From the IMG/VR virus record IMGVR_UViG_3300025138_000013: a stretch of 64,000 nucleotides of DNA; one strand, written 5' to 3'. Below the pieces are notes generated by a model. That model was not told where the DNA came from, did no database searches, and was given only the letters and a program-made list of their open reading frames with translations. The position numbers were made by a program, and so were the translations under genes. Numbering within the stretch: the first letter of the stretch is position 1; the number at the start of each line of letters is the position of its first letter. This document shows positions 1 through 64,000 of the stretch, piece after piece. The stretch is from a virus.

Positions 1-1
1 G

Positions 2-217
2 AGTAGAATCTACGCTCAGTTAGCAAAACAGTTAGTGGAGAATATGTTCTCTAATGGAACTGCAGCTGCATACGGTACATTTGTAATGGAAGGAAATACT
101 GTTACATATGAAAGAATGACTGGGGAAGATGGGGTTGATTTCATACGATTAACAATTGTTACTGAAGATGGGACAACAACGGTTTTAGATATACCAGTTG
201 GTACAGGAAGCTTCTAA
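2..217 (+). CDS. csgF: Curli assembly protein CsgF-like, C-terminal part (5' end outside window)
   Basis: Frame open from base 2 (SRIYAQLAKQLVENMF...GTTTVLDIPVG); resembles the CsgF C-terminus; directly upstream of csgG. Confidence 0.75.
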   Translation, partial: SRIYAQLAKQLVENMFSNGTAAAYGTFVMEGNTVTYERMTGEDGVDFIRLTIVTEDGTTTVLDIPVGTGSF

Positions 218-220
218 ACA

Positions 221-1129
221 ATGAAAAATATACTAACAGTAGGACTACTAGTTCTACTCATGAGTGGATGTGCTAGTATTCCTAGCATGACAGACTCATG
301 TGAATCTCTTGTTATGTCAAGAGTCGGCGAGTGTATTGAGAAGGCAGAAGTAGTAAATATACCTACTTATAGAGAGTTGGCTGATTTACCACCAGCGGAT
401 ACGATGCCAGTTGTTGCAGTATATGCTTTCCAAGATAAGACAGGACAACGTAAGAGTAAAGATGGAATTGCATCTTTCTCTACTGCAGTAACCCAAGGTG
501 CAGAATCATTTTTGATTGATGCCTTGAAGACTGCTGGAAAAGGTAAATGGTTTAGAGTAGTAGAAAGAACAAGTCTCGATGCACTTGTAAGAGAACGTCA
601 GATTATTCGTTCTACTAGAGAAGACTTTGCAAACCAAGAAGGTAATGAAGATGCCCCAACAGGTATTCAACCTTTGCTGTTTGCTGGAATCCTACTGGAA
701 GGTGGGATTATTGGTTATGATACTAACATTGAAAGCGGTGGACGAGGCGCAAGATACTTAGGTATTGGTTCAAGTGTGTCCTACCGTAGAGATGTTATCA
801 CTGTATCGTTGAGAGGAATATCAACTTTAACTGGTGAGATTTTACTGAATGTACAGACTCAGAAGACGATTCTAAGTACAGGCGGTGGTTATGATGTATT
901 CCGCTTCGTTGATATGGATACGAAGTTAGTGGAAATGGAAGATGGTAAAGCAGAGAATGAAGGAGTTACAAGAGCAACTCGTTCTGCAATTGAACTTGCC
1001 GTCTTGGAACTAATATACCAAGGACACGATAGAAGTTTTTGGGTAATTAAAGATGGACATCGTCACCCACATGGAAGTCATGGTAGGAACGAACTACATC
1101 AAATAGAGGAAAAACAGGATGAAGAATAA
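221..1129 (+). CDS. csgG: Curli secretion channel lipoprotein CsgG
   Basis: Lipobox MSGC; CsgG motifs VAVYAFQDKTGQRK, FSTAVTQGA, WFRVVER, ERQIIR, LLEGGIIGYDTNIESGG-GARYLGIG. Confidence 0.95.
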   Translation: MKNILTVGLLVLLMSGCASIPSMTDSCESLVMSRVGECIEKAEVVNIPTYRELADLPPADTMPVVAVYAFQDKTGQRKSKDGIASFSTAVTQGAESFLIDALKTAGKGKWFRVVERTSLDALVRERQIIRSTREDFANQEGNEDAPTGIQPLLFAGILLEGGIIGYDTNIESGGRGARYLGIGSSVSYRRDVITVSLRGISTLTGEILLNVQTQKTILSTGGGYDVFRFVDMDTKLVEMEDGKAENEGVTRATRSAIELAVLELIYQGHDRSFWVIKDGHRHPHGSHGRNELHQIEEKQDEE

Positions 1130-1847
1130 ATTATTACTCATTATGTTAGCATTAGGAATGTCGGGGACAGCATTTGCTGGAGCTGATGATAACGAAGTAT
1201 GGTTACAGCAAAGTGGTACTGCATTGACATTGAACATAACTCAAAAGGGTTATGGAAACAAAGTTGGTGGTAATGACTTTAGTGGAACATCAATAGATAT
1301 GCTATTGACTGGTGCTACTAACAGTTTAACATTAGTACAATTCGGTGACAGTAACAAACTATACGGGCCTTTCATTGCAGATTCTTCAACAGTAAATTTA
1401 ACTTTTACTGGTGACTCTAACTCAATGGATTGGAACGTTGGTTATCAAGGTTCAGCAGATAACTTAAATATGTTAGGAGCTGTTACAGGTTCATCTAACA
1501 CATTTGATATTGATGTTGGATACGACCAGTCTGCAGAATACTTAAACTGGGACTTAGTAGTAGGTGGTTCAAGTAATGTATTCACTACTAAAATAGATAG
1601 TGACAATGCTGTTTGGAATTGGACTGTTACAGGTTCAACAAATGACATCAATACTATACAGGCAGACGCAACAGATAATAAAATTACTGCAGTCTTAACT
1701 GGTTCAGGCAATGATATAGATATCATTCAGAAATCGGGTTCAGATACAGGTTGTCCAAGTGGTCAATCATGTAGTGGTATTATTGATGTAAGCTTCGTGA
1801 CTTCTAATGCAAATATTGACATCGTTCAAAAAGACGATAACGATTAA
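1119..1847 (+). CDS. Secreted curlin-like beta-solenoid repeat protein (CsgA/CsgB-like)
   Basis: Signal peptide; repeated (Q/T)-x-G-x-x-N-x-phi-x-phi units (QKGYGNKV, QFGDSNKL, TGSSNTFDI, TGSTNDINTIQ, TGSGNDIDIIQ); follows csgG. Confidence 0.7.
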   Translation: MKNKLLLIMLALGMSGTAFAGADDNEVWLQQSGTALTLNITQKGYGNKVGGNDFSGTSIDMLLTGATNSLTLVQFGDSNKLYGPFIADSSTVNLTFTGDSNSMDWNVGYQGSADNLNMLGAVTGSSNTFDIDVGYDQSAEYLNWDLVVGGSSNVFTTKIDSDNAVWNWTVTGSTNDINTIQADATDNKITAVLTGSGNDIDIIQKSGSDTGCPSGQSCSGIIDVSFVTSNANIDIVQKDDND

Positions 1848-2946
1848 TTTTCTTCTGATTGGTTCACTTGCAATTGCAGCTGAACCAATTGGTGAAATAG
1901 TCGAACAGAAAGGATACGCGGGTTTACAGAGAGACGGTTCACAAACCATTCTCTCTGCATCCGAGTTACCCGATGTGCTGATGTATGATACAGCACAAAC
2001 CGTAAACGGTAGAATGAAAATCCAGTTCAAAGGAACTGAAGAGTTGGATTTAACAGAACATACCAAGGTTTGGATAGACGAGGTTTATTACGACCCCGAC
2101 CCATCCAAGTCCAAAATGGCCATAAGAATGGCCCAAGGCACCGCCCGATTTGCTTCGGGTTTTGGTGGAAAAATTAAGAAAGCTAACATAAATATAACTA
2201 CCCCGACTGCACAGATAACAGTCAACGGCACCGACTTCACTACAAGTATTGATGAAATCGGAAGGTCACTTGTTATATTGCTGCCTGATAAATGGGGAGC
2301 TCCTTCGGGAAGTATTTTAGTTAGTAATGCAGGCGGTGAAGTATTATTAGATGAGGCCTATCAAGCAACTATGGTTTCTACATATGACTCATCACCAACT
2401 AAACCAGTAGTGGTTAATGGGATTACACCCAGTTTAATTGACAACTTATTCATTGTCAGTCCACCCGACGAGGTGAATGAACAAGTTGCAGAAGAACAAA
2501 GAAGTAACGAGAATGATAGTAACAATGTTCTTGATGTAGATTTCTTAGAGTTCAATGACCTAGAAGAAAATTACTTTGAGGATGATGAATTAGAATACAC
2601 GGAACTCGACAGAGACTTATTAGATGTCGATTTCCTACAGGATTTACTAGATGTTGTCTTGGATATTGACCGTAAGGTTGGTATTGATAGAGAAGTATCT
2701 AATGCCTTCGGAGTGGTTCGTATTGACGGAACTCTACCAGGCTTTGATAAAGACACTCAATACAATACAATTGTAGACAAGGGTCTTGGTCAGATATGGT
2801 TCTACAGGGAAGTGAATGGAATTATTTCTATTAGACTCCCTATATATGCTCAAGCAAGTATTAGAACTATAACAGACGAAAAAGAGTCACTAATTAGGGT
2901 GGGTGATGGTTCGTCTCTAAATATCACCATCACACAAACAAACTAG
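1807..2946 (+). CDS. FecR-domain exported protein with acidic linker (start uncertain)
   Basis: Signal-like N-terminus, then IGEI...D-T-NG...L-EHTKVWID...GTARFASG...ITTPTAQITVNGTDF, typical of the FecR domain. Confidence 0.8.
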   Translation: MQILTSFKKTITINFLLIGSLAIAAEPIGEIVEQKGYAGLQRDGSQTILSASELPDVLMYDTAQTVNGRMKIQFKGTEELDLTEHTKVWIDEVYYDPDPSKSKMAIRMAQGTARFASGFGGKIKKANINITTPTAQITVNGTDFTTSIDEIGRSLVILLPDKWGAPSGSILVSNAGGEVLLDEAYQATMVSTYDSSPTKPVVVNGITPSLIDNLFIVSPPDEVNEQVAEEQRSNENDSNNVLDVDFLEFNDLEENYFEDDELEYTELDRDLLDVDFLQDLLDVVLDIDRKVGIDREVSNAFGVVRIDGTLPGFDKDTQYNTIVDKGLGQIWFYREVNGIISIRLPIYAQASIRTITDEKESLIRVGDGSSLNITITQTN

Positions 2947-2954
2947 GAGAATAT

Positions 2955-3101
2955 ATGAATATCATAGAAAAGTTCCGCTCATGGCATGAAACTCAAATCT
3001 TTGGATTTCAAAAAGCTATGAGACTAGATGACTACCACATGATGTGGTTGGCATTCGGTGAGGGAGTTGTCTTATGTTTATTATTTCAATGGTTATTTTA
3101 A
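2955..3101 (+). CDS. Small membrane protein (48 aa, not in ORF track)
   Basis: AGGAGA RBS; MNIIEKFRSWHETQIFGFQKAMRLDDYHMMWLAFGEGVVLCLLFQWLF; fills the gap in the operon. Confidence 0.65.
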   Translation: MNIIEKFRSWHETQIFGFQKAMRLDDYHMMWLAFGEGVVLCLLFQWLF

Positions 3102-3107
3102 ACTAAA

Positions 3108-3911
3108 ATGAAAAGAATTTTATCATTATTAATAATGCTTCCCTTGTTAGTCATTGCAGATGATGACAACAAGGTTGATGTTAACACTACTGGGAGTCAG
3201 TCTAATGATTCCCTAGTGTTTAATCTAACACAAATAGGTTATAACAACGATACCGTCTTTACAATCGGTGGTTCCAATAACACATTTCTAATTAAACAAG
3301 AAGGAAACAACAACGAGATTTCCTTCGTAGATTACTTTGGTTCGGGAGAAACTTGGGGTGGAGACCTCGATGGTAATAACAATGCATTACACTTCGAACA
3401 AAATTGTACTCGTGGTTCCAGTTGTGGTAAATCTGATATAGGATTTCACATTCAAGGAGATGGTAACTCAGTTCGATGGGGTCAAGGAAAGGTTCTATCA
3501 AACGCTTCAGATGAGACATTTTCACTCGATTCGGATGAGGGTGGTAATCATAAACTAAACCTAGACATTCACGGTAATAATAATTCAGTCGCAGGGTTTC
3601 AAAGAAATGGTGCTCAAAATCAATACTCAGGTCACACTGCAACCTTATACATCTATGCAAATGACAATTCACTTTGGGTGAAACAAGAGAATGATGGTGC
3701 AAAGACTTTAAACTACATTAGTAGAACAGATGATAATACAGGACATATAGTTCAAATGGGTAGTGGGAGTCACACTTCAACCATAAATCTCACTGGTACA
3801 TACCCATCAACTTTAAATTTATTGCAAAACTCAAGTACAAATCAATCATATACACTCACACAAAACTGCGTTACAGTAGGTGGATGTAGTGTTACAATAA
3901 CTCAAGAGTAA
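3108..3911 (+). CDS. Second secreted curlin-like repeat protein
   Basis: Signal peptide; QIGYNN, QEGNNNEI, QGDGNSV, HGNNNSV, QMGSGSH curlin-type repeats; Asn/Gln/Gly rich. Confidence 0.72.
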   Translation: MKRILSLLIMLPLLVIADDDNKVDVNTTGSQSNDSLVFNLTQIGYNNDTVFTIGGSNNTFLIKQEGNNNEISFVDYFGSGETWGGDLDGNNNALHFEQNCTRGSSCGKSDIGFHIQGDGNSVRWGQGKVLSNASDETFSLDSDEGGNHKLNLDIHGNNNSVAGFQRNGAQNQYSGHTATLYIYANDNSLWVKQENDGAKTLNYISRTDDNTGHIVQMGSGSHTSTINLTGTYPSTLNLLQNSSTNQSYTLTQNCVTVGGCSVTITQE

Positions 3912-5770
3912 TGTACTCTTGGAAAGCGTGTCTTGTTACGATACTTGCCCTCTTTGCATTAAAGGTTACTAATCCTTATTTCATAGAGAACATATCTTGG
4001 ACATGGTTCGATTACTTACATCAACAACAAGGAGAATTTTATGTGGATGACATCGTTCTTGTCGACATCGACGAGAAGTCTCTTGAAACTTTTGGACAAT
4101 ATCCTATACGTCGTGGTATTTACCGTGACCTTCTTCTTGATACCCATTATAGCAATACTCATATTTTTGGTATGTTATTTTCTAAACCCGACAGAGACCC
4201 CACACAAGACGCGATATTTGCAGAGGGATTAGTCAACCGTCTCACAATCCTTGGAGCTGCTCCAACATCACAAACTCAAAAAGGTTCTGCACCATTCGTA
4301 GGTAACTCAACGTTTGGGGGTGGTAATCCTAAAGATTTTCTGTGGAACTTCGATGGAATTGTATCGCCCATCGCGATGCTGAAAGATAATACTTATGGGG
4401 TTGGAGTTGTGACGGCTACTCCAGCTGTCACTGGAACACCAAATTTTGATGGGACTACGCGGTCTGTACCCCTATTGGTTACGGCAAACGATGAAGTATA
4501 TCCCTCACTAATGTTAGAAGCTTTACGAGCCTTACGTAACGAACCAAGTTATCAAACTAAAATTACTCCCGAGACTGGTGTAGAGTGGGTTCGGATGGGA
4601 AGAGACAAACCGATAACCACCACTCCAACCAGTGATGTAATGATATCCTATTGGAACAAATTCCATAGAATTTCTGCAGTAGACTTACCCGATTCTAATT
4701 TCGAGAATAAAATACTTGTATGGGGTTTGACTGCAGAGGGTTTGAATAATCCAGTTTCAACCCCAAGGGGAGTAATGTATCCCCATGAAGTGCAAGCGAA
4801 CCTGCTCCAAACCGTTTTGACAGGAGTTCAAATACAACAATCCTACTATCTTGAATCACTAGAGTCTGTTCTTCTTCTGTTAGTTCTGCTAATGATAGTT
4901 GCGATGGTTTACAAGCTTCCCACAGTTCTTTCGGGGACAGGGTTTCTATTACTTGTAGTATGCCAGATTGGCGGGAGTTATTATATTTGGACTTCAGAGC
5001 TCGTTCTTTTCGATACCTTCTTTTCATCGTTGGCCTCCTTAGTAGTTTTCGGTCATGCTTCGTTCAACAAATACTATGTGACTTTCCAAGAAAAGCAACA
5101 AATAAAGAAGCAGTTCCAAAAGTATTTATCTCCCGACATGATTGAAGAGCTACAAAAACACCCCGAAAAATTGAGACTTGGTGGAGATAGAAAGGAGATG
5201 ACCTTCATGTTTATGGACATCATCGGATTCACTCCTATAAGCGAACATTACATGAAACAGGATGACCCCGAAGGATTAGTAGAATTGATTAACAAATTCC
5301 TTGATATGCAGACTAAGATAATCCTAAATAATGGTGGAACCATCGACAAGTACATGGGCGATTGTATAATGAGTTTTTGGAATGCTCCTATGGAGTGTAA
5401 GAACCATGCAGACCTTGCCGTTAAATCAGCACTGGAAGTGCTAGAAGCAACAAAGGAATTAAATGAAGAACTTAAACCTCTCGAACTGCCTCCTATTAAT
5501 GTTGGGATTGGTATCTCTACAGGCGAATGCATCGTTGGAAACATGGGGTCAGAACTTAGATTTGACTATTCCGTCATTGGAGATGCAGTTAACCTCGGAG
5601 CTAGACTCGAAGGACAAACGAGAAATTATGATGGGGTGGACTTGTTGTTATCACAAAGAACTTATAAACAGTGTAAGGTTGGAGCATACATTGAAGTCGA
5701 TAGAATACACGTCAAGGGGAAAAGTGAAAAGGTCACTATCTACACTCCAATTAAAGGAACCCATAACTGA
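3911..5770 (+). CDS. CHASE2-domain membrane adenylate cyclase (class III)
   Basis: N-terminal TM, CHASE2 (IVLVDIDEKSL..GQYP..R; TPRGVMYPHEVQA), 3 TMs, cyclase core FMDIIGFT, IDKYMGDCIM, GNMGS..RFDYSVIGDAVNLGARLEG. Confidence 0.93.
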   Translation: MYSWKACLVTILALFALKVTNPYFIENISWTWFDYLHQQQGEFYVDDIVLVDIDEKSLETFGQYPIRRGIYRDLLLDTHYSNTHIFGMLFSKPDRDPTQDAIFAEGLVNRLTILGAAPTSQTQKGSAPFVGNSTFGGGNPKDFLWNFDGIVSPIAMLKDNTYGVGVVTATPAVTGTPNFDGTTRSVPLLVTANDEVYPSLMLEALRALRNEPSYQTKITPETGVEWVRMGRDKPITTTPTSDVMISYWNKFHRISAVDLPDSNFENKILVWGLTAEGLNNPVSTPRGVMYPHEVQANLLQTVLTGVQIQQSYYLESLESVLLLLVLLMIVAMVYKLPTVLSGTGFLLLVVCQIGGSYYIWTSELVLFDTFFSSLASLVVFGHASFNKYYVTFQEKQQIKKQFQKYLSPDMIEELQKHPEKLRLGGDRKEMTFMFMDIIGFTPISEHYMKQDDPEGLVELINKFLDMQTKIILNNGGTIDKYMGDCIMSFWNAPMECKNHADLAVKSALEVLEATKELNEELKPLELPPINVGIGISTGECIVGNMGSELRFDYSVIGDAVNLGARLEGQTRNYDGVDLLLSQRTYKQCKVGAYIEVDRIHVKGKSEKVTIYTPIKGTHN

Positions 5771-6062
5771 TTTTCAATGGGGTACATTTGTATCACTTCA
5801 ACTTCTTGATATGTACACTACCTATAAAGGATTGCAATACGATTGTGTATTTGAAACGAATCCTCTCTTTGGTGAAAGACCTTCAGTAATGACAATGGGT
5901 GTAAGAAAGATTGTTATACTTGCCCCAGCAATAGTTTCTGAACAGAACAATCAAACATTAAGTATAGAAGACATGAGAGATATTAACCTTCTTATGGGTT
6001 TAGTTGTCCTTAACAATGCAAGTATTTCAAACAAATCATCAAAAAGATGCAATAAATTGTAA
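5724..6062 (+). CDS. Hypothetical membrane protein (start uncertain; GTG at 5724 chosen)
   Basis: 3' part of track ORF 5463..6062; LQLLDMYTTYKGL...ETNPLFG motif and hydrophobic segments. Confidence 0.5.
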   Translation: MKRSLSTLQLKEPITDFQWGTFVSLQLLDMYTTYKGLQYDCVFETNPLFGERPSVMTMGVRKIVILAPAIVSEQNNQTLSIEDMRDINLLMGLVVLNNASISNKSSKRCNKL

Positions 6063-6068
6063 AAACCC

Positions 6069-6096
6069 CTTGAAATTTCTAAATCAGTCCCCATAT
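6069..6096 (+). promoter_or_regulatory. Sigma32 (RpoH)-type heat-shock promoter of hsp20
   Basis: CTTGAAA (6069-6075), 13-nt spacer, CCCCATAT (6089-6096): matches the proteobacterial sigma32 consensus. Confidence 0.85.
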
Positions 6097-6112
6097 ATGC
6101 TATATATACTAT

Positions 6113-6169
6113 TGTAATTGCCTTCGGGGATTACATAACATAACTTGCTTAATAAAGGAGAAAACTATG
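6113..6169 (+). promoter_or_regulatory. ROSE-like RNA thermometer in hsp20 5' UTR
   Basis: Hairpin TGTAAT..ccTTCGgg..ATTACA (6113-6135), then CTTGCT (6144-6149) able to pair with SD AGGAG (6156-6160) with a bulged G, the U(U/C)GCU ROSE hallmark. Confidence 0.75.
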
Positions 6170-6604
6170 ACAAGTAAACAGCTCGGAGACTTCGATGTCT
6201 TCAATTTCGGGAAATCATTCCCATTCGCAATCGGGTTCGACAGAACTCTTCAACTATTAGAACGTGCCAATCAGTCACCGACTAATACAAACTATCCACC
6301 TTACAATATTGTAAAACACGATGCAGAGAACTTCAGTATCGAACTTGCATTAGCTGGATTTGATAAAAAGGACATCACAATCTCAAAAGAGAAAGAGGTT
6401 CTTAATATCGAAGGTAAACAAAAGGAAGGGGAAAACCTTGAGTACGTCCATAGAGGACTTGCAGCTCGTTCATTCAAAAGAACATTCACACTTGCAGACG
6501 ACATTGTCGTTAAAGGTGCAGACATGAAGAATGGTATTTTGAGTGTATCTTTGGAAAGGATTATACCCGAAGAAGATAAACCCCAAAAAATCAAAATTTC
6601 TTAA
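6167..6604 (+). CDS. hsp20: Small heat-shock protein Hsp20 (IbpA-like)
   Basis: IGFDR, NYPPYNI, IELALAGF, YVHRGLAARSFKRTFTLAD, ADMKNGIL. Confidence 0.95.
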   Translation: MTSKQLGDFDVFNFGKSFPFAIGFDRTLQLLERANQSPTNTNYPPYNIVKHDAENFSIELALAGFDKKDITISKEKEVLNIEGKQKEGENLEYVHRGLAARSFKRTFTLADDIVVKGADMKNGILSVSLERIIPEEDKPQKIKIS

Positions 6605-6617
6605 CAAAGCCTCTTAC

Positions 6618-6652
6618 AGATACACCTGTTATGTTATATAATAGGTGTATCT
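6618..6652 (+). terminator. 15-bp inverted repeat after hsp20; probable terminator that also contains a TATAAT box
   Basis: AGATACACCTGTTAT / ATAATAGGTGTATCT with one G-T pair. Confidence 0.55.
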
Positions 6653-6675
6653 ATTATTATGGAGTATAGATTATT

Positions 6676-7203
6676 ATGACAGAAGAAAGAAGAATGGGAT
6701 TAGAAATTATCGAAGGGGAAACTAAAGTACCCGAAGTAGTCCTACCTCAGAGAATTGATGGTGAATTCGTAACACTAGACACACAACAACAGTTTGCTGG
6801 TAAAAGAGTAATTGTATTTGGTTTGCCTGGCGCATTCACTCCAACATGTTCAACACAACAATTGCCTAGCTTTGATGAGAGATTTGAAGAGTTTAGAGAA
6901 AAGGGAATTGATGAGATTTATTGTGTATCAGTGAATGATACATTCGTAATGAACTCATGGTTCGAATCATTAGGTATCAAAAATGTTTACCCTCTTCCCG
7001 ATGGTAACGGTGAGTTTACTCACTTGATTGGTGCAGAATGTTCTAAATCAAATCTTGGTTTTGGATATAGGTCTTGGAGATATGCAGTTGTAATCAACGA
7101 TGGTGTAATTGAAAAAGCATTCATTGAAGATGGCTATCAAGACAATGCAGAGTCCGACCCTTATGAGACTTCAAGCCCAGAAAATATATTGAAAAATCTT
7201 TAG
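6676..7203 (+). CDS. Peroxiredoxin (Prx5/type II family)
   Basis: FGLPGAFTPTCS, CVSVNDTFVM, PDGNGEFT, RSWRYA. Confidence 0.93.
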   Translation: MTEERRMGLEIIEGETKVPEVVLPQRIDGEFVTLDTQQQFAGKRVIVFGLPGAFTPTCSTQQLPSFDERFEEFREKGIDEIYCVSVNDTFVMNSWFESLGIKNVYPLPDGNGEFTHLIGAECSKSNLGFGYRSWRYAVVINDGVIEKAFIEDGYQDNAESDPYETSSPENILKNL

Positions 7204-7211
7204 AAATCGCC

Positions 7212-7241
7212 TTGACAGAGTTGTGCTAAATATAGTATAAT
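7212..7241 (+). promoter_or_regulatory. Sigma70-type early promoter of the methyltransferase
   Basis: TTGACA-N18-TATAAT; ATG 6 nt after the -10 box. Confidence 0.75.
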
Positions 7242-7247
7242 GGAGTC

Positions 7248-8525
7248 ATGATGAGTGATAATAAATATTTTCAATACAATCTAGAAGACCTTCACCGTAA
7301 CAGTGAAAGTAAACAGTTTAATTACATTACTTTCTTTGCAGGCGGTGGTGGTTCTTCATGTGGTTACAAACTAGCAGGTGGTGACGTTCGTTACATGAAC
7401 GAGTTCCAACAGTTACATGTTGACACCTACCTAGAAAACTTCCCTAACACAGTACATGAATGTAGAGACATCAAAGAAGTCACTGCAGAAGGTATCATGG
7501 AGCTTAGTGGACTTAAGAAATACGAATTAGATATCATGGATGGGTCACCACCTTGTCCACCATTTTCTATGGCAGGTTCCAAGAAAGAAGGATGGAACCA
7601 AGAGAAGATGGCATATGGTATGAAGCAACAGAACATTGAAGACCTAACATGGGAAATGATTAGGATTGCCGAAGGGTTAATGCCTAAAGTTATAATATGT
7701 GAGAACGTGAAAGGTCTTTCAATGGACTATGCAAGAGACCATCTAAACAGGATGGTAAACGATTTCGAAGCACTAGGATACTCAGTGACTTGGAAAATCA
7801 TGAAGGGACATCAGCATGGTGTACCTCAGAAGAGAGAAAGAGTATTCATGGTTGGTGTACGTGACGATGTACTTGAAGGTATTGGAATGCCTTGGATGTG
7901 CATGTCATCTGTATTCCCCGACCCAGTAAAAGAATTTGCATCTATAGAAGATGCAATCCATGATTTAGAAACCGATGAAGATAACATGAAAGATGCAGCT
8001 TATCTAGAGACTGCCATGGACGATTCTTCAAAAGGTCATTGGGTAAATGGATTTGATGTTCATCCCGATGAAAAGTTTGAAGGTTGTGTTCCATGTAAAG
8101 GTCTTACACCAGTATTAAAAGAAAGAGACAACCAAGCATATACCTCTATTGGAGACCATATTGTAAAACCATGGTTCCAAGAGAACATTGCACTAGGACA
8201 TATCAAACCCGAAGATGAGAAACATTCTTACTATATGTCAAGAATAGTTCCTAAACATCTACCAGCTCATTCATTGACTGAACAAGGTTGTCAACCTAAG
8301 TTTATGGGTGGTAATCATTTCCACCACAGTGGTAAAAGAATTTACACACCAAAAGAAATGGTAAGATTAATGACTCTACCAAACGACTATAAAATGACTG
8401 GTGATTACAATGATAAAGGTGCAAGAATAGGATTGATGGTAGCACCATTGTGTATGTACTACTTAGTTGAAAACATTAAAGGACAAATATTAGAACCATG
8501 GAATTCACTGCAACAAAAGACTTAG
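7248..8525 (+). CDS. DNA (cytosine-5)-methyltransferase
   Basis: Motif I FFAGGGG, IV GSPPCPPFS, VI ENVKG, VIII PQKRERVF. Confidence 0.93.
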   Translation: MMSDNKYFQYNLEDLHRNSESKQFNYITFFAGGGGSSCGYKLAGGDVRYMNEFQQLHVDTYLENFPNTVHECRDIKEVTAEGIMELSGLKKYELDIMDGSPPCPPFSMAGSKKEGWNQEKMAYGMKQQNIEDLTWEMIRIAEGLMPKVIICENVKGLSMDYARDHLNRMVNDFEALGYSVTWKIMKGHQHGVPQKRERVFMVGVRDDVLEGIGMPWMCMSSVFPDPVKEFASIEDAIHDLETDEDNMKDAAYLETAMDDSSKGHWVNGFDVHPDEKFEGCVPCKGLTPVLKERDNQAYTSIGDHIVKPWFQENIALGHIKPEDEKHSYYMSRIVPKHLPAHSLTEQGCQPKFMGGNHFHHSGKRIYTPKEMVRLMTLPNDYKMTGDYNDKGARIGLMVAPLCMYYLVENIKGQILEPWNSLQQKT

Positions 8526-9499
8526 GATTTAAAGAAACATTCAAAGAATGGAACGGTAAGTATCTTACTGAAGATTCTTATGATACTGTTATATCATCCA
8601 TTGGTGTCGAGGATGACATCATTAAAATCTATAAACCTCATGGTACACTCATGGGTGAAACCTTACTTGCATGTATTGTAAAGAGAGCATATACAGGTAC
8701 GACTTATCAAACAGTTAAAGACACTTTGTTCTCTATCGATGATACATCTACAATGAGAGCAAATGCAGCCGGGCCTATCGACCATGAAGAGATGAAGGCA
8801 AAAGGATTAATCGAAGGAAAGGACTATGTCCTAAGAACTCCAAACAGTTACTACCCACTTAAGAAGAACGGTGAGTTCAATCGTATTGCAGAAGCAAACG
8901 AGATTCATTCAGTTCTAATCGGGTATAAACGTGGCAGATTCACAGGAATGATTAAGGCAAGTGGATGGATGGATAAGAAATCCAACAAAGAAAAGTTTGA
9001 AACCTTATCACAGATTGCAAACGTCAATGAACAAGCATTGAAGACTGCAGTTCCCGAAGTATACAACTTACAAAAAACTTTTGCAGATGAATGTATAGAT
9101 GAGAAGTATCACATTGGTGGTTCACCGATGACAGCTTTATCTGCAAACAAATATTCAACTGGTGGGACTGCAAAGATGTCTGCACATTTGGATGGAAAAG
9201 ATTTAGAGTTCGGAATGACAACTATGTGTGTCTTCCGTATTGGAGAATTTGGGGGTGCATACTTATGTTTCCCTAGATATGGTATTGCTATTGAAGCAGA
9301 TGATGGAGACGTACTGATTGCAGATTCAAATGAATTGCACGGTGTATCACCTATCACTGGTGAAGGAGTAAGGTTATCATGTGTTGCATATTGTGATGAA
9401 CATGTTGCAACTAAAGGGAGAGCTGGAAAGACTGAGAATCCTATCGGCCCACATGCTGGAAAGTATGAGGAGAAAGGTTCACTCGACAGCTTTTTCTAG
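8498..9499 (+). CDS. TET/JBP-family 5-methylpyrimidine dioxygenase
   Basis: HLDGKD (HxD), GGAYLCFPRYGIAI, GDVLIAD, ELHGVSPI, RLSCVAY; overlaps the C5-MTase gene. Confidence 0.85.
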   Translation: MEFTATKDLGFKETFKEWNGKYLTEDSYDTVISSIGVEDDIIKIYKPHGTLMGETLLACIVKRAYTGTTYQTVKDTLFSIDDTSTMRANAAGPIDHEEMKAKGLIEGKDYVLRTPNSYYPLKKNGEFNRIAEANEIHSVLIGYKRGRFTGMIKASGWMDKKSNKEKFETLSQIANVNEQALKTAVPEVYNLQKTFADECIDEKYHIGGSPMTALSANKYSTGGTAKMSAHLDGKDLEFGMTTMCVFRIGEFGGAYLCFPRYGIAIEADDGDVLIADSNELHGVSPITGEGVRLSCVAYCDEHVATKGRAGKTENPIGPHAGKYEEKGSLDSFF

Positions 9500-9501
9500 A
9501 C

Positions 9502-9508
9502 CTAAATA
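9502..9508 (+). promoter_or_regulatory. T4-type late promoter (CTAAATA)
   Basis: Variant of TATAAATA in an intergenic region; the same NTAAATA motif recurs before many genes. Confidence 0.55.
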
Positions 9509-9584
9509 ATAATGTATCAACTGGAACGTTTCCTTTTGGACATCAACGTTATAACATATCCCTCGTAGGGATAAGGAAAAAAAT

Positions 9585-10721
9585 ATGACAACACAAAATC
9601 ACCTGTTCGCAGGTTTAAAAAAGAGCTACGATATAGAACTCACCCGAGAACTATGTCCACCCAAAGAAACTTATCAAACTTGTAAATTCAAGAAAAGACT
9701 TGTAGTACACAAGGATAAGATTCACATCATTGACCCTATTACAGGGGAACCATTGCAACCGAGAGAAGAAATCAATCTCACTCAAAATGTTATTGAGATT
9801 AAAACTTCATTCAAGTACAGAGGTTGGTTACATTCAGAAGAACCACTATTTGTACAAGTCGCTGCTGATGGAAACTTCATTCTAAGAAGTGGATTCAACA
9901 GATACAAAGCTGCAACGGAAAGTGGTTGGGAATATCTATTAGTAGATGTGTATGAAGATGCACCAGTCCAAAAGGACAACATTGCATTTAAGTATGTTTG
10001 TAACAATACTAACCTACCATCTAAACCTAATAAAGATATTGACTTCATTAGAGGTGTAGTAGAAGCGATTGATGCAAATGCAATCAATCAAGAAGTCGAA
10101 GCAGAGATAATCTCATTCTTAAAACAAATCACATCAACAGATGATGGTATGCGTTTAAAGACAGATGAAGAGATTGTCAACTATGTCGATGTAACGGAAG
10201 TAAATGACGATGGTTCAGAGAGTACTATTCAAGAACTATCATCTTCATGTTTACTATATAAAGTCTATAGACAAAGAGGAAAGAACAGAAACATTCTACC
10301 ATTAGATGGTAAGGGTGCAAACCAAATTCTAAACTCTCTTAAAAAAGGATGGGCTGGAGCAAGAAACAAAGATGTTACTGAGTTAGGTTATTGTTTTGAG
10401 AAGAAGACTACATGTCACAGGATATTGTGGGATGGTATGAAACTTTATAGTAAATATCAAACACCTATCATGTTATATGGTTATGTTGAGAATCCCTCAT
10501 CAATGACTTTAAAGTCTGATAGAATAGAAACACTTGCAAGATACGAGTGGTTCATAGAAGAATGTGTAAGAAGATTTACGGATTCTCTTGACTATCACAA
10601 GATGGGACTTAACTTCATGGAACTTGAATGGAAGTTCAGAGAAATCTTTCAGTGGGGTGGATTTATACCTCAAGATAAAACACCACATTGTGATGAAAGT
10701 GGAAGGATAGTAGAACTATGA
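9585..10721 (+). CDS. ParB/Srx-like N-terminal domain protein
   Basis: QPREE...SFKYRGW...PLFV....GNFILRSGFNRYKAA resembles the ParB GxxR box; lies in the modification cluster. Confidence 0.55.
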   Translation: MTTQNHLFAGLKKSYDIELTRELCPPKETYQTCKFKKRLVVHKDKIHIIDPITGEPLQPREEINLTQNVIEIKTSFKYRGWLHSEEPLFVQVAADGNFILRSGFNRYKAATESGWEYLLVDVYEDAPVQKDNIAFKYVCNNTNLPSKPNKDIDFIRGVVEAIDANAINQEVEAEIISFLKQITSTDDGMRLKTDEEIVNYVDVTEVNDDGSESTIQELSSSCLLYKVYRQRGKNRNILPLDGKGANQILNSLKKGWAGARNKDVTELGYCFEKKTTCHRILWDGMKLYSKYQTPIMLYGYVENPSSMTLKSDRIETLARYEWFIEECVRRFTDSLDYHKMGLNFMELEWKFREIFQWGGFIPQDKTPHCDESGRIVEL

Positions 10722-11254
10722 TTATAATGGTTGGTGGAGTTCCATGTTCGGGAAAGTCAACTCTCATGAGAAGACTTATCTCTAGGTTAGATGAACCCAA
10801 TCTAATTGAACCGATGAAACTATTTAAGTGCCAAGAACATGGTGACATATTAGTAGTCGGTCAATATCCCGAGGGAGAGACATTCGGCGGAACTGATAAG
10901 CTCTCTCACGGTTCTATCCCACAGTTTAGAGAGTTCATTGAAGCAATGAACATTGCATACAAACATGTTCTAATAGAAGGTGATAGATACTTTAGAGGAG
11001 TAGACATAGAATGGTTGATGCAAAACCATGAAGCATTAGTTTACGTTCTAACAGTAGACATATCCGAAGAACACAATCGTCACACAGAACGTGGAGACAC
11101 ACAATCAGAAGTATGGCTGAAGGGAAGACGAACACAGATAAATAACATACTAACAAACATGAATCTTTTAGGACAACTAAATATTCGTGATAATGATTCA
11201 ATAGAATCATCTATGAAAATAGAAGAGGAGATATATGCCAAAATTATTCAATAA
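10718..11254 (+). CDS. P-loop nucleotide kinase of the type linked to DNA base modification
   Basis: GGVPCSGKST Walker A; G-Y..GETFGGTDKLS; LIEGDR. Confidence 0.75.
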   Translation: MIIMVGGVPCSGKSTLMRRLISRLDEPNLIEPMKLFKCQEHGDILVVGQYPEGETFGGTDKLSHGSIPQFREFIEAMNIAYKHVLIEGDRYFRGVDIEWLMQNHEALVYVLTVDISEEHNRHTERGDTQSEVWLKGRRTQINNILTNMNLLGQLNIRDNDSIESSMKIEEEIYAKIIQ

Positions 11255-11549
11255 TAAAGTCTACATGGTAGTAGAGAACCCATCTGAAGAAGATGCAGCT
11301 ATTGAATTGACTGGTGGTGAATGGGATGGACTAGTATACCAATATGGTAAGCTACAATTCGAAGAAGGTAAACCAAATATTAACTTCCAAAGAACAATAA
11401 GAAGGTTCCCTCACGGGCAACAGAAGACAGATATTGGACTTGAGGAACTCCTAAATAATAGTGAATTAAACGACCTCATGGGTGAAATACTCATGGAATT
11501 AGTCGATGAACAAATGAAAAGAGAACAAGATGAAATCAAGACAAGCTAA
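11235..11549 (+). CDS. Hypothetical protein
   Basis: ORF with GAGGAG RBS, overlapping neighbours. Confidence 0.7.
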   Translation: MPKLFNNKVYMVVENPSEEDAAIELTGGEWDGLVYQYGKLQFEEGKPNINFQRTIRRFPHGQQKTDIGLEELLNNSELNDLMGEILMELVDEQMKREQDEIKTS

Positions 11550-11682
11550 AATCGAAGACTCAGAGAGTAATATACACTATCCTATAATAAATTATACGGA
11601 TGAATCAGATTACGACGCTAAAGTCGCACAAATTGTCACCGATATGGGTGGTAAATACTTAGGAGAGTATCAAGAATTATGA
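11530..11682 (+). CDS. Small hypothetical protein (50 aa, not in ORF track)
   Basis: MKSRQAKIEDSESNIHYPII...GEYQEL; bridges the gap; ATGA overlap with the lysozyme start. Confidence 0.5.
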   Translation: MKSRQAKIEDSESNIHYPIINYTDESDYDAKVAQIVTDMGGKYLGEYQEL

Positions 11683-12128
11683 ACAGAGAAGTATTGAAAG
11701 AACAAATTAAAAGACACGAAGGTGAGGTATTAGAAGTCTATGCAGACTCACTAGGATACTTAACTTTTGGTGTAGGACACCTAATTAAAGAAGGCGACCC
11801 CGAACATGGTAAACCAGTAGGAACACCAGTATCACAACAAAGAGTTGATGATATATATGATTATGATTTTGATAAACATGTTGCAGAAGCAATTCATGTT
11901 TTTGGTACAGAGGAAGCATTTTATAATCTACCCGAAGATATACAACATGTATTAGTCAACATGACTTTTAACTTAGGTGCAACAAGACTAGGATACTTTA
12001 AAGGTATGATGGGTGCAGCTAGGTCTCATGATTGGAAAAAAATGGCATATGAAATGGAAGATTCCAAATGGTTTGGACAGGTCGGAAGACGTTCGAAAGA
12101 ACTACAGGAGCTTGTATTAAATGTCTAA
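11679..12128 (+). CDS. Lysozyme/endolysin (T4-lysozyme, GH24 fold)
   Basis: IKRHEG...YADSLGYLTFGVGHL (E-x8-D-x5-T triad), LVNMTFNLG, DSKWFGQVGRR. Confidence 0.9.
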   Translation: MNREVLKEQIKRHEGEVLEVYADSLGYLTFGVGHLIKEGDPEHGKPVGTPVSQQRVDDIYDYDFDKHVAEAIHVFGTEEAFYNLPEDIQHVLVNMTFNLGATRLGYFKGMMGAARSHDWKKMAYEMEDSKWFGQVGRRSKELQELVLNV

Positions 12129-12387
12129 TCTTATCAAGTGCCTACGTTTAGAAAACGGAGACGTTGTTATTGGTAAAGTGAAAGAGTCATTTTTTAAATA
12201 TACTGTAGAAGAAGCACATGCTTGTATCGTATCAGTAGAAGGGGAACAAATGGAAGTAGGTCTAGCTCCATGGATTCCTTATGCAAAGGATTTTACCTTT
12301 GACATATCAAAAGTCAGAGTAGTGACATGTTTTGAACCTAGACCAAACCTTGCAACAAACTACAAGGTTCTAACAGGAAATAAATAA
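12121..12387 (+). CDS. Hypothetical protein (possible Sm-like fold)
   Basis: IKCLRLENGDVVIG...LAPWIPY pattern; overlaps the lysozyme stop. Confidence 0.7.
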   Translation: MSNLIKCLRLENGDVVIGKVKESFFKYTVEEAHACIVSVEGEQMEVGLAPWIPYAKDFTFDISKVRVVTCFEPRPNLATNYKVLTGNK

Positions 12388-12388
12388 T

Positions 12389-12625
12389 ATGGTAGATTTT
12401 ATGGATAGAGTCTTAATGGCTCAAGTACAAAACGCAAACGCTCAGATTGCAAAACACAAAATCAATGTTGAAGTGTTAACAAAAAATGCAAGTGGTACAG
12501 CAGACCACCCCGACCTTATGGCTTCAGTTGAAAGTGAACTGAACAAGATAGGACACTGGGAAGAAATCAAATCTGTAATCAAAAAGAATTTCGACTTTGA
12601 GAGTAAAAAAACACTTGTAGAATAG
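12389..12625 (+). CDS. Hypothetical protein
   Basis: Compact ORF between neighbours. Confidence 0.7.
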   Translation: MVDFMDRVLMAQVQNANAQIAKHKINVEVLTKNASGTADHPDLMASVESELNKIGHWEEIKSVIKKNFDFESKKTLVE

Positions 12626-12643
12626 AAGACTTTCTGTTATAAT
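12615..12643 (+). promoter_or_regulatory. Sigma70-type promoter of DNA polymerase
   Basis: TTGTAG-N17-TATAAT; ATG 6 nt downstream; -10 lies within palindrome CTGTTATAATAACAG. Confidence 0.65.
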
Positions 12644-12649
12644 AACAGT

Positions 12650-15142
12650 ATGGATTTTTATACTAATGTGTGTCGTACTCGCGACAAGATACTCGTAAAA
12701 GGTTACCAAGGTAAAAAACAGGTTCAGATGTCTGTGGATTACCGTCCCAACCATTACGTCCCAACAAAGAAACCCTCTGCATTCAAGTCATTGGATGGAA
12801 AGAACCTTGAGGTTGTCAATCTCAGTTCAATGGGCGGTGCAAGAAAGTTCCGTGAGAAGTTTGCTGGAACAGCAGGGATGGAAATCCATGGATATGATAG
12901 ATACATCTATACATATATTGCAGACAAGTTTCAAGGTGATATCAAGTATGACCCAAAGGTCATCAAGATTGCAACACTCGACATTGAGTGTGAATGTGAA
13001 GATGGGTTCCCCGAACCCATGCAAGCTTTGGAAAAGGTCAATGCAATCACAATCAAACCGTTCAGATTCATGGCTCACACATTCGGGATTGGGCCGTGGG
13101 ATGACAAACCAGCAAACGTAACATATCATGAAGCACAGGATGAGAAAGACCTACTTGAACAATTCATCAAGTACTGGAGAAAAGAGAAGTTCGATATCAT
13201 CACAGGCTGGAATGTTAATACTTTTGATATTACTTATTTGTGTAATCGTGTCGACAGAGTCTTTGGTGCTGACTCACATAGAAAATTCTCACCATGGAAC
13301 ATGTGTGATGTCAGAGAATTTAAAACCAATTGGGGCTCTCAACAACAGGTTTTTAATCTGTATGGAATCAATGTAATTGATTACCTAGAACTATACAAAA
13401 AACATACATTCGTAAATCAAGAGTCCTACAGACTAGACCATATTGCTATGGTTGAACTGGGTAAGGCTAAGATTGATTACTCAGAAGAAGGTTCACTCCA
13501 TCATTTATACAGACTAAACTATTCCAAGTTCCTTGCATACAATGTAAAGGATGTTACCTTGGTAGAAGACCTAGAAGAGAAACTAGGATTGATGGAATTG
13601 ATTCTTGCCATGTCTTACAATGCAAAGTGTAACTACAATGATACATTTGGTATGGTCAAGTATTGGGAGACAATCATCTATAACTTCCTTAAGGAACAGA
13701 AGATTGCAACACCACCACAGAGACTATCACAAACAAAAGGTGATAGAATTCAAGGTGCATACGTTAAAGAACCATTGGTGGGTAAACATGAATGGGTCGT
13801 TTCATTCGACTTGAACTCACTGTATCCACACATCATCATGCAGTACAATATCTCACCCGAGAAGATGCAGAGAGGATTGACAGACACATCCGTAGAGAAA
13901 CTATTCAACAAAGAAACAGTAGTTGATGGTGCATTCGGTATCACACCAAACGGTGCTAGATTCTCTAACGACAGACAAGGTTTCCTTCCCGAACTTATGC
14001 AGAAGTTCTATGACGAACGTAAGATGTGGAAGGGTAAAATGATTGAGTATCAGAAGGAACTACAAACTTGTACAGACAGGAAACGTAAGAATGAACTCAA
14101 CACATTAATCAAACGTTCTTACAACAACCAACAGGTTAGAAAGATTGCACTTAACTCAGCTTATGGTGCCTTGGCAAATCAATACTTTGCATTCTTTGAC
14201 CCACAACTTGCAGAGGCAATCACATTGTCGGGTCAGTTGATTATCAAACATGCAGAGAAAACAATCAATGATTGGTTGAATACCACACTCAAGACAGATG
14301 AAGATTATGTTGTTGCAATGGATACTGATTCTGTTTACATAACACTAGACAAACTGATACAGAAGGTAATGCCTAATGAAACTGATAAAACCAAAATCAC
14401 AAACTTTATCGACTCAATTGCAAAATCCCACATGGAAGAAGTTCTTGAAGAGGGCTTCAAAGAACTTGCAGAGTACACCAATGCCTACGAACAGAAGATG
14501 GAAATGGGGAGAGAGGTCATCGCAGACCGTGGGATTTGGACTGCAAAGAAAAGATACATCCTCAACGTCATCGACAACGAAGGAGTCAGACTAGCCGAAC
14601 CCAAACTCAAGATGATGGGTATTGAGACTGCAAAGTCCAGTACACCACAATGGGTCAGAGGTAAACTTACAGATGCATTCAAGATTGTGATGCAAGGAAC
14701 TGAAGAAGAACTATGGGATTTTGTTGAAGGTGCTCGTATGGACTTCCGTAGGTTACCACCCGAAGAAATGTCTTCACCAAGAGGTTGTAATAATCTCGGA
14801 CAGTATGCAGACCCAACAATGATTTACACCAAGGGTACACCCATACACGTACGCGGTGCCTTACTTTACAATCATCATCTAAAACAAAAGAACATTCACA
14901 AACGTTATGAGTTGATTAAGAGTGGAGAGAAACTACACTTTACATATCTCACAACACCTAACCCAATCAACGAGAACGTCATATCTTTTCTAAACGTGTT
15001 ACCAAGAGAAATGGATTTACACAAGTATTTGAATTATGACATGCAATTTGACAAGTCATTCATAGAACCACTGAAGGTGGTTATAGAAAAGATTGGCTGG
15101 AATGTCGAACCAGTTGCTTCGCTTGATTCGTTTTTCGGATAA
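12650..15142 (+). CDS. 43: Family B DNA polymerase (T4 gp43)
   Basis: Exo DIECE, GWNVNTFD, YNVKD; pol SFDLNSLYPHII, KIALNSAYG, MDTDS, KKRY. Confidence 0.97.
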   Translation: MDFYTNVCRTRDKILVKGYQGKKQVQMSVDYRPNHYVPTKKPSAFKSLDGKNLEVVNLSSMGGARKFREKFAGTAGMEIHGYDRYIYTYIADKFQGDIKYDPKVIKIATLDIECECEDGFPEPMQALEKVNAITIKPFRFMAHTFGIGPWDDKPANVTYHEAQDEKDLLEQFIKYWRKEKFDIITGWNVNTFDITYLCNRVDRVFGADSHRKFSPWNMCDVREFKTNWGSQQQVFNLYGINVIDYLELYKKHTFVNQESYRLDHIAMVELGKAKIDYSEEGSLHHLYRLNYSKFLAYNVKDVTLVEDLEEKLGLMELILAMSYNAKCNYNDTFGMVKYWETIIYNFLKEQKIATPPQRLSQTKGDRIQGAYVKEPLVGKHEWVVSFDLNSLYPHIIMQYNISPEKMQRGLTDTSVEKLFNKETVVDGAFGITPNGARFSNDRQGFLPELMQKFYDERKMWKGKMIEYQKELQTCTDRKRKNELNTLIKRSYNNQQVRKIALNSAYGALANQYFAFFDPQLAEAITLSGQLIIKHAEKTINDWLNTTLKTDEDYVVAMDTDSVYITLDKLIQKVMPNETDKTKITNFIDSIAKSHMEEVLEEGFKELAEYTNAYEQKMEMGREVIADRGIWTAKKRYILNVIDNEGVRLAEPKLKMMGIETAKSSTPQWVRGKLTDAFKIVMQGTEEELWDFVEGARMDFRRLPPEEMSSPRGCNNLGQYADPTMIYTKGTPIHVRGALLYNHHLKQKNIHKRYELIKSGEKLHFTYLTTPNPINENVISFLNVLPREMDLHKYLNYDMQFDKSFIEPLKVVIEKIGWNVEPVASLDSFFG

Positions 15143-15145
15143 ATA
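15139..15145 (+). promoter_or_regulatory. Late promoter (ATAAATA) of iscU
   Basis: Motif followed by ATG after exactly 5 nt. Confidence 0.6.
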
Positions 15146-15150
15146 CTAGT

Positions 15151-15633
15151 ATGGCATACTCAGATGAAGTAGTAAAACGATTCGAATCCGTTCTTGCAAA
15201 CCCAAAAAAACACTCAGTTGGTTCACTAGATAGGAAAGACCCCAAGGTCGCAACAGGACTTGCAGGAGCTCCTGCTTGTGGTGATGTGATGCAACTTCAA
15301 CTATTACTAGATGACAACGAAAAAATTGTCGATGTAAAATTCAAGACTTACGGATGTGGAAGTGCAATTGCATCTTCGTCATTGTTCGTAGACATGATGA
15401 TGGGTAAGACTATTGCAGAAGCAAAACTCATCAAGGACAAAGATATTGCAGAGGTGTTACAATTACCACCGATAAAATTACATTGCAGTGTACTAGCAGA
15501 AGACGCTATCAGACAAGCGATGGTGGACTATGAGACAAAACAAACAGAAGGTTATACACATCCTATTTTAGACCAATCAATGATAGGTCATAACAACCCG
15601 CCACCCCTTTCAAGAGAAGACTTCATCGAGTGA
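15151..15633 (+). CDS. iscU: Fe-S cluster scaffold IscU
   Basis: MAYS, GAPACGDVMQLQ, FKTYGCGSAIASSS, LPPIKLHCSVLAEDAI. Confidence 0.95.
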   Translation: MAYSDEVVKRFESVLANPKKHSVGSLDRKDPKVATGLAGAPACGDVMQLQLLLDDNEKIVDVKFKTYGCGSAIASSSLFVDMMMGKTIAEAKLIKDKDIAEVLQLPPIKLHCSVLAEDAIRQAMVDYETKQTEGYTHPILDQSMIGHNNPPPLSREDFIE

Positions 15634-15654
15634 AGAAAAAAACTAAATAAGTTT

Positions 15655-16113
15655 ATGGCTATATTCAAACAAAGTGAATTTCACGTTAAGGTAACAAAAA
15701 TCGTAGACGGCGATACAGTTGATGTCGATATCGACTTAGGCTTTTCTACAGTTCTAAAAAAACAAAGAGTGCGTCTTATGGGAATCGATACCCCCGAGTC
15801 ACGTACAAGAGATTTAGTGGAGAAATTATTTGGTAAAGCATCTAAGAAACATCTTACACATCTTTTATCAGAAGGTGATATCACCCTCATTAGTCACGAC
15901 AAAGGAAAATTCGGAAGAATACTTGGAGAGTTATTTGTTCATAACGAAGATGAGTCAGTCATCAATATCAATAAACAAATGATTCTTGACCATCATGCAG
16001 TAGAATATACTGGTGAGAACAAAGATACTACTACAGAACGTCACATGGAACATAGACAACTTCTTTTAGAGAAAGGAACTGTTACTCAAGAACAGATTGA
16101 CGAGGTATCCTAG
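15655..16113 (+). CDS. Thermonuclease (SNase-like)
   Basis: KIVDGDTVD, RVRLMGIDTPES, KGKFGRILG. Confidence 0.9.
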   Translation: MAIFKQSEFHVKVTKIVDGDTVDVDIDLGFSTVLKKQRVRLMGIDTPESRTRDLVEKLFGKASKKHLTHLLSEGDITLISHDKGKFGRILGELFVHNEDESVININKQMILDHHAVEYTGENKDTTTERHMEHRQLLLEKGTVTQEQIDEVS

Positions 16114-16114
16114 A

Positions 16115-16294
16115 ATGATTATCACCGCTATGGACTGTTTTTATATAGCAATGATATTAACTATATTCGGTTTTATAATGCATCTAGAAGTGTCAATGAC
16201 TAAGTTAACATCAATGATGAAAGAGCATACTAAGTTTGATATGAAGATGTCACAAGTTGGTAAACAGCTTACAAAAATAGAAAAAAAACTCTAA
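16115..16294 (+). CDS. Small membrane protein
   Basis: One TM segment; ATG 1 nt after the previous stop. Confidence 0.55.
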   Translation: MIITAMDCFYIAMILTIFGFIMHLEVSMTKLTSMMKEHTKFDMKMSQVGKQLTKIEKKL

Positions 16295-16301
16295 AACCCC
16301 C

Positions 16302-16330
16302 TTGCATAAACCCCGAACATAGTCTATAAT
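16302..16330 (+). promoter_or_regulatory. Sigma70-type promoter of uvsX
   Basis: TTGCAT-N17-TATAAT, followed by GGAG RBS. Confidence 0.6.
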
Positions 16331-16354
16331 GGATATACATTATGGAGAAGTGTT

Positions 16355-17410
16355 ATGTCATTTATTAAAGATTTAGTAAAAGCATCGGGAAACGAATATG
16401 CAAATATTGTTTCGGACGGTGTTGCAGCTGGAGATGTTGATACCTTTGTAGACACAGGTAGTCACATTTTCAATGCACTATTAAGTGGTTCACTATACGG
16501 TGGACTCCCCGACAACAAAATTACTGCAATCGCAGGAGAATCAGCAACAGGTAAAACTTACTTTGCATTAGGCATGGTAAAACAATTCCTATCTGATAAC
16601 CCCGAATCTGCAGTTATTTACTTTGAGTCTGAGTCAGCAATATCAAAAGATATGATTGAATCTAGAGGAATTGATTCCAATAGAATGGTAATCGTACCAG
16701 TTGTTACTGTACAAGAATTCAGAAATCAAGCAATCAGCATACTAGATAAGTATGCAGAAACCCCAAAATCAAAACGTCCACCTATGATGATGTGTTTAGA
16801 TTCACTTGGTATGTTATCAACTACTAAAGAAATCGAAGATACTGCAGAAGGTAAAGAGACTAAAGATATGACGAGAGCCCAAGTAGTAAAAGGTGCATTC
16901 AGAGTATTGACTCTTAAACTAGGACGTGTTGGTGTTCCTATGATAGTTACGAACCACACATATGATGTGATTGGTTCTATGTTCCCTCAGAAAGAAATGG
17001 GTGGTGGTAGTGGACTCAAGTACGCTGCATCATCAATCATTTATCTTTCAAAGAAGAAAGAGAAAGATGGAACAGAAGTTATTGGAAATATAATTCACTG
17101 TAAGAATGCAAAGTCAAGATTGACGGTTGAGAATAGAATAGTGGATGTTAGACTTTCTTATGAGAAAGGATTGGATAGGTACTATGGTCTATTAGACATG
17201 GCACTTGCATTTGGCGTCTTTACAAAAGAAGGAACTCGTGTTAAACTACCTACAGGTAAAACCGAATTCGGTAAGACAATTAATAACAATCCCGAGAAAC
17301 ACTTTACCCCCGAGGTAATGGGACTTCTTGAAGAGAAAGCACAGGAATATTTCAAATATGGAAACAGTGAGACTAGAACAGACGATACTGAACAACCTAG
17401 TTCAGAGTGA
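16355..17410 (+). CDS. uvsX: RecA-like recombinase UvsX
   Basis: [39 protein letters not shown]. Confidence 0.95.
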
Positions 17411-18755
17411 AGAGTTTACAAGGAAGGTAATACCATTCCTTAAGGAAGAGTATTTCTCCGAGTCGGACGAGAAGACCGTGTTCAACGAAGTAGGTTCCTA
17501 TTTCGATAAGTACACTAAACCACCTACAGTGGAAGCACTTCTCATAAATCTAGATAACAACTCGTCACTCAATGACAGTGTTTTATCTAGTGCAAAAACT
17601 ATTGTAGATAGTATTAGTAAGGACAAAGAAGACACACCAATCGATTGGTTGGTGGAAGAGACTGAAAAGTGGTGTCAAGATAGAGCAATCTATATTGCAG
17701 TCATGGATAGTATCGAAGTCATCGACAAAAAGTCCCAACGCTCGACTGGGGAAATACCCGACCTTTTAAAAGAAGCTTTATCTGTATCGTTTGACACTAA
17801 TATCGGTCACGATTTCATTGAGAACTCAGACGATAGATTTGAATTCTATCACACTGAAGAAGAGAAACTTCCATTCGATTTAGAATACTTCAACAAAGTC
17901 ACCAAAGGTGGATTACCAAACAAAACTTTAAACATATGTCTTGCTGGTACTGGTGTTGGTAAGTCATTATTCATGTGTCATATGGCATCTGCAAACTTAA
18001 TGATGAACAAGAATGTGTTATACATTACATTAGAAATGTCAGAGGAAAGGATTGCAGAAAGAATCGATGCAAACACATTGAATATTCCTATGCAAGATTT
18101 ACCCGACTTATCTAAGAAAATGTTTGATAAGAAGATTGACAAGATTAAAGAAAAGACTAAAGGTAAACTTATCGTAAAGGAATATCCAACTGCATCAGCT
18201 CATGTAGGTCACTTCAGACATCTACTTCAAGAGTTGAATATCAAGAAAGATTTTAAACCCGATATGATTTATATCGACTATCTAAATATATGTTCAAGTG
18301 CAAGAGTCAAGCCAGGAGCTGGTGCAAACTCATACACATTAGTGAAGAGTATTGCAGAAGAACTTAGAGGACTTGCAGTTGAGTTTGATGTACCAATCAT
18401 GAGTGCAACACAAACAACACGTAGTGGTTATGGTTCTACAGATGTGGAACTAACAGATACTTCAGAATCATTTGGATTACCAGCGACTGCAGACTTTATG
18501 TTTGCACTGATTACATCCGATGAACTGGAAGAACTAGACCAAATGGTAGTAAAACAATTAAAGAATAGATACAATGACCCAACCGTATTTAAAAGGTTTG
18601 TCATAGGTGTCGACAGAAGTAGAATGAAACTCTATGACTGTGAACAAGAAGCACAGGAAGAACTCATTGACTCAGCAGTCAACGATGATGTTCCAGTGTT
18701 TGATAGAGGAAGAAATGATGGACAGAAACGAGATTTCTCAGAATTCAAGGTCTGA
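17358..18755 (+). CDS. 41: Replicative DNA helicase (T4 gp41)
   Basis: [53 protein letters not shown]. Confidence 0.96.
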
Positions 18756-19365
18756 CGATTTGTTATGGGGACATCCTATAACTGCAATACAAATAAATTC
18801 AGACCCAATTGATGAATGGTTTAAAACCATAGACCTTGATGAGTTATGTAAAGAAGAATTTACATTTAGTAAATGTAAAACATCACAAGGAGTAGAAGAC
18901 AATAACCATGTAGATTACAATGTTGTAACTGATATTATTTTTGATAAGTTTACAACTTATCTAGAATCTCTAGGCCCAAAGGAAATGTTAAAAAGTGTAT
19001 TAGAAGTTCCTTGGATTAACATATATGAAGAACATGGATTCCAAGATTCACATGACCATCAAGGCAGTAAGTTTTCTGATTTTGCATGGTGTTATGTACA
19101 TCAAGCTGGTGACTCACATATTGTATTTAAGAACAAACATGCTTCTAATAGTGAAGTCTGTTTACAAGAATTTCTACAAGCTTACGACACCTCAGTAAAT
19201 TATGTTCCATCCATAAAAGGTAAAGGAACCGTATACTTTTTCCCAGCACATATCTATCATGCAGTATCACCAAACTTAAGTACTACTCCTAGGATAACAA
19301 TATCGGGAAACATTAGAATAAAGGGAACTGGTGTCTTGAGAATTGGAGAAACTAAATTAACATAA
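18715..19365 (+). CDS. 2OG-Fe(II) oxygenase-like protein
   Basis: WINIY...HDH, YFFPAHIYHAVSPN, RITISGN. Confidence 0.8.
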   Translation: MMDRNEISQNSRSDDLLWGHPITAIQINSDPIDEWFKTIDLDELCKEEFTFSKCKTSQGVEDNNHVDYNVVTDIIFDKFTTYLESLGPKEMLKSVLEVPWINIYEEHGFQDSHDHQGSKFSDFAWCYVHQAGDSHIVFKNKHASNSEVCLQEFLQAYDTSVNYVPSIKGKGTVYFFPAHIYHAVSPNLSTTPRITISGNIRIKGTGVLRIGETKLT

Positions 19366-19376
19366 TTTATAGATGC

Positions 19377-19384
19377 TATAAATA
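19377..19384 (+). promoter_or_regulatory. T4 late promoter TATAAATA
   Basis: Exact T4 late consensus in an intergenic region. Confidence 0.7.
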
Positions 19385-19394
19385 CTATTATATT

Positions 19395-19571
19395 ATGACT
19401 ACTAACTTGAAATCAACAGACGTGATAAGTGCAATTGAGGAAAAGATTGCACTGAAGAAGAAACTCCGAGAAGCTAAAAGAAAACATGATGACTCGGCCT
19501 CAAAGAAATTATCAAAAAAAATTGATAAAATTGACGATAAATTACATTCGACACCGCTCTCTAAACCATAA
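19395..19571 (+). CDS. Small basic coiled-coil protein (58 aa, not in ORF track)
   Basis: MTTNLKSTDVISAIEEKIALKKKLREAKRK...PLSKP after a late promoter. Confidence 0.6.
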   Translation: MTTNLKSTDVISAIEEKIALKKKLREAKRKHDDSASKKLSKKIDKIDDKLHSTPLSKP

Positions 19572-19601
19572 ATAATTACGTAAACACATACGGAGTTATA
19601 C

Positions 19602-19991
19602 ATGTCAGAACTTACAGACCTACTTGCAGTTCAAACTGCAGCTAAAAACAAATTACTAAATCAATTAGATTGGCATAATGGAGTCGATAAGACTTATTTT
19701 GTAGGTGAATCTAAATCAGATACAACTCCAGCAGAGTGGAATGGAGCTGGTAGAAAGGCCTTCTTAATTTGGCATAATGCACAGGGTGTAAACGAAAACG
19801 ATTTAGACCAACAGTTTGTAGACATGTATGCAGAAATGCAATCAACAGATAACTCTTCTCCATCAAATGACTTCCAATATAATTCAGAACTCGTATCAAC
19901 CATTCAAGGTTCAATAGATTCGTATACAGCAGACATGGCTAACATCCAAGCAAGAATCGACGCAGGTGACACAACTATAGCAGACAGCTAA
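19602..19991 (+). CDS. Hypothetical protein
   Basis: GGAG RBS; ATAAATA upstream. Confidence 0.75.
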   Translation: MSELTDLLAVQTAAKNKLLNQLDWHNGVDKTYFVGESKSDTTPAEWNGAGRKAFLIWHNAQGVNENDLDQQFVDMYAEMQSTDNSSPSNDFQYNSELVSTIQGSIDSYTADMANIQARIDAGDTTIADS

Positions 19992-20006
19992 AAAATGCAT
20001 AAATAG

Positions 20007-20035
20007 TAGACAAGGACACCATTTTGGTGTATAAT
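20007..20035 (+). promoter_or_regulatory. Sigma70-type promoter
   Basis: TAGACA-N17-TATAAT; ATG 7 nt downstream. Confidence 0.6.
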
Positions 20036-20042
20036 ACCTACT

Positions 20043-21245
20043 ATGAGTGCAAAAAACTTACATTTAGAACATCTAGAAGACGAAATCATCAATCAAGGAA
20101 TTGATGGTGGTCGTGGTGCAATTAACTTTCTTCAAGGTTTAAGAGACATGATGAAGGGCAATTCTTCTAGTTCTGTAAACATGACTGTTAAATGGGATGG
20201 AGCTCCTGCAATCTTTTGTGGAAGACATCCCGAAACAAATCAATTTTTTGTTGCAAAGAAATCATTATTCAATAAGACACCATTGTTCTATACTTCTGAA
20301 CATGATATAAAAAATGCAGAAGAACTAAGTGGACAACTCAAAGAGAAATTCTTAACATCATTCAAATATCTATCTAAACTATCTTGGTCAAATGTCATGC
20401 AAGGTGACTTGATGTATACAAACGATAAGAAAACACAAAAGATAGATGGTAAATCATTCATAACATTTCAACCAAACACAATCTTATATGCAGTTGACGA
20501 AACCTCAAACCTTGGTAAAGTTATAGCTGGTTCTAAGATGGGTATTGTATTCCATACCACATACGAGGGTAGTACTATAGAAGGATTGGGTGCATCATTT
20601 GGTGCAAACATATCTAAGTTAGGTTCTAGTAGTGATGTATGGATAGATGATGCATCATACAAAGATGTCAGTGGTAATAGTTCAATGACTTCAAAGGAGA
20701 CACTCAAACTAACACAAGAGTTGACTGCAACAGGTAAAGCATTCCACGGTATCACTAAGAAAGACCTACAGAAGTTCCAAGACATACAGATGACTATCAC
20801 AAAGAAAGGTGCTGGTGCATCCTATAAGACTTACTGCAACTCATTAATCAGACAAGGTAAGTTCAATCCATCATTCGATGGTTACATTAAACACTTTGAA
20901 GGATATTGGAAAGATAAAGTTGTTGGTGGTGTTAAAACAGAGAAACACAAATTAATTAAAACAGAGATTGGTGAAGACCTTTCAAGAGAACTTAGAGGTC
21001 TTAAAAAGTTTATTACTAATCTCACTAGTTTCATGGGTCACTTGGTAGTTGCAAAACAGATTATTATTGTTGCCCTAAATAGAGTAAAGAGTATCGGAAC
21101 ATTCAAAAAGACTGCAAACGGATTCGAAGCAGTTAACCCCGAAGGTTACGTTGCAATCGACAGAACAGGTAAAGCTGTTAAACTTGTAGACCGTATGGAA
21201 TTTGCATTTAACAACTTCACTGCAATCAAAAATTGGGATAAGTAA
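20043..21245 (+). CDS. T4-like phage protein with ligase/nucleotidyltransferase-like motifs
   Basis: KWDG (motif I KxDG), QGDLM, PEGYV (motif IV-like), VKLV (motif V-like). Confidence 0.6.
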   Translation: MSAKNLHLEHLEDEIINQGIDGGRGAINFLQGLRDMMKGNSSSSVNMTVKWDGAPAIFCGRHPETNQFFVAKKSLFNKTPLFYTSEHDIKNAEELSGQLKEKFLTSFKYLSKLSWSNVMQGDLMYTNDKKTQKIDGKSFITFQPNTILYAVDETSNLGKVIAGSKMGIVFHTTYEGSTIEGLGASFGANISKLGSSSDVWIDDASYKDVSGNSSMTSKETLKLTQELTATGKAFHGITKKDLQKFQDIQMTITKKGAGASYKTYCNSLIRQGKFNPSFDGYIKHFEGYWKDKVVGGVKTEKHKLIKTEIGEDLSRELRGLKKFITNLTSFMGHLVVAKQIIIVALNRVKSIGTFKKTANGFEAVNPEGYVAIDRTGKAVKLVDRMEFAFNNFTAIKNWDK

Positions 21246-22528
21246 TGAAAGAATTCGGTAAATTTTTAACAGAAGCAAAAGACAAGGGTGTTGTATTTAC
21301 ATTCGGTAGATTCAACCCACCCACAACAGGTCATGCAAAATTAGTAGACAAGCTTAAAAAAGAAACCAGCGGTGGTTATCAACCAATGCTTTTCTCATCT
21401 CATTCAAACGACAAAAAGAAAAATCCATTAGACCATAAACTCAAAGTAAAATATCTTAAGAAATTCTTTGGTAAGATAGTTGCAGATGTACAAGCACGTA
21501 CTGTATTTGAGATTGCAAATGAATTACATAAACAAAATTTCAAACGTGTTAAGATGGTAGTTGGTTCAGACAGAATTAAAGAATTTGAAATGTTACTGAA
21601 GAAGTACAACGGAGTTAAAGCAAGGCACGGCTACTATAAATTTGATGATATACAAATTGTATCAGCAGGGGAGAGAGACCCCGATGCAGATGACCTAAGT
21701 GGAATGAGTGCATCTAAATTAAGAGCTCTTGCAGAAGTCGGTGATTTTAAAGCATTTGCACAAGGTGTTCCGACTAGGAATAAAAAAGATATTGAACAAC
21801 TATACAAAGACATCCGTAGAGGGATGGGAATTGTTGAGTCATCTTTACCCGACTATATGATTGAAGATTTAATTACTGAAGGAGTCTATGACCAAGGAAC
21901 ATTCAAAGCAGTGTTTTTCTCGGGTGGCCCAGGCAGTGGTAAGTCAACAGTGGTACAAAAGTTATCACTAAAGGCATTAGGACTGAAGATGGTAAACACC
22001 GATGCAGCTTTTGAAAATGGATTAAAAAAGGCAGGAATGTCACTTGATTTACGTGGTGCAGACTTTGATAAAGTTGACCCTATTCGTGCAAAAGCAAAGA
22101 GTATCACTACAAAGAATATGAACAACTATATTGGTGGTAGACTTGGAATGATATTTGATACTACTAGTGCAAACATTGCTAAAGTACAGAAATATAAGAA
22201 GTCATTAGATGCATTAGGATATGAATCTAAAATGATATACGTAAGTGCATCACTAGACAATGCACAAAAGAGAAATGCATCAAGACCTAGAAAATTACCA
22301 GCTGAGATAGTAAAATCAGATTGGGAAAAATCTAGAAAGAATGCAGCTGCACTGAAAAAAATCTTTAGTAGAGATTATATAGAAGTCACAAACGATGAAG
22401 GATTAAAGGAACTAGATAAAGCTGCAACTAAGATGTACACAAAATTACTTGGTTGGACTGGTGCATTCCCAAGTAATAAGAAAGCACTTGCATGGAAACA
22501 AGCAGAACTGGATGCTAAAAAACGATAA
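21245..22528 (+). CDS. HIGH-type nucleotidyltransferase fused to a P-loop (zeta-toxin/AAA_33-like) kinase
   Basis: FGRFNPPTTGH, VVGSDR, SAGERDPD, MSASKLR; then GGPGSGKST, VNTD, IFDTT. Confidence 0.85.
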   Translation: MKEFGKFLTEAKDKGVVFTFGRFNPPTTGHAKLVDKLKKETSGGYQPMLFSSHSNDKKKNPLDHKLKVKYLKKFFGKIVADVQARTVFEIANELHKQNFKRVKMVVGSDRIKEFEMLLKKYNGVKARHGYYKFDDIQIVSAGERDPDADDLSGMSASKLRALAEVGDFKAFAQGVPTRNKKDIEQLYKDIRRGMGIVESSLPDYMIEDLITEGVYDQGTFKAVFFSGGPGSGKSTVVQKLSLKALGLKMVNTDAAFENGLKKAGMSLDLRGADFDKVDPIRAKAKSITTKNMNNYIGGRLGMIFDTTSANIAKVQKYKKSLDALGYESKMIYVSASLDNAQKRNASRPRKLPAEIVKSDWEKSRKNAAALKKIFSRDYIEVTNDEGLKELDKAATKMYTKLLGWTGAFPSNKKALAWKQAELDAKKR

Positions 22529-22536
22529 ATAGTATT

Positions 22537-23487
22537 ATGGACATATTAGAATCTATACTTAACGAAAGAAAGGTCAAACAAGACAAAGACATTGAAGACC
22601 GTAAAGGTACTCAACCATCCAAGTATTACGCAAAGGATGCTGATGGTGACGAAATGTCTAAGTCTACCAAACAAAAACGTGCAGCTCATTTTGCACAGAA
22701 AAAAGACGGCCCTGCACCTGGCGACCATGATGCAGATACTAAACCTTCCAAACATACTAAAAAGTACAAAGATATGTACGAAGATGCTGGTAAGTCACTT
22801 GCAAAGAAAGCTGATAAATCGGGGATATCAAAAGGTATTCTACAACAGGTTTATAACAGAGGTGTGGCTGCATGGAAGACTGGTCATAGGCCAGGCACTA
22901 CTCCAGAGCAGTGGGGACATGCAAGAGTAAATTCATTCATCACCAAAGGTAAAGGAACATGGGGTGGTGCAGACAAAGACCTTGCAAAGAAAGCTGGTGC
23001 ATCTGAATCAGTCCAAGAAGGTAAATTAGTTACTAGTGCTCAAGACATCATTGCTCTAATTTTGAAAAAAGTTGGTCAAAAAATGGAAGATGAGTTTACA
23101 AAGAATCCCGAAAAAGGTATTGGCCTTATCAATACAATCGGTGCAATGGTTAAACATAAAGTTACCAATAAGAAACAAGAGAAAGGTAAACTATTTCTTA
23201 AATTCGGTGACAATCTAGAGGGTGATTTATTAGAAGATGCAGCCGTAGATGCAGCGGAGTTAAAAGCAAAACAAGCAGGTGAACTCGAACGTCTTAAACT
23301 AAGACAAGAGGACGAACTCGAAGCATTGACTAAAAGACACGAAAGAGAAACAGAAAGAGTCGATGGTCAGAAAGAGAAAGAGACTGCAGACAAACAAATT
23401 CAATCAAAACGTGATGCAGACAGAAAGAAAGCAGAAACGAAATCAGAAAGTTATAAAACTATTTTAAAGGTAAGGGGAATAAAATGA
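22537..23487 (+). CDS. Hypothetical, probable virion internal protein
   Basis: Late promoter at 22525; highly charged; xxE junction motifs. Confidence 0.7.
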   Translation: MDILESILNERKVKQDKDIEDRKGTQPSKYYAKDADGDEMSKSTKQKRAAHFAQKKDGPAPGDHDADTKPSKHTKKYKDMYEDAGKSLAKKADKSGISKGILQQVYNRGVAAWKTGHRPGTTPEQWGHARVNSFITKGKGTWGGADKDLAKKAGASESVQEGKLVTSAQDIIALILKKVGQKMEDEFTKNPEKGIGLINTIGAMVKHKVTNKKQEKGKLFLKFGDNLEGDLLEDAAVDAAELKAKQAGELERLKLRQEDELEALTKRHERETERVDGQKEKETADKQIQSKRDADRKKAETKSESYKTILKVRGIK

Positions 23488-23978
23488 GTGGGAACAAACA
23501 TGATAACGGAGTCCATGAAGTTGGAACAGACGAAACCAAAAAGGCATATCAAGAAGATACTCCAGGCCAACAGGTAGAGGAATATCTATCACAGGTCAAG
23601 GTTGTCAATGAAGAGAGACAAAAGAAACACTTCTCTACTAAGTACCCTAATCCATTAAAAGGATTCCCTTACAATGAAGAGAAACTAGAAGAAGCATGTT
23701 GGGATGGTTACGTTCAGAAAGGATTCAAAACAAAAAATGGTAAACAAGTACCAAACTGTGTCCCTATAGGTGAAGAAATACAAGAAGCATTTAGACCTAA
23801 CCCCGAATTAAGAGATGTTAAGAAACTTGATAAAATGCTAGAGAGTGCATACAAAAGTATGAACAAATTACAAAATGGTAAATCCCTCTATCTGAGAAAA
23901 TGCAATGATGGTATTGTAGACGCTAGAAGAGCTTTAGACGAATATGTTGATGCTATTGAGAGCGGAAAGCTTGACTAA
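23484..23978 (+). CDS. Hypothetical protein (CWDGY...VPNCV motif)
   Basis: Overlapping ORF in the late block. Confidence 0.7.
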   Translation: MSGNKHDNGVHEVGTDETKKAYQEDTPGQQVEEYLSQVKVVNEERQKKHFSTKYPNPLKGFPYNEEKLEEACWDGYVQKGFKTKNGKQVPNCVPIGEEIQEAFRPNPELRDVKKLDKMLESAYKSMNKLQNGKSLYLRKCNDGIVDARRALDEYVDAIESGKLD

Positions 23979-24511
23979 TGAAGACCTTTCACGAACTGGC
24001 TATACACGAGACAGTTGATAGTCTACAAGAGACTAACACTAATATAACCGACAATCCTTTTAGATTGGGTTCTATGATGTATTTTGAAGTCATCAAAGAG
24101 GCAAGGAAGAGATTAAGTGAGGATAGATACGTACTTACAGAGGTTGATAAACAAATCCTAGAGACAGACTTAGGTGAGTTTGAGGTCTATGAGGGTAACA
24201 TGGTTCCTCTAGATTGTCCTATGATTATAGAAGAAGAAGAAAAGGAACCCGAACTCAATAAACCCAAAGTCGGTGGTAGTAAGAAATACTATGTCTATGT
24301 AAAGGACGGTGACAAGATTAAGAAGATATCTTGGGGTGATACTACAGGGTTAAAAGTAAAGTTAAAAAATGACAAAGCAAGAAAGAGCTTTGTTGCAAGA
24401 CACCAGTGTTCTACTAAGAACGACAAGACTACGGCAGGCTATTGGGCATGTCGATTACCATACTACGCAAAACAATTAGGTTTGAGTGGTGGGGGAGATT
24501 TTTTTTGGTAG
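23978..24511 (+). CDS. Hypothetical protein
   Basis: KKYYVYV, ARKSFVARHQC, AGYWAC; CTS-like N-terminus MKTFHELAIHE. Confidence 0.75.
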   Translation: MKTFHELAIHETVDSLQETNTNITDNPFRLGSMMYFEVIKEARKRLSEDRYVLTEVDKQILETDLGEFEVYEGNMVPLDCPMIIEEEEKEPELNKPKVGGSKKYYVYVKDGDKIKKISWGDTTGLKVKLKNDKARKSFVARHQCSTKNDKTTAGYWACRLPYYAKQLGLSGGGDFFW

Positions 24512-24538
24512 TCTAAATATAGGTGTAGGTTATACATT

Positions 24539-24799
24539 ATGAAAGAATTATATCACACATACGTGAAAGATGCAAGAGAAGCAAAGGTCTATAAAACTTC
24601 AAAAGGATTTGAAGTTGACCTCAAAGAATTAGGTACAGGTAAGAAAGGACGCAGAGCGGTCTATGACCATTCTGAATCGTATGCAGAGAATTTAGCAGAG
24701 AACTTCGTCGAAGGAATGTTCGACTTAGAACCGAACGATATTGGGTACTATGGTTACAAACAAAAGTCAAACAACTATGTTAAAGGACTTGACGACTAA
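24539..24799 (+). CDS. Hypothetical protein
   Basis: ORF after a CTAAATA motif. Confidence 0.7.
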   Translation: MKELYHTYVKDAREAKVYKTSKGFEVDLKELGTGKKGRRAVYDHSESYAENLAENFVEGMFDLEPNDIGYYGYKQKSNNYVKGLDD

Positions 24800-25076
24800 A
24801 CCTTATACCGAAAGGGTAGAGGAACAACATGGTACAGGTGTACCTTACGTTATAAGAGAGTTCGAGGACAGTGTATTGGAAGAAGAACTGGTCTGGCATA
24901 GAGACAAAGAGTCTCGACAGGTTAGCGTATTAAGTGGTAGTAACTGGTCATTACAACATGATGACGAGTTACCTATATTATTAAATCAAGGAGAAGAGTA
25001 TTATATTCCTAAAATGACCTACCACAGGTTGATAAAAGGACAAGGAAATCTTGTTGTTAGGATACGAATTACATAA
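24777..25076 (+). CDS. Small cupin-like protein (start uncertain)
   Basis: WHRD-E ... YIPKMTYHRLIKG cupin-type histidine pattern. Confidence 0.6.
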   Translation: MLKDLTTKPYTERVEEQHGTGVPYVIREFEDSVLEEELVWHRDKESRQVSVLSGSNWSLQHDDELPILLNQGEEYYIPKMTYHRLIKGQGNLVVRIRIT

Positions 25077-25084
25077 ATAAGACT

Positions 25085-25630
25085 ATGAGTTATAAATCAG
25101 AAAATTGGAAGGACAAACTGGATGAAGTCCGTAACTACGTGGAACCACGTAAAGATGGCACGTTAGAAAAGACTGCAGAAGACATCATTTCAGACGAAAT
25201 TGAGGCCTTAGTAGCTCATCTTGAGGAAGATTTAAGTACTGAAGACACTCTTCCCGAAGTAGAAGATATAGAAGAATTTATTGTTGAAGAGGGAATGGGA
25301 GATAAAATCTCTAAACTTTTCAAAACTAAGGACAAAAAAGAAGTCAATGGTATTGCAAATCTTATGAACATGACAGATGTCAAAGTTCTACAAGCTATGC
25401 AGAAACAAAATCCTAAAGGATTCAAAAGAATGACTGCAAAGATGGGTGAACTTCCAGCAATGGAAGAGGTTCAAGAAGAAGTCATAGAAGAGAACACATC
25501 TCTCGAAAAGACAGTTGAAAAATTAACAGAAAAAAACATGTTAGGTAGACTTGCAAAGTCTTTACGTCTTGATGAAGAAGGTAAAGAAAAAATGTTTGAC
25601 TACTTCAAAAAAGGAGAATTAGAACAATGA
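25085..25630 (+). CDS. Hypothetical, probable virion internal protein
   Basis: Late promoter at 25073; Glu-rich. Confidence 0.7.
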   Translation: MSYKSENWKDKLDEVRNYVEPRKDGTLEKTAEDIISDEIEALVAHLEEDLSTEDTLPEVEDIEEFIVEEGMGDKISKLFKTKDKKEVNGIANLMNMTDVKVLQAMQKQNPKGFKRMTAKMGELPAMEEVQEEVIEENTSLEKTVEKLTEKNMLGRLAKSLRLDEEGKEKMFDYFKKGELEQ

Positions 25631-26811
25631 AATTTGAAGGATTAGGACATGGTTTATCCGACTCTTTACTCGCAGCTGCTAACGCAATTGTATTGGAAAG
25701 TGGTGATTATAAGAAGTTCTTTCAAGCTGCACTAAAGAAGTTTGGAGTAACATCTCCAGCAGAACTTAAGGGTGACAAAGAGAAAGAATTCTATGATTAC
25801 ATCGATAAGAACTGGGACGGTAAAGACGAGAAGAAAGAAGCAAAGATAGACGAAGATGTTCGAGATATGAAAAACTTCAAAAATAAAGACCGTAGAGGTC
25901 ATGAGGCTAGTTTATATATCGAAACAAAGGGTAAAATTTCCAAAGATGAATTAACAGTTATAGATAAACTAATTAGTAAAATTAGGAAAATGCATGTAAC
26001 TAGTTTTGATGGTGCATCTGATGAACCAAATTCTTTAGAATTTTACGGTGACGAAAAGTCTTTAGACAAATTTATTTCTGATAGAAATGTACAAAAGATT
26101 GTTAAAAAGTATAAGGGTAAGGTAAACGGCCCAACGAAAAACGAATCAGTTAGAATTGAAGAAGTCTTACCAACACCAATTGACGGTGTCGCAGAATCAG
26201 AAACATTTAACGAGAAGGCTGGAAAGTATGCAAAATACTCAGACCTTCTTATGCAAAAAGCAAGACTAGTTGCACAAGGCCCAGCTGCCACAAAAGAAGT
26301 TGGTGACATCAACAAGAAGATTGCATCCGAGATTAAGAAACTTGGTATCAAAGAAGACAAAGGATTTGAAAGAATTCTTATGGCTGTATTCGAAGGACAG
26401 ATAGAAGAGAAAGCAAAACCTTCAAAAAAGTTTATTAAACTTGGTGACGAAAAAAAAAATGTAAATGAAGGTAGTAGAGATTACTACAAACAAGCTGATG
26501 CTTTAATCTCTAAACATGGTGAAGAAAAAGCATTTGTATACAAAGCACCTAAACTTAATAAAATAGTAAAGGAACTACAAAACCTCATCAAAAAAGAAGT
26601 TAAAGCAGGTTTCAAAGAGTCTAAAAAACAAGGTGAGACAGTAATAAAACAATTACAAAAGTTAGAAGTAATGGGTTATGATGAGAATATCGTTATGACA
26701 AACAAACAGCATTCTAAGTTTAAGTTTGATGGTGATACTGCATTTAGAGAAGAGATGGCAGAAATCATCATGCAAGATGCGATTCTATCATACGCAATAT
26801 TTGGAGAGTAG
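25627..26811 (+). CDS. Hypothetical, probable virion internal protein
   Basis: K/E-rich with repeated (I/V/L)xE boundaries. Confidence 0.7.
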   Translation: MKFEGLGHGLSDSLLAAANAIVLESGDYKKFFQAALKKFGVTSPAELKGDKEKEFYDYIDKNWDGKDEKKEAKIDEDVRDMKNFKNKDRRGHEASLYIETKGKISKDELTVIDKLISKIRKMHVTSFDGASDEPNSLEFYGDEKSLDKFISDRNVQKIVKKYKGKVNGPTKNESVRIEEVLPTPIDGVAESETFNEKAGKYAKYSDLLMQKARLVAQGPAATKEVGDINKKIASEIKKLGIKEDKGFERILMAVFEGQIEEKAKPSKKFIKLGDEKKNVNEGSRDYYKQADALISKHGEEKAFVYKAPKLNKIVKELQNLIKKEVKAGFKESKKQGETVIKQLQKLEVMGYDENIVMTNKQHSKFKFDGDTAFREEMAEIIMQDAILSYAIFGE

Positions 26812-26812
26812 A

Positions 26813-28219
26813 ATGAATTTATTTCATGAAGCAAAGAAAGTTTTAGATAAGGATGGTAAAGTCAATCCTTTGGGCCCATATGGGAAACAAAAACTTACAG
26901 GTAGAGAGGTATCTACATACTTCAGAAGAAATAAAGTCAGTGACCCCGAAGTTAAGAAAGCTGTAGAAGTTGCACTTGACCTTGGTGGTGCAGACACTAT
27001 TGCAAGACAAGAAATTAAAAAGTTCTACGGTGATAAGATTCTAAAATCAAAAGAAGTTCAGAATGCATTGAAGTATGCAAACGAAGAATTCCAATTTCAA
27101 GAAGATTACAAAAAAGTAATCAAAATGTATCCAAGAGATAAAGACTGGAAGAAACTCATCACAAAACACAGAAAAGCAATTGATGATTTCAGAAAGAACA
27201 ACAAAGATTTACCTAAAAAGGTAGAAGACGATTTAATAGGTTGGGCATCAACAACTGGAGCAGTTGGTCATAAAGACGATGTAGAAGACTTCATAATGGA
27301 CATCCTTGATGAAGGCATCATTTCCGAGAAGTTCAAACCTTACAGTGACAAACAGTATCCTAGATGTGTAGACTTCTACATTCAATTCAGAGGTGGTAAA
27401 GGAGACAGAATCACTTCAGAAGAGAATAAGAAAGACTTCATTAAAGCAACAGATATGATTGATGCATACTGTAAGAAAAACAAAATCAAACAAAAACCAG
27501 TTTACTCAACACCAATGGAAGGTTCAAGTGCATACAAAGTCGGTCTTATGATTGACAAATCTTACAGCAAAACAACCGATTATGATGATGGTAAGGACTT
27601 ACAACCTTTATATGTTGCATTAAGTAAACTAAAGACTGCAGAAGACCACGGTGGTGGTTGGAGTGTTATGGTACCTAAAGGATTAGGCCCAGTTAAAGAA
27701 GACGAAGTAGAAGAAGGTAAAGATAAAATCAAATACCGTGGTAATCTAAAAGGATTAAAAGAAGGAACTATAACAGAAGCTAAGAACCTTATGCCTGCAA
27801 TTCAAAAGATTGTAGACACTAAAGGTGCAGCCAAAGTTGGTGGAGTCATGTTAGATATGTTTACTGCATCTATGATTACAACAGTTTATGATAAAGTAAA
27901 CGACCAAAACAAGAGTAGAATGGAGAAATCAAACATTCAAACTCTAGTACACATTGCACATAAAGTAATGGGTGTTAAAGAATCAATTAATGAAGAGATG
28001 ATTTCTTACAGAGTTAAAGGAATGCAGAGACCCGAAGAAGAAAAATTTAAAAAGTCTGCAAAGATGATGGGTCTAAAGATTACTATGGATAAAGGTAAGA
28101 AAGATACAGTAATCGTTATGAGTGGAACTAAGAAGAAACTCAGAGACTTTGATGCAGTTGCAAGAGGCAAATCATCATATGGTGACCCTTCAACAATTAT
28201 GCATTTTGACGAGAAGTAG
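26813..28219 (+). CDS. Hypothetical multi-segment protein, probable virion internal protein
   Basis: ATG 1 nt after the previous stop with GGAG RBS; segments separated by xxE motifs. Confidence 0.7.
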   Translation: MNLFHEAKKVLDKDGKVNPLGPYGKQKLTGREVSTYFRRNKVSDPEVKKAVEVALDLGGADTIARQEIKKFYGDKILKSKEVQNALKYANEEFQFQEDYKKVIKMYPRDKDWKKLITKHRKAIDDFRKNNKDLPKKVEDDLIGWASTTGAVGHKDDVEDFIMDILDEGIISEKFKPYSDKQYPRCVDFYIQFRGGKGDRITSEENKKDFIKATDMIDAYCKKNKIKQKPVYSTPMEGSSAYKVGLMIDKSYSKTTDYDDGKDLQPLYVALSKLKTAEDHGGGWSVMVPKGLGPVKEDEVEEGKDKIKYRGNLKGLKEGTITEAKNLMPAIQKIVDTKGAAKVGGVMLDMFTASMITTVYDKVNDQNKSRMEKSNIQTLVHIAHKVMGVKESINEEMISYRVKGMQRPEEEKFKKSAKMMGLKITMDKGKKDTVIVMSGTKKKLRDFDAVARGKSSYGDPSTIMHFDEK

Positions 28220-28222
28220 GTA

Positions 28223-28768
28223 ATGAGTGTCAAAGGTGATGCAAGATACAAACTTTTTAAGGAGAAACTTAAGAAGTTAGGGTACATCAAAGATGCTGCA
28301 AAGAAGACCAATGCCGTAATGGAGAAGGCTTCAGATTTTGCAATGATGAGTGACGGTGGCAATAAGAAGATTGCACGTGCAGTATCAAAGGCAAAATCAG
28401 AAAAAGAATTGCGTGCGATGATACAGAAAATCAGTACAATGGCTGGTGGAAAGTATTCAGAAGCACAAGAGGATGAGGTAGTCGATAGAGCAATTGATGC
28501 TTTTAACTCAAAAGCAGCGGGAATGCAATTAAGACCCGATGCAAATGTTCTTGTTCAGTTATCAAAAATGATTGATACTAAACGAGATACAGAAGTAAGA
28601 ACGGACGACATGAAAAAGTTGAAGGTAAAGCATCAAGATGCAGAAAAAGTTTATCAGGCATTAATGTCTGTTAAGCCCGCCTTAAGAGATAAATACTCAC
28701 GACTTTTACAAAAAGATATAAAATCTTTTAAAAAGACTTTTGATACAATATTAAGAGTCGCTAAATAA
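28223..28768 (+). CDS. Hypothetical basic protein
   Basis: ORF continuing the late block. Confidence 0.7.
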   Translation: MSVKGDARYKLFKEKLKKLGYIKDAAKKTNAVMEKASDFAMMSDGGNKKIARAVSKAKSEKELRAMIQKISTMAGGKYSEAQEDEVVDRAIDAFNSKAAGMQLRPDANVLVQLSKMIDTKRDTEVRTDDMKKLKVKHQDAEKVYQALMSVKPALRDKYSRLLQKDIKSFKKTFDTILRVAK

Positions 28769-28788
28769 ATCTATAACGGAGAAATAAA

Positions 28789-29361
28789 ATGGCACTTTGG
28801 GGACATACAAGTGGTTCAGAATCAAAACCTAACTGGTTAACTGACGCCGAAAAAACAAACACTCAAGCTAAACCATATGGTTGGGAATTAAAAAAAGTAG
28901 TGGGTTCAAGAACATTGACTGAAACATTAGTCGCATGGTCTAGTTCTGCACTTACAACTGCTCTTGGAGCAGCTAATATCACTGATATTGATTGGATTTC
29001 CACTGCACATGATGTGTCTAATGGTTCTACACTATCTGCAAAAGTTATCTTTAACGAAGCAGTAGACGTTACTGGAACACCTCAACTATCAGTTACCAAC
29101 GGTAACCAAGGTACTGGAAGTGGAAGAGGCCCACATGTATTATCATATGCAAGTGGAACAGGTACTAACGAACTAACGTTCAATCTAGTAGTTGGAGCTG
29201 CATCAGCTTCAATCGCTGCAGATGACCAGTTAGTCTTTGGTGCAAACCCAGTATCACTAAACAGTGGAACTATTAAAGACAAAGGTACCTCAACTGTATC
29301 AACAATTACCTCAGTAGCAGGTATTGGAACTGCAGCTGGGAAAATTACTGCAGTAGCTTAA
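28789..29361 (+). CDS. Virion structural protein (Ig-like/beta-rich)
   Basis: MALWG N-terminus; FNEAVDVTGTP, YASGTGTNELTF; Thr/Ser/Gly-rich; late promoter upstream. Confidence 0.65.
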   Translation: MALWGHTSGSESKPNWLTDAEKTNTQAKPYGWELKKVVGSRTLTETLVAWSSSALTTALGAANITDIDWISTAHDVSNGSTLSAKVIFNEAVDVTGTPQLSVTNGNQGTGSGRGPHVLSYASGTGTNELTFNLVVGAASASIAADDQLVFGANPVSLNSGTIKDKGTSTVSTITSVAGIGTAAGKITAVA

Positions 29362-29368
29362 TTAAGTA

Positions 29369-29596
29369 ATGGCGTACGTAGCAGTCACAGGTTCGGGCGG
29401 AATTTGGGAGTATGAAAACTCTGCAACTAAATCAGATGCAGATACATACTCCGAATCTAACGGAACTGTTACGGCGGGTATTAGAACATTTACATCGATT
29501 GGTGGTAACACTGAAAGATACTACATTAAATGTAGAAAGGTCGGTGAAACAATAGTTCGTGGTGAATTAAATAAAAACTACTACGACGCAAAATAG
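29369..29596 (+). CDS. Small hypothetical structural protein
   Basis: ORF in the late block. Confidence 0.65.
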   Translation: MAYVAVTGSGGIWEYENSATKSDADTYSESNGTVTAGIRTFTSIGGNTERYYIKCRKVGETIVRGELNKNYYDAK

Positions 29597-29608
29597 GAAT
29601 AAAAAATT

Positions 29609-30016
29609 ATGAAAAAATTCAGACAATTCATTGCAGAGACCCATGGGTCAAAGCAAGTCGGTGGACTTTCTTCAAATCAGATACCACATGACATTGATGA
29701 TGCAGACGTTAAAGCTAGCATCAATGCAGTCTTAGGACACACAGCAAGTTCAGAATACATGAACCCACAAGCTGCAGTCGAACAGATGAAGGCAAAACTC
29801 GAGCAACTTGGACTTGCAATGATGCAACATGACAATGTTGAGTTCAATGAAAGTGGAGAGTTTGACCTTTCTTTCTCAAGATATGGTGAAACATTCGGAA
29901 AAACAGTTGATACACCACACGACGAGTTCGAAAAAGAAGAAAAAATAGTTTCACTTAACGTGAAATACGAACGGTTAATGAACAACAGTTACAAAGTATA
30001 CGGTTCATTGGTCTAA
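29609..30016 (+). CDS. Hypothetical with capsid-targeting-like N-terminus
   Basis: MKKFRQFIAE resembles the T4 internal-protein CTS MKTYQEFIAE. Confidence 0.7.
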   Translation: MKKFRQFIAETHGSKQVGGLSSNQIPHDIDDADVKASINAVLGHTASSEYMNPQAAVEQMKAKLEQLGLAMMQHDNVEFNESGEFDLSFSRYGETFGKTVDTPHDEFEKEEKIVSLNVKYERLMNNSYKVYGSLV

Positions 30017-30072
30017 AACCTTCCTTAGAGGTCTACTAAATACCATGGTAGACCACTATTTTAAATTATATT

Positions 30073-30444
30073 ATGAGTCTTTTTGACAAACTAACAGCAA
30101 AAAACTTTTCTGCATTCGCTCTGAAGCATTACGATGACCCTCAATGTGAGGACATGGAAGACTTCCAAGAAGATTTACGCAGATTCAGATACCTTAAACG
30201 ATTACTATTCAGATACCATGAAAGTGGTGAACTAAGGGAACGCCTTTTACTCAATCATCTTATATGCCTATTCAATGTATTTGGATATGAACCATGTATG
30301 AGAATGTTAAGATTCAAAATAAAAGAAGATAGATATTGGTCTTCAATCAAAACCTTACTACTATACCTAGATTACATCACACAGGACTTCAAACCCGAAT
30401 TACCAATTGATGATGTAATTGCACAAAGATTGAGAGAACTATAG
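30073..30444 (+). CDS. T4-like hypothetical protein
   Basis: YDDPQC..EDFQEDLRRFRYLKRL...RLLLNHLI.LFNVFG pattern. Confidence 0.75.
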   Translation: MSLFDKLTAKNFSAFALKHYDDPQCEDMEDFQEDLRRFRYLKRLLFRYHESGELRERLLLNHLICLFNVFGYEPCMRMLRFKIKEDRYWSSIKTLLLYLDYITQDFKPELPIDDVIAQRLREL

Positions 30445-30520
30445 GCTCCCATAGCTCAGCTGGTAGAGCAACTGATTTGTAATCAGTAGGTCAACCGTTC
30501 GAATCGGTTTGGGAGCTCCA
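30445..30520 (+). tRNA. tRNA-Thr(TGT)
   Basis: Acceptor GCTCCCA/TGGGAGC; anticodon arm ACTGA-TTTGTAA-TCAGT; TTCGAAT loop; encoded CCA. Confidence 0.95.
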
Positions 30521-30545
30521 CTGCTCAAAAGACCTAAATAGATAT

Positions 30546-31130
30546 ATGAGAATAGTAGATACTTTAATAGTCTTTAGAATGCTCAAGATGTTAACAACAC
30601 CTTGGGAGAAAATGCAGGCATATAAATTTGGGTTCATCGACAACAAAGGGACAAGAATCAAAAAGATAGAAGTCGAAGGTAAGATGGTCGACAACAAACC
30701 CGAAACTTCTGCAGAAAAATCTTCCTTGACACCTTTACATCGTGTAGTATTCAATCTAAAGAAAATAATAAACAAGGTACCGTTTGGTAAATCACAATTT
30801 GCATCTTACGCTGTTGCACTTCTCATGCTCAAAGAGCAGAATGAGATGGATGAAGACCAAATGGAAGAATTATGTGAGAAGTTCTATAGACATCTAAAAG
30901 AACTAGGTAAGGTAGATGCAGAGGTTCTAGAAGAATCTATGTCAGTCGGTAAATTACAGGCTGGTGGAGTGTATCACTTACGTAGAAGACTAGAACAGTT
31001 AGATATAGAACACCCACACAAATCAGAAATCACAATCATGGAACATCATTCCAAAGTATATGGAATTGACGTTTACATTGGTTATATCAACGAAGATAGA
31101 GTCTTGGTAACAGAAGATGACGTATACTAA
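30546..31130 (+). CDS. Hypothetical protein
   Basis: Late promoter CTAAATA at 30534; ATG 5 nt later. Confidence 0.75.
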   Translation: MRIVDTLIVFRMLKMLTTPWEKMQAYKFGFIDNKGTRIKKIEVEGKMVDNKPETSAEKSSLTPLHRVVFNLKKIINKVPFGKSQFASYAVALLMLKEQNEMDEDQMEELCEKFYRHLKELGKVDAEVLEESMSVGKLQAGGVYHLRRRLEQLDIEHPHKSEITIMEHHSKVYGIDVYIGYINEDRVLVTEDDVY

Positions 31131-31905
31131 ACATCTCTCAGTTTTCCTAAAGGAAGACATAGACCATATGGTCTTTAATTCTCAAGAAGAATTGAAGAAA
31201 CCAAAGTACGAAAACCTAGAGATATGGAATGAAGGTTGGGAGACTATAATGTTAGGACAATTTCCTAAAGGTAATGCAGTTGTTAAAGAGTTGCAAGAAA
31301 TACAGAAATACGTTGCAGCTACAACAGACGAACAAAAAGAAGAATACCTTAACTGTGACGAAGATACAACTTACTATATCAAAGAGTATATGAATAAAGA
31401 GGGGTTGGATTATGATGTGGATACTGTAGAGTATCTTGAAGACCAGTGTAAACCTATAATCAAACATCATAAGAATCACTTCAATCGTGCAAGACCATAT
31501 CAAGTTGCAGAAGAATTAGATATGGATTTTGAAAGATACAAAACTGATACTGCAAAGACACCTTCATATCCAAGTGGACATACAGTCCAACCATTTATAG
31601 TTGCAGAATATTACAGTAAACTATACCCACAACACCGTGCTGGATTAATGAATGGTGCAAAGATTAGTGGGTTTGGTAGAGTTGTAGCGGGATTACACTA
31701 CCCTTCAGATTATGAAGCAGGAGTAAAACTTGCATCCGAACTCATGGAATTCATGAACTTCGGAAAATTAAAAGAAGATGCACCTATGAATGCCACTGGT
31801 GCAGCTGTTTCAACCGATGCAAATAGTATTGGTTTCAAGAAGAGGAATAAGAAGTATGAACCAAATGCTCTATACACTCTCTTGCGTAGAAACATCAAGA
31901 GATAG
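31117..31905 (+). CDS. PAP2-family phosphatase
   Basis: KNHFNRARP, SYPSGH, RVVAGLHYPSD catalytic motifs. Confidence 0.9.
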   Translation: MTYTKHLSVFLKEDIDHMVFNSQEELKKPKYENLEIWNEGWETIMLGQFPKGNAVVKELQEIQKYVAATTDEQKEEYLNCDEDTTYYIKEYMNKEGLDYDVDTVEYLEDQCKPIIKHHKNHFNRARPYQVAEELDMDFERYKTDTAKTPSYPSGHTVQPFIVAEYYSKLYPQHRAGLMNGAKISGFGRVVAGLHYPSDYEAGVKLASELMEFMNFGKLKEDAPMNATGAAVSTDANSIGFKKRNKKYEPNALYTLLRRNIKR

Positions 31906-31908
31906 ATT

Positions 31909-33084
31909 ATGAACAGATTTTTGAATTACCTCGCGGTAATTACGTCCCTAGGAATTGCATCAATCGCTGCATATTTCTCAGTATTAGGTCTTGCAACAAT
32001 ATTTGCTGGTGCCTTTATGGGTGTTGTAATTATGGCTGGTGCTTTAGAATTCGGTAAAGTTGTAACTGCAGCTTATCTGCATCTTGCATGGGAAAAACTA
32101 AATTACATGAAATACTATCTTGTATTTTCAGTATTCGTTCTCATGTTAATCACATCATTGGGTATATTTGGATACCTATCAAAAGCACATTCAGAACAAA
32201 CAGGGGATACTGCACAAGCACAATCTATTGTTGATAGAATCGAGAATCAGATTGCAAGGGAAGAGAACAAGATACAAACCTATCTAGACAGGATAAGTAA
32301 TCTTGGGGGTGCAAAGATAGATGTATCAGAGTCTATCAAACAACAAGAAACTATTAGAGATGGTGCATGGGACAGGGTTCAAGGGGATATAGACTATGCA
32401 AAGGGTCAGATAACATCTCTTAGGGGTCAGACAACGGCCTTAGACACCGCTGTAAGCAATCTTAGAGAGAAAGGGGTTGAGACTATCACCACACAAGAAG
32501 GTGGAGTATTCACACAGGACGAATTAGAAGTCATAGACTATGTCCAACAGGCAAATACATTGTTTGACCAACAATCAACTCAGAGAGAACAAATAAGAGA
32601 TGACATTGCAGAACAACAAGGTAACATAGACAACTACAGGTCACAAGCACAGACTACAATTGATGATGCAAACATTGAGATAAAGAGATTACAACAATCA
32701 TCTACAGGTGATGCAGATGAAATAATTGTAAAGACCGATGAATTCAACTTGTTGATTGACAAATCCTATGATATAATAGATGGATACAAAGACGAAATGT
32801 TTGAGAGTAAACAGATTATACTCTCATTAGAACGTGAAGTAGGCCCTATTAAGTATATTGCAGAAGTTATATACGGTCAAGAGGATTCTGTCAAGTACCT
32901 TGACAACGCCGTTCGATGGGTAATTTACATGCTGATATTCGTATTTGACCCGCTGGCAATCTTATTGTTGGTTACATCATTAGGATTGATACAGGGTAAA
33001 GGACATACGAAAAAGTTACGAGAAACACAAAGAATTGTGCTTCAAGTACCAAAAAAGAGAGTGAAGAAGTTACAAAAAGACTAA
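31909..33084 (+). CDS. Membrane-anchored coiled-coil protein
   Basis: Three N-terminal TMs, long coiled coil, C-terminal TM (EVGPIKYIAE...FVFDPLA). Confidence 0.8.
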   Translation: MNRFLNYLAVITSLGIASIAAYFSVLGLATIFAGAFMGVVIMAGALEFGKVVTAAYLHLAWEKLNYMKYYLVFSVFVLMLITSLGIFGYLSKAHSEQTGDTAQAQSIVDRIENQIAREENKIQTYLDRISNLGGAKIDVSESIKQQETIRDGAWDRVQGDIDYAKGQITSLRGQTTALDTAVSNLREKGVETITTQEGGVFTQDELEVIDYVQQANTLFDQQSTQREQIRDDIAEQQGNIDNYRSQAQTTIDDANIEIKRLQQSSTGDADEIIVKTDEFNLLIDKSYDIIDGYKDEMFESKQIILSLEREVGPIKYIAEVIYGQEDSVKYLDNAVRWVIYMLIFVFDPLAILLLVTSLGLIQGKGHTKKLRETQRIVLQVPKKRVKKLQKD

Positions 33085-33091
33085 ATACAAT

Positions 33092-33099
33092 TATAAATA
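33092..33099 (+). promoter_or_regulatory. T4 late promoter TATAAATA
   Basis: Exact consensus, intergenic. Confidence 0.65.
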
Positions 33100-33114
33100 T
33101 TTCTAGGAGAAATC

Positions 33115-33591
33115 ATGCCAGACAATGACAATAAGCACTTAGACCCTCGTCTAAAAATCGAACATTTATTATACGACATTCGTGGAATGTTGTTAGATAT
33201 CGAACACACACTTGGTAATATACCACACGAAGAAGAAAACGTCGAGGACTATTCTGTAGTATTCGTAGAATCTACAGAAGGTGATTATATCCATCCCGAG
33301 ACACCAACTCACCCATGCCCAGAAGGGTTTGGTGAAGATGCCTATTGGGATTGTATCTACCAGTGTTGGATGCAACCAAATGACATGGAAGAAGACGAGT
33401 ATAACTTGGCTACTAACATAGATACAGATGCATGTTACGACACAGTAGCAGGTGAATGGATGAGAACTGAAGAAGATGATTGGTCAAACGAGTATGCTTC
33501 TTACATGGCTCCTATTCATGAGATGGAAGAAGAAATGACTCATGAAGAACCAACAACAGAACCAACAACAGAACATAACGGAGAAGTATAA
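33115..33591 (+). CDS. Very acidic hypothetical protein
   Basis: AGGAGA RBS; E/D-rich; EPTTEPTTE repeat. Confidence 0.7.
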   Translation: MPDNDNKHLDPRLKIEHLLYDIRGMLLDIEHTLGNIPHEEENVEDYSVVFVESTEGDYIHPETPTHPCPEGFGEDAYWDCIYQCWMQPNDMEEDEYNLATNIDTDACYDTVAGEWMRTEEDDWSNEYASYMAPIHEMEEEMTHEEPTTEPTTEHNGEV

Positions 33592-33776
33592 TGGCAATAT
33601 CAGATTCTATGACTCTTGCTGAATTCAAAGCAGAACTAATTGCAACAGAACCAACAATGACTGGAGCTCCTGCAGAAGGAACAGACGGTAGAGCATTAGC
33701 TCAGACATCTTACGATACGTCTAAAGCTGCTTGGGACACTGAACTTGCACGAGTTCAAACTCTAATCGACGGTTAA
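33591..33776 (+). CDS. Small hypothetical protein
   Basis: GGAG RBS; TAATG overlap. Confidence 0.65.
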   Translation: MAISDSMTLAEFKAELIATEPTMTGAPAEGTDGRALAQTSYDTSKAAWDTELARVQTLIDG

Positions 33777-33794
33777 TTTAGTTTAAAAAACACC

Positions 33795-33835
33795 TTGTAT
33801 TTTAGCATGTATTCATGTATAATGAATGTATGCTA
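33795..33835 (+). promoter_or_regulatory. Sigma70-type primase promoter embedded in a 14-bp hairpin covering the start codon
   Basis: TTGTAT-N17-TATAAT; stem 33803-33816 / 33822-33835 with G-T pairs. Confidence 0.6.
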
Positions 33836-34867
33836 TGGTTAGAAAGAAAATATCTTTCTATGTGTGTGAGTTCTCTAGAACTTGCAAAATGGAAAGGTGA
33901 TACAACACTGAATCACAGGTGTATATATTGTGGAGATTCTCAAAAGAATCAACATAAAGCACGTGGGTATCATTTCGTTGTAGAACAAAGTTTTATATAC
34001 AAATGTCACAATTGTGGTAAATCCACATCCAGTGTAAATTTTATCAAAGACCATTTCCCTGTACTACATAAAGAGTACATTAAAGAATGGTTAACAGAGA
34101 GTGGTAAAAAACCTAAGAAACATGCATCGAATCATAAGATGCCGAGTGCAAATGTTTTCAAGTTCACTCCAAAAACAGAATTACTAAATATGATTAAAGT
34201 TGATTTATCAGCGATTATGTTCCCTGCCAAGGAGAAAAGAGTTGCACGAGAATACTTACAAGCACGTAAGATTCCCGAAGATAAAATCAATGATTTATGG
34301 TTCGTTGAATCAGCTCAGACTCTAAGTCTCTTATCACCTAAGTATAAGGACAGAGTTCTTGGTAACGACCCAAGAATCATTTTACCATTCTTTAGAGAGG
34401 ATGGGGAACTCGTAGGAGTATCGGGTAGAGCAATTAATAACTCACCCCTTAGATACCTTACAATGAGGTTCCTAGATGATGACCCACTCATCTATAACAT
34501 ACAAAAAGTGGACAAAACAAAAACTATCTATGTCACCGAAGGCCCATTAGATAGTTTATTCCTTCCCAACAGTATCGCAGTCGGGGGAAGTGACTTTAAG
34601 AAAATAGACGATGGTATCAAAGACAATGCAATTATCATTTATGATAATGAACCTCGTAATGAAGAGATACTCAAGAAACTAGAAGAAGTGATTGAGTTAG
34701 GTTATAAAGTTTGCATATGGGACGACAAACGTATTGCAGACTGTAAAGATATAAACGATATGATAGTAAGTGGATTGAGACAAAGTGAGATAGTAGATAT
34801 CATTAATACTTGTACATTTGAAGGTCTTTCGGCAAAATTAAAATTAATGGAGTACAAGAGAATATGA
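33830..34867 (+). CDS. 61: DNA primase (T4 gp61)
   Basis: Zn finger RCIYCGDS...KCHNCG; TOPRIM VTEGPLDSLF, YDNEPRN, KDINDM. Confidence 0.95.
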   Translation: MLWLERKYLSMCVSSLELAKWKGDTTLNHRCIYCGDSQKNQHKARGYHFVVEQSFIYKCHNCGKSTSSVNFIKDHFPVLHKEYIKEWLTESGKKPKKHASNHKMPSANVFKFTPKTELLNMIKVDLSAIMFPAKEKRVAREYLQARKIPEDKINDLWFVESAQTLSLLSPKYKDRVLGNDPRIILPFFREDGELVGVSGRAINNSPLRYLTMRFLDDDPLIYNIQKVDKTKTIYVTEGPLDSLFLPNSIAVGGSDFKKIDDGIKDNAIIIYDNEPRNEEILKKLEEVIELGYKVCIWDDKRIADCKDINDMIVSGLRQSEIVDIINTCTFEGLSAKLKLMEYKRI

Positions 34868-37173
34868 ATTCAGAGTTCAAAGTAATTAAATCAGATGGGA
34901 CAAAGAGACCTATTGATTTAGATAAGATACACAGAATGGTAGAGAAAGCTTGTGACGGTATCACAGGTGTTTCAGAGTCATCCGTCGAGATGAACAGTGG
35001 TTTACAATTTTATGATGGAATCACTACACGTGATATCCAAAAGATACTTGTAAAAAGTGCAAGTGATTTAATCTCATTAGAGAATCCTAACTATCAGTTT
35101 GTCGCTGCAAGATTACTACTATTTGGTGTACAGAAACAAGTGTTCAACACTAGATGGAAAGACAGTGAAATCTATCCACCACTAGGAGACATAGTTCTAA
35201 GAAACATAGACCACGGTGTGTATGATAAAGACATTCTTAATTATTATGAGAAGGAAGAGATAGACCAGTGTAATTCATTTATCAGACACAACAGAGATTT
35301 AACTTTTACATATGCTGGTCTACAACAGATAGTAGACAAGTATTTGGTACAAGACAGGTCATCCAATACATTATTTGAGACACCACAGTTCATGTACATG
35401 ATGATTGCGATGACATTATTTAAAGACTACGGAGAAAGTAGGTTACAATATGTCAGAGGATATTACGATGCAATATCACAATTTAAAATTAACATCCCCA
35501 CACCAATTATGGCGGGGGTCAGAACACCACTTCGACAATTTGCAAGTTGTGTTCTCGTCGACAGTGACGACACCCTCGACTCAATCTTCTCCAGTGACAT
35601 GGCAATCGGTAAGTACGTTGCTCAGAGAGCTGGAATTGGAATCAACGCAGGAAGAATTAGGGGAATTGGTAGTAAAATTAGAGGGGGTGAAGTCCAACAT
35701 ACTGGAGTCATACCATTTCTTAAAAAGTTTGAAGCAACCGTCCGAAGTTGTACACAGAATGGCGTCAGAGGCGGAAGTGCAACAGTACATTTCCCAATCT
35801 GGCACGCTGAAATCGAGGATATCCTTGTCCTTAAAAACAATAAGGGAACAGAAGATAATAGAGTCAGAAAGTTAGATTACTCTATTCAGTTATCAGAACT
35901 ATTTTATAAGAGATTTCTGAAGAACGAGGACATATCATTGTTCTCACCGCATGATGTTAAGGGACTGTATGATGCATTTGGAACACCCGAGTTCGATGCA
36001 TTATATGAGAAGTATGAACGTGCAACTAGTATTCCAAAGAAGAAGATTGGTGCAAGACATCTATTTACAAGTTTATTAAAAGAAAGAGCAGAGACTGGCC
36101 GTATTTACATTATGAATATCGACCATTGCAATACGCATAGTAGTTTTATCGACAAGGTTAACATGAGTAATCTATGTCAAGAGATAACACTACCCACCGA
36201 CCCTATCAGTCATATTGATGGGGAAGGTGAGATTGCGTTATGTATTCTTTCTGCAATTAACGTAGGTATTATCAAGAACTTAGATGAACTTGGACACCTA
36301 TGTGACCTTGCAGTTAGAGGGTTGGAAGAACTAATAGACTATCAGAAGTATCCAGTGATTGCAGCTGAGAAATCAACAAGAGCAAGACGTTCATTAGGAA
36401 TAGGATACATTGGTCTCGCACATTTCCTTGCGAAGAACAAGGTTAAGTATGATGACCCCGAAGCACATAAACTAGTGCATGAACTAACAGAAAGATTCCA
36501 GTTCGAACTACTAAAATCATCTAATCAGATTGCATCCGAGAAAGGTGCATGTGATTACTTTGATAGAACTAAGTACTCTCAAGGATTACTACCTATTGAT
36601 ACATACAAAAAGGATGTTGACACTATAACCCCACACGTGTTAAAATGTGACTGGGATAAACTAAGAACATGTATAAATGTGCATGGTTTAAGACACTCAA
36701 CTCTTACTGCACAGATGCCTTCAGAGTCCTCTAGCGTCGTCTCTAATGCAACGAATGGTGTAGAACCACCAAGAGACTACCTCAGTGTCAAGAAAAGTAA
36801 AAAAGGAACCCTAAAACAGGTAGTTCCACAATACAGTACACTTAAAAACAATTATACATTACTATGGGATATGCCTAGTAATGATGGATATATTAAAGTA
36901 CTTGCAGTGATGCAAAAGTTCTTTGACCAAGCGATTAGTGGTAACTGGTCTTATAACCCCGAGAATTATGACAAGGGTGAAGTACCAGTATCAGTCATGG
37001 CTCAGGACATGTTGAACACATACAAGTATGGATGGAAGACATCATATTACCAAAACACAATGGATGGTAAGGTAGAGGATGTAATTACAGACCCTAATTC
37101 AGCGTCTAACGATTACATACCACCAATGATGCACACTGAAGATGAGGAAGATTGCGATGCCTGTGCCATATGA
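34864..37173 (+). CDS. nrdA: Ribonucleotide reductase class Ia alpha subunit
   Basis: ATP cone; PTPIMAG, QFASCVL, SNLCQEI, AQMPSESS, C-terminal CDAC. Confidence 0.97.
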   Translation: MNSEFKVIKSDGTKRPIDLDKIHRMVEKACDGITGVSESSVEMNSGLQFYDGITTRDIQKILVKSASDLISLENPNYQFVAARLLLFGVQKQVFNTRWKDSEIYPPLGDIVLRNIDHGVYDKDILNYYEKEEIDQCNSFIRHNRDLTFTYAGLQQIVDKYLVQDRSSNTLFETPQFMYMMIAMTLFKDYGESRLQYVRGYYDAISQFKINIPTPIMAGVRTPLRQFASCVLVDSDDTLDSIFSSDMAIGKYVAQRAGIGINAGRIRGIGSKIRGGEVQHTGVIPFLKKFEATVRSCTQNGVRGGSATVHFPIWHAEIEDILVLKNNKGTEDNRVRKLDYSIQLSELFYKRFLKNEDISLFSPHDVKGLYDAFGTPEFDALYEKYERATSIPKKKIGARHLFTSLLKERAETGRIYIMNIDHCNTHSSFIDKVNMSNLCQEITLPTDPISHIDGEGEIALCILSAINVGIIKNLDELGHLCDLAVRGLEELIDYQKYPVIAAEKSTRARRSLGIGYIGLAHFLAKNKVKYDDPEAHKLVHELTERFQFELLKSSNQIASEKGACDYFDRTKYSQGLLPIDTYKKDVDTITPHVLKCDWDKLRTCINVHGLRHSTLTAQMPSESSSVVSNATNGVEPPRDYLSVKKSKKGTLKQVVPQYSTLKNNYTLLWDMPSNDGYIKVLAVMQKFFDQAISGNWSYNPENYDKGEVPVSVMAQDMLNTYKYGWKTSYYQNTMDGKVEDVITDPNSASNDYIPPMMHTEDEEDCDACAI

Positions 37174-38125
37174 AGATAAGACTGTAATATATACGTATCC
37201 CGACGAGGAGAGGATGAAAAAAGATGGAGAGACTCCTCAAAGACTAAGTGGTAGAACTAATCAGTTGACTTGGGACTTGATGAAAGATAGGTTTGTTGTC
37301 TTACGTAATTTCATTCCTAAAGATATTATTAACATGTCATTAGATACATGGAAGACTATTGAACACAATGAATCATGGGATGAAGCAATATTCAACAGAG
37401 AACATGAAATCACTCAAAACTCACCTAAAGATTCTTTAGGAAAATCTAAAGCTAATTACTGCACTCCGATGGCAGTTTCCCTACATAGATGGCTAAAGGA
37501 AAAATTAGACAACGTAATTGATATGGGATTAAGAGAAACATACTCTTATACTCGGAAATACGACAGAGGTGCATACCTAAGAGCTCACACTGATAGACCA
37601 TCATGTGAAATAAGTGCAACCATATGTCTAGATTACAGGACAGATGACAATGCACCTTGGAAAATATGGGTACAGAACGATGGTAACTATGTCGACATGG
37701 GTAATATGGATGAAGTGTATGATATGTCTCAAGGATTACAACACAGAAATAGAAAAGGTATTCCAATAAGTTTAGAGCCTGGTGATGTTTTATTATATCA
37801 AGGGCCCAATGTAATACACTGGAGAGATTATTTAGTAGGTGATTACTCATACCACATCTTCTTACATTTCTTCAATGAAGACAGTAAGTTATTGAATATA
37901 GACAAAATGCATACAGACATAGAAGACCATTTTGCATTATCGTTTGATGGAAGACCACATAGATATGCAGATGAAAATAGTGAAGAAGTAGTTGGTAAAA
38001 CCAAAGAAAAGTTTAGAGAGTTTGCAAACGTATACCACAATGTAGTAGATAAGAAAGCTAACTTTGCAAATAATTATGATGATTTTGAATTAGACACAAG
38101 AAAAAAGAGGGCCGTGAAAGAATGA
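37157..38125 (+). CDS. 2OG-Fe(II) oxygenase inserted between nrdA and nrdB
   Basis: TYSYTRKY..GAYLRAHTDRPSCEISAT, GDVLLYQG..VIHWR, HIFLHF. Confidence 0.85.
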   Translation: MPVPYEDKTVIYTYPDEERMKKDGETPQRLSGRTNQLTWDLMKDRFVVLRNFIPKDIINMSLDTWKTIEHNESWDEAIFNREHEITQNSPKDSLGKSKANYCTPMAVSLHRWLKEKLDNVIDMGLRETYSYTRKYDRGAYLRAHTDRPSCEISATICLDYRTDDNAPWKIWVQNDGNYVDMGNMDEVYDMSQGLQHRNRKGIPISLEPGDVLLYQGPNVIHWRDYLVGDYSYHIFLHFFNEDSKLLNIDKMHTDIEDHFALSFDGRPHRYADENSEEVVGKTKEKFREFANVYHNVVDKKANFANNYDDFELDTRKKRAVKE

Positions 38126-39219
38126 CAGTATTTAACAAAAAAAATGTAGACTTTACAAAGGAGTCTATGTTCTTCGGTGAAGAACTAAACACGCAAAGAT
38201 TTGATGTATTCAAGTACCCTATATTTGACAAACTAACACAGACACAATTATCATTCTTTTGGAGACCCGAAGAGGTATCCTTACAGAAAGATAGGGGTGA
38301 TTACCAAACACTTTCTGACGCACAGAAACACATCTTTACCTCTAACTTGAGGTATCAAACTTTACTCGACTCAGTTCAAGGTAGAGCTCCATCCATAGCA
38401 TTTTTACCGTTTGTGAGCATACCCGAACTTGAGTCTTGTATTATTACATGGGATTTCATGGAGACTATTCATTCACGAAGTTACACTCACATTATAAAGA
38501 ACGTTTATAGTGACCCTAGTGAGATATTTGACACAATCCTAGACGAACCAGCAATTGTAGCTAGAGCAGAACAAGTAACAGAAAAATATGACAAGTTTAT
38601 ACAACTAGGAAGACGTAGATTACTAGGTCTTAAAGTAGATGATTACGAGCTTAAGAAAGCATTGTACCTTGCACTGATATCAGTTAACATCTTAGAAGGA
38701 GTACGATTCTTTGTATCCTTTGCCTGTTCATTTGCATTCGGTGAGTTAAAACAGATGGAAGGAAGTGCAAAAATCATATCTCTTATTGCAAGAGACGAAG
38801 CACAACATCTTGCAATCACTCAACACATCATCAAAGCATATCAGAAACAAGAAGGTGATAAGATGATGACTAAAATCATGGCTGAATGTGAAGAGGAAGT
38901 ATATGACATGTACCGTGATGCAGTTCAACAAGAGAAAGATTGGGCAGATTTCCTATTTAAGGATGGTTCAATGATTGGACTATCAACACCATTACTTGGT
39001 CAGTACGTAGAGTACACAGCAAACAAAAGATTACGTGCATTGGGTCTAAACCCACTGTATGACATATCATCAACAAACAATCCACTACCTTGGACTAAAC
39101 ATTGGTTCAACAGTAGAGGTCTACAGAATGCACCACAAGAGACGGAAATAGAATCCTATCTGATTGGGGGTATAAAACAAGACGTAGACGACGACACGTT
39201 TTCTGGCTTTGAATTGTAA
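38122..39219 (+). CDS. nrdB: Ribonucleotide reductase class Ia beta subunit
   Basis: FFWRPEEV, LLDSVQGR, ETIHSRSY, LEGVRFFVSF, RDEAQH, APQETE. Confidence 0.97.
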   Translation: MTVFNKKNVDFTKESMFFGEELNTQRFDVFKYPIFDKLTQTQLSFFWRPEEVSLQKDRGDYQTLSDAQKHIFTSNLRYQTLLDSVQGRAPSIAFLPFVSIPELESCIITWDFMETIHSRSYTHIIKNVYSDPSEIFDTILDEPAIVARAEQVTEKYDKFIQLGRRRLLGLKVDDYELKKALYLALISVNILEGVRFFVSFACSFAFGELKQMEGSAKIISLIARDEAQHLAITQHIIKAYQKQEGDKMMTKIMAECEEEVYDMYRDAVQQEKDWADFLFKDGSMIGLSTPLLGQYVEYTANKRLRALGLNPLYDISSTNNPLPWTKHWFNSRGLQNAPQETEIESYLIGGIKQDVDDDTFSGFEL

Positions 39220-39830
39220 TGCACGATTGTGTTGTCATGTTCAGTGGTGGAGTTGAATCCACTGCATTATTAAACTGGTGTGTAGAGAGAGGTAAGAAAC
39301 CTATTGCACTCCATTCAATATGGGATAACCCCATCACAACAGCAAATCAACTACATAGTAACATTACAGAGATATGTGATAAATTAGATGTAGATTTGAT
39401 TACTCACAAGCATCCTAAATATGACCATGATGAACGGTCAGATGAATATTTTCATTCTGCTAGACATTGGTCAGTTGCATGTTTAAGTGCATTGACTCAG
39501 TTCCCACACATCGAAGAATATTACTGGGGTGTGAATAGTGGAATGATGAACTATGCAGATGATAATAAAATACCATCTGATTGGCCATGGGTACCACGTG
39601 CATGGGAATTTCAAATGGTATTTGAGTTCTATGCAAGGTTGATGAATAAGAATCACAACTACAGATTGTACCCACCTCTTGGTGGAATGACTAAGTTTGA
39701 ACAATGGTCATCAATACCAGCCGAGGTAAAACCACTAGTCAATGCTTGTTCATTGGGTTACCCAAACCAATGTAACGAGTGTGATAAGTGTATAGAATTT
39801 AATAGATTAACAGCAATTGGGGGATTTTAA
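39219..39830 (+). CDS. QueC-like PP-loop ATPase
   Basis: FSGGVES PP-loop; C-terminal C..(x7)..CNECDKC zinc site. Confidence 0.65.
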   Translation: MHDCVVMFSGGVESTALLNWCVERGKKPIALHSIWDNPITTANQLHSNITEICDKLDVDLITHKHPKYDHDERSDEYFHSARHWSVACLSALTQFPHIEEYYWGVNSGMMNYADDNKIPSDWPWVPRAWEFQMVFEFYARLMNKNHNYRLYPPLGGMTKFEQWSSIPAEVKPLVNACSLGYPNQCNECDKCIEFNRLTAIGGF

Positions 39831-39831
39831 A

Positions 39832-40071
39832 ATGATAGAGATATTTGGAAAAACACAATGTCCTTACTGTGATAAAGCAAAAGCTTTATGTGAGAAAGAA
39901 GGATTAGAATTTACATACAAACAGCTGGACACAGACTTCACAAGAGAACAACTCTTTGAAGAGTTTCCAACTGCACGGACATTCCCTCAAATCAGAATTG
40001 ATGGTGATGCAATAGGTGGATACGACCAACTTGCAGAATACGTAAAACATGGAGACGTTTGGAAAGACTAA
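39832..40071 (+). CDS. nrdC: Glutaredoxin
   Basis: CPYC, RTFPQI, IGGY. Confidence 0.92.
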   Translation: MIEIFGKTQCPYCDKAKALCEKEGLEFTYKQLDTDFTREQLFEEFPTARTFPQIRIDGDAIGGYDQLAEYVKHGDVWKD

Positions 40072-40310
40072 TGAAACAAGTTCATGTATATCTTAATATG
40101 AAACATAGCCAGACAGCCATGGATATGAGACTTGAACATATTGCAAAAACGCTTGATAAAGATTTAGTCGAGATTAGAATTTACACGTGTGGAGAAGATT
40201 TCTTTAAAAAGGATGTTGATAGACCACTACCATTCGGAATGATTGACGGTAAAGCCAAGTCAGACGAAAACTTTTTCAAGGAAATAGTAGGAGATAAAGT
40301 TGAAGATTAG
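40071..40310 (+). CDS. Hypothetical protein
   Basis: TAATG overlap with glutaredoxin. Confidence 0.6.
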   Translation: MKQVHVYLNMKHSQTAMDMRLEHIAKTLDKDLVEIRIYTCGEDFFKKDVDRPLPFGMIDGKAKSDENFFKEIVGDKVED

Positions 40311-40452
40311 ATTACACTGCACGGATTGTAAATCAGAGTGCATAGTAGAACATGAAATGGATTCACACCACTATGGAATCGATTATTGTCCATTTTGTGG
40401 TACAGAAATGGATGAAGATTTAATAGAAGAGGTAGAAGAATACGACGATTAG
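40300..40452 (+). CDS. Small zinc-ribbon protein (TTG start, not in ORF track)
   Basis: AGGAGA RBS; CTDC...CPFCG plus acidic tail. Confidence 0.65.
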   Translation: MKIRLHCTDCKSECIVEHEMDSHHYGIDYCPFCGTEMDEDLIEEVEEYDD

Positions 40453-40456
40453 GGCC

Positions 40457-40486
40457 TTGACTATGAGGTGGTTTTTTTGATATAAT
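40457..40486 (+). promoter_or_regulatory. Early promoter
   Basis: TTGACT-N18-TATAAT. Confidence 0.65.
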
Positions 40487-40487
40487 A

Positions 40488-40931
40488 ATGACTCGATTGA
40501 AAAGAAAGGAACAATATCCCTTGATTGACATACAAATCAATGGTCAAATTGCACAAAAACGTCGAATTCGTACCTTTGTAAAGTCTTGTATTGCATATCT
40601 TTCCCCTAAATTACGTAGGGATATAACCATAGAACTAAATGTTATAACTAGATGTGAGAATAATCACTATGCTTTATGTTGGGGTGACCGTGATGAGGTC
40701 ATTATAGAGATTGCACGTGGTAGTAATGGACTAGAATTCACTCTAGAAGACCAAATGTTGAATCTTGCACATGAATTAGTTCATGCAAAACAATTCTTAA
40801 CTGGACAACTCAGTCCAGTTCGTCAAAAATGGAAGAAAAAGGACTACTCTAAGGCACCATATAGCCGTCAACCTTGGGAGCGAGAAGCCTACGCAAAGGA
40901 AGAAAAACTGTACAAAATATTTTGGGAATAG
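40488..40931 (+). CDS. HExxH metallopeptidase-like protein (start uncertain)
   Basis: LAHELVHAKQ...PWEREAY. Confidence 0.8.
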   Translation: MTRLKRKEQYPLIDIQINGQIAQKRRIRTFVKSCIAYLSPKLRRDITIELNVITRCENNHYALCWGDRDEVIIEIARGSNGLEFTLEDQMLNLAHELVHAKQFLTGQLSPVRQKWKKKDYSKAPYSRQPWEREAYAKEEKLYKIFWE

Positions 40932-40933
40932 CC

Positions 40934-40963
40934 TTGACAATGCCCCTCAGCTAATGAGATAAT
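40934..40963 (+). promoter_or_regulatory. Early promoter
   Basis: TTGACA-N18-GATAAT. Confidence 0.6.
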
Positions 40964-40996
40964 ACTACTTCACTGAGAGAAGAAAGGAACAAAGAA

Positions 40997-41149
40997 ATGT
41001 CTAAACAACTACCCGAGAACTGGACAGACAAAGAGTTTTTAGAAGACGCTACATGGTTGACCCCACATGAACGTATCGAACAGGAAGAGTACGATGCACT
41101 TGCTATTGACAAGTGTATACCCATCATCATAAGAGAGATAACAGCATGA
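40997..41149 (+). CDS. Small hypothetical protein (50 aa, not in ORF track)
   Basis: AAGGA RBS; MSKQLPENWTDKEFLEDATW...; ATGA overlap with the next ORF. Confidence 0.6.
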   Translation: MSKQLPENWTDKEFLEDATWLTPHERIEQEEYDALAIDKCIPIIIREITA

Positions 41150-41313
41150 AGTACTATTATCGTATACACTGCATACACACTAATCGTCCACTATGTTCTA
41201 AGATATTCAAGACTAGCATGGAAGCTCATGAGTATGCAGAGAAAGTACACATTCAGATTGCATTAAACCGTTCTATGATGGAAACAGATGAAGCTGTGGT
41301 CGTGCGATATTGA
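41146..41313 (+). CDS. Small hypothetical protein
   Basis: ATG at the ATGA overlap; MKYYYRIHC... Confidence 0.55.
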   Translation: MKYYYRIHCIHTNRPLCSKIFKTSMEAHEYAEKVHIQIALNRSMMETDEAVVVRY

Positions 41314-41322
41314 TAAAATGCC

Positions 41323-41352
41323 TTGACAGCATGGCCTAATTAGTGGTATACT
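41323..41352 (+). promoter_or_regulatory. Early promoter
   Basis: TTGACA-N18-TATACT; ATG 6 nt downstream. Confidence 0.75.
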
Positions 41353-41358
41353 ATACGT

Positions 41359-41868
41359 ATGGAAAATAAGAGAGTAAAGATAAAAAGAATCTTCATTGAT
41401 ATGGATGGAGTACTTGCAGATTTCAACACTGGAGTTGAAAAACTAACAGGGAGAGAGTTCCCTAACACCGACCAAGGTCATAATGACTATGACTTAAGGA
41501 AGGAAGAATTAACGAACAAGAGATTGTTCAGAATGTTACCACCTATGCCTGATATGCATGAATTGGTTGGTTACGTTAGACACACTAAACTACCGTGGGA
41601 AATACTCACTGCAGCTGGTGTGATAAACAGAGAGTTGGTTGTGTATGATAAGAACGAGTGGATTAAAGAACATGTTAGTCCTACTGTTGTTGTTACTTGT
41701 ACTATGACTGGTAGTCAGAAAGGTATGTTTGCAATCAAAGGAAGTGTCCTTATTGATGACAGACAAAAGAACCTTGATGCATGGGTAGAACATGGTGGAA
41801 TAGGAATATTACACACTAATGCAGCTGATACAATTGCACAACTTAAAGTATTGAGAAATGGTGACTAA
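41359..41868 (+). CDS. HAD-family 5'(3')-deoxyribonucleotidase-like protein
   Basis: IFIDMDGVLADF, ILTA, K..W, LIDDR. Confidence 0.88.
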   Translation: MENKRVKIKRIFIDMDGVLADFNTGVEKLTGREFPNTDQGHNDYDLRKEELTNKRLFRMLPPMPDMHELVGYVRHTKLPWEILTAAGVINRELVVYDKNEWIKEHVSPTVVVTCTMTGSQKGMFAIKGSVLIDDRQKNLDAWVEHGGIGILHTNAADTIAQLKVLRNGD

Positions 41869-41945
41869 GGGGTTGTAGCTCAATCGGATAGAGCAACTGC
41901 CTTCTAAGCAGTAGGTTATAGGTTCGATTCCTATCAGTCCCGCCA
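41869..41945 (+). tRNA. tRNA-Arg(TCT)
   Basis: Anticodon arm ACTGC-CTTCTAA-GCAGT; GGTTCGATTCC; CCA end. Confidence 0.93.
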
Positions 41946-42003
41946 CCATTTCTAAACACACTAAATAAGAGTAAGGAATAATCCTTACTTTTTGGTATAT
42001 ATT

Positions 42004-42621
42004 ATGGAAAATAAATTTGCAGAAAATAGACATATAGAAGACCTTGGAGAACATGTTCTCCTTTATCGTGGTTGGACAGACGACGAGTTTATAGACTATG
42101 TTCTCAACATATATAAAAAGTGTGAAGATAGAGGTTTGACACTTCCAAGAGCTTCATACGACACAAAGACAATCACTAGAAAATCAGACAACGCAGTCAG
42201 CATCACTCAAGTACCCGAATCATATTTCGGTGGTCAGATGAGTAGACTACTATCAATCTTCGAAGACCAAGATGGTGTCATTGATGAGTGGTTTGAGAAG
42301 TATCCAGTCCAAGACAACTACAGAGGTCTTATGGTCAGTGGTGCAAAAATTCAAAAGACATTACCACAACAAGGATATCATATCTGGCATTGTGAACACT
42401 GTAATTGTCCATCTAGTTCTAAATCCCTACTTGCATGGGCAATCTTCCTTAATGACGTTGAGGAAGGTGGAGAGTTAGAATTCCTATACCAATCATTACG
42501 TATCAAACCCAAAAGAGGTGACATAGTATTGTGGCCTGCTGGTTTCACTCATATGCATAGAGGTAATCCACCTCTCAAAGGAGAGAAATATATAGTAACA
42601 GGATGGATAGACTATGCTTAA
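42004..42621 (+). CDS. 2OG-Fe(II) oxygenase (prolyl-4-hydroxylase-like)
   Basis: GYHIWHCE, FLNDVEEGGE, WPAGFTHMHRGNPP, KYIVTGW. Confidence 0.9.
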   Translation: MENKFAENRHIEDLGEHVLLYRGWTDDEFIDYVLNIYKKCEDRGLTLPRASYDTKTITRKSDNAVSITQVPESYFGGQMSRLLSIFEDQDGVIDEWFEKYPVQDNYRGLMVSGAKIQKTLPQQGYHIWHCEHCNCPSSSKSLLAWAIFLNDVEEGGELEFLYQSLRIKPKRGDIVLWPAGFTHMHRGNPPLKGEKYIVTGWIDYA

Positions 42622-42886
42622 CAAACTATGGAATAAGATAAAAGAATTACTGAAGAGATTTTTTTGGTTCATTTGGACATGGATTAAACATCTCTTCAAA
42701 GCAGAATACAAGATTACCGTTTACAGACAATCTGAAGGTGGTAATATGTACAAATCGGAATATATGTCAAGAAACATCATGATAAATAAACCGAAACATT
42801 TAAAATTCAAAGACTATGAGACAAGGAACACTGTAGAAATACGTTCAGTACTAGGACTTGAAGTAAAAATAGAGGAGATAGACTAA
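42614..42886 (+). CDS. Hypothetical protein
   Basis: Overlapping ORF; Trp-rich amphipathic N-terminus. Confidence 0.65.
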   Translation: MLNKLWNKIKELLKRFFWFIWTWIKHLFKAEYKITVYRQSEGGNMYKSEYMSRNIMINKPKHLKFKDYETRNTVEIRSVLGLEVKIEEID

Positions 42887-42887
42887 T

Positions 42888-43277
42888 ATGCAAAATTTAT
42901 TAATAGGTCTTCTAGTTGCACTCGGAATTTTCAGTTACATAACGTACAATCAAAACGTTGTATTGACTGCAAATAACATTAAGTTAGAAGCTGCAGTAGA
43001 AGAACAACAACGTGCCATGGATGCATTACGTGAGAACTTTGAAAAACAAGGGAAAGCACTGCAGAACATGGGTCGTAAAAATGCATCGATTGAAGCAGAA
43101 AAGGCGGAGTATCTACAAATATTCCAAAGACATAATTTAAGCGCTCTTGCAGTTGCAAAACCTGCCATAATGACAGGAAAGGTCAATCGTGCAACCAATA
43201 GAGTATTTGAGGGAATTGAAGATGATACAAAGGAAATATATAACCTTGATGAGTCTAATCGCACTAACGACGATTAG
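42888..43277 (+). CDS. Inner-membrane spanin (Rz-like)
   Basis: N-terminal TM plus coiled coil; overlapped at its 3' end by a lipoprotein gene. Confidence 0.65.
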   Translation: MQNLLIGLLVALGIFSYITYNQNVVLTANNIKLEAAVEEQQRAMDALRENFEKQGKALQNMGRKNASIEAEKAEYLQIFQRHNLSALAVAKPAIMTGKVNRATNRVFEGIEDDTKEIYNLDESNRTNDD

Positions 43278-43731
43278 TGGATGCTCATTATTAGGAACTA
43301 AAAACATAGAGATAGTCTCTAAACCATTAGAGATAGAAATCATGCAACCCACATTGCCTAGACCTATTGAAATGACATCACCTATGTGGTTCGTTGTATC
43401 AGAGGCAAAGAAGGACAATCTATGTAGAAAGATAGATGACAAGAGACCTAAAACTTGCAATCTTGAAGACAGAGACAATCCCGAGTGGCCAGTTGATTAC
43501 TCAGAACTTGACTATTTCTTAGATGAAATGAAAGAACAGAATGGTGGTGAGATTGTATTCATTGCAACTACCATAGGTGACTATGAGGTCATGAGTGCAA
43601 ACATACAAGAGATTAAAAGATACATCAAACAAATGGGTGAAGTAGTTGTATACTACAGAAACGTAACCATCAAAACACCCGAAGGTGATGAGAAGGGGGT
43701 TGGAGTAAAAATAGAGAAATCAGATGACTAA
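43222..43731 (+). CDS. Outer-membrane spanin lipoprotein (Rz1-like)
   Basis: Signal peptide with lipobox ISGC; Pro-rich segment; overlaps the i-spanin gene. Confidence 0.65.
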   Translation: MIQRKYITLMSLIALTTISGCSLLGTKNIEIVSKPLEIEIMQPTLPRPIEMTSPMWFVVSEAKKDNLCRKIDDKRPKTCNLEDRDNPEWPVDYSELDYFLDEMKEQNGGEIVFIATTIGDYEVMSANIQEIKRYIKQMGEVVVYYRNVTIKTPEGDEKGVGVKIEKSDD

Positions 43732-43921
43732 GTGGTGGGATATACTTTGGAAACAGAATCCCAAAACGGACATCGACCATGGGCCAGACCCCGATGACAT
43801 TACAGTAGATAATGCATACAAGACAAGATGGATATGGTATCATACTATTCTTGCAATTGGTATTTTCATGTCAAATGTCATTCTCATTGCAATACTTTTA
43901 CTATTGGCAATTAAATTATGA
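43724..43921 (+). CDS. Small membrane protein
   Basis: C-terminal TM helix. Confidence 0.6.
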   Translation: MTKWWDILWKQNPKTDIDHGPDPDDITVDNAYKTRWIWYHTILAIGIFMSNVILIAILLLLAIKL

Positions 43922-44670
43922 AACCAGCGATACATAAGCAGTCTTTTTATCAGCCTGCACAACACAGAATATTACCATTATTCCCAACACCATTTCTAAG
44001 AGGTCAATTAGGATTTAAGCCTGACATGATTATCAGAGATATAGATAGACTCATTGATATGGTTGCAGAGAAAGACAACAAAGACAAAAACAGTAACTAC
44101 ACATCTTATTTTGATAATGATATAAGACAGATGACACATAGATTACCATGGTTTAATGATTTCTCTAACATCATGAAAGACACGTACATTGAATTCATAC
44201 GTACACAATTCAACAAAGAGGTCAAACACCTATCTAGAAATGATATTCATCTGTTTGCATGGATTAATAGATATGATGCAGAACATGACCATCAAGTTCA
44301 TAATCACGTCGACTCACATATCAGTGGTACATACTATGTAAACTGTTCGGATAGACCAATCAAGTTTTGGAATCCAAACATGGCAGCTCAGTATGCACAC
44401 AATGGTACTGAAGACATGATACATTTTGAGGAATTACCTAATATGGGATTCATGGGTTGTGAAGGGTTTCAATCAGAAATGATGTTTGAACCATCGGCTG
44501 GTGATTTCCTATTATGGCCGTCTTATTTACTACACTCAGTTCCGCCCACTGGAAACAGCAGACAGGAAGAACTCAGATATTCTATATCGTTCAACCTAAA
44601 GTACAGACAAGAACTTAATGACACTGAAACAGGAGATGCACTATATTATAGTGATATTTTTGGTAAATAA
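43918..44670 (+). CDS. 2OG-Fe(II) oxygenase-like protein
   Basis: LFPTP, WINRY..HNH..SHISGTYY, WPSYLLHSV, RYSISFN. Confidence 0.85.
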   Translation: MKPAIHKQSFYQPAQHRILPLFPTPFLRGQLGFKPDMIIRDIDRLIDMVAEKDNKDKNSNYTSYFDNDIRQMTHRLPWFNDFSNIMKDTYIEFIRTQFNKEVKHLSRNDIHLFAWINRYDAEHDHQVHNHVDSHISGTYYVNCSDRPIKFWNPNMAAQYAHNGTEDMIHFEELPNMGFMGCEGFQSEMMFEPSAGDFLLWPSYLLHSVPPTGNSRQEELRYSISFNLKYRQELNDTETGDALYYSDIFGK

Positions 44671-44672
44671 AT

Positions 44673-44831
44673 ATGTGGGAGATATGGAAACACGCTCTTG
44701 GAGCATTTGACGAAGAGGACGGATACAAACCTCAGAACGAAAACAAGATTGCAATAATCAGAACAATCATCGTAGGAATTAACATTCTATGTGGTATTCT
44801 AATTATGGTAAATATTTTAAAGGATTGGTAA
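44673..44831 (+). CDS. Small membrane protein (52 aa, not in ORF track)
   Basis: MWEIWKHALGAFDEEDG...AIIRTIIVGINILCGILIMVNILKDW; TAATG overlap with the next gene. Confidence 0.65.
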   Translation: MWEIWKHALGAFDEEDGYKPQNENKIAIIRTIIVGINILCGILIMVNILKDW

Positions 44832-45532
44832 TGAAAAAGACATATGCACTAGACGAACTATATGCAGTGAACCCTAAATTAGAACACACTTATGAGAATG
44901 GTGTAATCACAATACACAATTTCTTTGAGAACCCCGAAGACATCTATGACCATATCACCAGTAGACAGTATCCTATGTGGAAATACTCTACAGAGAGAGA
45001 TTCACCAAATGGTACTGTATACAATGACTGCCGTATTACAGACAAGATAGGACATCCTACTAGAATAGGTATCAATGAGAACGAAAGAATACTAGATATC
45101 TGTAGACGATACTGGTGGAAAGGTGATTATAGTTATCAACAGATTCATGAGTTCAACTGTTTTCAAACCATAACAGAGTTTGACCCAAAGATGCAACACT
45201 ATCCACACATTGATAGTGCATTCATCACACCCGACGACAAGTCCACATTGAACATGTTAGTATACATGGATAAAGAAGAGAGCGGTGGAACTGCTGTGTA
45301 TAAGGGTGAATGGATAACAAACATGGAACATATGGGTGTACTGTACGAAGTAGAAAAGGACTTCGAAGTGGATTATATAATACCAGCTAAATTCAATACA
45401 TGTGTTATCTTCACAGGTAACAAACTACATGGTGCATGGATAGAAGACTATAAGAAATATTGTGAGGACTCATGGAGATACTCATACGTAAGATTCTTCC
45501 ATCCCAATAACGATAGACACAACAATGCCTAA
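44831..45532 (+). CDS. 2OG-Fe(II) oxygenase-like protein
   Basis: IHNFFENP, YPHID, GGTAVY, KFNTCVIF..LHGA, R. Confidence 0.8.
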   Translation: MKKTYALDELYAVNPKLEHTYENGVITIHNFFENPEDIYDHITSRQYPMWKYSTERDSPNGTVYNDCRITDKIGHPTRIGINENERILDICRRYWWKGDYSYQQIHEFNCFQTITEFDPKMQHYPHIDSAFITPDDKSTLNMLVYMDKEESGGTAVYKGEWITNMEHMGVLYEVEKDFEVDYIIPAKFNTCVIFTGNKLHGAWIEDYKKYCEDSWRYSYVRFFHPNNDRHNNA

Positions 45533-46160
45533 AAGAAAGATAGTAGTATCATCCCAAATGGAGAAGGACAAGCTCGAAGAGACAGAGCATAGTTCTAATA
45601 TGTTAATGATTGCAGATAGTGTCTTGACGATGGACACTTGTGATGTTATAATAGAACAGTTAGAATTAATAAAAGTAGACGAAGTACAGGTTCAAAAGAA
45701 CGGTCAGATATGTCCCGATGATATAACTGCATTAGAAAGGTCTTGGAGATATACACATCCACAGACTGGTCATGATGTTGCAGTACTGGAACAAGGTACA
45801 TCACAGTTTGAAATAGTGATGCAGTTAGTAGAACCTTATATGCCTAAGAGTAGAGACTTCGGAGAAGTTACTTATGCAACTATAATGAAGTATCCCGAAA
45901 ATACTATGTTTAATTGGCATAAAGACTCAGCTGATATGCATGACACAGGAACTTGTATCTTTATGTTGAATGAAGAATACGAAGGGGGTAGGTTGAATGT
46001 CGAAGGACATACAATACTACCAAGAAGAGGCACTATGGTAGCATTTAACAACTCAACAGAGAGATGGCATAGTGTAGAACCCATATTTGAAGGCGAGAGA
46101 TACGTCTTTGCAGTATGGTTTAGAAGGGCAGAGGAAGACGAAACCCATGACAATACTTAA
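45525..46160 (+). CDS. 2OG-Fe(II) oxygenase (P4H-like)
   Basis: WHKD, LNEEYEGG, WHSVEPI..GERYVFAVW. Confidence 0.88.
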   Translation: MPKRKIVVSSQMEKDKLEETEHSSNMLMIADSVLTMDTCDVIIEQLELIKVDEVQVQKNGQICPDDITALERSWRYTHPQTGHDVAVLEQGTSQFEIVMQLVEPYMPKSRDFGEVTYATIMKYPENTMFNWHKDSADMHDTGTCIFMLNEEYEGGRLNVEGHTILPRRGTMVAFNNSTERWHSVEPIFEGERYVFAVWFRRAEEDETHDNT

Positions 46161-46314
46161 ATGCAGTGAATGTGATAAAGAACTAGAAATGGAAAAAATC
46201 AAATACCATACAAATCCTAAACAAACACCAGTGCATGTCTTTTGTGATGCATATTGCAGTCACGACTGGCATGTGAAATATAAACCTCGAACCAAGGAGA
46301 GAAATGCCGATTAA
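46147..46314 (+). CDS. Small zinc-binding protein
   Basis: CSEC...FCDAYC. Confidence 0.65.
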   Translation: MTILKCSECDKELEMEKIKYHTNPKQTPVHVFCDAYCSHDWHVKYKPRTKERNAD

Positions 46315-46537
46315 ATTTAAACCAACCCAAAAAATTGTTGCACGTGGAACAAAACAGGTAACCGTGACTCATCATTATATGAAGACCACACCGTTATCAG
46401 AATTAATAGAAGAGTACAACAAGATTAAGAGTACCAAGGGTAAAGGTAAATTGAGGCAGAAGATACTCAATGAGTTTGCACGTAGAGATAAGAGGGGATT
46501 GCCAACTGCAATCCTTAGAACAGTAGAGGATGCTTAA
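46304..46537 (+). CDS. Small basic hypothetical protein
   Basis: AAGGAG RBS. Confidence 0.7.
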   Translation: MPIKFKPTQKIVARGTKQVTVTHHYMKTTPLSELIEEYNKIKSTKGKGKLRQKILNEFARRDKRGLPTAILRTVEDA

Positions 46538-47189
46538 ATTTAGCACTCATGAAATGAAAGTTAATACACCGCCAGAAGGAAATCTACTCACACCATTCGG
46601 CCCACCAGTATGGGTTGGAAAGATGGATATGAGTATCATTGATGAAGTCAATGAAAACATAGAATCACGTAGATATAGTAAAGACCACAAGATAGGTGCA
46701 GATTTACTTGCTGGTAGAGTGCATTCTCAATTAATGATTGAAGATGTGGTGTCTGATACAACAAAGAACCACATTCTAGACCATGTAGTGACATGGGCCC
46801 AAGGCACTGGTATGGAAATTGTCAATGACCAGCTGCAAATAGAGGGCCTTTGGGTTAATCTACAAAAAGAATTTGAATACAATCCTATCCATGCACACGA
46901 TGGTCTGTTTAGTTTTGTATTCTACACAAAAAACACAATCCAACGTGATGTTGCAATCGATAATGAATTCGATAGTAATGTCAGTAAGGAGTCTAGACCA
47001 CTTGCTGGTCATATAGACTTACATTATGGAGAGAACAATTTTATGAATTGGACTTCCATGTCACATTACCCTATGAAGGGAGATATACTTATCTTCCCAT
47101 CATGGTTAAATCATTCAGTCTATCCATTCCATGACCCACAAGGTGAAAGGATATCGGTAGCTGGAAATATACATTACGCTCAGACGTAA
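46530..47189 (+). CDS. 2OG-Fe(II) oxygenase-like protein
   Basis: WVNLQKEFEYNPIHAHDG, IFPSWLNHSVYPF, RISVAGN. Confidence 0.85.
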   Translation: MLKFSTHEMKVNTPPEGNLLTPFGPPVWVGKMDMSIIDEVNENIESRRYSKDHKIGADLLAGRVHSQLMIEDVVSDTTKNHILDHVVTWAQGTGMEIVNDQLQIEGLWVNLQKEFEYNPIHAHDGLFSFVFYTKNTIQRDVAIDNEFDSNVSKESRPLAGHIDLHYGENNFMNWTSMSHYPMKGDILIFPSWLNHSVYPFHDPQGERISVAGNIHYAQT

Positions 47190-47199
47190 GGAGATAATT

Positions 47200-47613
47200 A
47201 TGAGTCATATTATTGACACATTGAAGACGGTGTTGGTCACGAGAGCAACAGATTTTAACGGAAGGTCAGATAGACCCGAGTACTGGTGGTTTACATTATA
47301 TGCCATAATTGTATTTGGTTTACTTGCACTAGTAGATAACTATGTACTAGGATTTACATTCTTTAGTATACTAGAACCATGGGGTGAGATGCAAGAGAGC
47401 GGAGTGTTAGTATTGTTATGGACACTTGGAACTCTTGTACAAAGTATATCAGTAACAACAAGAAGATTACATGACAGAGGTCATAGTGGTTGGTGGCAGT
47501 TAGGTTTTATAGTACCAGGCTTAAACTTTATAGTTTTTTACTGGTTAGTAAGAGATGCAAAGGATACAACCGAAGCATTAACATATGAGAATCCATACGG
47601 ATTAAGAGGATAA
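47200..47613 (+). CDS. DUF805-family inner-membrane protein
   Basis: FNGRSDRPEYWWF, RRLHDRGHSGWW, NPYG. Confidence 0.88.
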   Translation: MSHIIDTLKTVLVTRATDFNGRSDRPEYWWFTLYAIIVFGLLALVDNYVLGFTFFSILEPWGEMQESGVLVLLWTLGTLVQSISVTTRRLHDRGHSGWWQLGFIVPGLNFIVFYWLVRDAKDTTEALTYENPYGLRG

Positions 47614-47617
47614 CATT

Positions 47618-47800
47618 ATGGGATTTTGGACAAAATTCACAGATTTCCTTGGTTTTGAAACTGTTAGAGCAAGAGACGACAAAGGTCGTTATATTGCAGA
47701 TGACAAATCAACACCCGATGTAGACGAATCTAAAAAGAGAGTCTATAAGAGTAAAACCAAGAACAAGAAATACAAACCAAGTATAGATAATAACGGATAA
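47618..47800 (+). CDS. Small hypothetical protein
   Basis: GAGGA RBS; RARDDKGRYIADD.STPDVDE motif. Confidence 0.7.
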   Translation: MGFWTKFTDFLGFETVRARDDKGRYIADDKSTPDVDESKKRVYKSKTKNKKYKPSIDNNG

Positions 47801-47806
47801 GATTTT

Positions 47807-47882
47807 GGGGCTGTAGCTCAGTTGGGAGAGCGACTGCCTTGCACGTAGTAGGTCGTAGGTTCGAACCCTATCAGCTCCACCA
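47807..47882 (+). tRNA. tRNA-Ala(TGC)
   Basis: GGGGCTG/CAGCTCC with G3-U70; anticodon loop CTTGCAC; CCA. Confidence 0.95.
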
Positions 47883-47906
47883 GTCTATCCATAACAGGAG
47901 AAATAT

Positions 47907-48536
47907 ATGAGAAATATATTATTAGGATGTCTTATGGCATTATCATTCAACTCGTTTGCAGTTGAATTAAACGGTACTCTAGGGTACACATCTGATTACG
48001 TATGGAGAGGAGAGTCTCAAGGTAATCAACCAGCATTTTCATTTGGTGCAGAAGTAACAACCGAAACAGGATTCTATCTTGGTGCATGGCAATCAGACGT
48101 AGAGTTTGGTGACACCACAACAGAGACAGACTACTATGGTGGATATAGACTAGACGTTGCAGACAATGTCACAGTGGACTTAGGTTATATGAGATATGAC
48201 TTTGATGGTTCTACAGAAACACTTGAAGAAGTATATGGTATTGTGAAATACAATAACCTTTCACTTGCATATTTTGAGAACATAGAGGACAACGACAATT
48301 ATGCAGAGGCAAGATACAATTTATGGTTTATACCTAATGTAGATGTCACTGTAATGTATGGAATGTATACAGTCGATGATACCTTTTGGATGGCAACCAT
48401 TGGAAGAGCTTTGAACGACTCATTCTATATCAAAGCAAAGATGGGTGTCTATAGAGATGCATTCGGTATGACTGGAAATTTGTTTGAAGGACAATTTGCA
48501 GACCATGTATCAGTAGGAATAACCTACAACTGGTAG
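47907..48536 (+). CDS. Outer-membrane beta-barrel (TorF/Gcw_chp-like putative porin)
   Basis: Signal peptide; TSDYVWRGESQ, GFYLGAWQS, ETDYYGGY; C-terminal YNW. Confidence 0.85.
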   Translation: MRNILLGCLMALSFNSFAVELNGTLGYTSDYVWRGESQGNQPAFSFGAEVTTETGFYLGAWQSDVEFGDTTTETDYYGGYRLDVADNVTVDLGYMRYDFDGSTETLEEVYGIVKYNNLSLAYFENIEDNDNYAEARYNLWFIPNVDVTVMYGMYTVDDTFWMATIGRALNDSFYIKAKMGVYRDAFGMTGNLFEGQFADHVSVGITYNW

Positions 48537-48658
48537 AATGCCTAACGGCATATATACTTATGTGACAAAAGTGTTACAAACAGATGGAGTAATGTGCCGA
48601 GGTCGGTACATGAAGAAACAATAGTATCATTCAGTCACGACAATAAAGGAGCATACAA

Positions 48659-48778
48659 ATGAGTATTAAATCATTAGTGTCCGTCCTTGCTGACTTCAGT
48701 GAAGATAAATGGACACAATTTCATATCATGATGAAGAGTGGCAGAATGCATAAAGTTCTAAATTTATTAGAACAATAA
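48659..48778 (+). CDS. Small hypothetical protein (39 aa)
   Basis: AAGGAG RBS; MSIKSLVSVLADFSEDKWTQFHIMMKSGRMHKVLNLLEQ. Confidence 0.5.
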   Translation: MSIKSLVSVLADFSEDKWTQFHIMMKSGRMHKVLNLLEQ

Positions 48779-48799
48779 GCATAAAGCCTCTTGGAGATT

Positions 48800-48841
48800 C
48801 CCTTCATTTGGATTATAATAGATACATATGAAGGGTTTTTT
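48800..48841 (+). terminator. Probable intrinsic terminator
   Basis: CCCTTCAT...ATGAAGGG followed by a T-run; the loop contains TATAAT. Confidence 0.55.
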
Positions 48842-48896
48842 GTATCCCTAAATAAACTAAACAAACACATTATTATTATATTATTAGGAGTTATAA

Positions 48897-49769
48897 ATGT
48901 TTGAAGTGATTACGATTAAGACCGATGGTCTAGGTGTTACATCCGAGGATGTTAACAGATTAAAGCTGTCATTAGATAGACAAAGAAGTCTAGACAATGA
49001 TGGAATGTCCATTGCAAGACTATCTTGTTATACCGATGACCCTACAGGTCTCGACGAAGGAATCAGAGTTATCCCACTACTAAAAGACGAGAACATCATT
49101 CACGATGAATGGTATCAAGTTCTATTATGGGATGGTGACATGAAAGGTCTCAGAGAAGAGGCCAAGTGTACATATGTAAATGCAAAAGTTGTTGCACGTA
49201 ATATGTGTACCTCTATTATATACGAAGGACTACCTAACAAAGGTACAACCGACGAATGTAATTTTGAATTCACAGATGAGGAAACTGCATCAATCAAAGA
49301 GAATGAAACATCATTCTTATATCAAGAACGTAACTGGATGGGTGACGGAGATACACAATATTTCCCACACTTCTGTGGTTTCGTACAAGGTGACGGTAAA
49401 TACATCGTTGATAACTTCGTAGCTGACATGGCTGGTATTCAAGAGAAATACGGTTCTAACGTACAACAATATATCGAAGACCAAATTGCAGAGAACAAAG
49501 GAATGGTTCTTAACACTATGCATGGTATGATAGGACAATATCATATCGGTGATGAGTTTGCAAACCTTGAACTCAATAAACTGTATGAAGAGAAAGTCAG
49601 ACCATCATTTGACAACGGAGAATGGAGAGGATTAGGTGGTGACCAACAAGCTAAGTTCATTCACTTTGACCATGAGTATAGAACTATTACTCAACAATGT
49701 TCATTCGTACATTTAAAAGGAGATGCAGACCCGAAATCGGATAGGTATCTCGAACTATGGGTTCTATAA
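48897..49769 (+). CDS. Glycosyltransferase-like protein (divergent)
   Basis: VNRL...CYTDDPTGLDEGIRVIPL...WY pattern of phage GT-A proteins; no clear DxD. Confidence 0.5.
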   Translation: MFEVITIKTDGLGVTSEDVNRLKLSLDRQRSLDNDGMSIARLSCYTDDPTGLDEGIRVIPLLKDENIIHDEWYQVLLWDGDMKGLREEAKCTYVNAKVVARNMCTSIIYEGLPNKGTTDECNFEFTDEETASIKENETSFLYQERNWMGDGDTQYFPHFCGFVQGDGKYIVDNFVADMAGIQEKYGSNVQQYIEDQIAENKGMVLNTMHGMIGQYHIGDEFANLELNKLYEEKVRPSFDNGEWRGLGGDQQAKFIHFDHEYRTITQQCSFVHLKGDADPKSDRYLELWVL

Positions 49770-50467
49770 GACAATCTGAAGATTATCACGTAGTCATCCC
49801 TAAGTTCTATACAGAGAAGGAATGCAAATCAATCTGTGAACTTATATTAGACCTTTCTGACGAGTTAATTCGGGAGCATTCCCCCAACTCGTTAGACCAA
49901 GGTGCAATTGCAAATGGATACACTGGACTCACGTCACTCCATTCAACCTTCAACTGGATACCACTCATAGAAGAGAATCTTGGTATCGACCTTATGACAA
50001 GGTTACTCAACGAAATAGACACAAGGAACACTCGTGACATATTCATCAAGTCATGGTGTAATCACTGGTCTACTGGTGAGGGTATCAAACCACATAGACA
50101 TGCATCTCTAGAGTACGAAGAACTCCAACCCAATGTGTACACCACAATACGAGACCACGAGCCGTACGAATCCATCACGAATAATAACATGATTAGCGGT
50201 AATATATTTCTGAGTAATAACGACCATAGAGAATACGGTACATGGTATTCGGGTAAGGGATGGATAGAGAATATCCGAGGAGACTTACATTTATTCAGTC
50301 CACTTATCGTGCATTCCGTAGACTCCAACACGAGAACGGAACCACGTATGAGTCAAGCATTCGATATACACATAGACGGACACGTATCGGGTAAACACCT
50401 AGAAGACAAGTCTCTCTACAACAAAGCAACCAATCTAAAACACTTCCTACACGTAGAGATTAATTAG
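49757..50467 (+). CDS. 2OG-Fe(II) oxygenase-like protein
   Basis: SWCN..GEGIKPHRH, ISGNIFL, HSVDSN, RMSQAFD. Confidence 0.75.
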   Translation: MGSIRQSEDYHVVIPKFYTEKECKSICELILDLSDELIREHSPNSLDQGAIANGYTGLTSLHSTFNWIPLIEENLGIDLMTRLLNEIDTRNTRDIFIKSWCNHWSTGEGIKPHRHASLEYEELQPNVYTTIRDHEPYESITNNNMISGNIFLSNNDHREYGTWYSGKGWIENIRGDLHLFSPLIVHSVDSNTRTEPRMSQAFDIHIDGHVSGKHLEDKSLYNKATNLKHFLHVEIN

Positions 50468-51056
50468 ACTTCTTCATCCAACCAACCGTACCACATACAT
50501 TCACATTTACAATCCATCGATTGACATCCATATTATTCTGATATGAATGCACAGACCTATCAGAAGGTCTAAACATGTATGCATCATTAACGCCCCACTC
50601 ATGACACCATACACGAGACCGAGAGCTGCCATGAAACATCGTAGGGTCACCCATCTTACTCATAGGAACAAGTATAGTTAACAGCTTCTTACTACCCTTA
50701 TCAGTATGCATGGGATACAACTTAGAGTGAGGGGGAGAACCACGTAGAGATTCATCCGTATATGTGGGTGCATTATCATGATAGAAATCACTAGGAGACC
50801 CTTCTATGTTAGTGAGTGTGTTTACCTTATCCCAGTTATCAAGGAACCATTGAGTCTTTTCTCCAATGAAGTGTGGTAAATCTACTCTGAGTGAGGGGTA
50901 TGCTTCTAAGGGTATGGTAGTATTACCGTAGTGAGAAGACAATCTATGAGACTCTATAACGTCCATCTCTGAGGGGGTGTAGTAGTTAGGAATACGGTAT
51001 ATGTGACCAAAATCGTCTATATCGGGGGTGATTGAATATAATTCAAAGGGTATCAT
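50460..51056 (-). CDS. 2OG-Fe(II) oxygenase-like protein (only credible minus-strand gene)
   Basis: YPMHTD..KLLTILV, SVHSY, RWIVNVN; fills a gap with no + strand ORF. Confidence 0.75.
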   Translation of the reverse strand: MIPFELYSITPDIDDFGHIYRIPNYYTPSEMDVIESHRLSSHYGNTTIPLEAYPSLRVDLPHFIGEKTQWFLDNWDKVNTLTNIEGSPSDFYHDNAPTYTDESLRGSPPHSKLYPMHTDKGSKKLLTILVPMSKMGDPTMFHGSSRSRVWCHEWGVNDAYMFRPSDRSVHSYQNNMDVNRWIVNVNVCGTVGWMKKSN

Positions 51057-51228
51057 GGTGGACTCTAATATAATGTGTGTAGTAGTGTGGTATTGTGTGT
51101 AATAATAATGGTATTTAGTCGGTATGGGAGAAAGTGGAATAAAGTGGGTTTGTGTGCTGTTGTTCGGAGAGGTTAATCACATATTTAGTTTGGAGTCAAT
51201 GGCCCCGAGAGGGTGCAGAGGTACTCAG

Positions 51229-51257
51229 AGTATATCACAGAAAGCCCGTAGTGTCAA
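51229..51257 (-). promoter_or_regulatory. Minus-strand early promoter
   Basis: Reverse complement reads gccTTGACA-N17-TATACT. Confidence 0.65.
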
Positions 51258-51283
51258 GGCACGCAGACCTTCGGCGAGAGGCC

Positions 51284-51313
51284 TTGACAGTGGTATGGCT
51301 TTAGTGGTATACT
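51284..51313 (+). promoter_or_regulatory. Early promoter, divergent partner of 51229-51257
   Basis: gccTTGACA-N18-TATACT. Confidence 0.75.
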
Positions 51314-51321
51314 AGCTGTAT

Positions 51322-51423
51322 ATGATAAAGATACTAAAGAAAAACGGACTGTTGGATGCAGATTTCATTCAAGCACTCCCCCTGTTCATACTCCCTATAC
51401 TATTAAAGGTGCTTGGCGTATGA
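51322..51423 (+). CDS. Small hydrophobic peptide (33 aa)
   Basis: MIKILKKNGLLDADFIQALPLFILPILLKVLGV just after the promoter; ATGA overlap with the next ORF. Confidence 0.5.
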   Translation: MIKILKKNGLLDADFIQALPLFILPILLKVLGV

Positions 51424-51659
51424 TGACTGATATCTACTCTCTTACTGATGAGAACGCTCTACATGGGATTCATATAGCGACAAGCATTCCCTTCTACTGT
51501 ATGTTAACACGTCAAGAGACCATCCTTGCACAGGGTAAGACCAATGAGGATTGGAATGCTATGTGTACGTTGATAGCGTCGAGGACAGGACATGTGATAC
51601 AAGGCCAGATACAAATTGATACATTAACCATAAATGGGGTAGACAGACCCTTCCATTAA
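51420..51659 (+). CDS. Hypothetical protein
   Basis: ORF downstream of an early promoter. Confidence 0.6.
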   Translation: MMTDIYSLTDENALHGIHIATSIPFYCMLTRQETILAQGKTNEDWNAMCTLIASRTGHVIQGQIQIDTLTINGVDRPFH

Positions 51660-51674
51660 TGGTATAATAGAGTA

Positions 51675-51810
51675 TAAGAAACGGAAGTTGAACTGAGAAT
51701 TGTACCGTGGATTGCTTAGAGTTAAGTCTCAGTGGGTTGTTACCGAAAGCACGCGTGGTGATGAGAAGCGCCACCTCTGTATGCCCTGCTACTACGGCAT
51801 CTCCGAGTAG
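51675..51810 (+). ncRNA. Candidate structured small RNA
   Basis: Own promoter TAGACA-N17-TATAAT (51640-51668); stems ACTGAGA/TCTCAGT, GTGGTG/CGCCAC, ATGCC/GGCAT; no credible ORF. Confidence 0.4.
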
Positions 51811-51812
51811 CC

Positions 51813-51841
51813 TTGACAAGAGCATCAAAGTATGTTATAAT
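51813..51841 (+). promoter_or_regulatory. Early promoter
   Basis: TTGACA-N17-TATAAT followed by AGGAG. Confidence 0.7.
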
Positions 51842-51854
51842 AGGAGATACATCT

Positions 51855-52028
51855 ATGAAATGGAATACTGTACACGTATACAGTATTGATACCAAAGTCG
51901 TGAAGATTGATGGTAGTCATACCTTAGCCAAGCGCACAGAGAAACCTGTGAGTCTCTCGGAGGCGCTCAGACTGTGTTCAGAGTTGGAGAGGTACAAACA
52001 CGTAGTAGAGATACGTAGAGCGTCTTAG
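51855..52028 (+). CDS. Small hypothetical protein
   Basis: AGGAG RBS before ATG 51855. Confidence 0.6.
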   Translation: MKWNTVHVYSIDTKVVKIDGSHTLAKRTEKPVSLSEALRLCSELERYKHVVEIRRAS

Positions 52029-52156
52029 AACAGTGCTGTGGGACTCCTAGGGTATTTGGGCAGCAACTCAACCCCCTACCCTAATAGCTCTGTGAGGCAT
52101 TCTAAACAACCACCGAGAATTTTTTTTCGGATAATTTTTTAAGAGGAAATAGTAAA

Positions 52157-52552
52157 ATGATAAAACCAAATATAACACGTAGGTTCTTCCTATGGGTAGT
52201 AGACAGTTGGAACTTAGTGATGAATGTGAGGTATAATCCTCTCAAGTACATACCCGACCCTAGTCTACAAGGATACTTCATGTTAGTATTATTCACTATG
52301 TGGAGTGCATTCTTTGGATTCCTCTGTACATTCTACCTAGGATGGTTAGGTTACAGTATAGTTACCAGTATATTCGTACATGCAGCTGTACTCATTCCTA
52401 TACTCATTACCAATGCAGTCTTTGTAGATGCAGAACGTGATGGTCACAGGTGGTTACAGGAGTGGAGACGTGAACAGAAGGGTTATAAAATCTTTCTACA
52501 GTCTACTCGTAGTGGTGTACGTATATTATGGGACATAGATAAAGAAGCATGA
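52157..52552 (+). CDS. Hypothetical membrane protein
   Basis: YNPLKYIPD...two TMs; GAGG RBS. Confidence 0.75.
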   Translation: MIKPNITRRFFLWVVDSWNLVMNVRYNPLKYIPDPSLQGYFMLVLFTMWSAFFGFLCTFYLGWLGYSIVTSIFVHAAVLIPILITNAVFVDAERDGHRWLQEWRREQKGYKIFLQSTRSGVRILWDIDKEA

Positions 52553-52767
52553 GTGCAAAGACAAGAAGAATACACAGAGAGACTCTTACCACAGTAGGTA
52601 CAGGTCTCCTTATCAACTACCCTACCAATCTATTCTTACTCTACATCTTCTTAGAGGTGCTTGAGTGGGACAGTCCGTTGCATATAGGTACTACCATCAC
52701 TGCAATCATGACCATCATAGCTTATACTAGAGTATTTACGATACGTAGATGGTTTACCAATCATTAA
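52549..52767 (+). CDS. Small two-TM membrane protein
   Basis: ATGA overlap; ...YTRVFTIRRWF. Confidence 0.7.
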   Translation: MSAKTRRIHRETLTTVGTGLLINYPTNLFLLYIFLEVLEWDSPLHIGTTITAIMTIIAYTRVFTIRRWFTNH

Positions 52768-52887
52768 TAGGGGTCTATATGACTCGGGAAGGGGACAGGG
52801 AATCGAACATCACCAAGTCCACAAATACTTACACGACATGCGTGAAACCGTATTCCCATCCCCCCAGTTTTATGGTATAATAGACTT

Positions 52888-53205
52888 ATGATTACAATAC
52901 ATGGTTCAATGAAACACTCGAAGAGTGGACGTAAACGTAAAACCAATGCATGGAAGACACGTACCAAGACTGCAAAGGATTATAATTGGAATACGACTCC
53001 TAGTTCTCTAGAAGTCTCTAGCTCCTATGTGCGTGAGAGTGTATACTATCCGTCGATGACTTCGTCTAAAGAGTCTACAGCGTCTAATACACTAAGTAAA
53101 GAAGAGAGGCAACGTATCTCGTCCGAGTATACCGTTGCACCGTCATATAATAAAGGCGCATACCAAGTCATACCTCGAAATGAGGTCAAACATATAGGGA
53201 GATAA
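52888..53205 (+). CDS. Basic hypothetical protein
   Basis: TATAAT 6 nt upstream; APSYNKGAYQVI motif. Confidence 0.7.
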   Translation: MITIHGSMKHSKSGRKRKTNAWKTRTKTAKDYNWNTTPSSLEVSSSYVRESVYYPSMTSSKESTASNTLSKEERQRISSEYTVAPSYNKGAYQVIPRNEVKHIGR

Positions 53206-53207
53206 GT

Positions 53208-53396
53208 GTGTTAAGTTGGATAATAAGAAAAATAAACAAAGAATTCGAGAGAATGCTTGAACGTGGGATGCAGAGAACTGCAGATAGAATGAATGCAGAA
53301 CATGAAGCAATGTACAATCGAAATAAAGTCCCCTATATAAATGAAATTGGTGCAGACAAACCTTCAAAAGGTAATATAATCGATGAAAGAGTATAA
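53208..53396 (+). CDS. Small hypothetical protein
   Basis: GTG start after GGGAG. Confidence 0.55.
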   Translation: MLSWIIRKINKEFERMLERGMQRTADRMNAEHEAMYNRNKVPYINEIGADKPSKGNIIDERV

Positions 53397-53399
53397 AAT

Positions 53400-53591
53400 A
53401 TGAGAGTACTAGTGGAAAATTATGGGGAAGTAAGAATATTTTCCGATAGACCCTTCGGATATAAGAGATATCATGTGGATTGGAGAGACGGAAGAACTTC
53501 AATGTACAGTGGATTGTGGTATTCAGAGAACAAAGTCAAAGAATTGGTAGAGTCTCAGTTAAATAATAAACAATATATTAAAGGAACCTAA
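53400..53591 (+). CDS. Small hypothetical protein
   Basis: Compact ORF. Confidence 0.65.
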   Translation: MRVLVENYGEVRIFSDRPFGYKRYHVDWRDGRTSMYSGLWYSENKVKELVESQLNNKQYIKGT

Positions 53592-53599
53592 ATAAAACC

Positions 53600-53776
53600 A
53601 TGAGTACAGAATTATATTTAATACATATCGGTTTTATCGTAGCTCTTGTGTGGTCAGTGTACCGTAATGGTAGACGTGCAGGCAGAGAAGATATGGTAAA
53701 TCAACTCATTGAAGATAAACTCGTCCTACCAAAGGACATAATAACATTCTATAAAGCTAATAAAGAAGACTTATAG
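53600..53776 (+). CDS. Small membrane protein (58 aa, not in ORF track)
   Basis: CTAAATA 5 nt upstream; MSTELYLIHIGFIVALVWSVYRNG... Confidence 0.6.
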   Translation: MSTELYLIHIGFIVALVWSVYRNGRRAGREDMVNQLIEDKLVLPKDIITFYKANKEDL

Positions 53777-53794
53777 AAACAACAGGAATATATT

Positions 53795-54994
53795 ATGAGA
53801 ATAATTGGAATTAATTCCAGCCATGACACATCTTTGTGCATCATGGAAGACGGTGAAGTCGTAGAACTCTTTGAAGAAGAGAGAGAACGTAGAGATAAGT
53901 ACTATTCACCCAGTTTAGAAAACCCCGAATTACATGTCGTAGACTCTAAAGGAGTTGCAGACTGTTTAATCAATGAAGACGGAACCCCCTCGGGTGAATT
54001 AGTCTTTGCATCATTCGATAGACGTGTGTGTGAAATACAGATGGACAAAGACTATCTTATGAAAAATCGTATGGTTGCAGAAGAGTTTGCAGCTGCACTC
54101 AGTAAAGAACAGTTAACTCTTAAGAGACTTCAAGAGATAGGAGAAGAGTTTCCTAAAGTATCTCTCAAACAAGACTGGCACGAAGATATGGATGAAACTA
54201 TACACGATGCAATGTGTAAACAGTTTCATGAGGTAAAAGAATATCATTTCGATACGGAACATCATATGTATCATGCATACAGTGGTTACTTCCTTAGTCC
54301 TTTCTTTGAGAAGGGTGAGGATGCAATGGCCATCGCATGGGACGGTGGTGGTGCAAAGTGTTTTCATGAAGAGTATCCGAACTACCAAGAGATTGAATCC
54401 ATTTGGAAATGTTCCTTCGAGGATAAAACAGTCACCCCCCAGTGGAAGAAGATGTCTAATCACCGTGAGTTAGGTTCCCTTGCAAGTAAGTATTTCCCTA
54501 ACATGTACTATGATTCAGCACATTGTATAACAGACCTTAAGGTCAATGATGAGTCTACTCGTAATATCGATACAGTGTTCACTAGCTTCCCTTCTAGCGG
54601 TATGAACTTCAGTAACATGAGTTATGCCTTCGGTGCAGATGCTCATGGACGTGCAGCGGGTAAGGTGATGGGTATGGCATCATACGGAAGACTACTACCC
54701 GATAGACCCGACAGGTTTGATAGACATATCGTTGCACAAATGTGTGAGGAAGAATCATTTAAGAATGCATGTAATGTTATTCGACGTGCAATGGAATTAA
54801 ATCCCGACTGTAAGAACTTAGTACTCAGTGGTGGGTTCTCATTAAACTGTACAAACAATTACAGATACCTACAAGAGTTCCCCGAATTAAATATATTTGT
54901 TGACCCTGTACCCCATGATGGTGGTACTGCAGTGGGAGCTGCATTTTGGTTACATTATTATAATCAATCTCAACAGGAGACTACAAATGATTAA
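53795..54994 (+). CDS. Carbamoyltransferase N-terminal (Kae1-like) subunit
   Basis: IIGINSSHDTS, EEER, EHHMYHAYS, WDGGG, GKVMGMASYG, LSGGFSLNC, HDGGTAVG. Confidence 0.9.
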   Translation: MRIIGINSSHDTSLCIMEDGEVVELFEEERERRDKYYSPSLENPELHVVDSKGVADCLINEDGTPSGELVFASFDRRVCEIQMDKDYLMKNRMVAEEFAAALSKEQLTLKRLQEIGEEFPKVSLKQDWHEDMDETIHDAMCKQFHEVKEYHFDTEHHMYHAYSGYFLSPFFEKGEDAMAIAWDGGGAKCFHEEYPNYQEIESIWKCSFEDKTVTPQWKKMSNHRELGSLASKYFPNMYYDSAHCITDLKVNDESTRNIDTVFTSFPSSGMNFSNMSYAFGADAHGRAAGKVMGMASYGRLLPDRPDRFDRHIVAQMCEEESFKNACNVIRRAMELNPDCKNLVLSGGFSLNCTNNYRYLQEFPELNIFVDPVPHDGGTAVGAAFWLHYYNQSQQETTND

Positions 54995-55625
54995 AGCAGA
55001 AGTTATAAGAGACCAAGACCAAGTAATAGAATTACTTACAGATAAACAGCAGGTTATTGGTATGTTTCAAAACGGTTCCGAATGGGGCCCACGTGCATTA
55101 GGTAATCGTTCAATATTATTTGACCCTACTAATCCAAATGCAAAACAAATTGTTAATACAATTAAGAAGAGAGAATATTACAGACCATTTGCTGGTACTG
55201 TATTAAAAGAACATGCACATGAATATTTTAAAATGTTGCAGTTAGAAGAGTCTCCTTATATGTCGTTTGCAATTCAATGTAAGAAGAAAGCATACGAAGA
55301 GATTCCTGCTATTGTTCATGCAGATGGTACATGTAGAATTCAAACAGTTACAGAAGAACAAAATAAAAATTATTATAATTTAATTAAAGCATTAGGTGAA
55401 AAGAATGGCACCCCTATTATATTTAATACATCATTTAATTTAGGTGGTGAAGCTTTAGTAGAAACTATCTTTGATGCAATTGATACATGTAACCGTTCAG
55501 ATATTAATTATCTCTATGTACCCGAAGACCAAACTGGAGATATACCTTATGAATTATTTAAACCGAAAAAAGATAAACATGATAACGACGCTAATGACCA
55601 CGGCGTATGGGAGTCTGAAGTATAA
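54987..55625 (+). CDS. Carbamoyltransferase C-terminal (YrdC-like) subunit
   Basis: SEWGPRALGNRSIL, KKREYYRPFA, HADGTCRIQTV, NTSFNLGGE; own AGGAG RBS. Confidence 0.9.
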   Translation: MIKAEVIRDQDQVIELLTDKQQVIGMFQNGSEWGPRALGNRSILFDPTNPNAKQIVNTIKKREYYRPFAGTVLKEHAHEYFKMLQLEESPYMSFAIQCKKKAYEEIPAIVHADGTCRIQTVTEEQNKNYYNLIKALGEKNGTPIIFNTSFNLGGEALVETIFDAIDTCNRSDINYLYVPEDQTGDIPYELFKPKKDKHDNDANDHGVWESEV

Positions 55626-55628
55626 ATA
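55621..55628 (+). promoter_or_regulatory. T4 late promoter TATAAATA
   Basis: Exact consensus; ATG 5 nt downstream. Confidence 0.7.
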
Positions 55629-55633
55629 CTTCT

Positions 55634-55960
55634 ATGATAGAAGTTACAGACATTGCCATAGCAAAACTTATAGAAAAACAAGTAGACAAAGTTAGACTAG
55701 GAGTTACAGGTGGTGGTTGCAGTGGATACGAATATGTTTTCATCCGTGACGAATATCAAGACGGTGACCTAGAAATAGATTACGGTAAGTTTAAATTTTT
55801 AATAGATACAATGAGTCAACCGTTTTTAAATGGTATGACTTTAGATTATGAACAACAGGGATTGAATGAGACGTTCACGTTTCAGAATCCAAATGAAGAA
55901 GCCAGTTGTGGTTGTGGAGTGAGTATTACATTTAATGAAGACATCGTCAGCAAAAGCTAA
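55634..55960 (+). CDS. iscA: A-type Fe-S carrier IscA/HesB
   Basis: RLGVTGGGCSGYEY, F.NPN...SCGCGVS. Confidence 0.93.
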   Translation: MIEVTDIAIAKLIEKQVDKVRLGVTGGGCSGYEYVFIRDEYQDGDLEIDYGKFKFLIDTMSQPFLNGMTLDYEQQGLNETFTFQNPNEEASCGCGVSITFNEDIVSKS

Positions 55961-56321
55961 AGGTCGTAAACTACAACAGTGGTTTAGAGATTTACTCGTA
56001 GAGAAGTTAGACCTAGACCCCGAAGATTCAGAGTCTAGACCTATGGGTTCTCAAGGCGAGGATATTATATTAGGGACAGAATCTAGAAAACAATTCCCTT
56101 ATAGTATTGAATGTAAGAATCAAGAAGCTGTGAATGTGTGGAATGCATATGCACAAGCAGAAAGTAATTGTGGTAAGTATGAACCAATAGTCTGTATTAA
56201 AAGAAACAGACATAAACCTTTGGTGATAGTTGATGCAGAATACTTTGTAGGATTGCATAAGAAAGAACTAACATCATTACAAGAACAAGCACTAAGTGTA
56301 GGATTAAAAATAAAGGGATGA
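55935..56321 (+). CDS. PD-(D/E)xK endonuclease (Holliday-junction resolvase-like)
   Basis: SAKAKGR, MGSQGEDI, SIECKNQE. Confidence 0.75.
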   Translation: MKTSSAKAKGRKLQQWFRDLLVEKLDLDPEDSESRPMGSQGEDIILGTESRKQFPYSIECKNQEAVNVWNAYAQAESNCGKYEPIVCIKRNRHKPLVIVDAEYFVGLHKKELTSLQEQALSVGLKIKG

Positions 56322-57700
56322 AATCATTTCAAGAATTAATAGTAGAAGAAGACGTTAAGAAGTCAGACCCTTATCGTCTTGTTGTTATCGCAGAACGTCC
56401 TAAGAAACAATCAAAGAAATCTACCAGTGGTAAGATAGTTGGTGTTGCAGAAAAAATGGGTATGGATGTTTACAACGTTCGTGTCAATGGTGCATACTTA
56501 GAACGTGATGATGAGTCTGGCGTTATCTCTATTCACAATGCAGATGATGAGAAAGGATTTGAGATTGATGCAGACACATTAGTTATGATTCGTGGTGCAG
56601 TAACAACTAAAGATTCCTACCTCGATTTAATCTCTCAGATTGAACGCTACGGCATTGCAACGTGCAACCCTAGGGAATGTATCGAAGTTTGTTCAGACAA
56701 GTTTAGAACGTACCTAAGACTGCAAGAGATAGGTCTAAACCAACCACGTACCGTATTGATTCCAAACGATGAACCCGAGACCGTAGATAGAGCTCACGAA
56801 GCATTAGATAATAAGTTCCCTATGGTACTTAAAACATTACAGGGTTCTAAAGGTGTGGGTGTTCTATTAATCGAAACAGAACGTTCATTACAATCACAGG
56901 TCAGCTTGATTTATAAGATTGACCCTTACTGTGATATTCTATTACAAGAGTATATCGAATCAGATTACGATGTACGTGTTGTCATTGTCAACAGAGAAAT
57001 TGTTGGTGCAATGAGACGAAATAAAATTACAGATGATTTCAGAAGTAATGTATCCCAAGGTGCAGATGCACAATCAGTTACATTAACAGAGATGGAAAAA
57101 GATGTTTGTCTAAGAGCTAGCAAAGCCGTCAACGGACAATGGTGTGGTGTCGACTTTATTCCTAGCAAAAATAGAAAGACCGAACCACCTTACCTATTAG
57201 AAGTAAATCATTCGCCAGGCACTGAAGGAATCTCTAGTGTTATCGGTGAGGATATTGTTAAGATGGTTCTTAAGATTTACAAAGACAGAGACATATGGAA
57301 GAAGTCACCAACAGAGTGTGGTGTATTAGAAACCATCGAAGTCGAAGGTCAAGAAATGACAGTGAAGTTGGACACAGGTAATTCAGTTACAGCTTGTTCA
57401 CTTCATGCAGAAGATTTAAAGATTAATGGTAAGATAGTTACATGGACAACGGAAGGTGTTAAGTATAAGAAACCACTAAAGAGAATGGTTACTTTATTAA
57501 AACCAGCTGAAGACAGACCAGTCGTAGAACTAGAACTAAATTTTCTAAACACTATATACGAACAAGAAGTTAGTTTAGATACTAGAGGGGCAATACCTTT
57601 TCTTGCAAACCGTGACTTGATGCAACGTGCAAACCTTATGATAAATCCAGCACGTAAGTTTATGATTACAAACAAACGTGATGAGAAGGACGACAGTTAA
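56318..57700 (+). CDS. RimK-like ATP-grasp ligase fused to a retropepsin-like protease domain
   Basis: DKFRTY, KTLQGSKGVGV, QEYI..DYDVRV, FRSNVSQG, LLEVNHSPG; C-terminal KLDTGN. Confidence 0.88.
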   Translation: MKSFQELIVEEDVKKSDPYRLVVIAERPKKQSKKSTSGKIVGVAEKMGMDVYNVRVNGAYLERDDESGVISIHNADDEKGFEIDADTLVMIRGAVTTKDSYLDLISQIERYGIATCNPRECIEVCSDKFRTYLRLQEIGLNQPRTVLIPNDEPETVDRAHEALDNKFPMVLKTLQGSKGVGVLLIETERSLQSQVSLIYKIDPYCDILLQEYIESDYDVRVVIVNREIVGAMRRNKITDDFRSNVSQGADAQSVTLTEMEKDVCLRASKAVNGQWCGVDFIPSKNRKTEPPYLLEVNHSPGTEGISSVIGEDIVKMVLKIYKDRDIWKKSPTECGVLETIEVEGQEMTVKLDTGNSVTACSLHAEDLKINGKIVTWTTEGVKYKKPLKRMVTLLKPAEDRPVVELELNFLNTIYEQEVSLDTRGAIPFLANRDLMQRANLMINPARKFMITNKRDEKDDS

Positions 57701-57713
57701 TTTGTAAACACAC

Positions 57714-57743
57714 TTGACAATGCCCTAGGCTTTATTATATACT
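57714..57743 (+). promoter_or_regulatory. Early promoter
   Basis: TTGACA-N18-TATACT; ATG 6 nt downstream. Confidence 0.72.
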
Positions 57744-57749
57744 GCTTAC

Positions 57750-58463
57750 ATGATTATGAAAACTGAACCTAAAAAAATAAACATCCAAGAACGAATGCGT
57801 GAGAAGGCACTTGATGCTTATGCCGAAGTCGAATACCAAATAGATTGTTGGATAGACAATAAGAAATCTGATTTCTCAATGTACAAGTATTTAAAACAAC
57901 TTGAGTATAGTGGAAAGGTTGTTACATTTATGGTGGGTCTTGCTAAACCAGCTTTGGTTGAAGTTAAGAACGAAGAAGGATGTGAACAGTTAGAGGAAGC
58001 TTTTAATTTCCTTACCAAAACACAAAAGAAAAACTACATTAAATTTCTAGAGAGTATTGAATCCGATATCGAAAAATATTGTAATGAATACAAACCAGTT
58101 CGTAGAGTTAAACCTATGACTCCAGCTCGTATGGTAAGGAAGCTTCCTTTCCTTGCAGAGTGGGAAAGGTATACATCTATCGAACCGATAGAGATACCAA
58201 GAGCATATGACCTATTTACATACAATACTGCATCAAAGAAGTTTACACACTTCCAAGGTAACCTTGCAGTCAAAGGTTCTAGAATTACAGGATATGATTC
58301 GTGTAAAGAAAAGACCTTGACAGATTGGGAGTTGCTTGATAGAATATATAAAGGTGGTAACATTATTGCTCGTGGATTTATGGATGAGATTCCTAGGTCG
58401 AAGTTGAAAGACGGAAACGACATGATGACCAAAAATACATTATTATTAAAAGTGATTAAATGA
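57750..58463 (+). CDS. T4-like hypothetical protein
   Basis: Long ORF upstream of rnh. Confidence 0.75.
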   Translation: MIMKTEPKKINIQERMREKALDAYAEVEYQIDCWIDNKKSDFSMYKYLKQLEYSGKVVTFMVGLAKPALVEVKNEEGCEQLEEAFNFLTKTQKKNYIKFLESIESDIEKYCNEYKPVRRVKPMTPARMVRKLPFLAEWERYTSIEPIEIPRAYDLFTYNTASKKFTHFQGNLAVKGSRITGYDSCKEKTLTDWELLDRIYKGGNIIARGFMDEIPRSKLKDGNDMMTKNTLLLKVIK

Positions 58464-59302
58464 TTCTTATAGATTTTACTCAAACCATAATAGCTGGTTT
58501 AATGGTTCAACTAAAAATGAACAATGGAGAAGTGAGTGAAGACATGTTGAGACACATGATTCTTAATTCAGTTCGAGGGTATCAAAAGAAATACTCAGCA
58601 GAGTATGGAGAGATTACTCTTTGCACGGATGCATCAAATCCATGGAGACGAGACTACTATCCACAATACAAAGCAAATCGTAAAAAGTCTCGAGAGGCAG
58701 ACAATAAGGATTGGGGATTAATATTTGATACACTTCATAAAGTGAAGATGGAAATCAAAGAGAACTTTCCATACCGTTACATGTATGTCGAGAAGTGTGA
58801 AGCTGATGACATCATTGCAGTGTTAACTAAACATGCACCCTTCGGAGAGAAGGTCATGATAGTGAGTGGAGATAAGGACTTTCAGCAACTCCATAAATAC
58901 AAGTACGTAACTCAATGGAGTCCTAACCTTAATAAACTTATTACAGTTGAAGACCCCGATTTATTTTTGAGAGAACATATCCTTACTGGTGATAAGTCAG
59001 ACGGAGTTCCAAACATTCTATCTAATGATGATTGTTTAGACCTAGGTATCAGACAGACACCGTTAAGGAAACCTATCAAAGATAAGTACTTAAGAATTAC
59101 AATACAGAGTGACGATAAATATTATCGGAACTATTTGAGAAACCAAACTCTAATTGATTTAGAGTTTATACCAACTGATATAGAAAAGAATATATTAGAT
59201 GAGTTTGAAAAGACAGCACCAGTAAAGGGTAAGGTCTTTGATTATCTAAGAACACATCGACTAGACCAGTTGTTAAACCATGTAGAGGATTTTACATTAT
59301 GA
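58460..59302 (+). CDS. rnh: T4 RNase H (5'-3' exonuclease)
   Basis: ILIDF, WRRDYYPQYKANR, EADDIIA, SGDKDFQQL, GDKSDGVPN. Confidence 0.95.
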   Translation: MILIDFTQTIIAGLMVQLKMNNGEVSEDMLRHMILNSVRGYQKKYSAEYGEITLCTDASNPWRRDYYPQYKANRKKSREADNKDWGLIFDTLHKVKMEIKENFPYRYMYVEKCEADDIIAVLTKHAPFGEKVMIVSGDKDFQQLHKYKYVTQWSPNLNKLITVEDPDLFLREHILTGDKSDGVPNILSNDDCLDLGIRQTPLRKPIKDKYLRITIQSDDKYYRNYLRNQTLIDLEFIPTDIEKNILDEFEKTAPVKGKVFDYLRTHRLDQLLNHVEDFTL

Positions 59303-59814
59303 CAGAGAAAAAAAGAGGAAGAGGGCGACCTAAAGGAGCTCCCAATAAACCAAAGATGAAGTTGATTACCACAAGGCAAGAACTTCAAAACAATGCAGAT
59401 GCATATGAAATACTATGTCAAGCAAACATCGTTGCAGAGAAAGAACCTAAACTAGCAGTTCAAGGTCTACAAGTATTCAACGGTAGAAACGGTGCAATCA
59501 AACCATTACTTCAATGGGCATTTGATGAGAATATTAACTCAACATTACCCGAAGGTAAAACACCTTATGGAAGTAACGCTGCACCAGCAAGTGACCTTAC
59601 AGAAACAAGTCTTAGGTTTGAACATAAACAATTCAAATACTTTGTAACTGAACAAGTGCCTTCCAGTAAAAGGGAAGCATTATGGATTGGATTACTAGAA
59701 GGCATCCCTAAAGAAGAAGCAGAAATGTTAGACCTTATTAAGGATGGAGTCTGGGCATTCCCAAATATTACTAAGGAAATTGCAAAAGAAGCCTTTCCCG
59801 AGATTAACTGTTAA
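59299..59814 (+). CDS. Hypothetical with N-terminal AT-hook-like GRGRPKG
   Basis: LPEGKTPY, KREALWIGLLEG pattern. Confidence 0.75.
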   Translation: MTEKKRGRGRPKGAPNKPKMKLITTRQELQNNADAYEILCQANIVAEKEPKLAVQGLQVFNGRNGAIKPLLQWAFDENINSTLPEGKTPYGSNAAPASDLTETSLRFEHKQFKYFVTEQVPSSKREALWIGLLEGIPKEEAEMLDLIKDGVWAFPNITKEIAKEAFPEINC

Positions 59815-59921
59815 CTAAATAATAATGCAGACCGAGACTATACATATTAAAAAGGGAAGTTAAATTTAACTTCAGTAAACAACTTTCTAGTCTAGTTCTG
59901 CTCCATGGAGTAAATTAAATT

Positions 59922-61439
59922 ATGGCAACAAATGAAAATCAAACTGTATCTCAGTTTGCACAAGACGTACCCGAACCAACTGAATTGGAAAGAATCCAAA
60001 AGAGGATTGCTGATTTTAAAATCGGGTTTACCATCAACAGTGCTGGCGTAGTCAATGCACTTGTTCAATCACATCTTAAAAGTGGAAACGTTACCCAAGG
60101 TGAATTAATTCCTCTTGATGCAGTTACTAAAGAGTACGCTGCTGGTCAAGAAGAATATCAACTAATGGTACAGAACGCACAACGTAGAGCAGAAGAATTA
60201 ATCGCTGCAGACAATCTTGCAAAACAAGAACTCTTTATGGAACGTCAAAGAGAACAAGACGATAGATTAAGTTCTGAAAGAATTAAAAGAAAAGAGTCTG
60301 ACTTGAAGATTGCACAGTTAGAAGCAGTACTTGCTTCTCATGGAATCAACATGGACTTAAACAACGATGGAGTCATCGGAGTTAAACAGGGTGAATTAAA
60401 CTCTGAAGGATTCGTACAGTTGTCAGCAGAAGAGATTGGTGTCCTTGCAAAACAACATGGATACGAACTTCCTACTCCACCCCCACAAACACCTCTTGCA
60501 CCTAAGAAGACTGCTACAGGAGCATTCGGACTTGCACGTGCAATGAATCCAGCTCCCGAAGGTGTAGAAGAAGAACCTTACATACCGTTGGATACACCAC
60601 AGTCTCATACTAAAGTAGTTACGACTCCACCAGTTGAAACACAGGAAACTATTCAACCAGCAGAAGAAGTATTTGATTCTCCAGCAGTAGAGACTCCAAT
60701 ATTCACACCAAGTGGAACTACAACAGAATCCTTCTTGGATGAAGTTGATAGAGTAGAAGAAGTCACAGAAGCTTTGAGTGAATCAGAAACAATGCAGGCT
60801 GACTTAGAACCTATTTCTACAGACGAAGCTTTCAATGACAAGATAGAAGAAACAAAACAATCATTCCAAGAATGGGTTGATGCAAATGATAATGTTACTG
60901 AAACCACAGTTGAAGAAGATACAGGTTTCGAAGTATCAGATGAAGTAGAACCATTAGGTTCAGAGTTTCAAGTACAGGAAGACGATACTAAAACAGAATC
61001 ATCTCTTGCAAAACCAGTAATCACTGGTGGTAATTTTAAACCTAGAGCAGAAACTTTATCTACAGGACAGTCAATAGAAGCATCAGTAGAAAAAGTAATA
61101 CCTACTTACGACAGTGAAGAAGAATTACTTGCAGCTGCACAAGCAAGAATTGATGCACAAACAGATGTTGAAGAAGAAGAGTCTTATGACGAGATTACAA
61201 TTCCATCAAGTGCAGAACTAGATGCAATGACCAAAACTGGTATTAAGAAAGCAGCTGAAGGATTGGATTTTACAATCAGCACTTCAGATACAAAAGCACA
61301 AATGATTGAGTCATTCCAAGACCAAACAGATGAGTTAATCCAATCATTGCAAGATGACGGTTCATTTGTTTCAGCAGTAGACAGCGATGGAGATAAAGAT
61401 AATGACGATGATACTGTGCGAGACGGTGGATACTTCTAA
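59922..61439 (+). CDS. Large acidic, largely disordered protein
   Basis: Coiled-coil N-terminus, DLNNDG motif, E/T/P-rich linker, C-terminal short helical module (LDAMTKTGIK...TKAQMI). Confidence 0.75.
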   Translation: MATNENQTVSQFAQDVPEPTELERIQKRIADFKIGFTINSAGVVNALVQSHLKSGNVTQGELIPLDAVTKEYAAGQEEYQLMVQNAQRRAEELIAADNLAKQELFMERQREQDDRLSSERIKRKESDLKIAQLEAVLASHGINMDLNNDGVIGVKQGELNSEGFVQLSAEEIGVLAKQHGYELPTPPPQTPLAPKKTATGAFGLARAMNPAPEGVEEEPYIPLDTPQSHTKVVTTPPVETQETIQPAEEVFDSPAVETPIFTPSGTTTESFLDEVDRVEEVTEALSESETMQADLEPISTDEAFNDKIEETKQSFQEWVDANDNVTETTVEEDTGFEVSDEVEPLGSEFQVQEDDTKTESSLAKPVITGGNFKPRAETLSTGQSIEASVEKVIPTYDSEEELLAAAQARIDAQTDVEEEESYDEITIPSSAELDAMTKTGIKKAAEGLDFTISTSDTKAQMIESFQDQTDELIQSLQDDGSFVSAVDSDGDKDNDDDTVRDGGYF

Positions 61440-61854
61440 GATATCAGAAGTATTACCCCTCGATTTAAACAAAGTAAGTCCAAGATACGAAGAACGTTTT
61501 CAAGATATAGAAGATGACGTTCTTCGTTTTAATTTCCCTACCGAATACACAATTCGTTTAGGTATCCAATACGATACCCCATTCGTTAATCTTTATCTAG
61601 AAGACAACGAGCTGATTTTCTCAGCACACGATTTAAACAAAGACGGATTACATGTTAGACCATATCTTTACAATAGGCATGGTGACCCAAGAAGCTGTAA
61701 AATTGATGAACATAAATCATCACAGTTTTTTATCATTCCCAAATACTTTACAGAAGGAGAGTTTAACATTGGCGACTCAATCGAGTTTTCTTACCACGAA
61801 CAGATTTTGGATGAACAAGAACGACACATTAGGTGCAGGCGTGTCGATACGTAA
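61408..61854 (+). CDS. Hypothetical protein (start uncertain)
   Basis: ORF bridging neighbours. Confidence 0.6.
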   Translation: MILCETVDTSKISEVLPLDLNKVSPRYEERFQDIEDDVLRFNFPTEYTIRLGIQYDTPFVNLYLEDNELIFSAHDLNKDGLHVRPYLYNRHGDPRSCKIDEHKSSQFFIIPKYFTEGEFNIGDSIEFSYHEQILDEQERHIRCRRVDT

Positions 61855-62773
61855 CATTCCTATTCAGGCAGTAGACCAATACGACTTTCTAGAACATCGT
61901 AGAGAACAGGAAGAGAAACATTGGAGTCGACAAGACCAAGACCAACTGAATGAACTCAGTTCTATTCTTACAGTCGAAGTTAACACTACAGAGTTATGCA
62001 ACAGGACATGTTCATTTTGTCCACGTGCAAATCCCGAAGTGTTTCCAAATAGAAATTTACATATGACACCCAAGGCTGCAAAGACCATTGGAGATGAATT
62101 ACATAAGAATGGATTTAGAGGGAAGATATCTTTAAGTGGATACGGAGAGAATCTACTTAACCCAAGGTTCAGAGAAATTGTTCATACCTTTAGGTCAGCA
62201 GTTCCTTATGCAACAATAGAATGCAACACGAACGGAGATAAACTCACTAGAGAATATGCAGAAGAGTTATTCGAATTTAGTGGATTGGATTTACTCTACA
62301 TCAATCTATATGATGGTATCGAACAGATGGAACACTTCGATAAGATAATGAAAACGATTCCCGAAACGAAATACAAGTATCGTATGCATTGGGGTGACAT
62401 GGCAAATCATGGATTGATACTGAACAATAGAAGCGGTGTAATGGATTGGGTAGGAATTGAGGAGAGTACAATTGAAGCATTACAAGGTAAGCCGTGTCAT
62501 TATCCTTTTTATAAAATGTTTGTTGATTGGAATGGTGATGTTTTATTCTGTTCCAATGACTGGGGTAGAGAACATGTTGTAGGCAACCTGTTATCAGAGA
62601 CCCTACATAATGTATGGTTCTCTAAACCTATGAATAAAATTAGAAAGAAATTAATGAAGGGTGACAGGTCTATGTCCCCTTGTAACAAGTGTAGTGTCGA
62701 TGGGAGTTTATTTGGTAAACAATCATTTGACATAGTGAAGGAATATTATGAAAGTAGCAATAACAGGAAGTAG
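61811..62773 (+). CDS. Radical SAM protein with SPASM/twitch domain
   Basis: CNRTCSFC, GYGENLL, NTNG, CHYPF..VDWNGDVLFC, CNKC. Confidence 0.9.
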   Translation: MNKNDTLGAGVSIRNIPIQAVDQYDFLEHRREQEEKHWSRQDQDQLNELSSILTVEVNTTELCNRTCSFCPRANPEVFPNRNLHMTPKAAKTIGDELHKNGFRGKISLSGYGENLLNPRFREIVHTFRSAVPYATIECNTNGDKLTREYAEELFEFSGLDLLYINLYDGIEQMEHFDKIMKTIPETKYKYRMHWGDMANHGLILNNRSGVMDWVGIEESTIEALQGKPCHYPFYKMFVDWNGDVLFCSNDWGREHVVGNLLSETLHNVWFSKPMNKIRKKLMKGDRSMSPCNKCSVDGSLFGKQSFDIVKEYYESSNNRK

Positions 62774-63359
62774 TGGTCTTGCAAAGAACATTAAAGATAC
62801 ACTAGAGACAACACCGTATCAAGGTGATACCATTAAAGTATCAACACCACGAATAGATGATATCACTATGAATGATACTGATTGGTTCGGATTTGATTAT
62901 GATAATCCTAATCATGTTGATGTATTAATTAACTTTGCACATAGGGGTTTTGACCAAACTAAAATATTAGAAATAGCTCATCGTGCATGGAAAAATGATA
63001 AGACCAAATACATTATCAACTTTTCATCTCGTGCAGCCCAACCAAATATCTCTAAGGGACATAAGTATGCAGCTGAGAAAGCCTCTCTAAATCATTTAAG
63101 TAATAACCTTACGTACAACTCAGATAGGAAATACAAACTCACTACAATCAACCTAGGCCTGCTTAATCATGATGACTTACCCAGTCTTTCATGGCAAGAT
63201 GTCAGTGGATTAATCTACAAACTGATAACAAGTTTTCCCGAGATAGAGATTCCCGAGTTGACCATACAAGCACATGCAAACTATAGAGATGTACAGAGTG
63301 ACAAACAGACATGTAAAGATATGGAAACTTTTTACCATCTTCATAACGATACGTTATAA
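62748..63359 (+). CDS. Short-chain dehydrogenase-like Rossmann protein
   Basis: VAITGSSGLA, IINFSS, YAAEK (YxxxK). Confidence 0.8.
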   Translation: MKVAITGSSGLAKNIKDTLETTPYQGDTIKVSTPRIDDITMNDTDWFGFDYDNPNHVDVLINFAHRGFDQTKILEIAHRAWKNDKTKYIINFSSRAAQPNISKGHKYAAEKASLNHLSNNLTYNSDRKYKLTTINLGLLNHDDLPSLSWQDVSGLIYKLITSFPEIEIPELTIQAHANYRDVQSDKQTCKDMETFYHLHNDTL

Positions 63360-63362
63360 ATA
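63355..63362 (+). promoter_or_regulatory. T4 late promoter TATAAATA
   Basis: Exact consensus; ATG 5 nt downstream. Confidence 0.7.
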
Positions 63363-63367
63363 CTACT

Positions 63368-63613
63368 ATGACAGACTATAACGATTTCGGATTTACAGCG
63401 ATGGATGCAGATGAACTTGCAGCCATTGATACTAAGATTATTGAGAAGACTACTACTGCAACGGAAGTAATCAACAAACTTGATAATTTTGTAAGACCCC
63501 TACTTGAGAATCTTGCAAAGGATTCAGACAAGGACTATATCTATTGGCCTAATAGAGTAGACATTATAAACGCCAAATTAAAAGAATTAGACGACATACA
63601 AAAAAGTCTATAA
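63368..63613 (+). CDS. Small hypothetical protein
   Basis: DFGFTAMD...PLLENL.KD.DKDYIYWPNR. Confidence 0.75.
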   Translation: MTDYNDFGFTAMDADELAAIDTKIIEKTTTATEVINKLDNFVRPLLENLAKDSDKDYIYWPNRVDIINAKLKELDDIQKSL

Positions 63614-63684
63614 AGGGCCTATACAGCACCCCTAGCTTTTTGTTATACTGGACTCCAATAAAGAAATAAACAAAGGAGTTTATA

Positions 63685-63957
63685 ATGGAAAACAGTATTT
63701 ACACATCACCCGAATCTCAAATGAAGATTGTAAAACTTGGACGTGAAATTATCACGGCATGTGAAATGGGAGAACTACACGCTGGGAATGATGAAGATTC
63801 TCTAAGACTATGGAATGCAGCGGTCACTGCTGGAAACAAGATGACCACAATAGGATTAACCTATTCTAGGTTCAATGGAATATCCGACTTAACTAAAACT
63901 GAACAGACAGCCGTGCAAGAATTTCTAATTGCAAAAGAGGCCTTGACAGCAGCCTAA
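63685..63957 (+). CDS. Hypothetical early protein
   Basis: AAGGAG RBS; promoter-like TATACA-N18-TATACT at 63620-63649. Confidence 0.7.
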   Translation: MENSIYTSPESQMKIVKLGREIITACEMGELHAGNDEDSLRLWNAAVTAGNKMTTIGLTYSRFNGISDLTKTEQTAVQEFLIAKEALTAA

Positions 63958-63972
63958 GCTTTTTGGTATACT
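63943..63972 (+). promoter_or_regulatory. Early promoter for a gene beyond the window
   Basis: gccTTGACA-N18-TATACT. Confidence 0.7.
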
Positions 63973-64000
63973 ATGTATATAATGAAAAATCAAGGAGACA

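Follow-up and report, generated by a model that had tools for sequence, protein, structure and literature searches.

The window analyzed here, a 64,000-nt stretch of DNA from a marine T4-like phage, carries on its plus strand a gene cluster that includes a 425-aa C5-cytosine DNA methyltransferase (MTase; 7248..8525), matching PF00145 (E 1e-47) along nearly the entire profile (positions 1-323 of 324). The aligned protein displays the motifs FAGGGG, SPPCPPFS, ENV and QKRER, with the catalytic Pro-Cys pair, and its TRD region contains a 22-aa insert relative to the MTase of the cultured phage Melnitz, as is characteristic of clade I. The end of this gene is overlapped by 28 bases by a co-oriented gene for a TET/JBP-family 2OG-Fe(II) dioxygenase (8498..9499; PF12851, E 4e-13), which thus lies within five genes of it. 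Upstream are found genes for Hsp20 (6167..6604; PF00011, E 2e-18) and for a redoxin/AhpC-like protein (6676..7203; PF08534, E 4e-28), and downstream a gene for a P-loop nucleotide kinase (P-LK; 10718..11254; PF18751, Ploopntkinase3, E 5e-7), a candidate 5hmC kinase in line with the role proposed in PMC8256090. Between TET and P-LK lies a gene for a 378-aa protein (9585..10721), absent or replaced in some relatives, which had been labelled ParB-like; no Pfam or PHROG match was obtained for it, and a protein atlas provided a weak ParB_N lead.

Hsp20, redoxin and Ploopntkinase3 at 6167, 6676 and 10718 make up a clade I/A neighbourhood, which by the published rule includes HSP, redoxin and either P-LK or GT genes. 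In the marine metavirome contigs of Burke et al. 2021 (PMC8256090), clade I/A clusters likewise combine overlapping MTase and TET genes, upstream hsp20 and redoxin genes and an extra MTase TRD insert, and P-LK is located downstream in contig 88, as it is here. By architecture, i.e., gene order plus TRD insert, the window MTase would therefore be a clade I enzyme. The same paper reports that clade I MTases methylate GC[C/T/G] but not GCA, and it agrees with the premise of the original prediction that phage C5-MTase/TET pairs prefer GpC. The best solved-structure match was SpCmoX from Synechococcus phage S-B43 (PDB 8YF3, PMC12783734; E 1e-66, 39% identity overall), a GC-specific C5-carboxymethyltransferase sharing the SPPC motif and the presumed GC target with the window enzyme; nanopore sequencing has demonstrated GC modification in the virion DNA of S-B43 (PMC12783734). 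Identity with CmoX was discarded: the Cx-SAM-binding Arg350 (VGRMV) is replaced by Leu (IGLMV) in the window enzyme, whose partner gene encodes TET and not CmoA/CmoY, and the ten proteins encoded in 6167-12625 include neither CmoA (Cx-SAM synthase) nor the CmoY ligase. S-B43 itself, over 50 kb, shows no avoidance of CCWGG or GGWCC.

Observed word counts were set against 300 codon-preserving shuffles that covered 92% of the window. Words purged across 1..64000 comprised GATC, GGWCC, CCGG, GTGCAC and the H-flanked forms of CCWGG, CCWGA, CCTCC and CCCGT, a depletion that exceeds amino-acid and codon-usage constraint and thereby qualifies as restriction-site avoidance. GATC and GGWCC, judged absent by eye in the original prediction, were indeed both counted at 0, against 174.7 (shuffle minimum 149) and 31.2 expected, respectively. 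GGSCC, in contrast, was two-fold enriched (29 vs. 14.2); unlike the zero-count, unshieldable words, it contains GCC. CCGG occurred once (29.8 expected) and CCWGG ten times (29.5 expected), while CCWGG without a GpC flank (HCCWGGD) did not occur at all (23.0 expected, shuffle minimum 13), and the flanked forms GCCWGG (5 vs. 3.0) and CCWGGC (8 vs. 3.6) were at or above expectation. WCCWGA, also predicted to be avoided, was found once against 57 expected, and TCWGGW twice against 63. Split by GpC overlap in this way, the purge proved stronger than first reported.

Synonymous codon choice followed the same lines, and the three biases initially noticed by eye all held upon counting. In Gly-Pro pairs, Gly was never encoded by GGA or GGT, which together represent 87% of Gly codons, but by GGC (12) or GGG (5); Pro-Glu/Asp was written CCC-GA in 83 of 92 cases, with CCC accounting for 21% of Pro codons; and TCG, with a share of 7%, was employed in 17 of 22 TCN-Gly pairs. 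Within the window, GAT was never followed by C, whereas GAC-C occurred 134 times. Where no synonymous escape exists, avoidance of DNA words reaches dipeptide usage itself: Pro-Gly was found 10 times vs. 44 expected (0.23 of expectation; the ratio in phage HTVC008M is 1.13), and 8 of these 10 pairs used the rare Gly codon GGC.

Retention of the CC-initial words was switched by a single flanking base. Counted on both strands of the window against the shuffle mean, HCCWGA was present 6 times vs. 152 and GCCWGA 17 times vs. 18.7; HCCTCC 0 vs. 56 and GCCTCC 3 vs. 5.5; and HCCCGT 0 vs. 21.5 and GCCCGT 3 vs. 2.7. Only G rescued these words, with A, C and T flanks giving no rescue. The three CCTCC copies are all G-flanked (5034..5038 on the plus strand, GCCTCC at 5489 and GGAGGC at 51959), and the 23 CCWGA sites comprise 17 GCCWGA, 3 GCCCWGA, 2 CCWGAGC and 1 without a nearby GpC. 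CCWGG occurs at exactly the ten positions originally listed, each as GCCWGG and/or CCWGGC: seven are flanked on one side, either by a following C (CCAGG at 2737..2741, 21929..21933, 23562..23566 and 47515..47519; CCTGG at 22717..22721) or by a 5' G (CCAGG at 18312..18316; CCTGG at 37778..37782), and three on both sides (GCCTGGC around 6826..6830; GCCAGGC around 22891..22895 and 57215..57219). All shields in the window are G-C-C except at the two CCWGAGC sites, where GCT adjoins the site on the opposite strand. CCGG remained depleted despite a G flank (1 vs. 8.3 in the window; 17/169 pooled); the sole copy lies at 8769..8772 in the context GCCGGGCC.

These results probably reflect a post-replicative mark on the cytosine of GpC where the next base is C or T, or possibly G, but not A; the genome would have been recoded around this mark. 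The only candidate enzymes for it in the window are the C5-MTase (7248-8525), the overlapping TET, which would convert 5mC to 5hmC, and the P-loop kinase, which probably elaborates 5hmC further. Such a mark would cover only about 6% of cytosines and could not protect all nuclease sites, hence the proposed recoding. Words unable to hold a modifiable C (GATC, GGWCC, GTGCAC) would be purged, and the CC-initial words (CCWGG, CCWGA, CCTCC and CCCGT, and less effectively CCGG) would be kept only with a 5' G that creates a modified GCC, synonymous codons supplying this G or the matching C (CCW-GGC, GGC-CCN, xxG-CCW). On this genomic footprint, the mark would be expected on virion DNA, where it may block host nucleases, and selection rather than mutation would be the driver. 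Two results count against the model: CCGG is depleted even with a G flank, and AGCT, with GCT on both strands, is still low in Melnitz (41/161) and in several relatives.

The footprint recurred in relatives. Across 26 non-redundant IMG/VR loci carrying the MTase (448 kb), observed/expected values were 0/197 for HCCWGGD, 94/107 for GCCWGG, 5/295 for GGWCC and 189/169 for GGSCC, and 26 of 68 CCWGG sites were doubly flanked vs. approximately 10% estimated from base composition. Lineages avoiding CCTCC showed 0/135 with an H flank and 8/26 with a G flank, and those avoiding CCWGA 7/140 and 11/33, respectively; close relatives differed in the words they avoid but obeyed one and the same rescue rule. 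The signature was also present in Melnitz (HCCWGGD 0/23, GCCWGG 22/12, HCCTCC 1/37 vs. GCCTCC 6/7), whose MTase and TET are 53% and 52% identical to those of the window and whose MTase gene has the polymerase upstream, i.e., a clade II layout. DNA near-identical to the window was detected in 20 marine or seawater runs from 13 studies, some of which may be the source sample; this phage group is common.

Comparison with phages devoid of the MTase/TET pair, as originally suggested, gave a mixed outcome. In the complete genome of HTVC008M, in which no MTase or TET homologue was found, the pattern was the opposite (GGWCC 73/75, GGSCC 1/37, HCCWGGD 112/52), although this phage differs in both host and enzyme and is an imperfect control. 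However, the signature was present in relatives with other cassettes at the same locus: some members of the same polymerase clade encode a 508-aa protein (ALT) with an SPPY motif, typical of cytosine-N4 methylases, and another type harbors a DruA-like/TAGT cassette. In the polymerase tree, the signature tracked clades and not cassette type, with cassettes interspersed within the signature-positive clade. The link to this enzyme is therefore not exclusive, nor is the C5-MTase/TET pair the sole possible source of the shield. Accordingly, the shield could be real but stem from another or additional source, namely a clade-wide GCY-specific modification to which MTase/TET is an interchangeable add-on. 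The absence of a PF00145 gene from five ALT/TAGT-type contigs, which are only 31-59 kb long and 17-33% complete, and of ALT from long MTase-bearing contigs supports this view, which we nevertheless consider unlikely: the class of the window MTase has a measured GC[C/T/G] specificity that is the exact footprint, ALT could functionally replace it by virtue of its N4-methylase-type motif, and no further candidate gene was identified. More tentatively, a three-base mark may have driven the recoding of both genome and proteome throughout this clade of abundant marine myophages, with GCY as a portable shield positioned through synonymous codons, purging every unshieldable word, avoiding GpC contexts modified on one strand only and swapping at one hot spot non-homologous cassettes (C5-MTase/TET/kinase, SPPY N4-type methylase, TAGT glycosyltransferase) of the same GCY specificity.

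With respect to the contexts able to shield, the original prediction held that every GpC is modified, in the manner of M.CviPI (GpCN), such that any GpC-overlapping site is tolerated. All ten CCWGG sites do overlap GpC, sites survive only with a C in GpC, and clade IIb MTases methylate GCN according to Burke et al. (PMC8256090). The noted abundance of GpC palindromes was borne out for TGCA (595 vs. 363 by shuffle) and GGCC (48 vs. 35), with AGCT common (159 vs. 168), but failed for GCGC (7 vs. 15 by shuffle and 77 by base composition), GCATGC (0 vs. 4.3 by shuffle) and GTGCAC, whose only GpC is GCA (0 vs. 7.0 by shuffle and 12.7 by Markov expectation in the window; 4 vs. 150 in 783 kb of pooled relatives). 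Similarly, GCAGCA/TGCTGC was reduced to 3 vs. 36, and the GCATGC copies surviving in relatives were shielded by GCT or GCC flanks, 0 of 10 being TGCATGCA; judged by footprint, modification of all GpC including GCA does not match. Window-wide (1..64000), TGCA was enriched approximately 2.8-fold (1.2-fold in HTVC008M), while GCT, GCC and GCG fell to 0.47, 0.46 and 0.24 of base-composition expectation (0.75, 1.0 and 0.71 in signature-negative relatives), which makes little sense if all GpC are equivalent. Given also that clade I enzymes leave GCA untouched, modification of every GpC appears very improbable. The shielding context would instead be GC[C/T], with GCG perhaps included. The abundance of TGCA, which could then be modified on neither strand, points to a preference for the one common GpC context outside the reach of the mark rather than to tolerance of a shielded site. 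The idea that the MTase specificity can be read from the genome stood, since the footprint matches the specificity measured for clade I enzymes, but the answer would be GCY/GCB and not any GpC.

It is similarly improbable that no shielding exists and that flank dependence reflects longer true nuclease specificities or a bias of mutation or repair that varies with context: although flank-dependent avoidance can arise where this MTase is lacking (HTVC008M has a G flank at 41 of its 51 CCGG copies, and each of its 83 GATC sites reads GGATC or GATCC), five or more unrelated words have the same single rescuing flank, we know of no nuclease that reads 'not G', rescue operates via synonymous choice such as the rare GGC in Pro-Gly, zeros against 23 to 197 expected recur across many lineages, and the avoided words change between close relatives under an unchanged rescue rule.

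The mark-and-recoding model resembles classical restriction-site avoidance, reportedly described for GATC and palindromes in phage genomes by Sharp in 1986 and by Rusinov and coworkers in 2018, in that short nuclease-type words are depleted beyond codon-aware expectation and the word set differs by lineage; it differs in that avoidance hinges on whether a single neighbouring base generates a modification site, and in that it extends to dipeptides. The multispecific C5-methylases of the Bacillus phages SPbeta, phi3T and rho11 are self-protecting and match complete restriction sites, for instance GGCC and GCNGC, so that protected sites need no avoidance; here, a three-base mark would protect longer sites via partial overlap only. 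T-even phages share a 5hmC-based anti-restriction chemistry with our proposal (glucosyl-hydroxymethylcytosine), yet in those phages all cytosines are substituted ahead of replication and sites need not be avoided, whereas here the approximately 6% of cytosines would be modified after replication and the remaining sites purged.

While activity in Burke et al. (PMC8256090) was measured in E. coli, the evidence here is the phage genome itself; the searched text of that paper yielded no statement on the phages' own word usage. A follow-up preprint (10.1101/2023.12.21.572611) by those who characterized phage MT/TET/glycosyltransferase pathways doubts that such limited modification protects from restriction and does not settle if phage DNA is its target. 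With retention confined to sites that the mark would cover, the footprint provides evolutionary evidence on both questions, GpC-confined protection from restriction and phage DNA as the target, and suggests that patchy hypermodification protects the phage's own DNA. It also indicates that the specificity of modification enzymes, 3' base preference included, is readable from uncultured viral contigs, and that several specificities of host nucleases (GATC, GGWCC, CCWGG, CCGG, GTGCAC, CCWGA, CCTCC and CCCGT) are predictable, some being universal and some lineage-specific. If the cassette-swap reading is true, the unrelated 508-aa enzyme would have a convergent specificity. Finally, the depletion of Pro-Gly illustrates that proteins, too, can be reshaped by defence pressure acting on DNA words.

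By-eye counts of restriction words in the window were recounted exactly and compared with a null model in which synonymous codons were permuted inside each of 97 called ORFs (300 replicates), thus preserving protein and codon usage. All counts of the original prediction proved correct, and both the purge and its split by GpC overlap were upheld by this shuffle. Neither GATC nor GGWCC occurs (0 vs. 175 and 0 vs. 31 expected, respectively), and WCCWGA, claimed to be avoided, was found once against 57 expected (TCWGGW, 2 vs. 63). CCGG (1 vs. 30) and CCWGG (10 vs. 29.5) were also reduced. As had been proposed, the ten CCWGG sites all overlap a GpC: the form lacking a GpC flank (HCCWGGD, where H is A, C or T) was absent (23.0 expected; lowest shuffle, 13), and the overlapping forms were at or above expectation (GCCWGG, 5 vs. 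3.0; CCWGGC, 8 vs. 3.6). Since about 22% of shuffled CCWGG sites overlap a GpC, ten out of ten is far from chance. Codon counts agreed with the predicted usage, in that Gly-Pro never employs GGA or GGT, 83 of 92 Pro-Glu/Asp pairs are written CCC-GA, and TCN-Gly is TCG in 17 of 22 cases; similarly, C never follows a GAT codon. GGAGG/CCTCC was nearly missing from both strands (3 vs. 61); with a single copy of GGAGG, the full Shine-Dalgarno core, over the 64 kb, ribosome binding has to rely on shorter or altered motifs.

When all 3- to 6-mers of the window were scanned without preselection, and all C-initial words were split by their 5′ base, words preceded by A, C or T proved to be purged alike, and rescue was by G only. 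Thus, CCWGA was found 6 times vs. 152 expected with an H flank and 17 vs. 18.7 with a G flank; the corresponding values were 0 vs. 56 and 3 vs. 5.5 for CCTCC, and 0 vs. 21.5 and 3 vs. 2.7 for CCCGT. The 23 CCWGA/TCWGG sites comprise 17 GCCWGA, 3 GCCCWGA, 2 CCWGAGC, in which the opposite strand has a GCT adjoining the site, and one without a nearby GpC. The sole CCGG of the window is GCCGGGCC; because G-flanked CCGG is still low (1 vs. 8.3), rescue is weaker for this word. Where a word offers no C that could come after a G (GATC, GGWCC), the window retains no copy, and GGSCC, which contains GCC, is present at twice its expected count.

The proposal that any GpC acts as a shield held in part: survivors do overlap GpC, but GpC-containing words are unevenly tolerated. 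In the window, GTGCAC (7.0 expected from the shuffle, 12.7 under a Markov model) and GCATGC (0 vs. 4.3) were absent, and GCAGCA/TGCTGC (3 vs. 36) and GCGC (7 vs. 15) were low. TGCA reached 595 vs. 363 (z ~ +19 against the shuffle spread). Relative to base composition, GCA/TGC stood at about 1.25 times expectation, GCT at 0.57, GCC at 0.47 and GCG at 0.23. Every shield in the window is G-C-C, or G-C-T on the opposite strand. The symmetric tetranucleotides TGCA, AGCT and GGCC were favoured both in the window and in 783 kb of DNA from relatives with the same signature, i.e., a purge of restriction words with survival where a G flank turns the first C of the site into a GCC. Over this signature-positive DNA, GTGCAC was found 4 times against 150 Markov-expected. 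All ten surviving GCATGC sites have a flank that makes GCT or GCC on one strand, and none reads TGCATGCA, although chance would make about 48% of sites TGCATGCA given the TGCA preference.

In comparison with signature-negative relatives, contexts modifiable on one strand were 2–5-fold lower (AGCA/TGCT, 0.52; GGCA/TGCC, 0.37; and, under a model of GC[C/T] modification, AGCG/CGCT, 0.27; GGCG/CGCC, 0.20), while those modifiable on both strands (AGCT, 1.45; GGCC, 1.26; AGCC/GGCT, 1.11) and TGCA, modifiable on neither (2.06), were kept. A shift in Ala-Ala coding, with GCAGCA at 3 vs. 36 and GCAGCT at 43 vs. 19, fits the loss of one-strand contexts. This loss could arise from 5mC mutation, from a cost of modification or from nucleases reading hemi-modified sites; polarised C-to-T polymorphism among close relatives gave, in a small sample, two derived T at the 36 GC[C/T/G] sites with enough lineages. 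A simple multiplicative NGCN-context model did not fit, palindromic contexts being in excess, and neither GC[C/T] nor GC[C/T/G] modification accounted for every tetranucleotide, with AGCC/GGCT and TGCG/CGCA as exceptions under one or the other. The original interpretation is partly supported: the residual sites do point to a cytosine modification, but in a context of GC[C/T], perhaps also G, and not at all GpC.

The window derives from a T4-like marine myophage (64 kb, 37.4% G+C, genes nearly all on the + strand), which at the DNA level is most similar to Methylophilales phage Melnitz and to cyanomyophages, and whose DNA polymerase is 44–47% identical to those of phage HTVC008M and cyanophages. 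Its four-gene modification cluster, on the + strand, encodes a C5-cytosine methyltransferase (7248-8525; PF00145, E 1e-47), an overlapping TET/JBP dioxygenase (8498-9499; PF12851), a 378-aa protein not assignable to a known family and, beyond it, a P-loop nucleotide kinase (10718-11254; PF18751). No significant match to the TET was found by PDB sequence search. The cluster is bordered by hsp20 (6167-6604, +) and redoxin (6676-7203, +) genes on one side, and by lysozyme and polymerase on the other. A block of curli csgF/csgG, curlin-like and CHASE2 adenylate-cyclase genes (1-5770) is common to HTVC008M (L152:7562-13807), and the cyclase is also found in a relative's locus, L136; the block is conserved across this group of phages. 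DNA near-identical to positions 6001-16000 (70–99% of sampled words) turned up in 20 runs of marine or seawater metagenomes, drawn from 13 studies (2017–2024); 5 of the runs may be the source sample.

Methyltransferases (5mC) from such marine virome clusters have been expressed in E. coli (Burke et al. 2021, PMC8256090). Most target GC[C/T] and clade IIb targets GCN, while clade I enzymes (MT43, MT88) methylate GC[C/T/G] but not GCA, a preference that their partner TETs mirror. Clade I/A clusters adjoin HSP and redoxin genes together with a P-loop kinase or glycosyltransferase gene, and clade I methyltransferases carry an extra TRD insert, whereas an upstream polymerase characterises clade II/B clusters (PMC8256090). 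Gene order in the window is that of clade I, and the window methyltransferase has 22 extra residues in the variable region compared to that of Melnitz, whose gene sits immediately after the polymerase; the clade I assignment is by gene order and TRD insert. A GCC/GCT shield without GCA is what this enzyme class predicts. Among solved structures, the best match is to SpCmoX from cyanophage S-B43 (8YF3, E 1e-66), a GC-specific C5-carboxymethyltransferase; its carboxymethyl-binding Arg (VGRMV) is replaced by Leu in the window enzyme (IGLMV), which therefore falls outside the CmoX definition. In S-B43 itself (L234, 1-50000), with DNA modified at GC, GC depletion was 0.67, TGCA was 1.8-fold enriched, CCGG was found at 3/72, all 3 G-flanked, and CCWGG and GGWCC were not avoided.

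The signature was also followed in relatives carrying the methyltransferase, with 80 IMG/VR loci (55–99% identity) giving 26 loci (448 kb) once near-duplicates were removed. Observed/expected counts were 0/197 for HCCWGGD vs. 94/107 for GCCWGG, and 5/295 for GGWCC vs. 189/169 for GGSCC; HCCGGD was absent (0/310), all 14 CCGG sites having a G flank. TGCA was 2.76-fold enriched, GTGCAC was absent (0/46), and 26 of 68 CCWGG sites were flanked on both sides, vs. roughly 10% by base composition. Avoidance of GATC, CCWGA, CCTCC and CCCGT varied by lineage, as expected with changing host nucleases. G rescue held within the avoiding lineages, where H- vs. G-flanked counts were 0/135 vs. 8/26 for CCTCC, 7/140 vs. 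11/33 for CCWGA and 3/138 vs. 6/28 for CCCGT, with GCC itself at about half of its base-composition expectation.

Among cultured phages, Melnitz (host OM43), with a methyltransferase and a TET 53% and 52% identical to those of the window, displayed the signature within the first 50 kb of its genome (HCCWGGD, 0/23; GCCWGG, 22/12; GGWCC, 0/34; HCCTCC, 1/37 vs. GCCTCC, 6/7; TGCA, 2.5-fold). No homologue of either enzyme was found in the complete genome of HTVC008M (host SAR11), which shares the curli/cyclase genes, and here the profile was the opposite (GGWCC, 73/75; GGSCC, 1/37; HCCWGGD, 112/52), with GGCC at 22/112, TGCA at 1.2-fold and the GC dinucleotide at 0.98. As the two phages infect different hosts, the contrast serves as a suggestive control but not a clean one. 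HTVC008M (L152-L154) has flank preferences of its own: each of its 83 GATC sites reads GGATC or GATCC (HGATCD, 0 vs. 69% expected), and 41 of 51 CCGG sites have a G flank, which suggests a different flank-specific shield, or other nuclease specificities, in this phage without the enzyme pair.

Comparison with relatives lacking the pair, which the original prediction had proposed as a check, was divided: HTVC008M behaves oppositely, but many relatives of the same polymerase clade have no methyltransferase/TET at the locus and keep the full signature, including G rescue. The slot between redoxin and lysozyme/polymerase is a swap site for three cassettes: the methyltransferase, TET, 378-aa protein and kinase of the window (7248-11254); a single 508-aa protein (L136:7217-8743); and a DruA-like protein, a cytidylyltransferase, a 457-aa protein and a TET-associated glycosyltransferase (L115:3837-7557). 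Cassette types are interspersed inside the signature-positive clade of the polymerase tree, and no pairwise similarity was detected among the 508-, 457- and 378-aa proteins.

Either the replacement cassettes supply an equivalent GC[C/T] mark, or these phages encode a C5-methyltransferase at another locus, or the shield arises in some other way. With regard to the first, the 508-aa protein has a SAM-binding motif (LDTSCGWGD) and a motif IV (FTSPPYF), with conserved forms LDTSxGWGDRL and FTSPPYFSTE, and was not found in long methyltransferase-bearing contigs. The SPPY motif is typical of cytosine-N4 methylases; the Pfam match to N6_N4_Mtase was sub-threshold only, and a PDB sequence search gave no significant relative. 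Its subfamilies, at least four with about 55% mutual identity, track signature-positive vs. signature-negative phages, the more distant ones sitting in signature-negative phages near HTVC008M. As to the second, no PF00145 gene was found in five contigs without the pair at the locus, which are 17–33% complete; IMG/VR contigs with the 508-aa protein reach 59 kb at most. Because the signature occurs without the pair, we are fairly, but not fully, confident that it is tied to this particular enzyme, and we regard the clade I methyltransferase/TET/kinase cluster of the window as the likely source of its putative GC[C/T] mark.

Proteins, too, bear the imprint of word avoidance at the DNA level. All four Pro codons before GG give CCNGG, so that Pro-Gly is encodable only with a shield; the window has 10 Pro-Gly dipeptides vs. 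44 expected (ratio 0.23; Melnitz, 0.58; HTVC008M, 1.13), and Gly-Pro is at 0.39 of expectation. Neither the enzyme family nor restriction avoidance is new in itself; in the literature searched, we found no earlier report of flank-conditional, G-rescued avoidance or of a proteome effect, although some may exist. Flank-rescued avoidance and its effect on the proteome bear directly on the field's question of whether GpC-limited hypermodification protects phage DNA.
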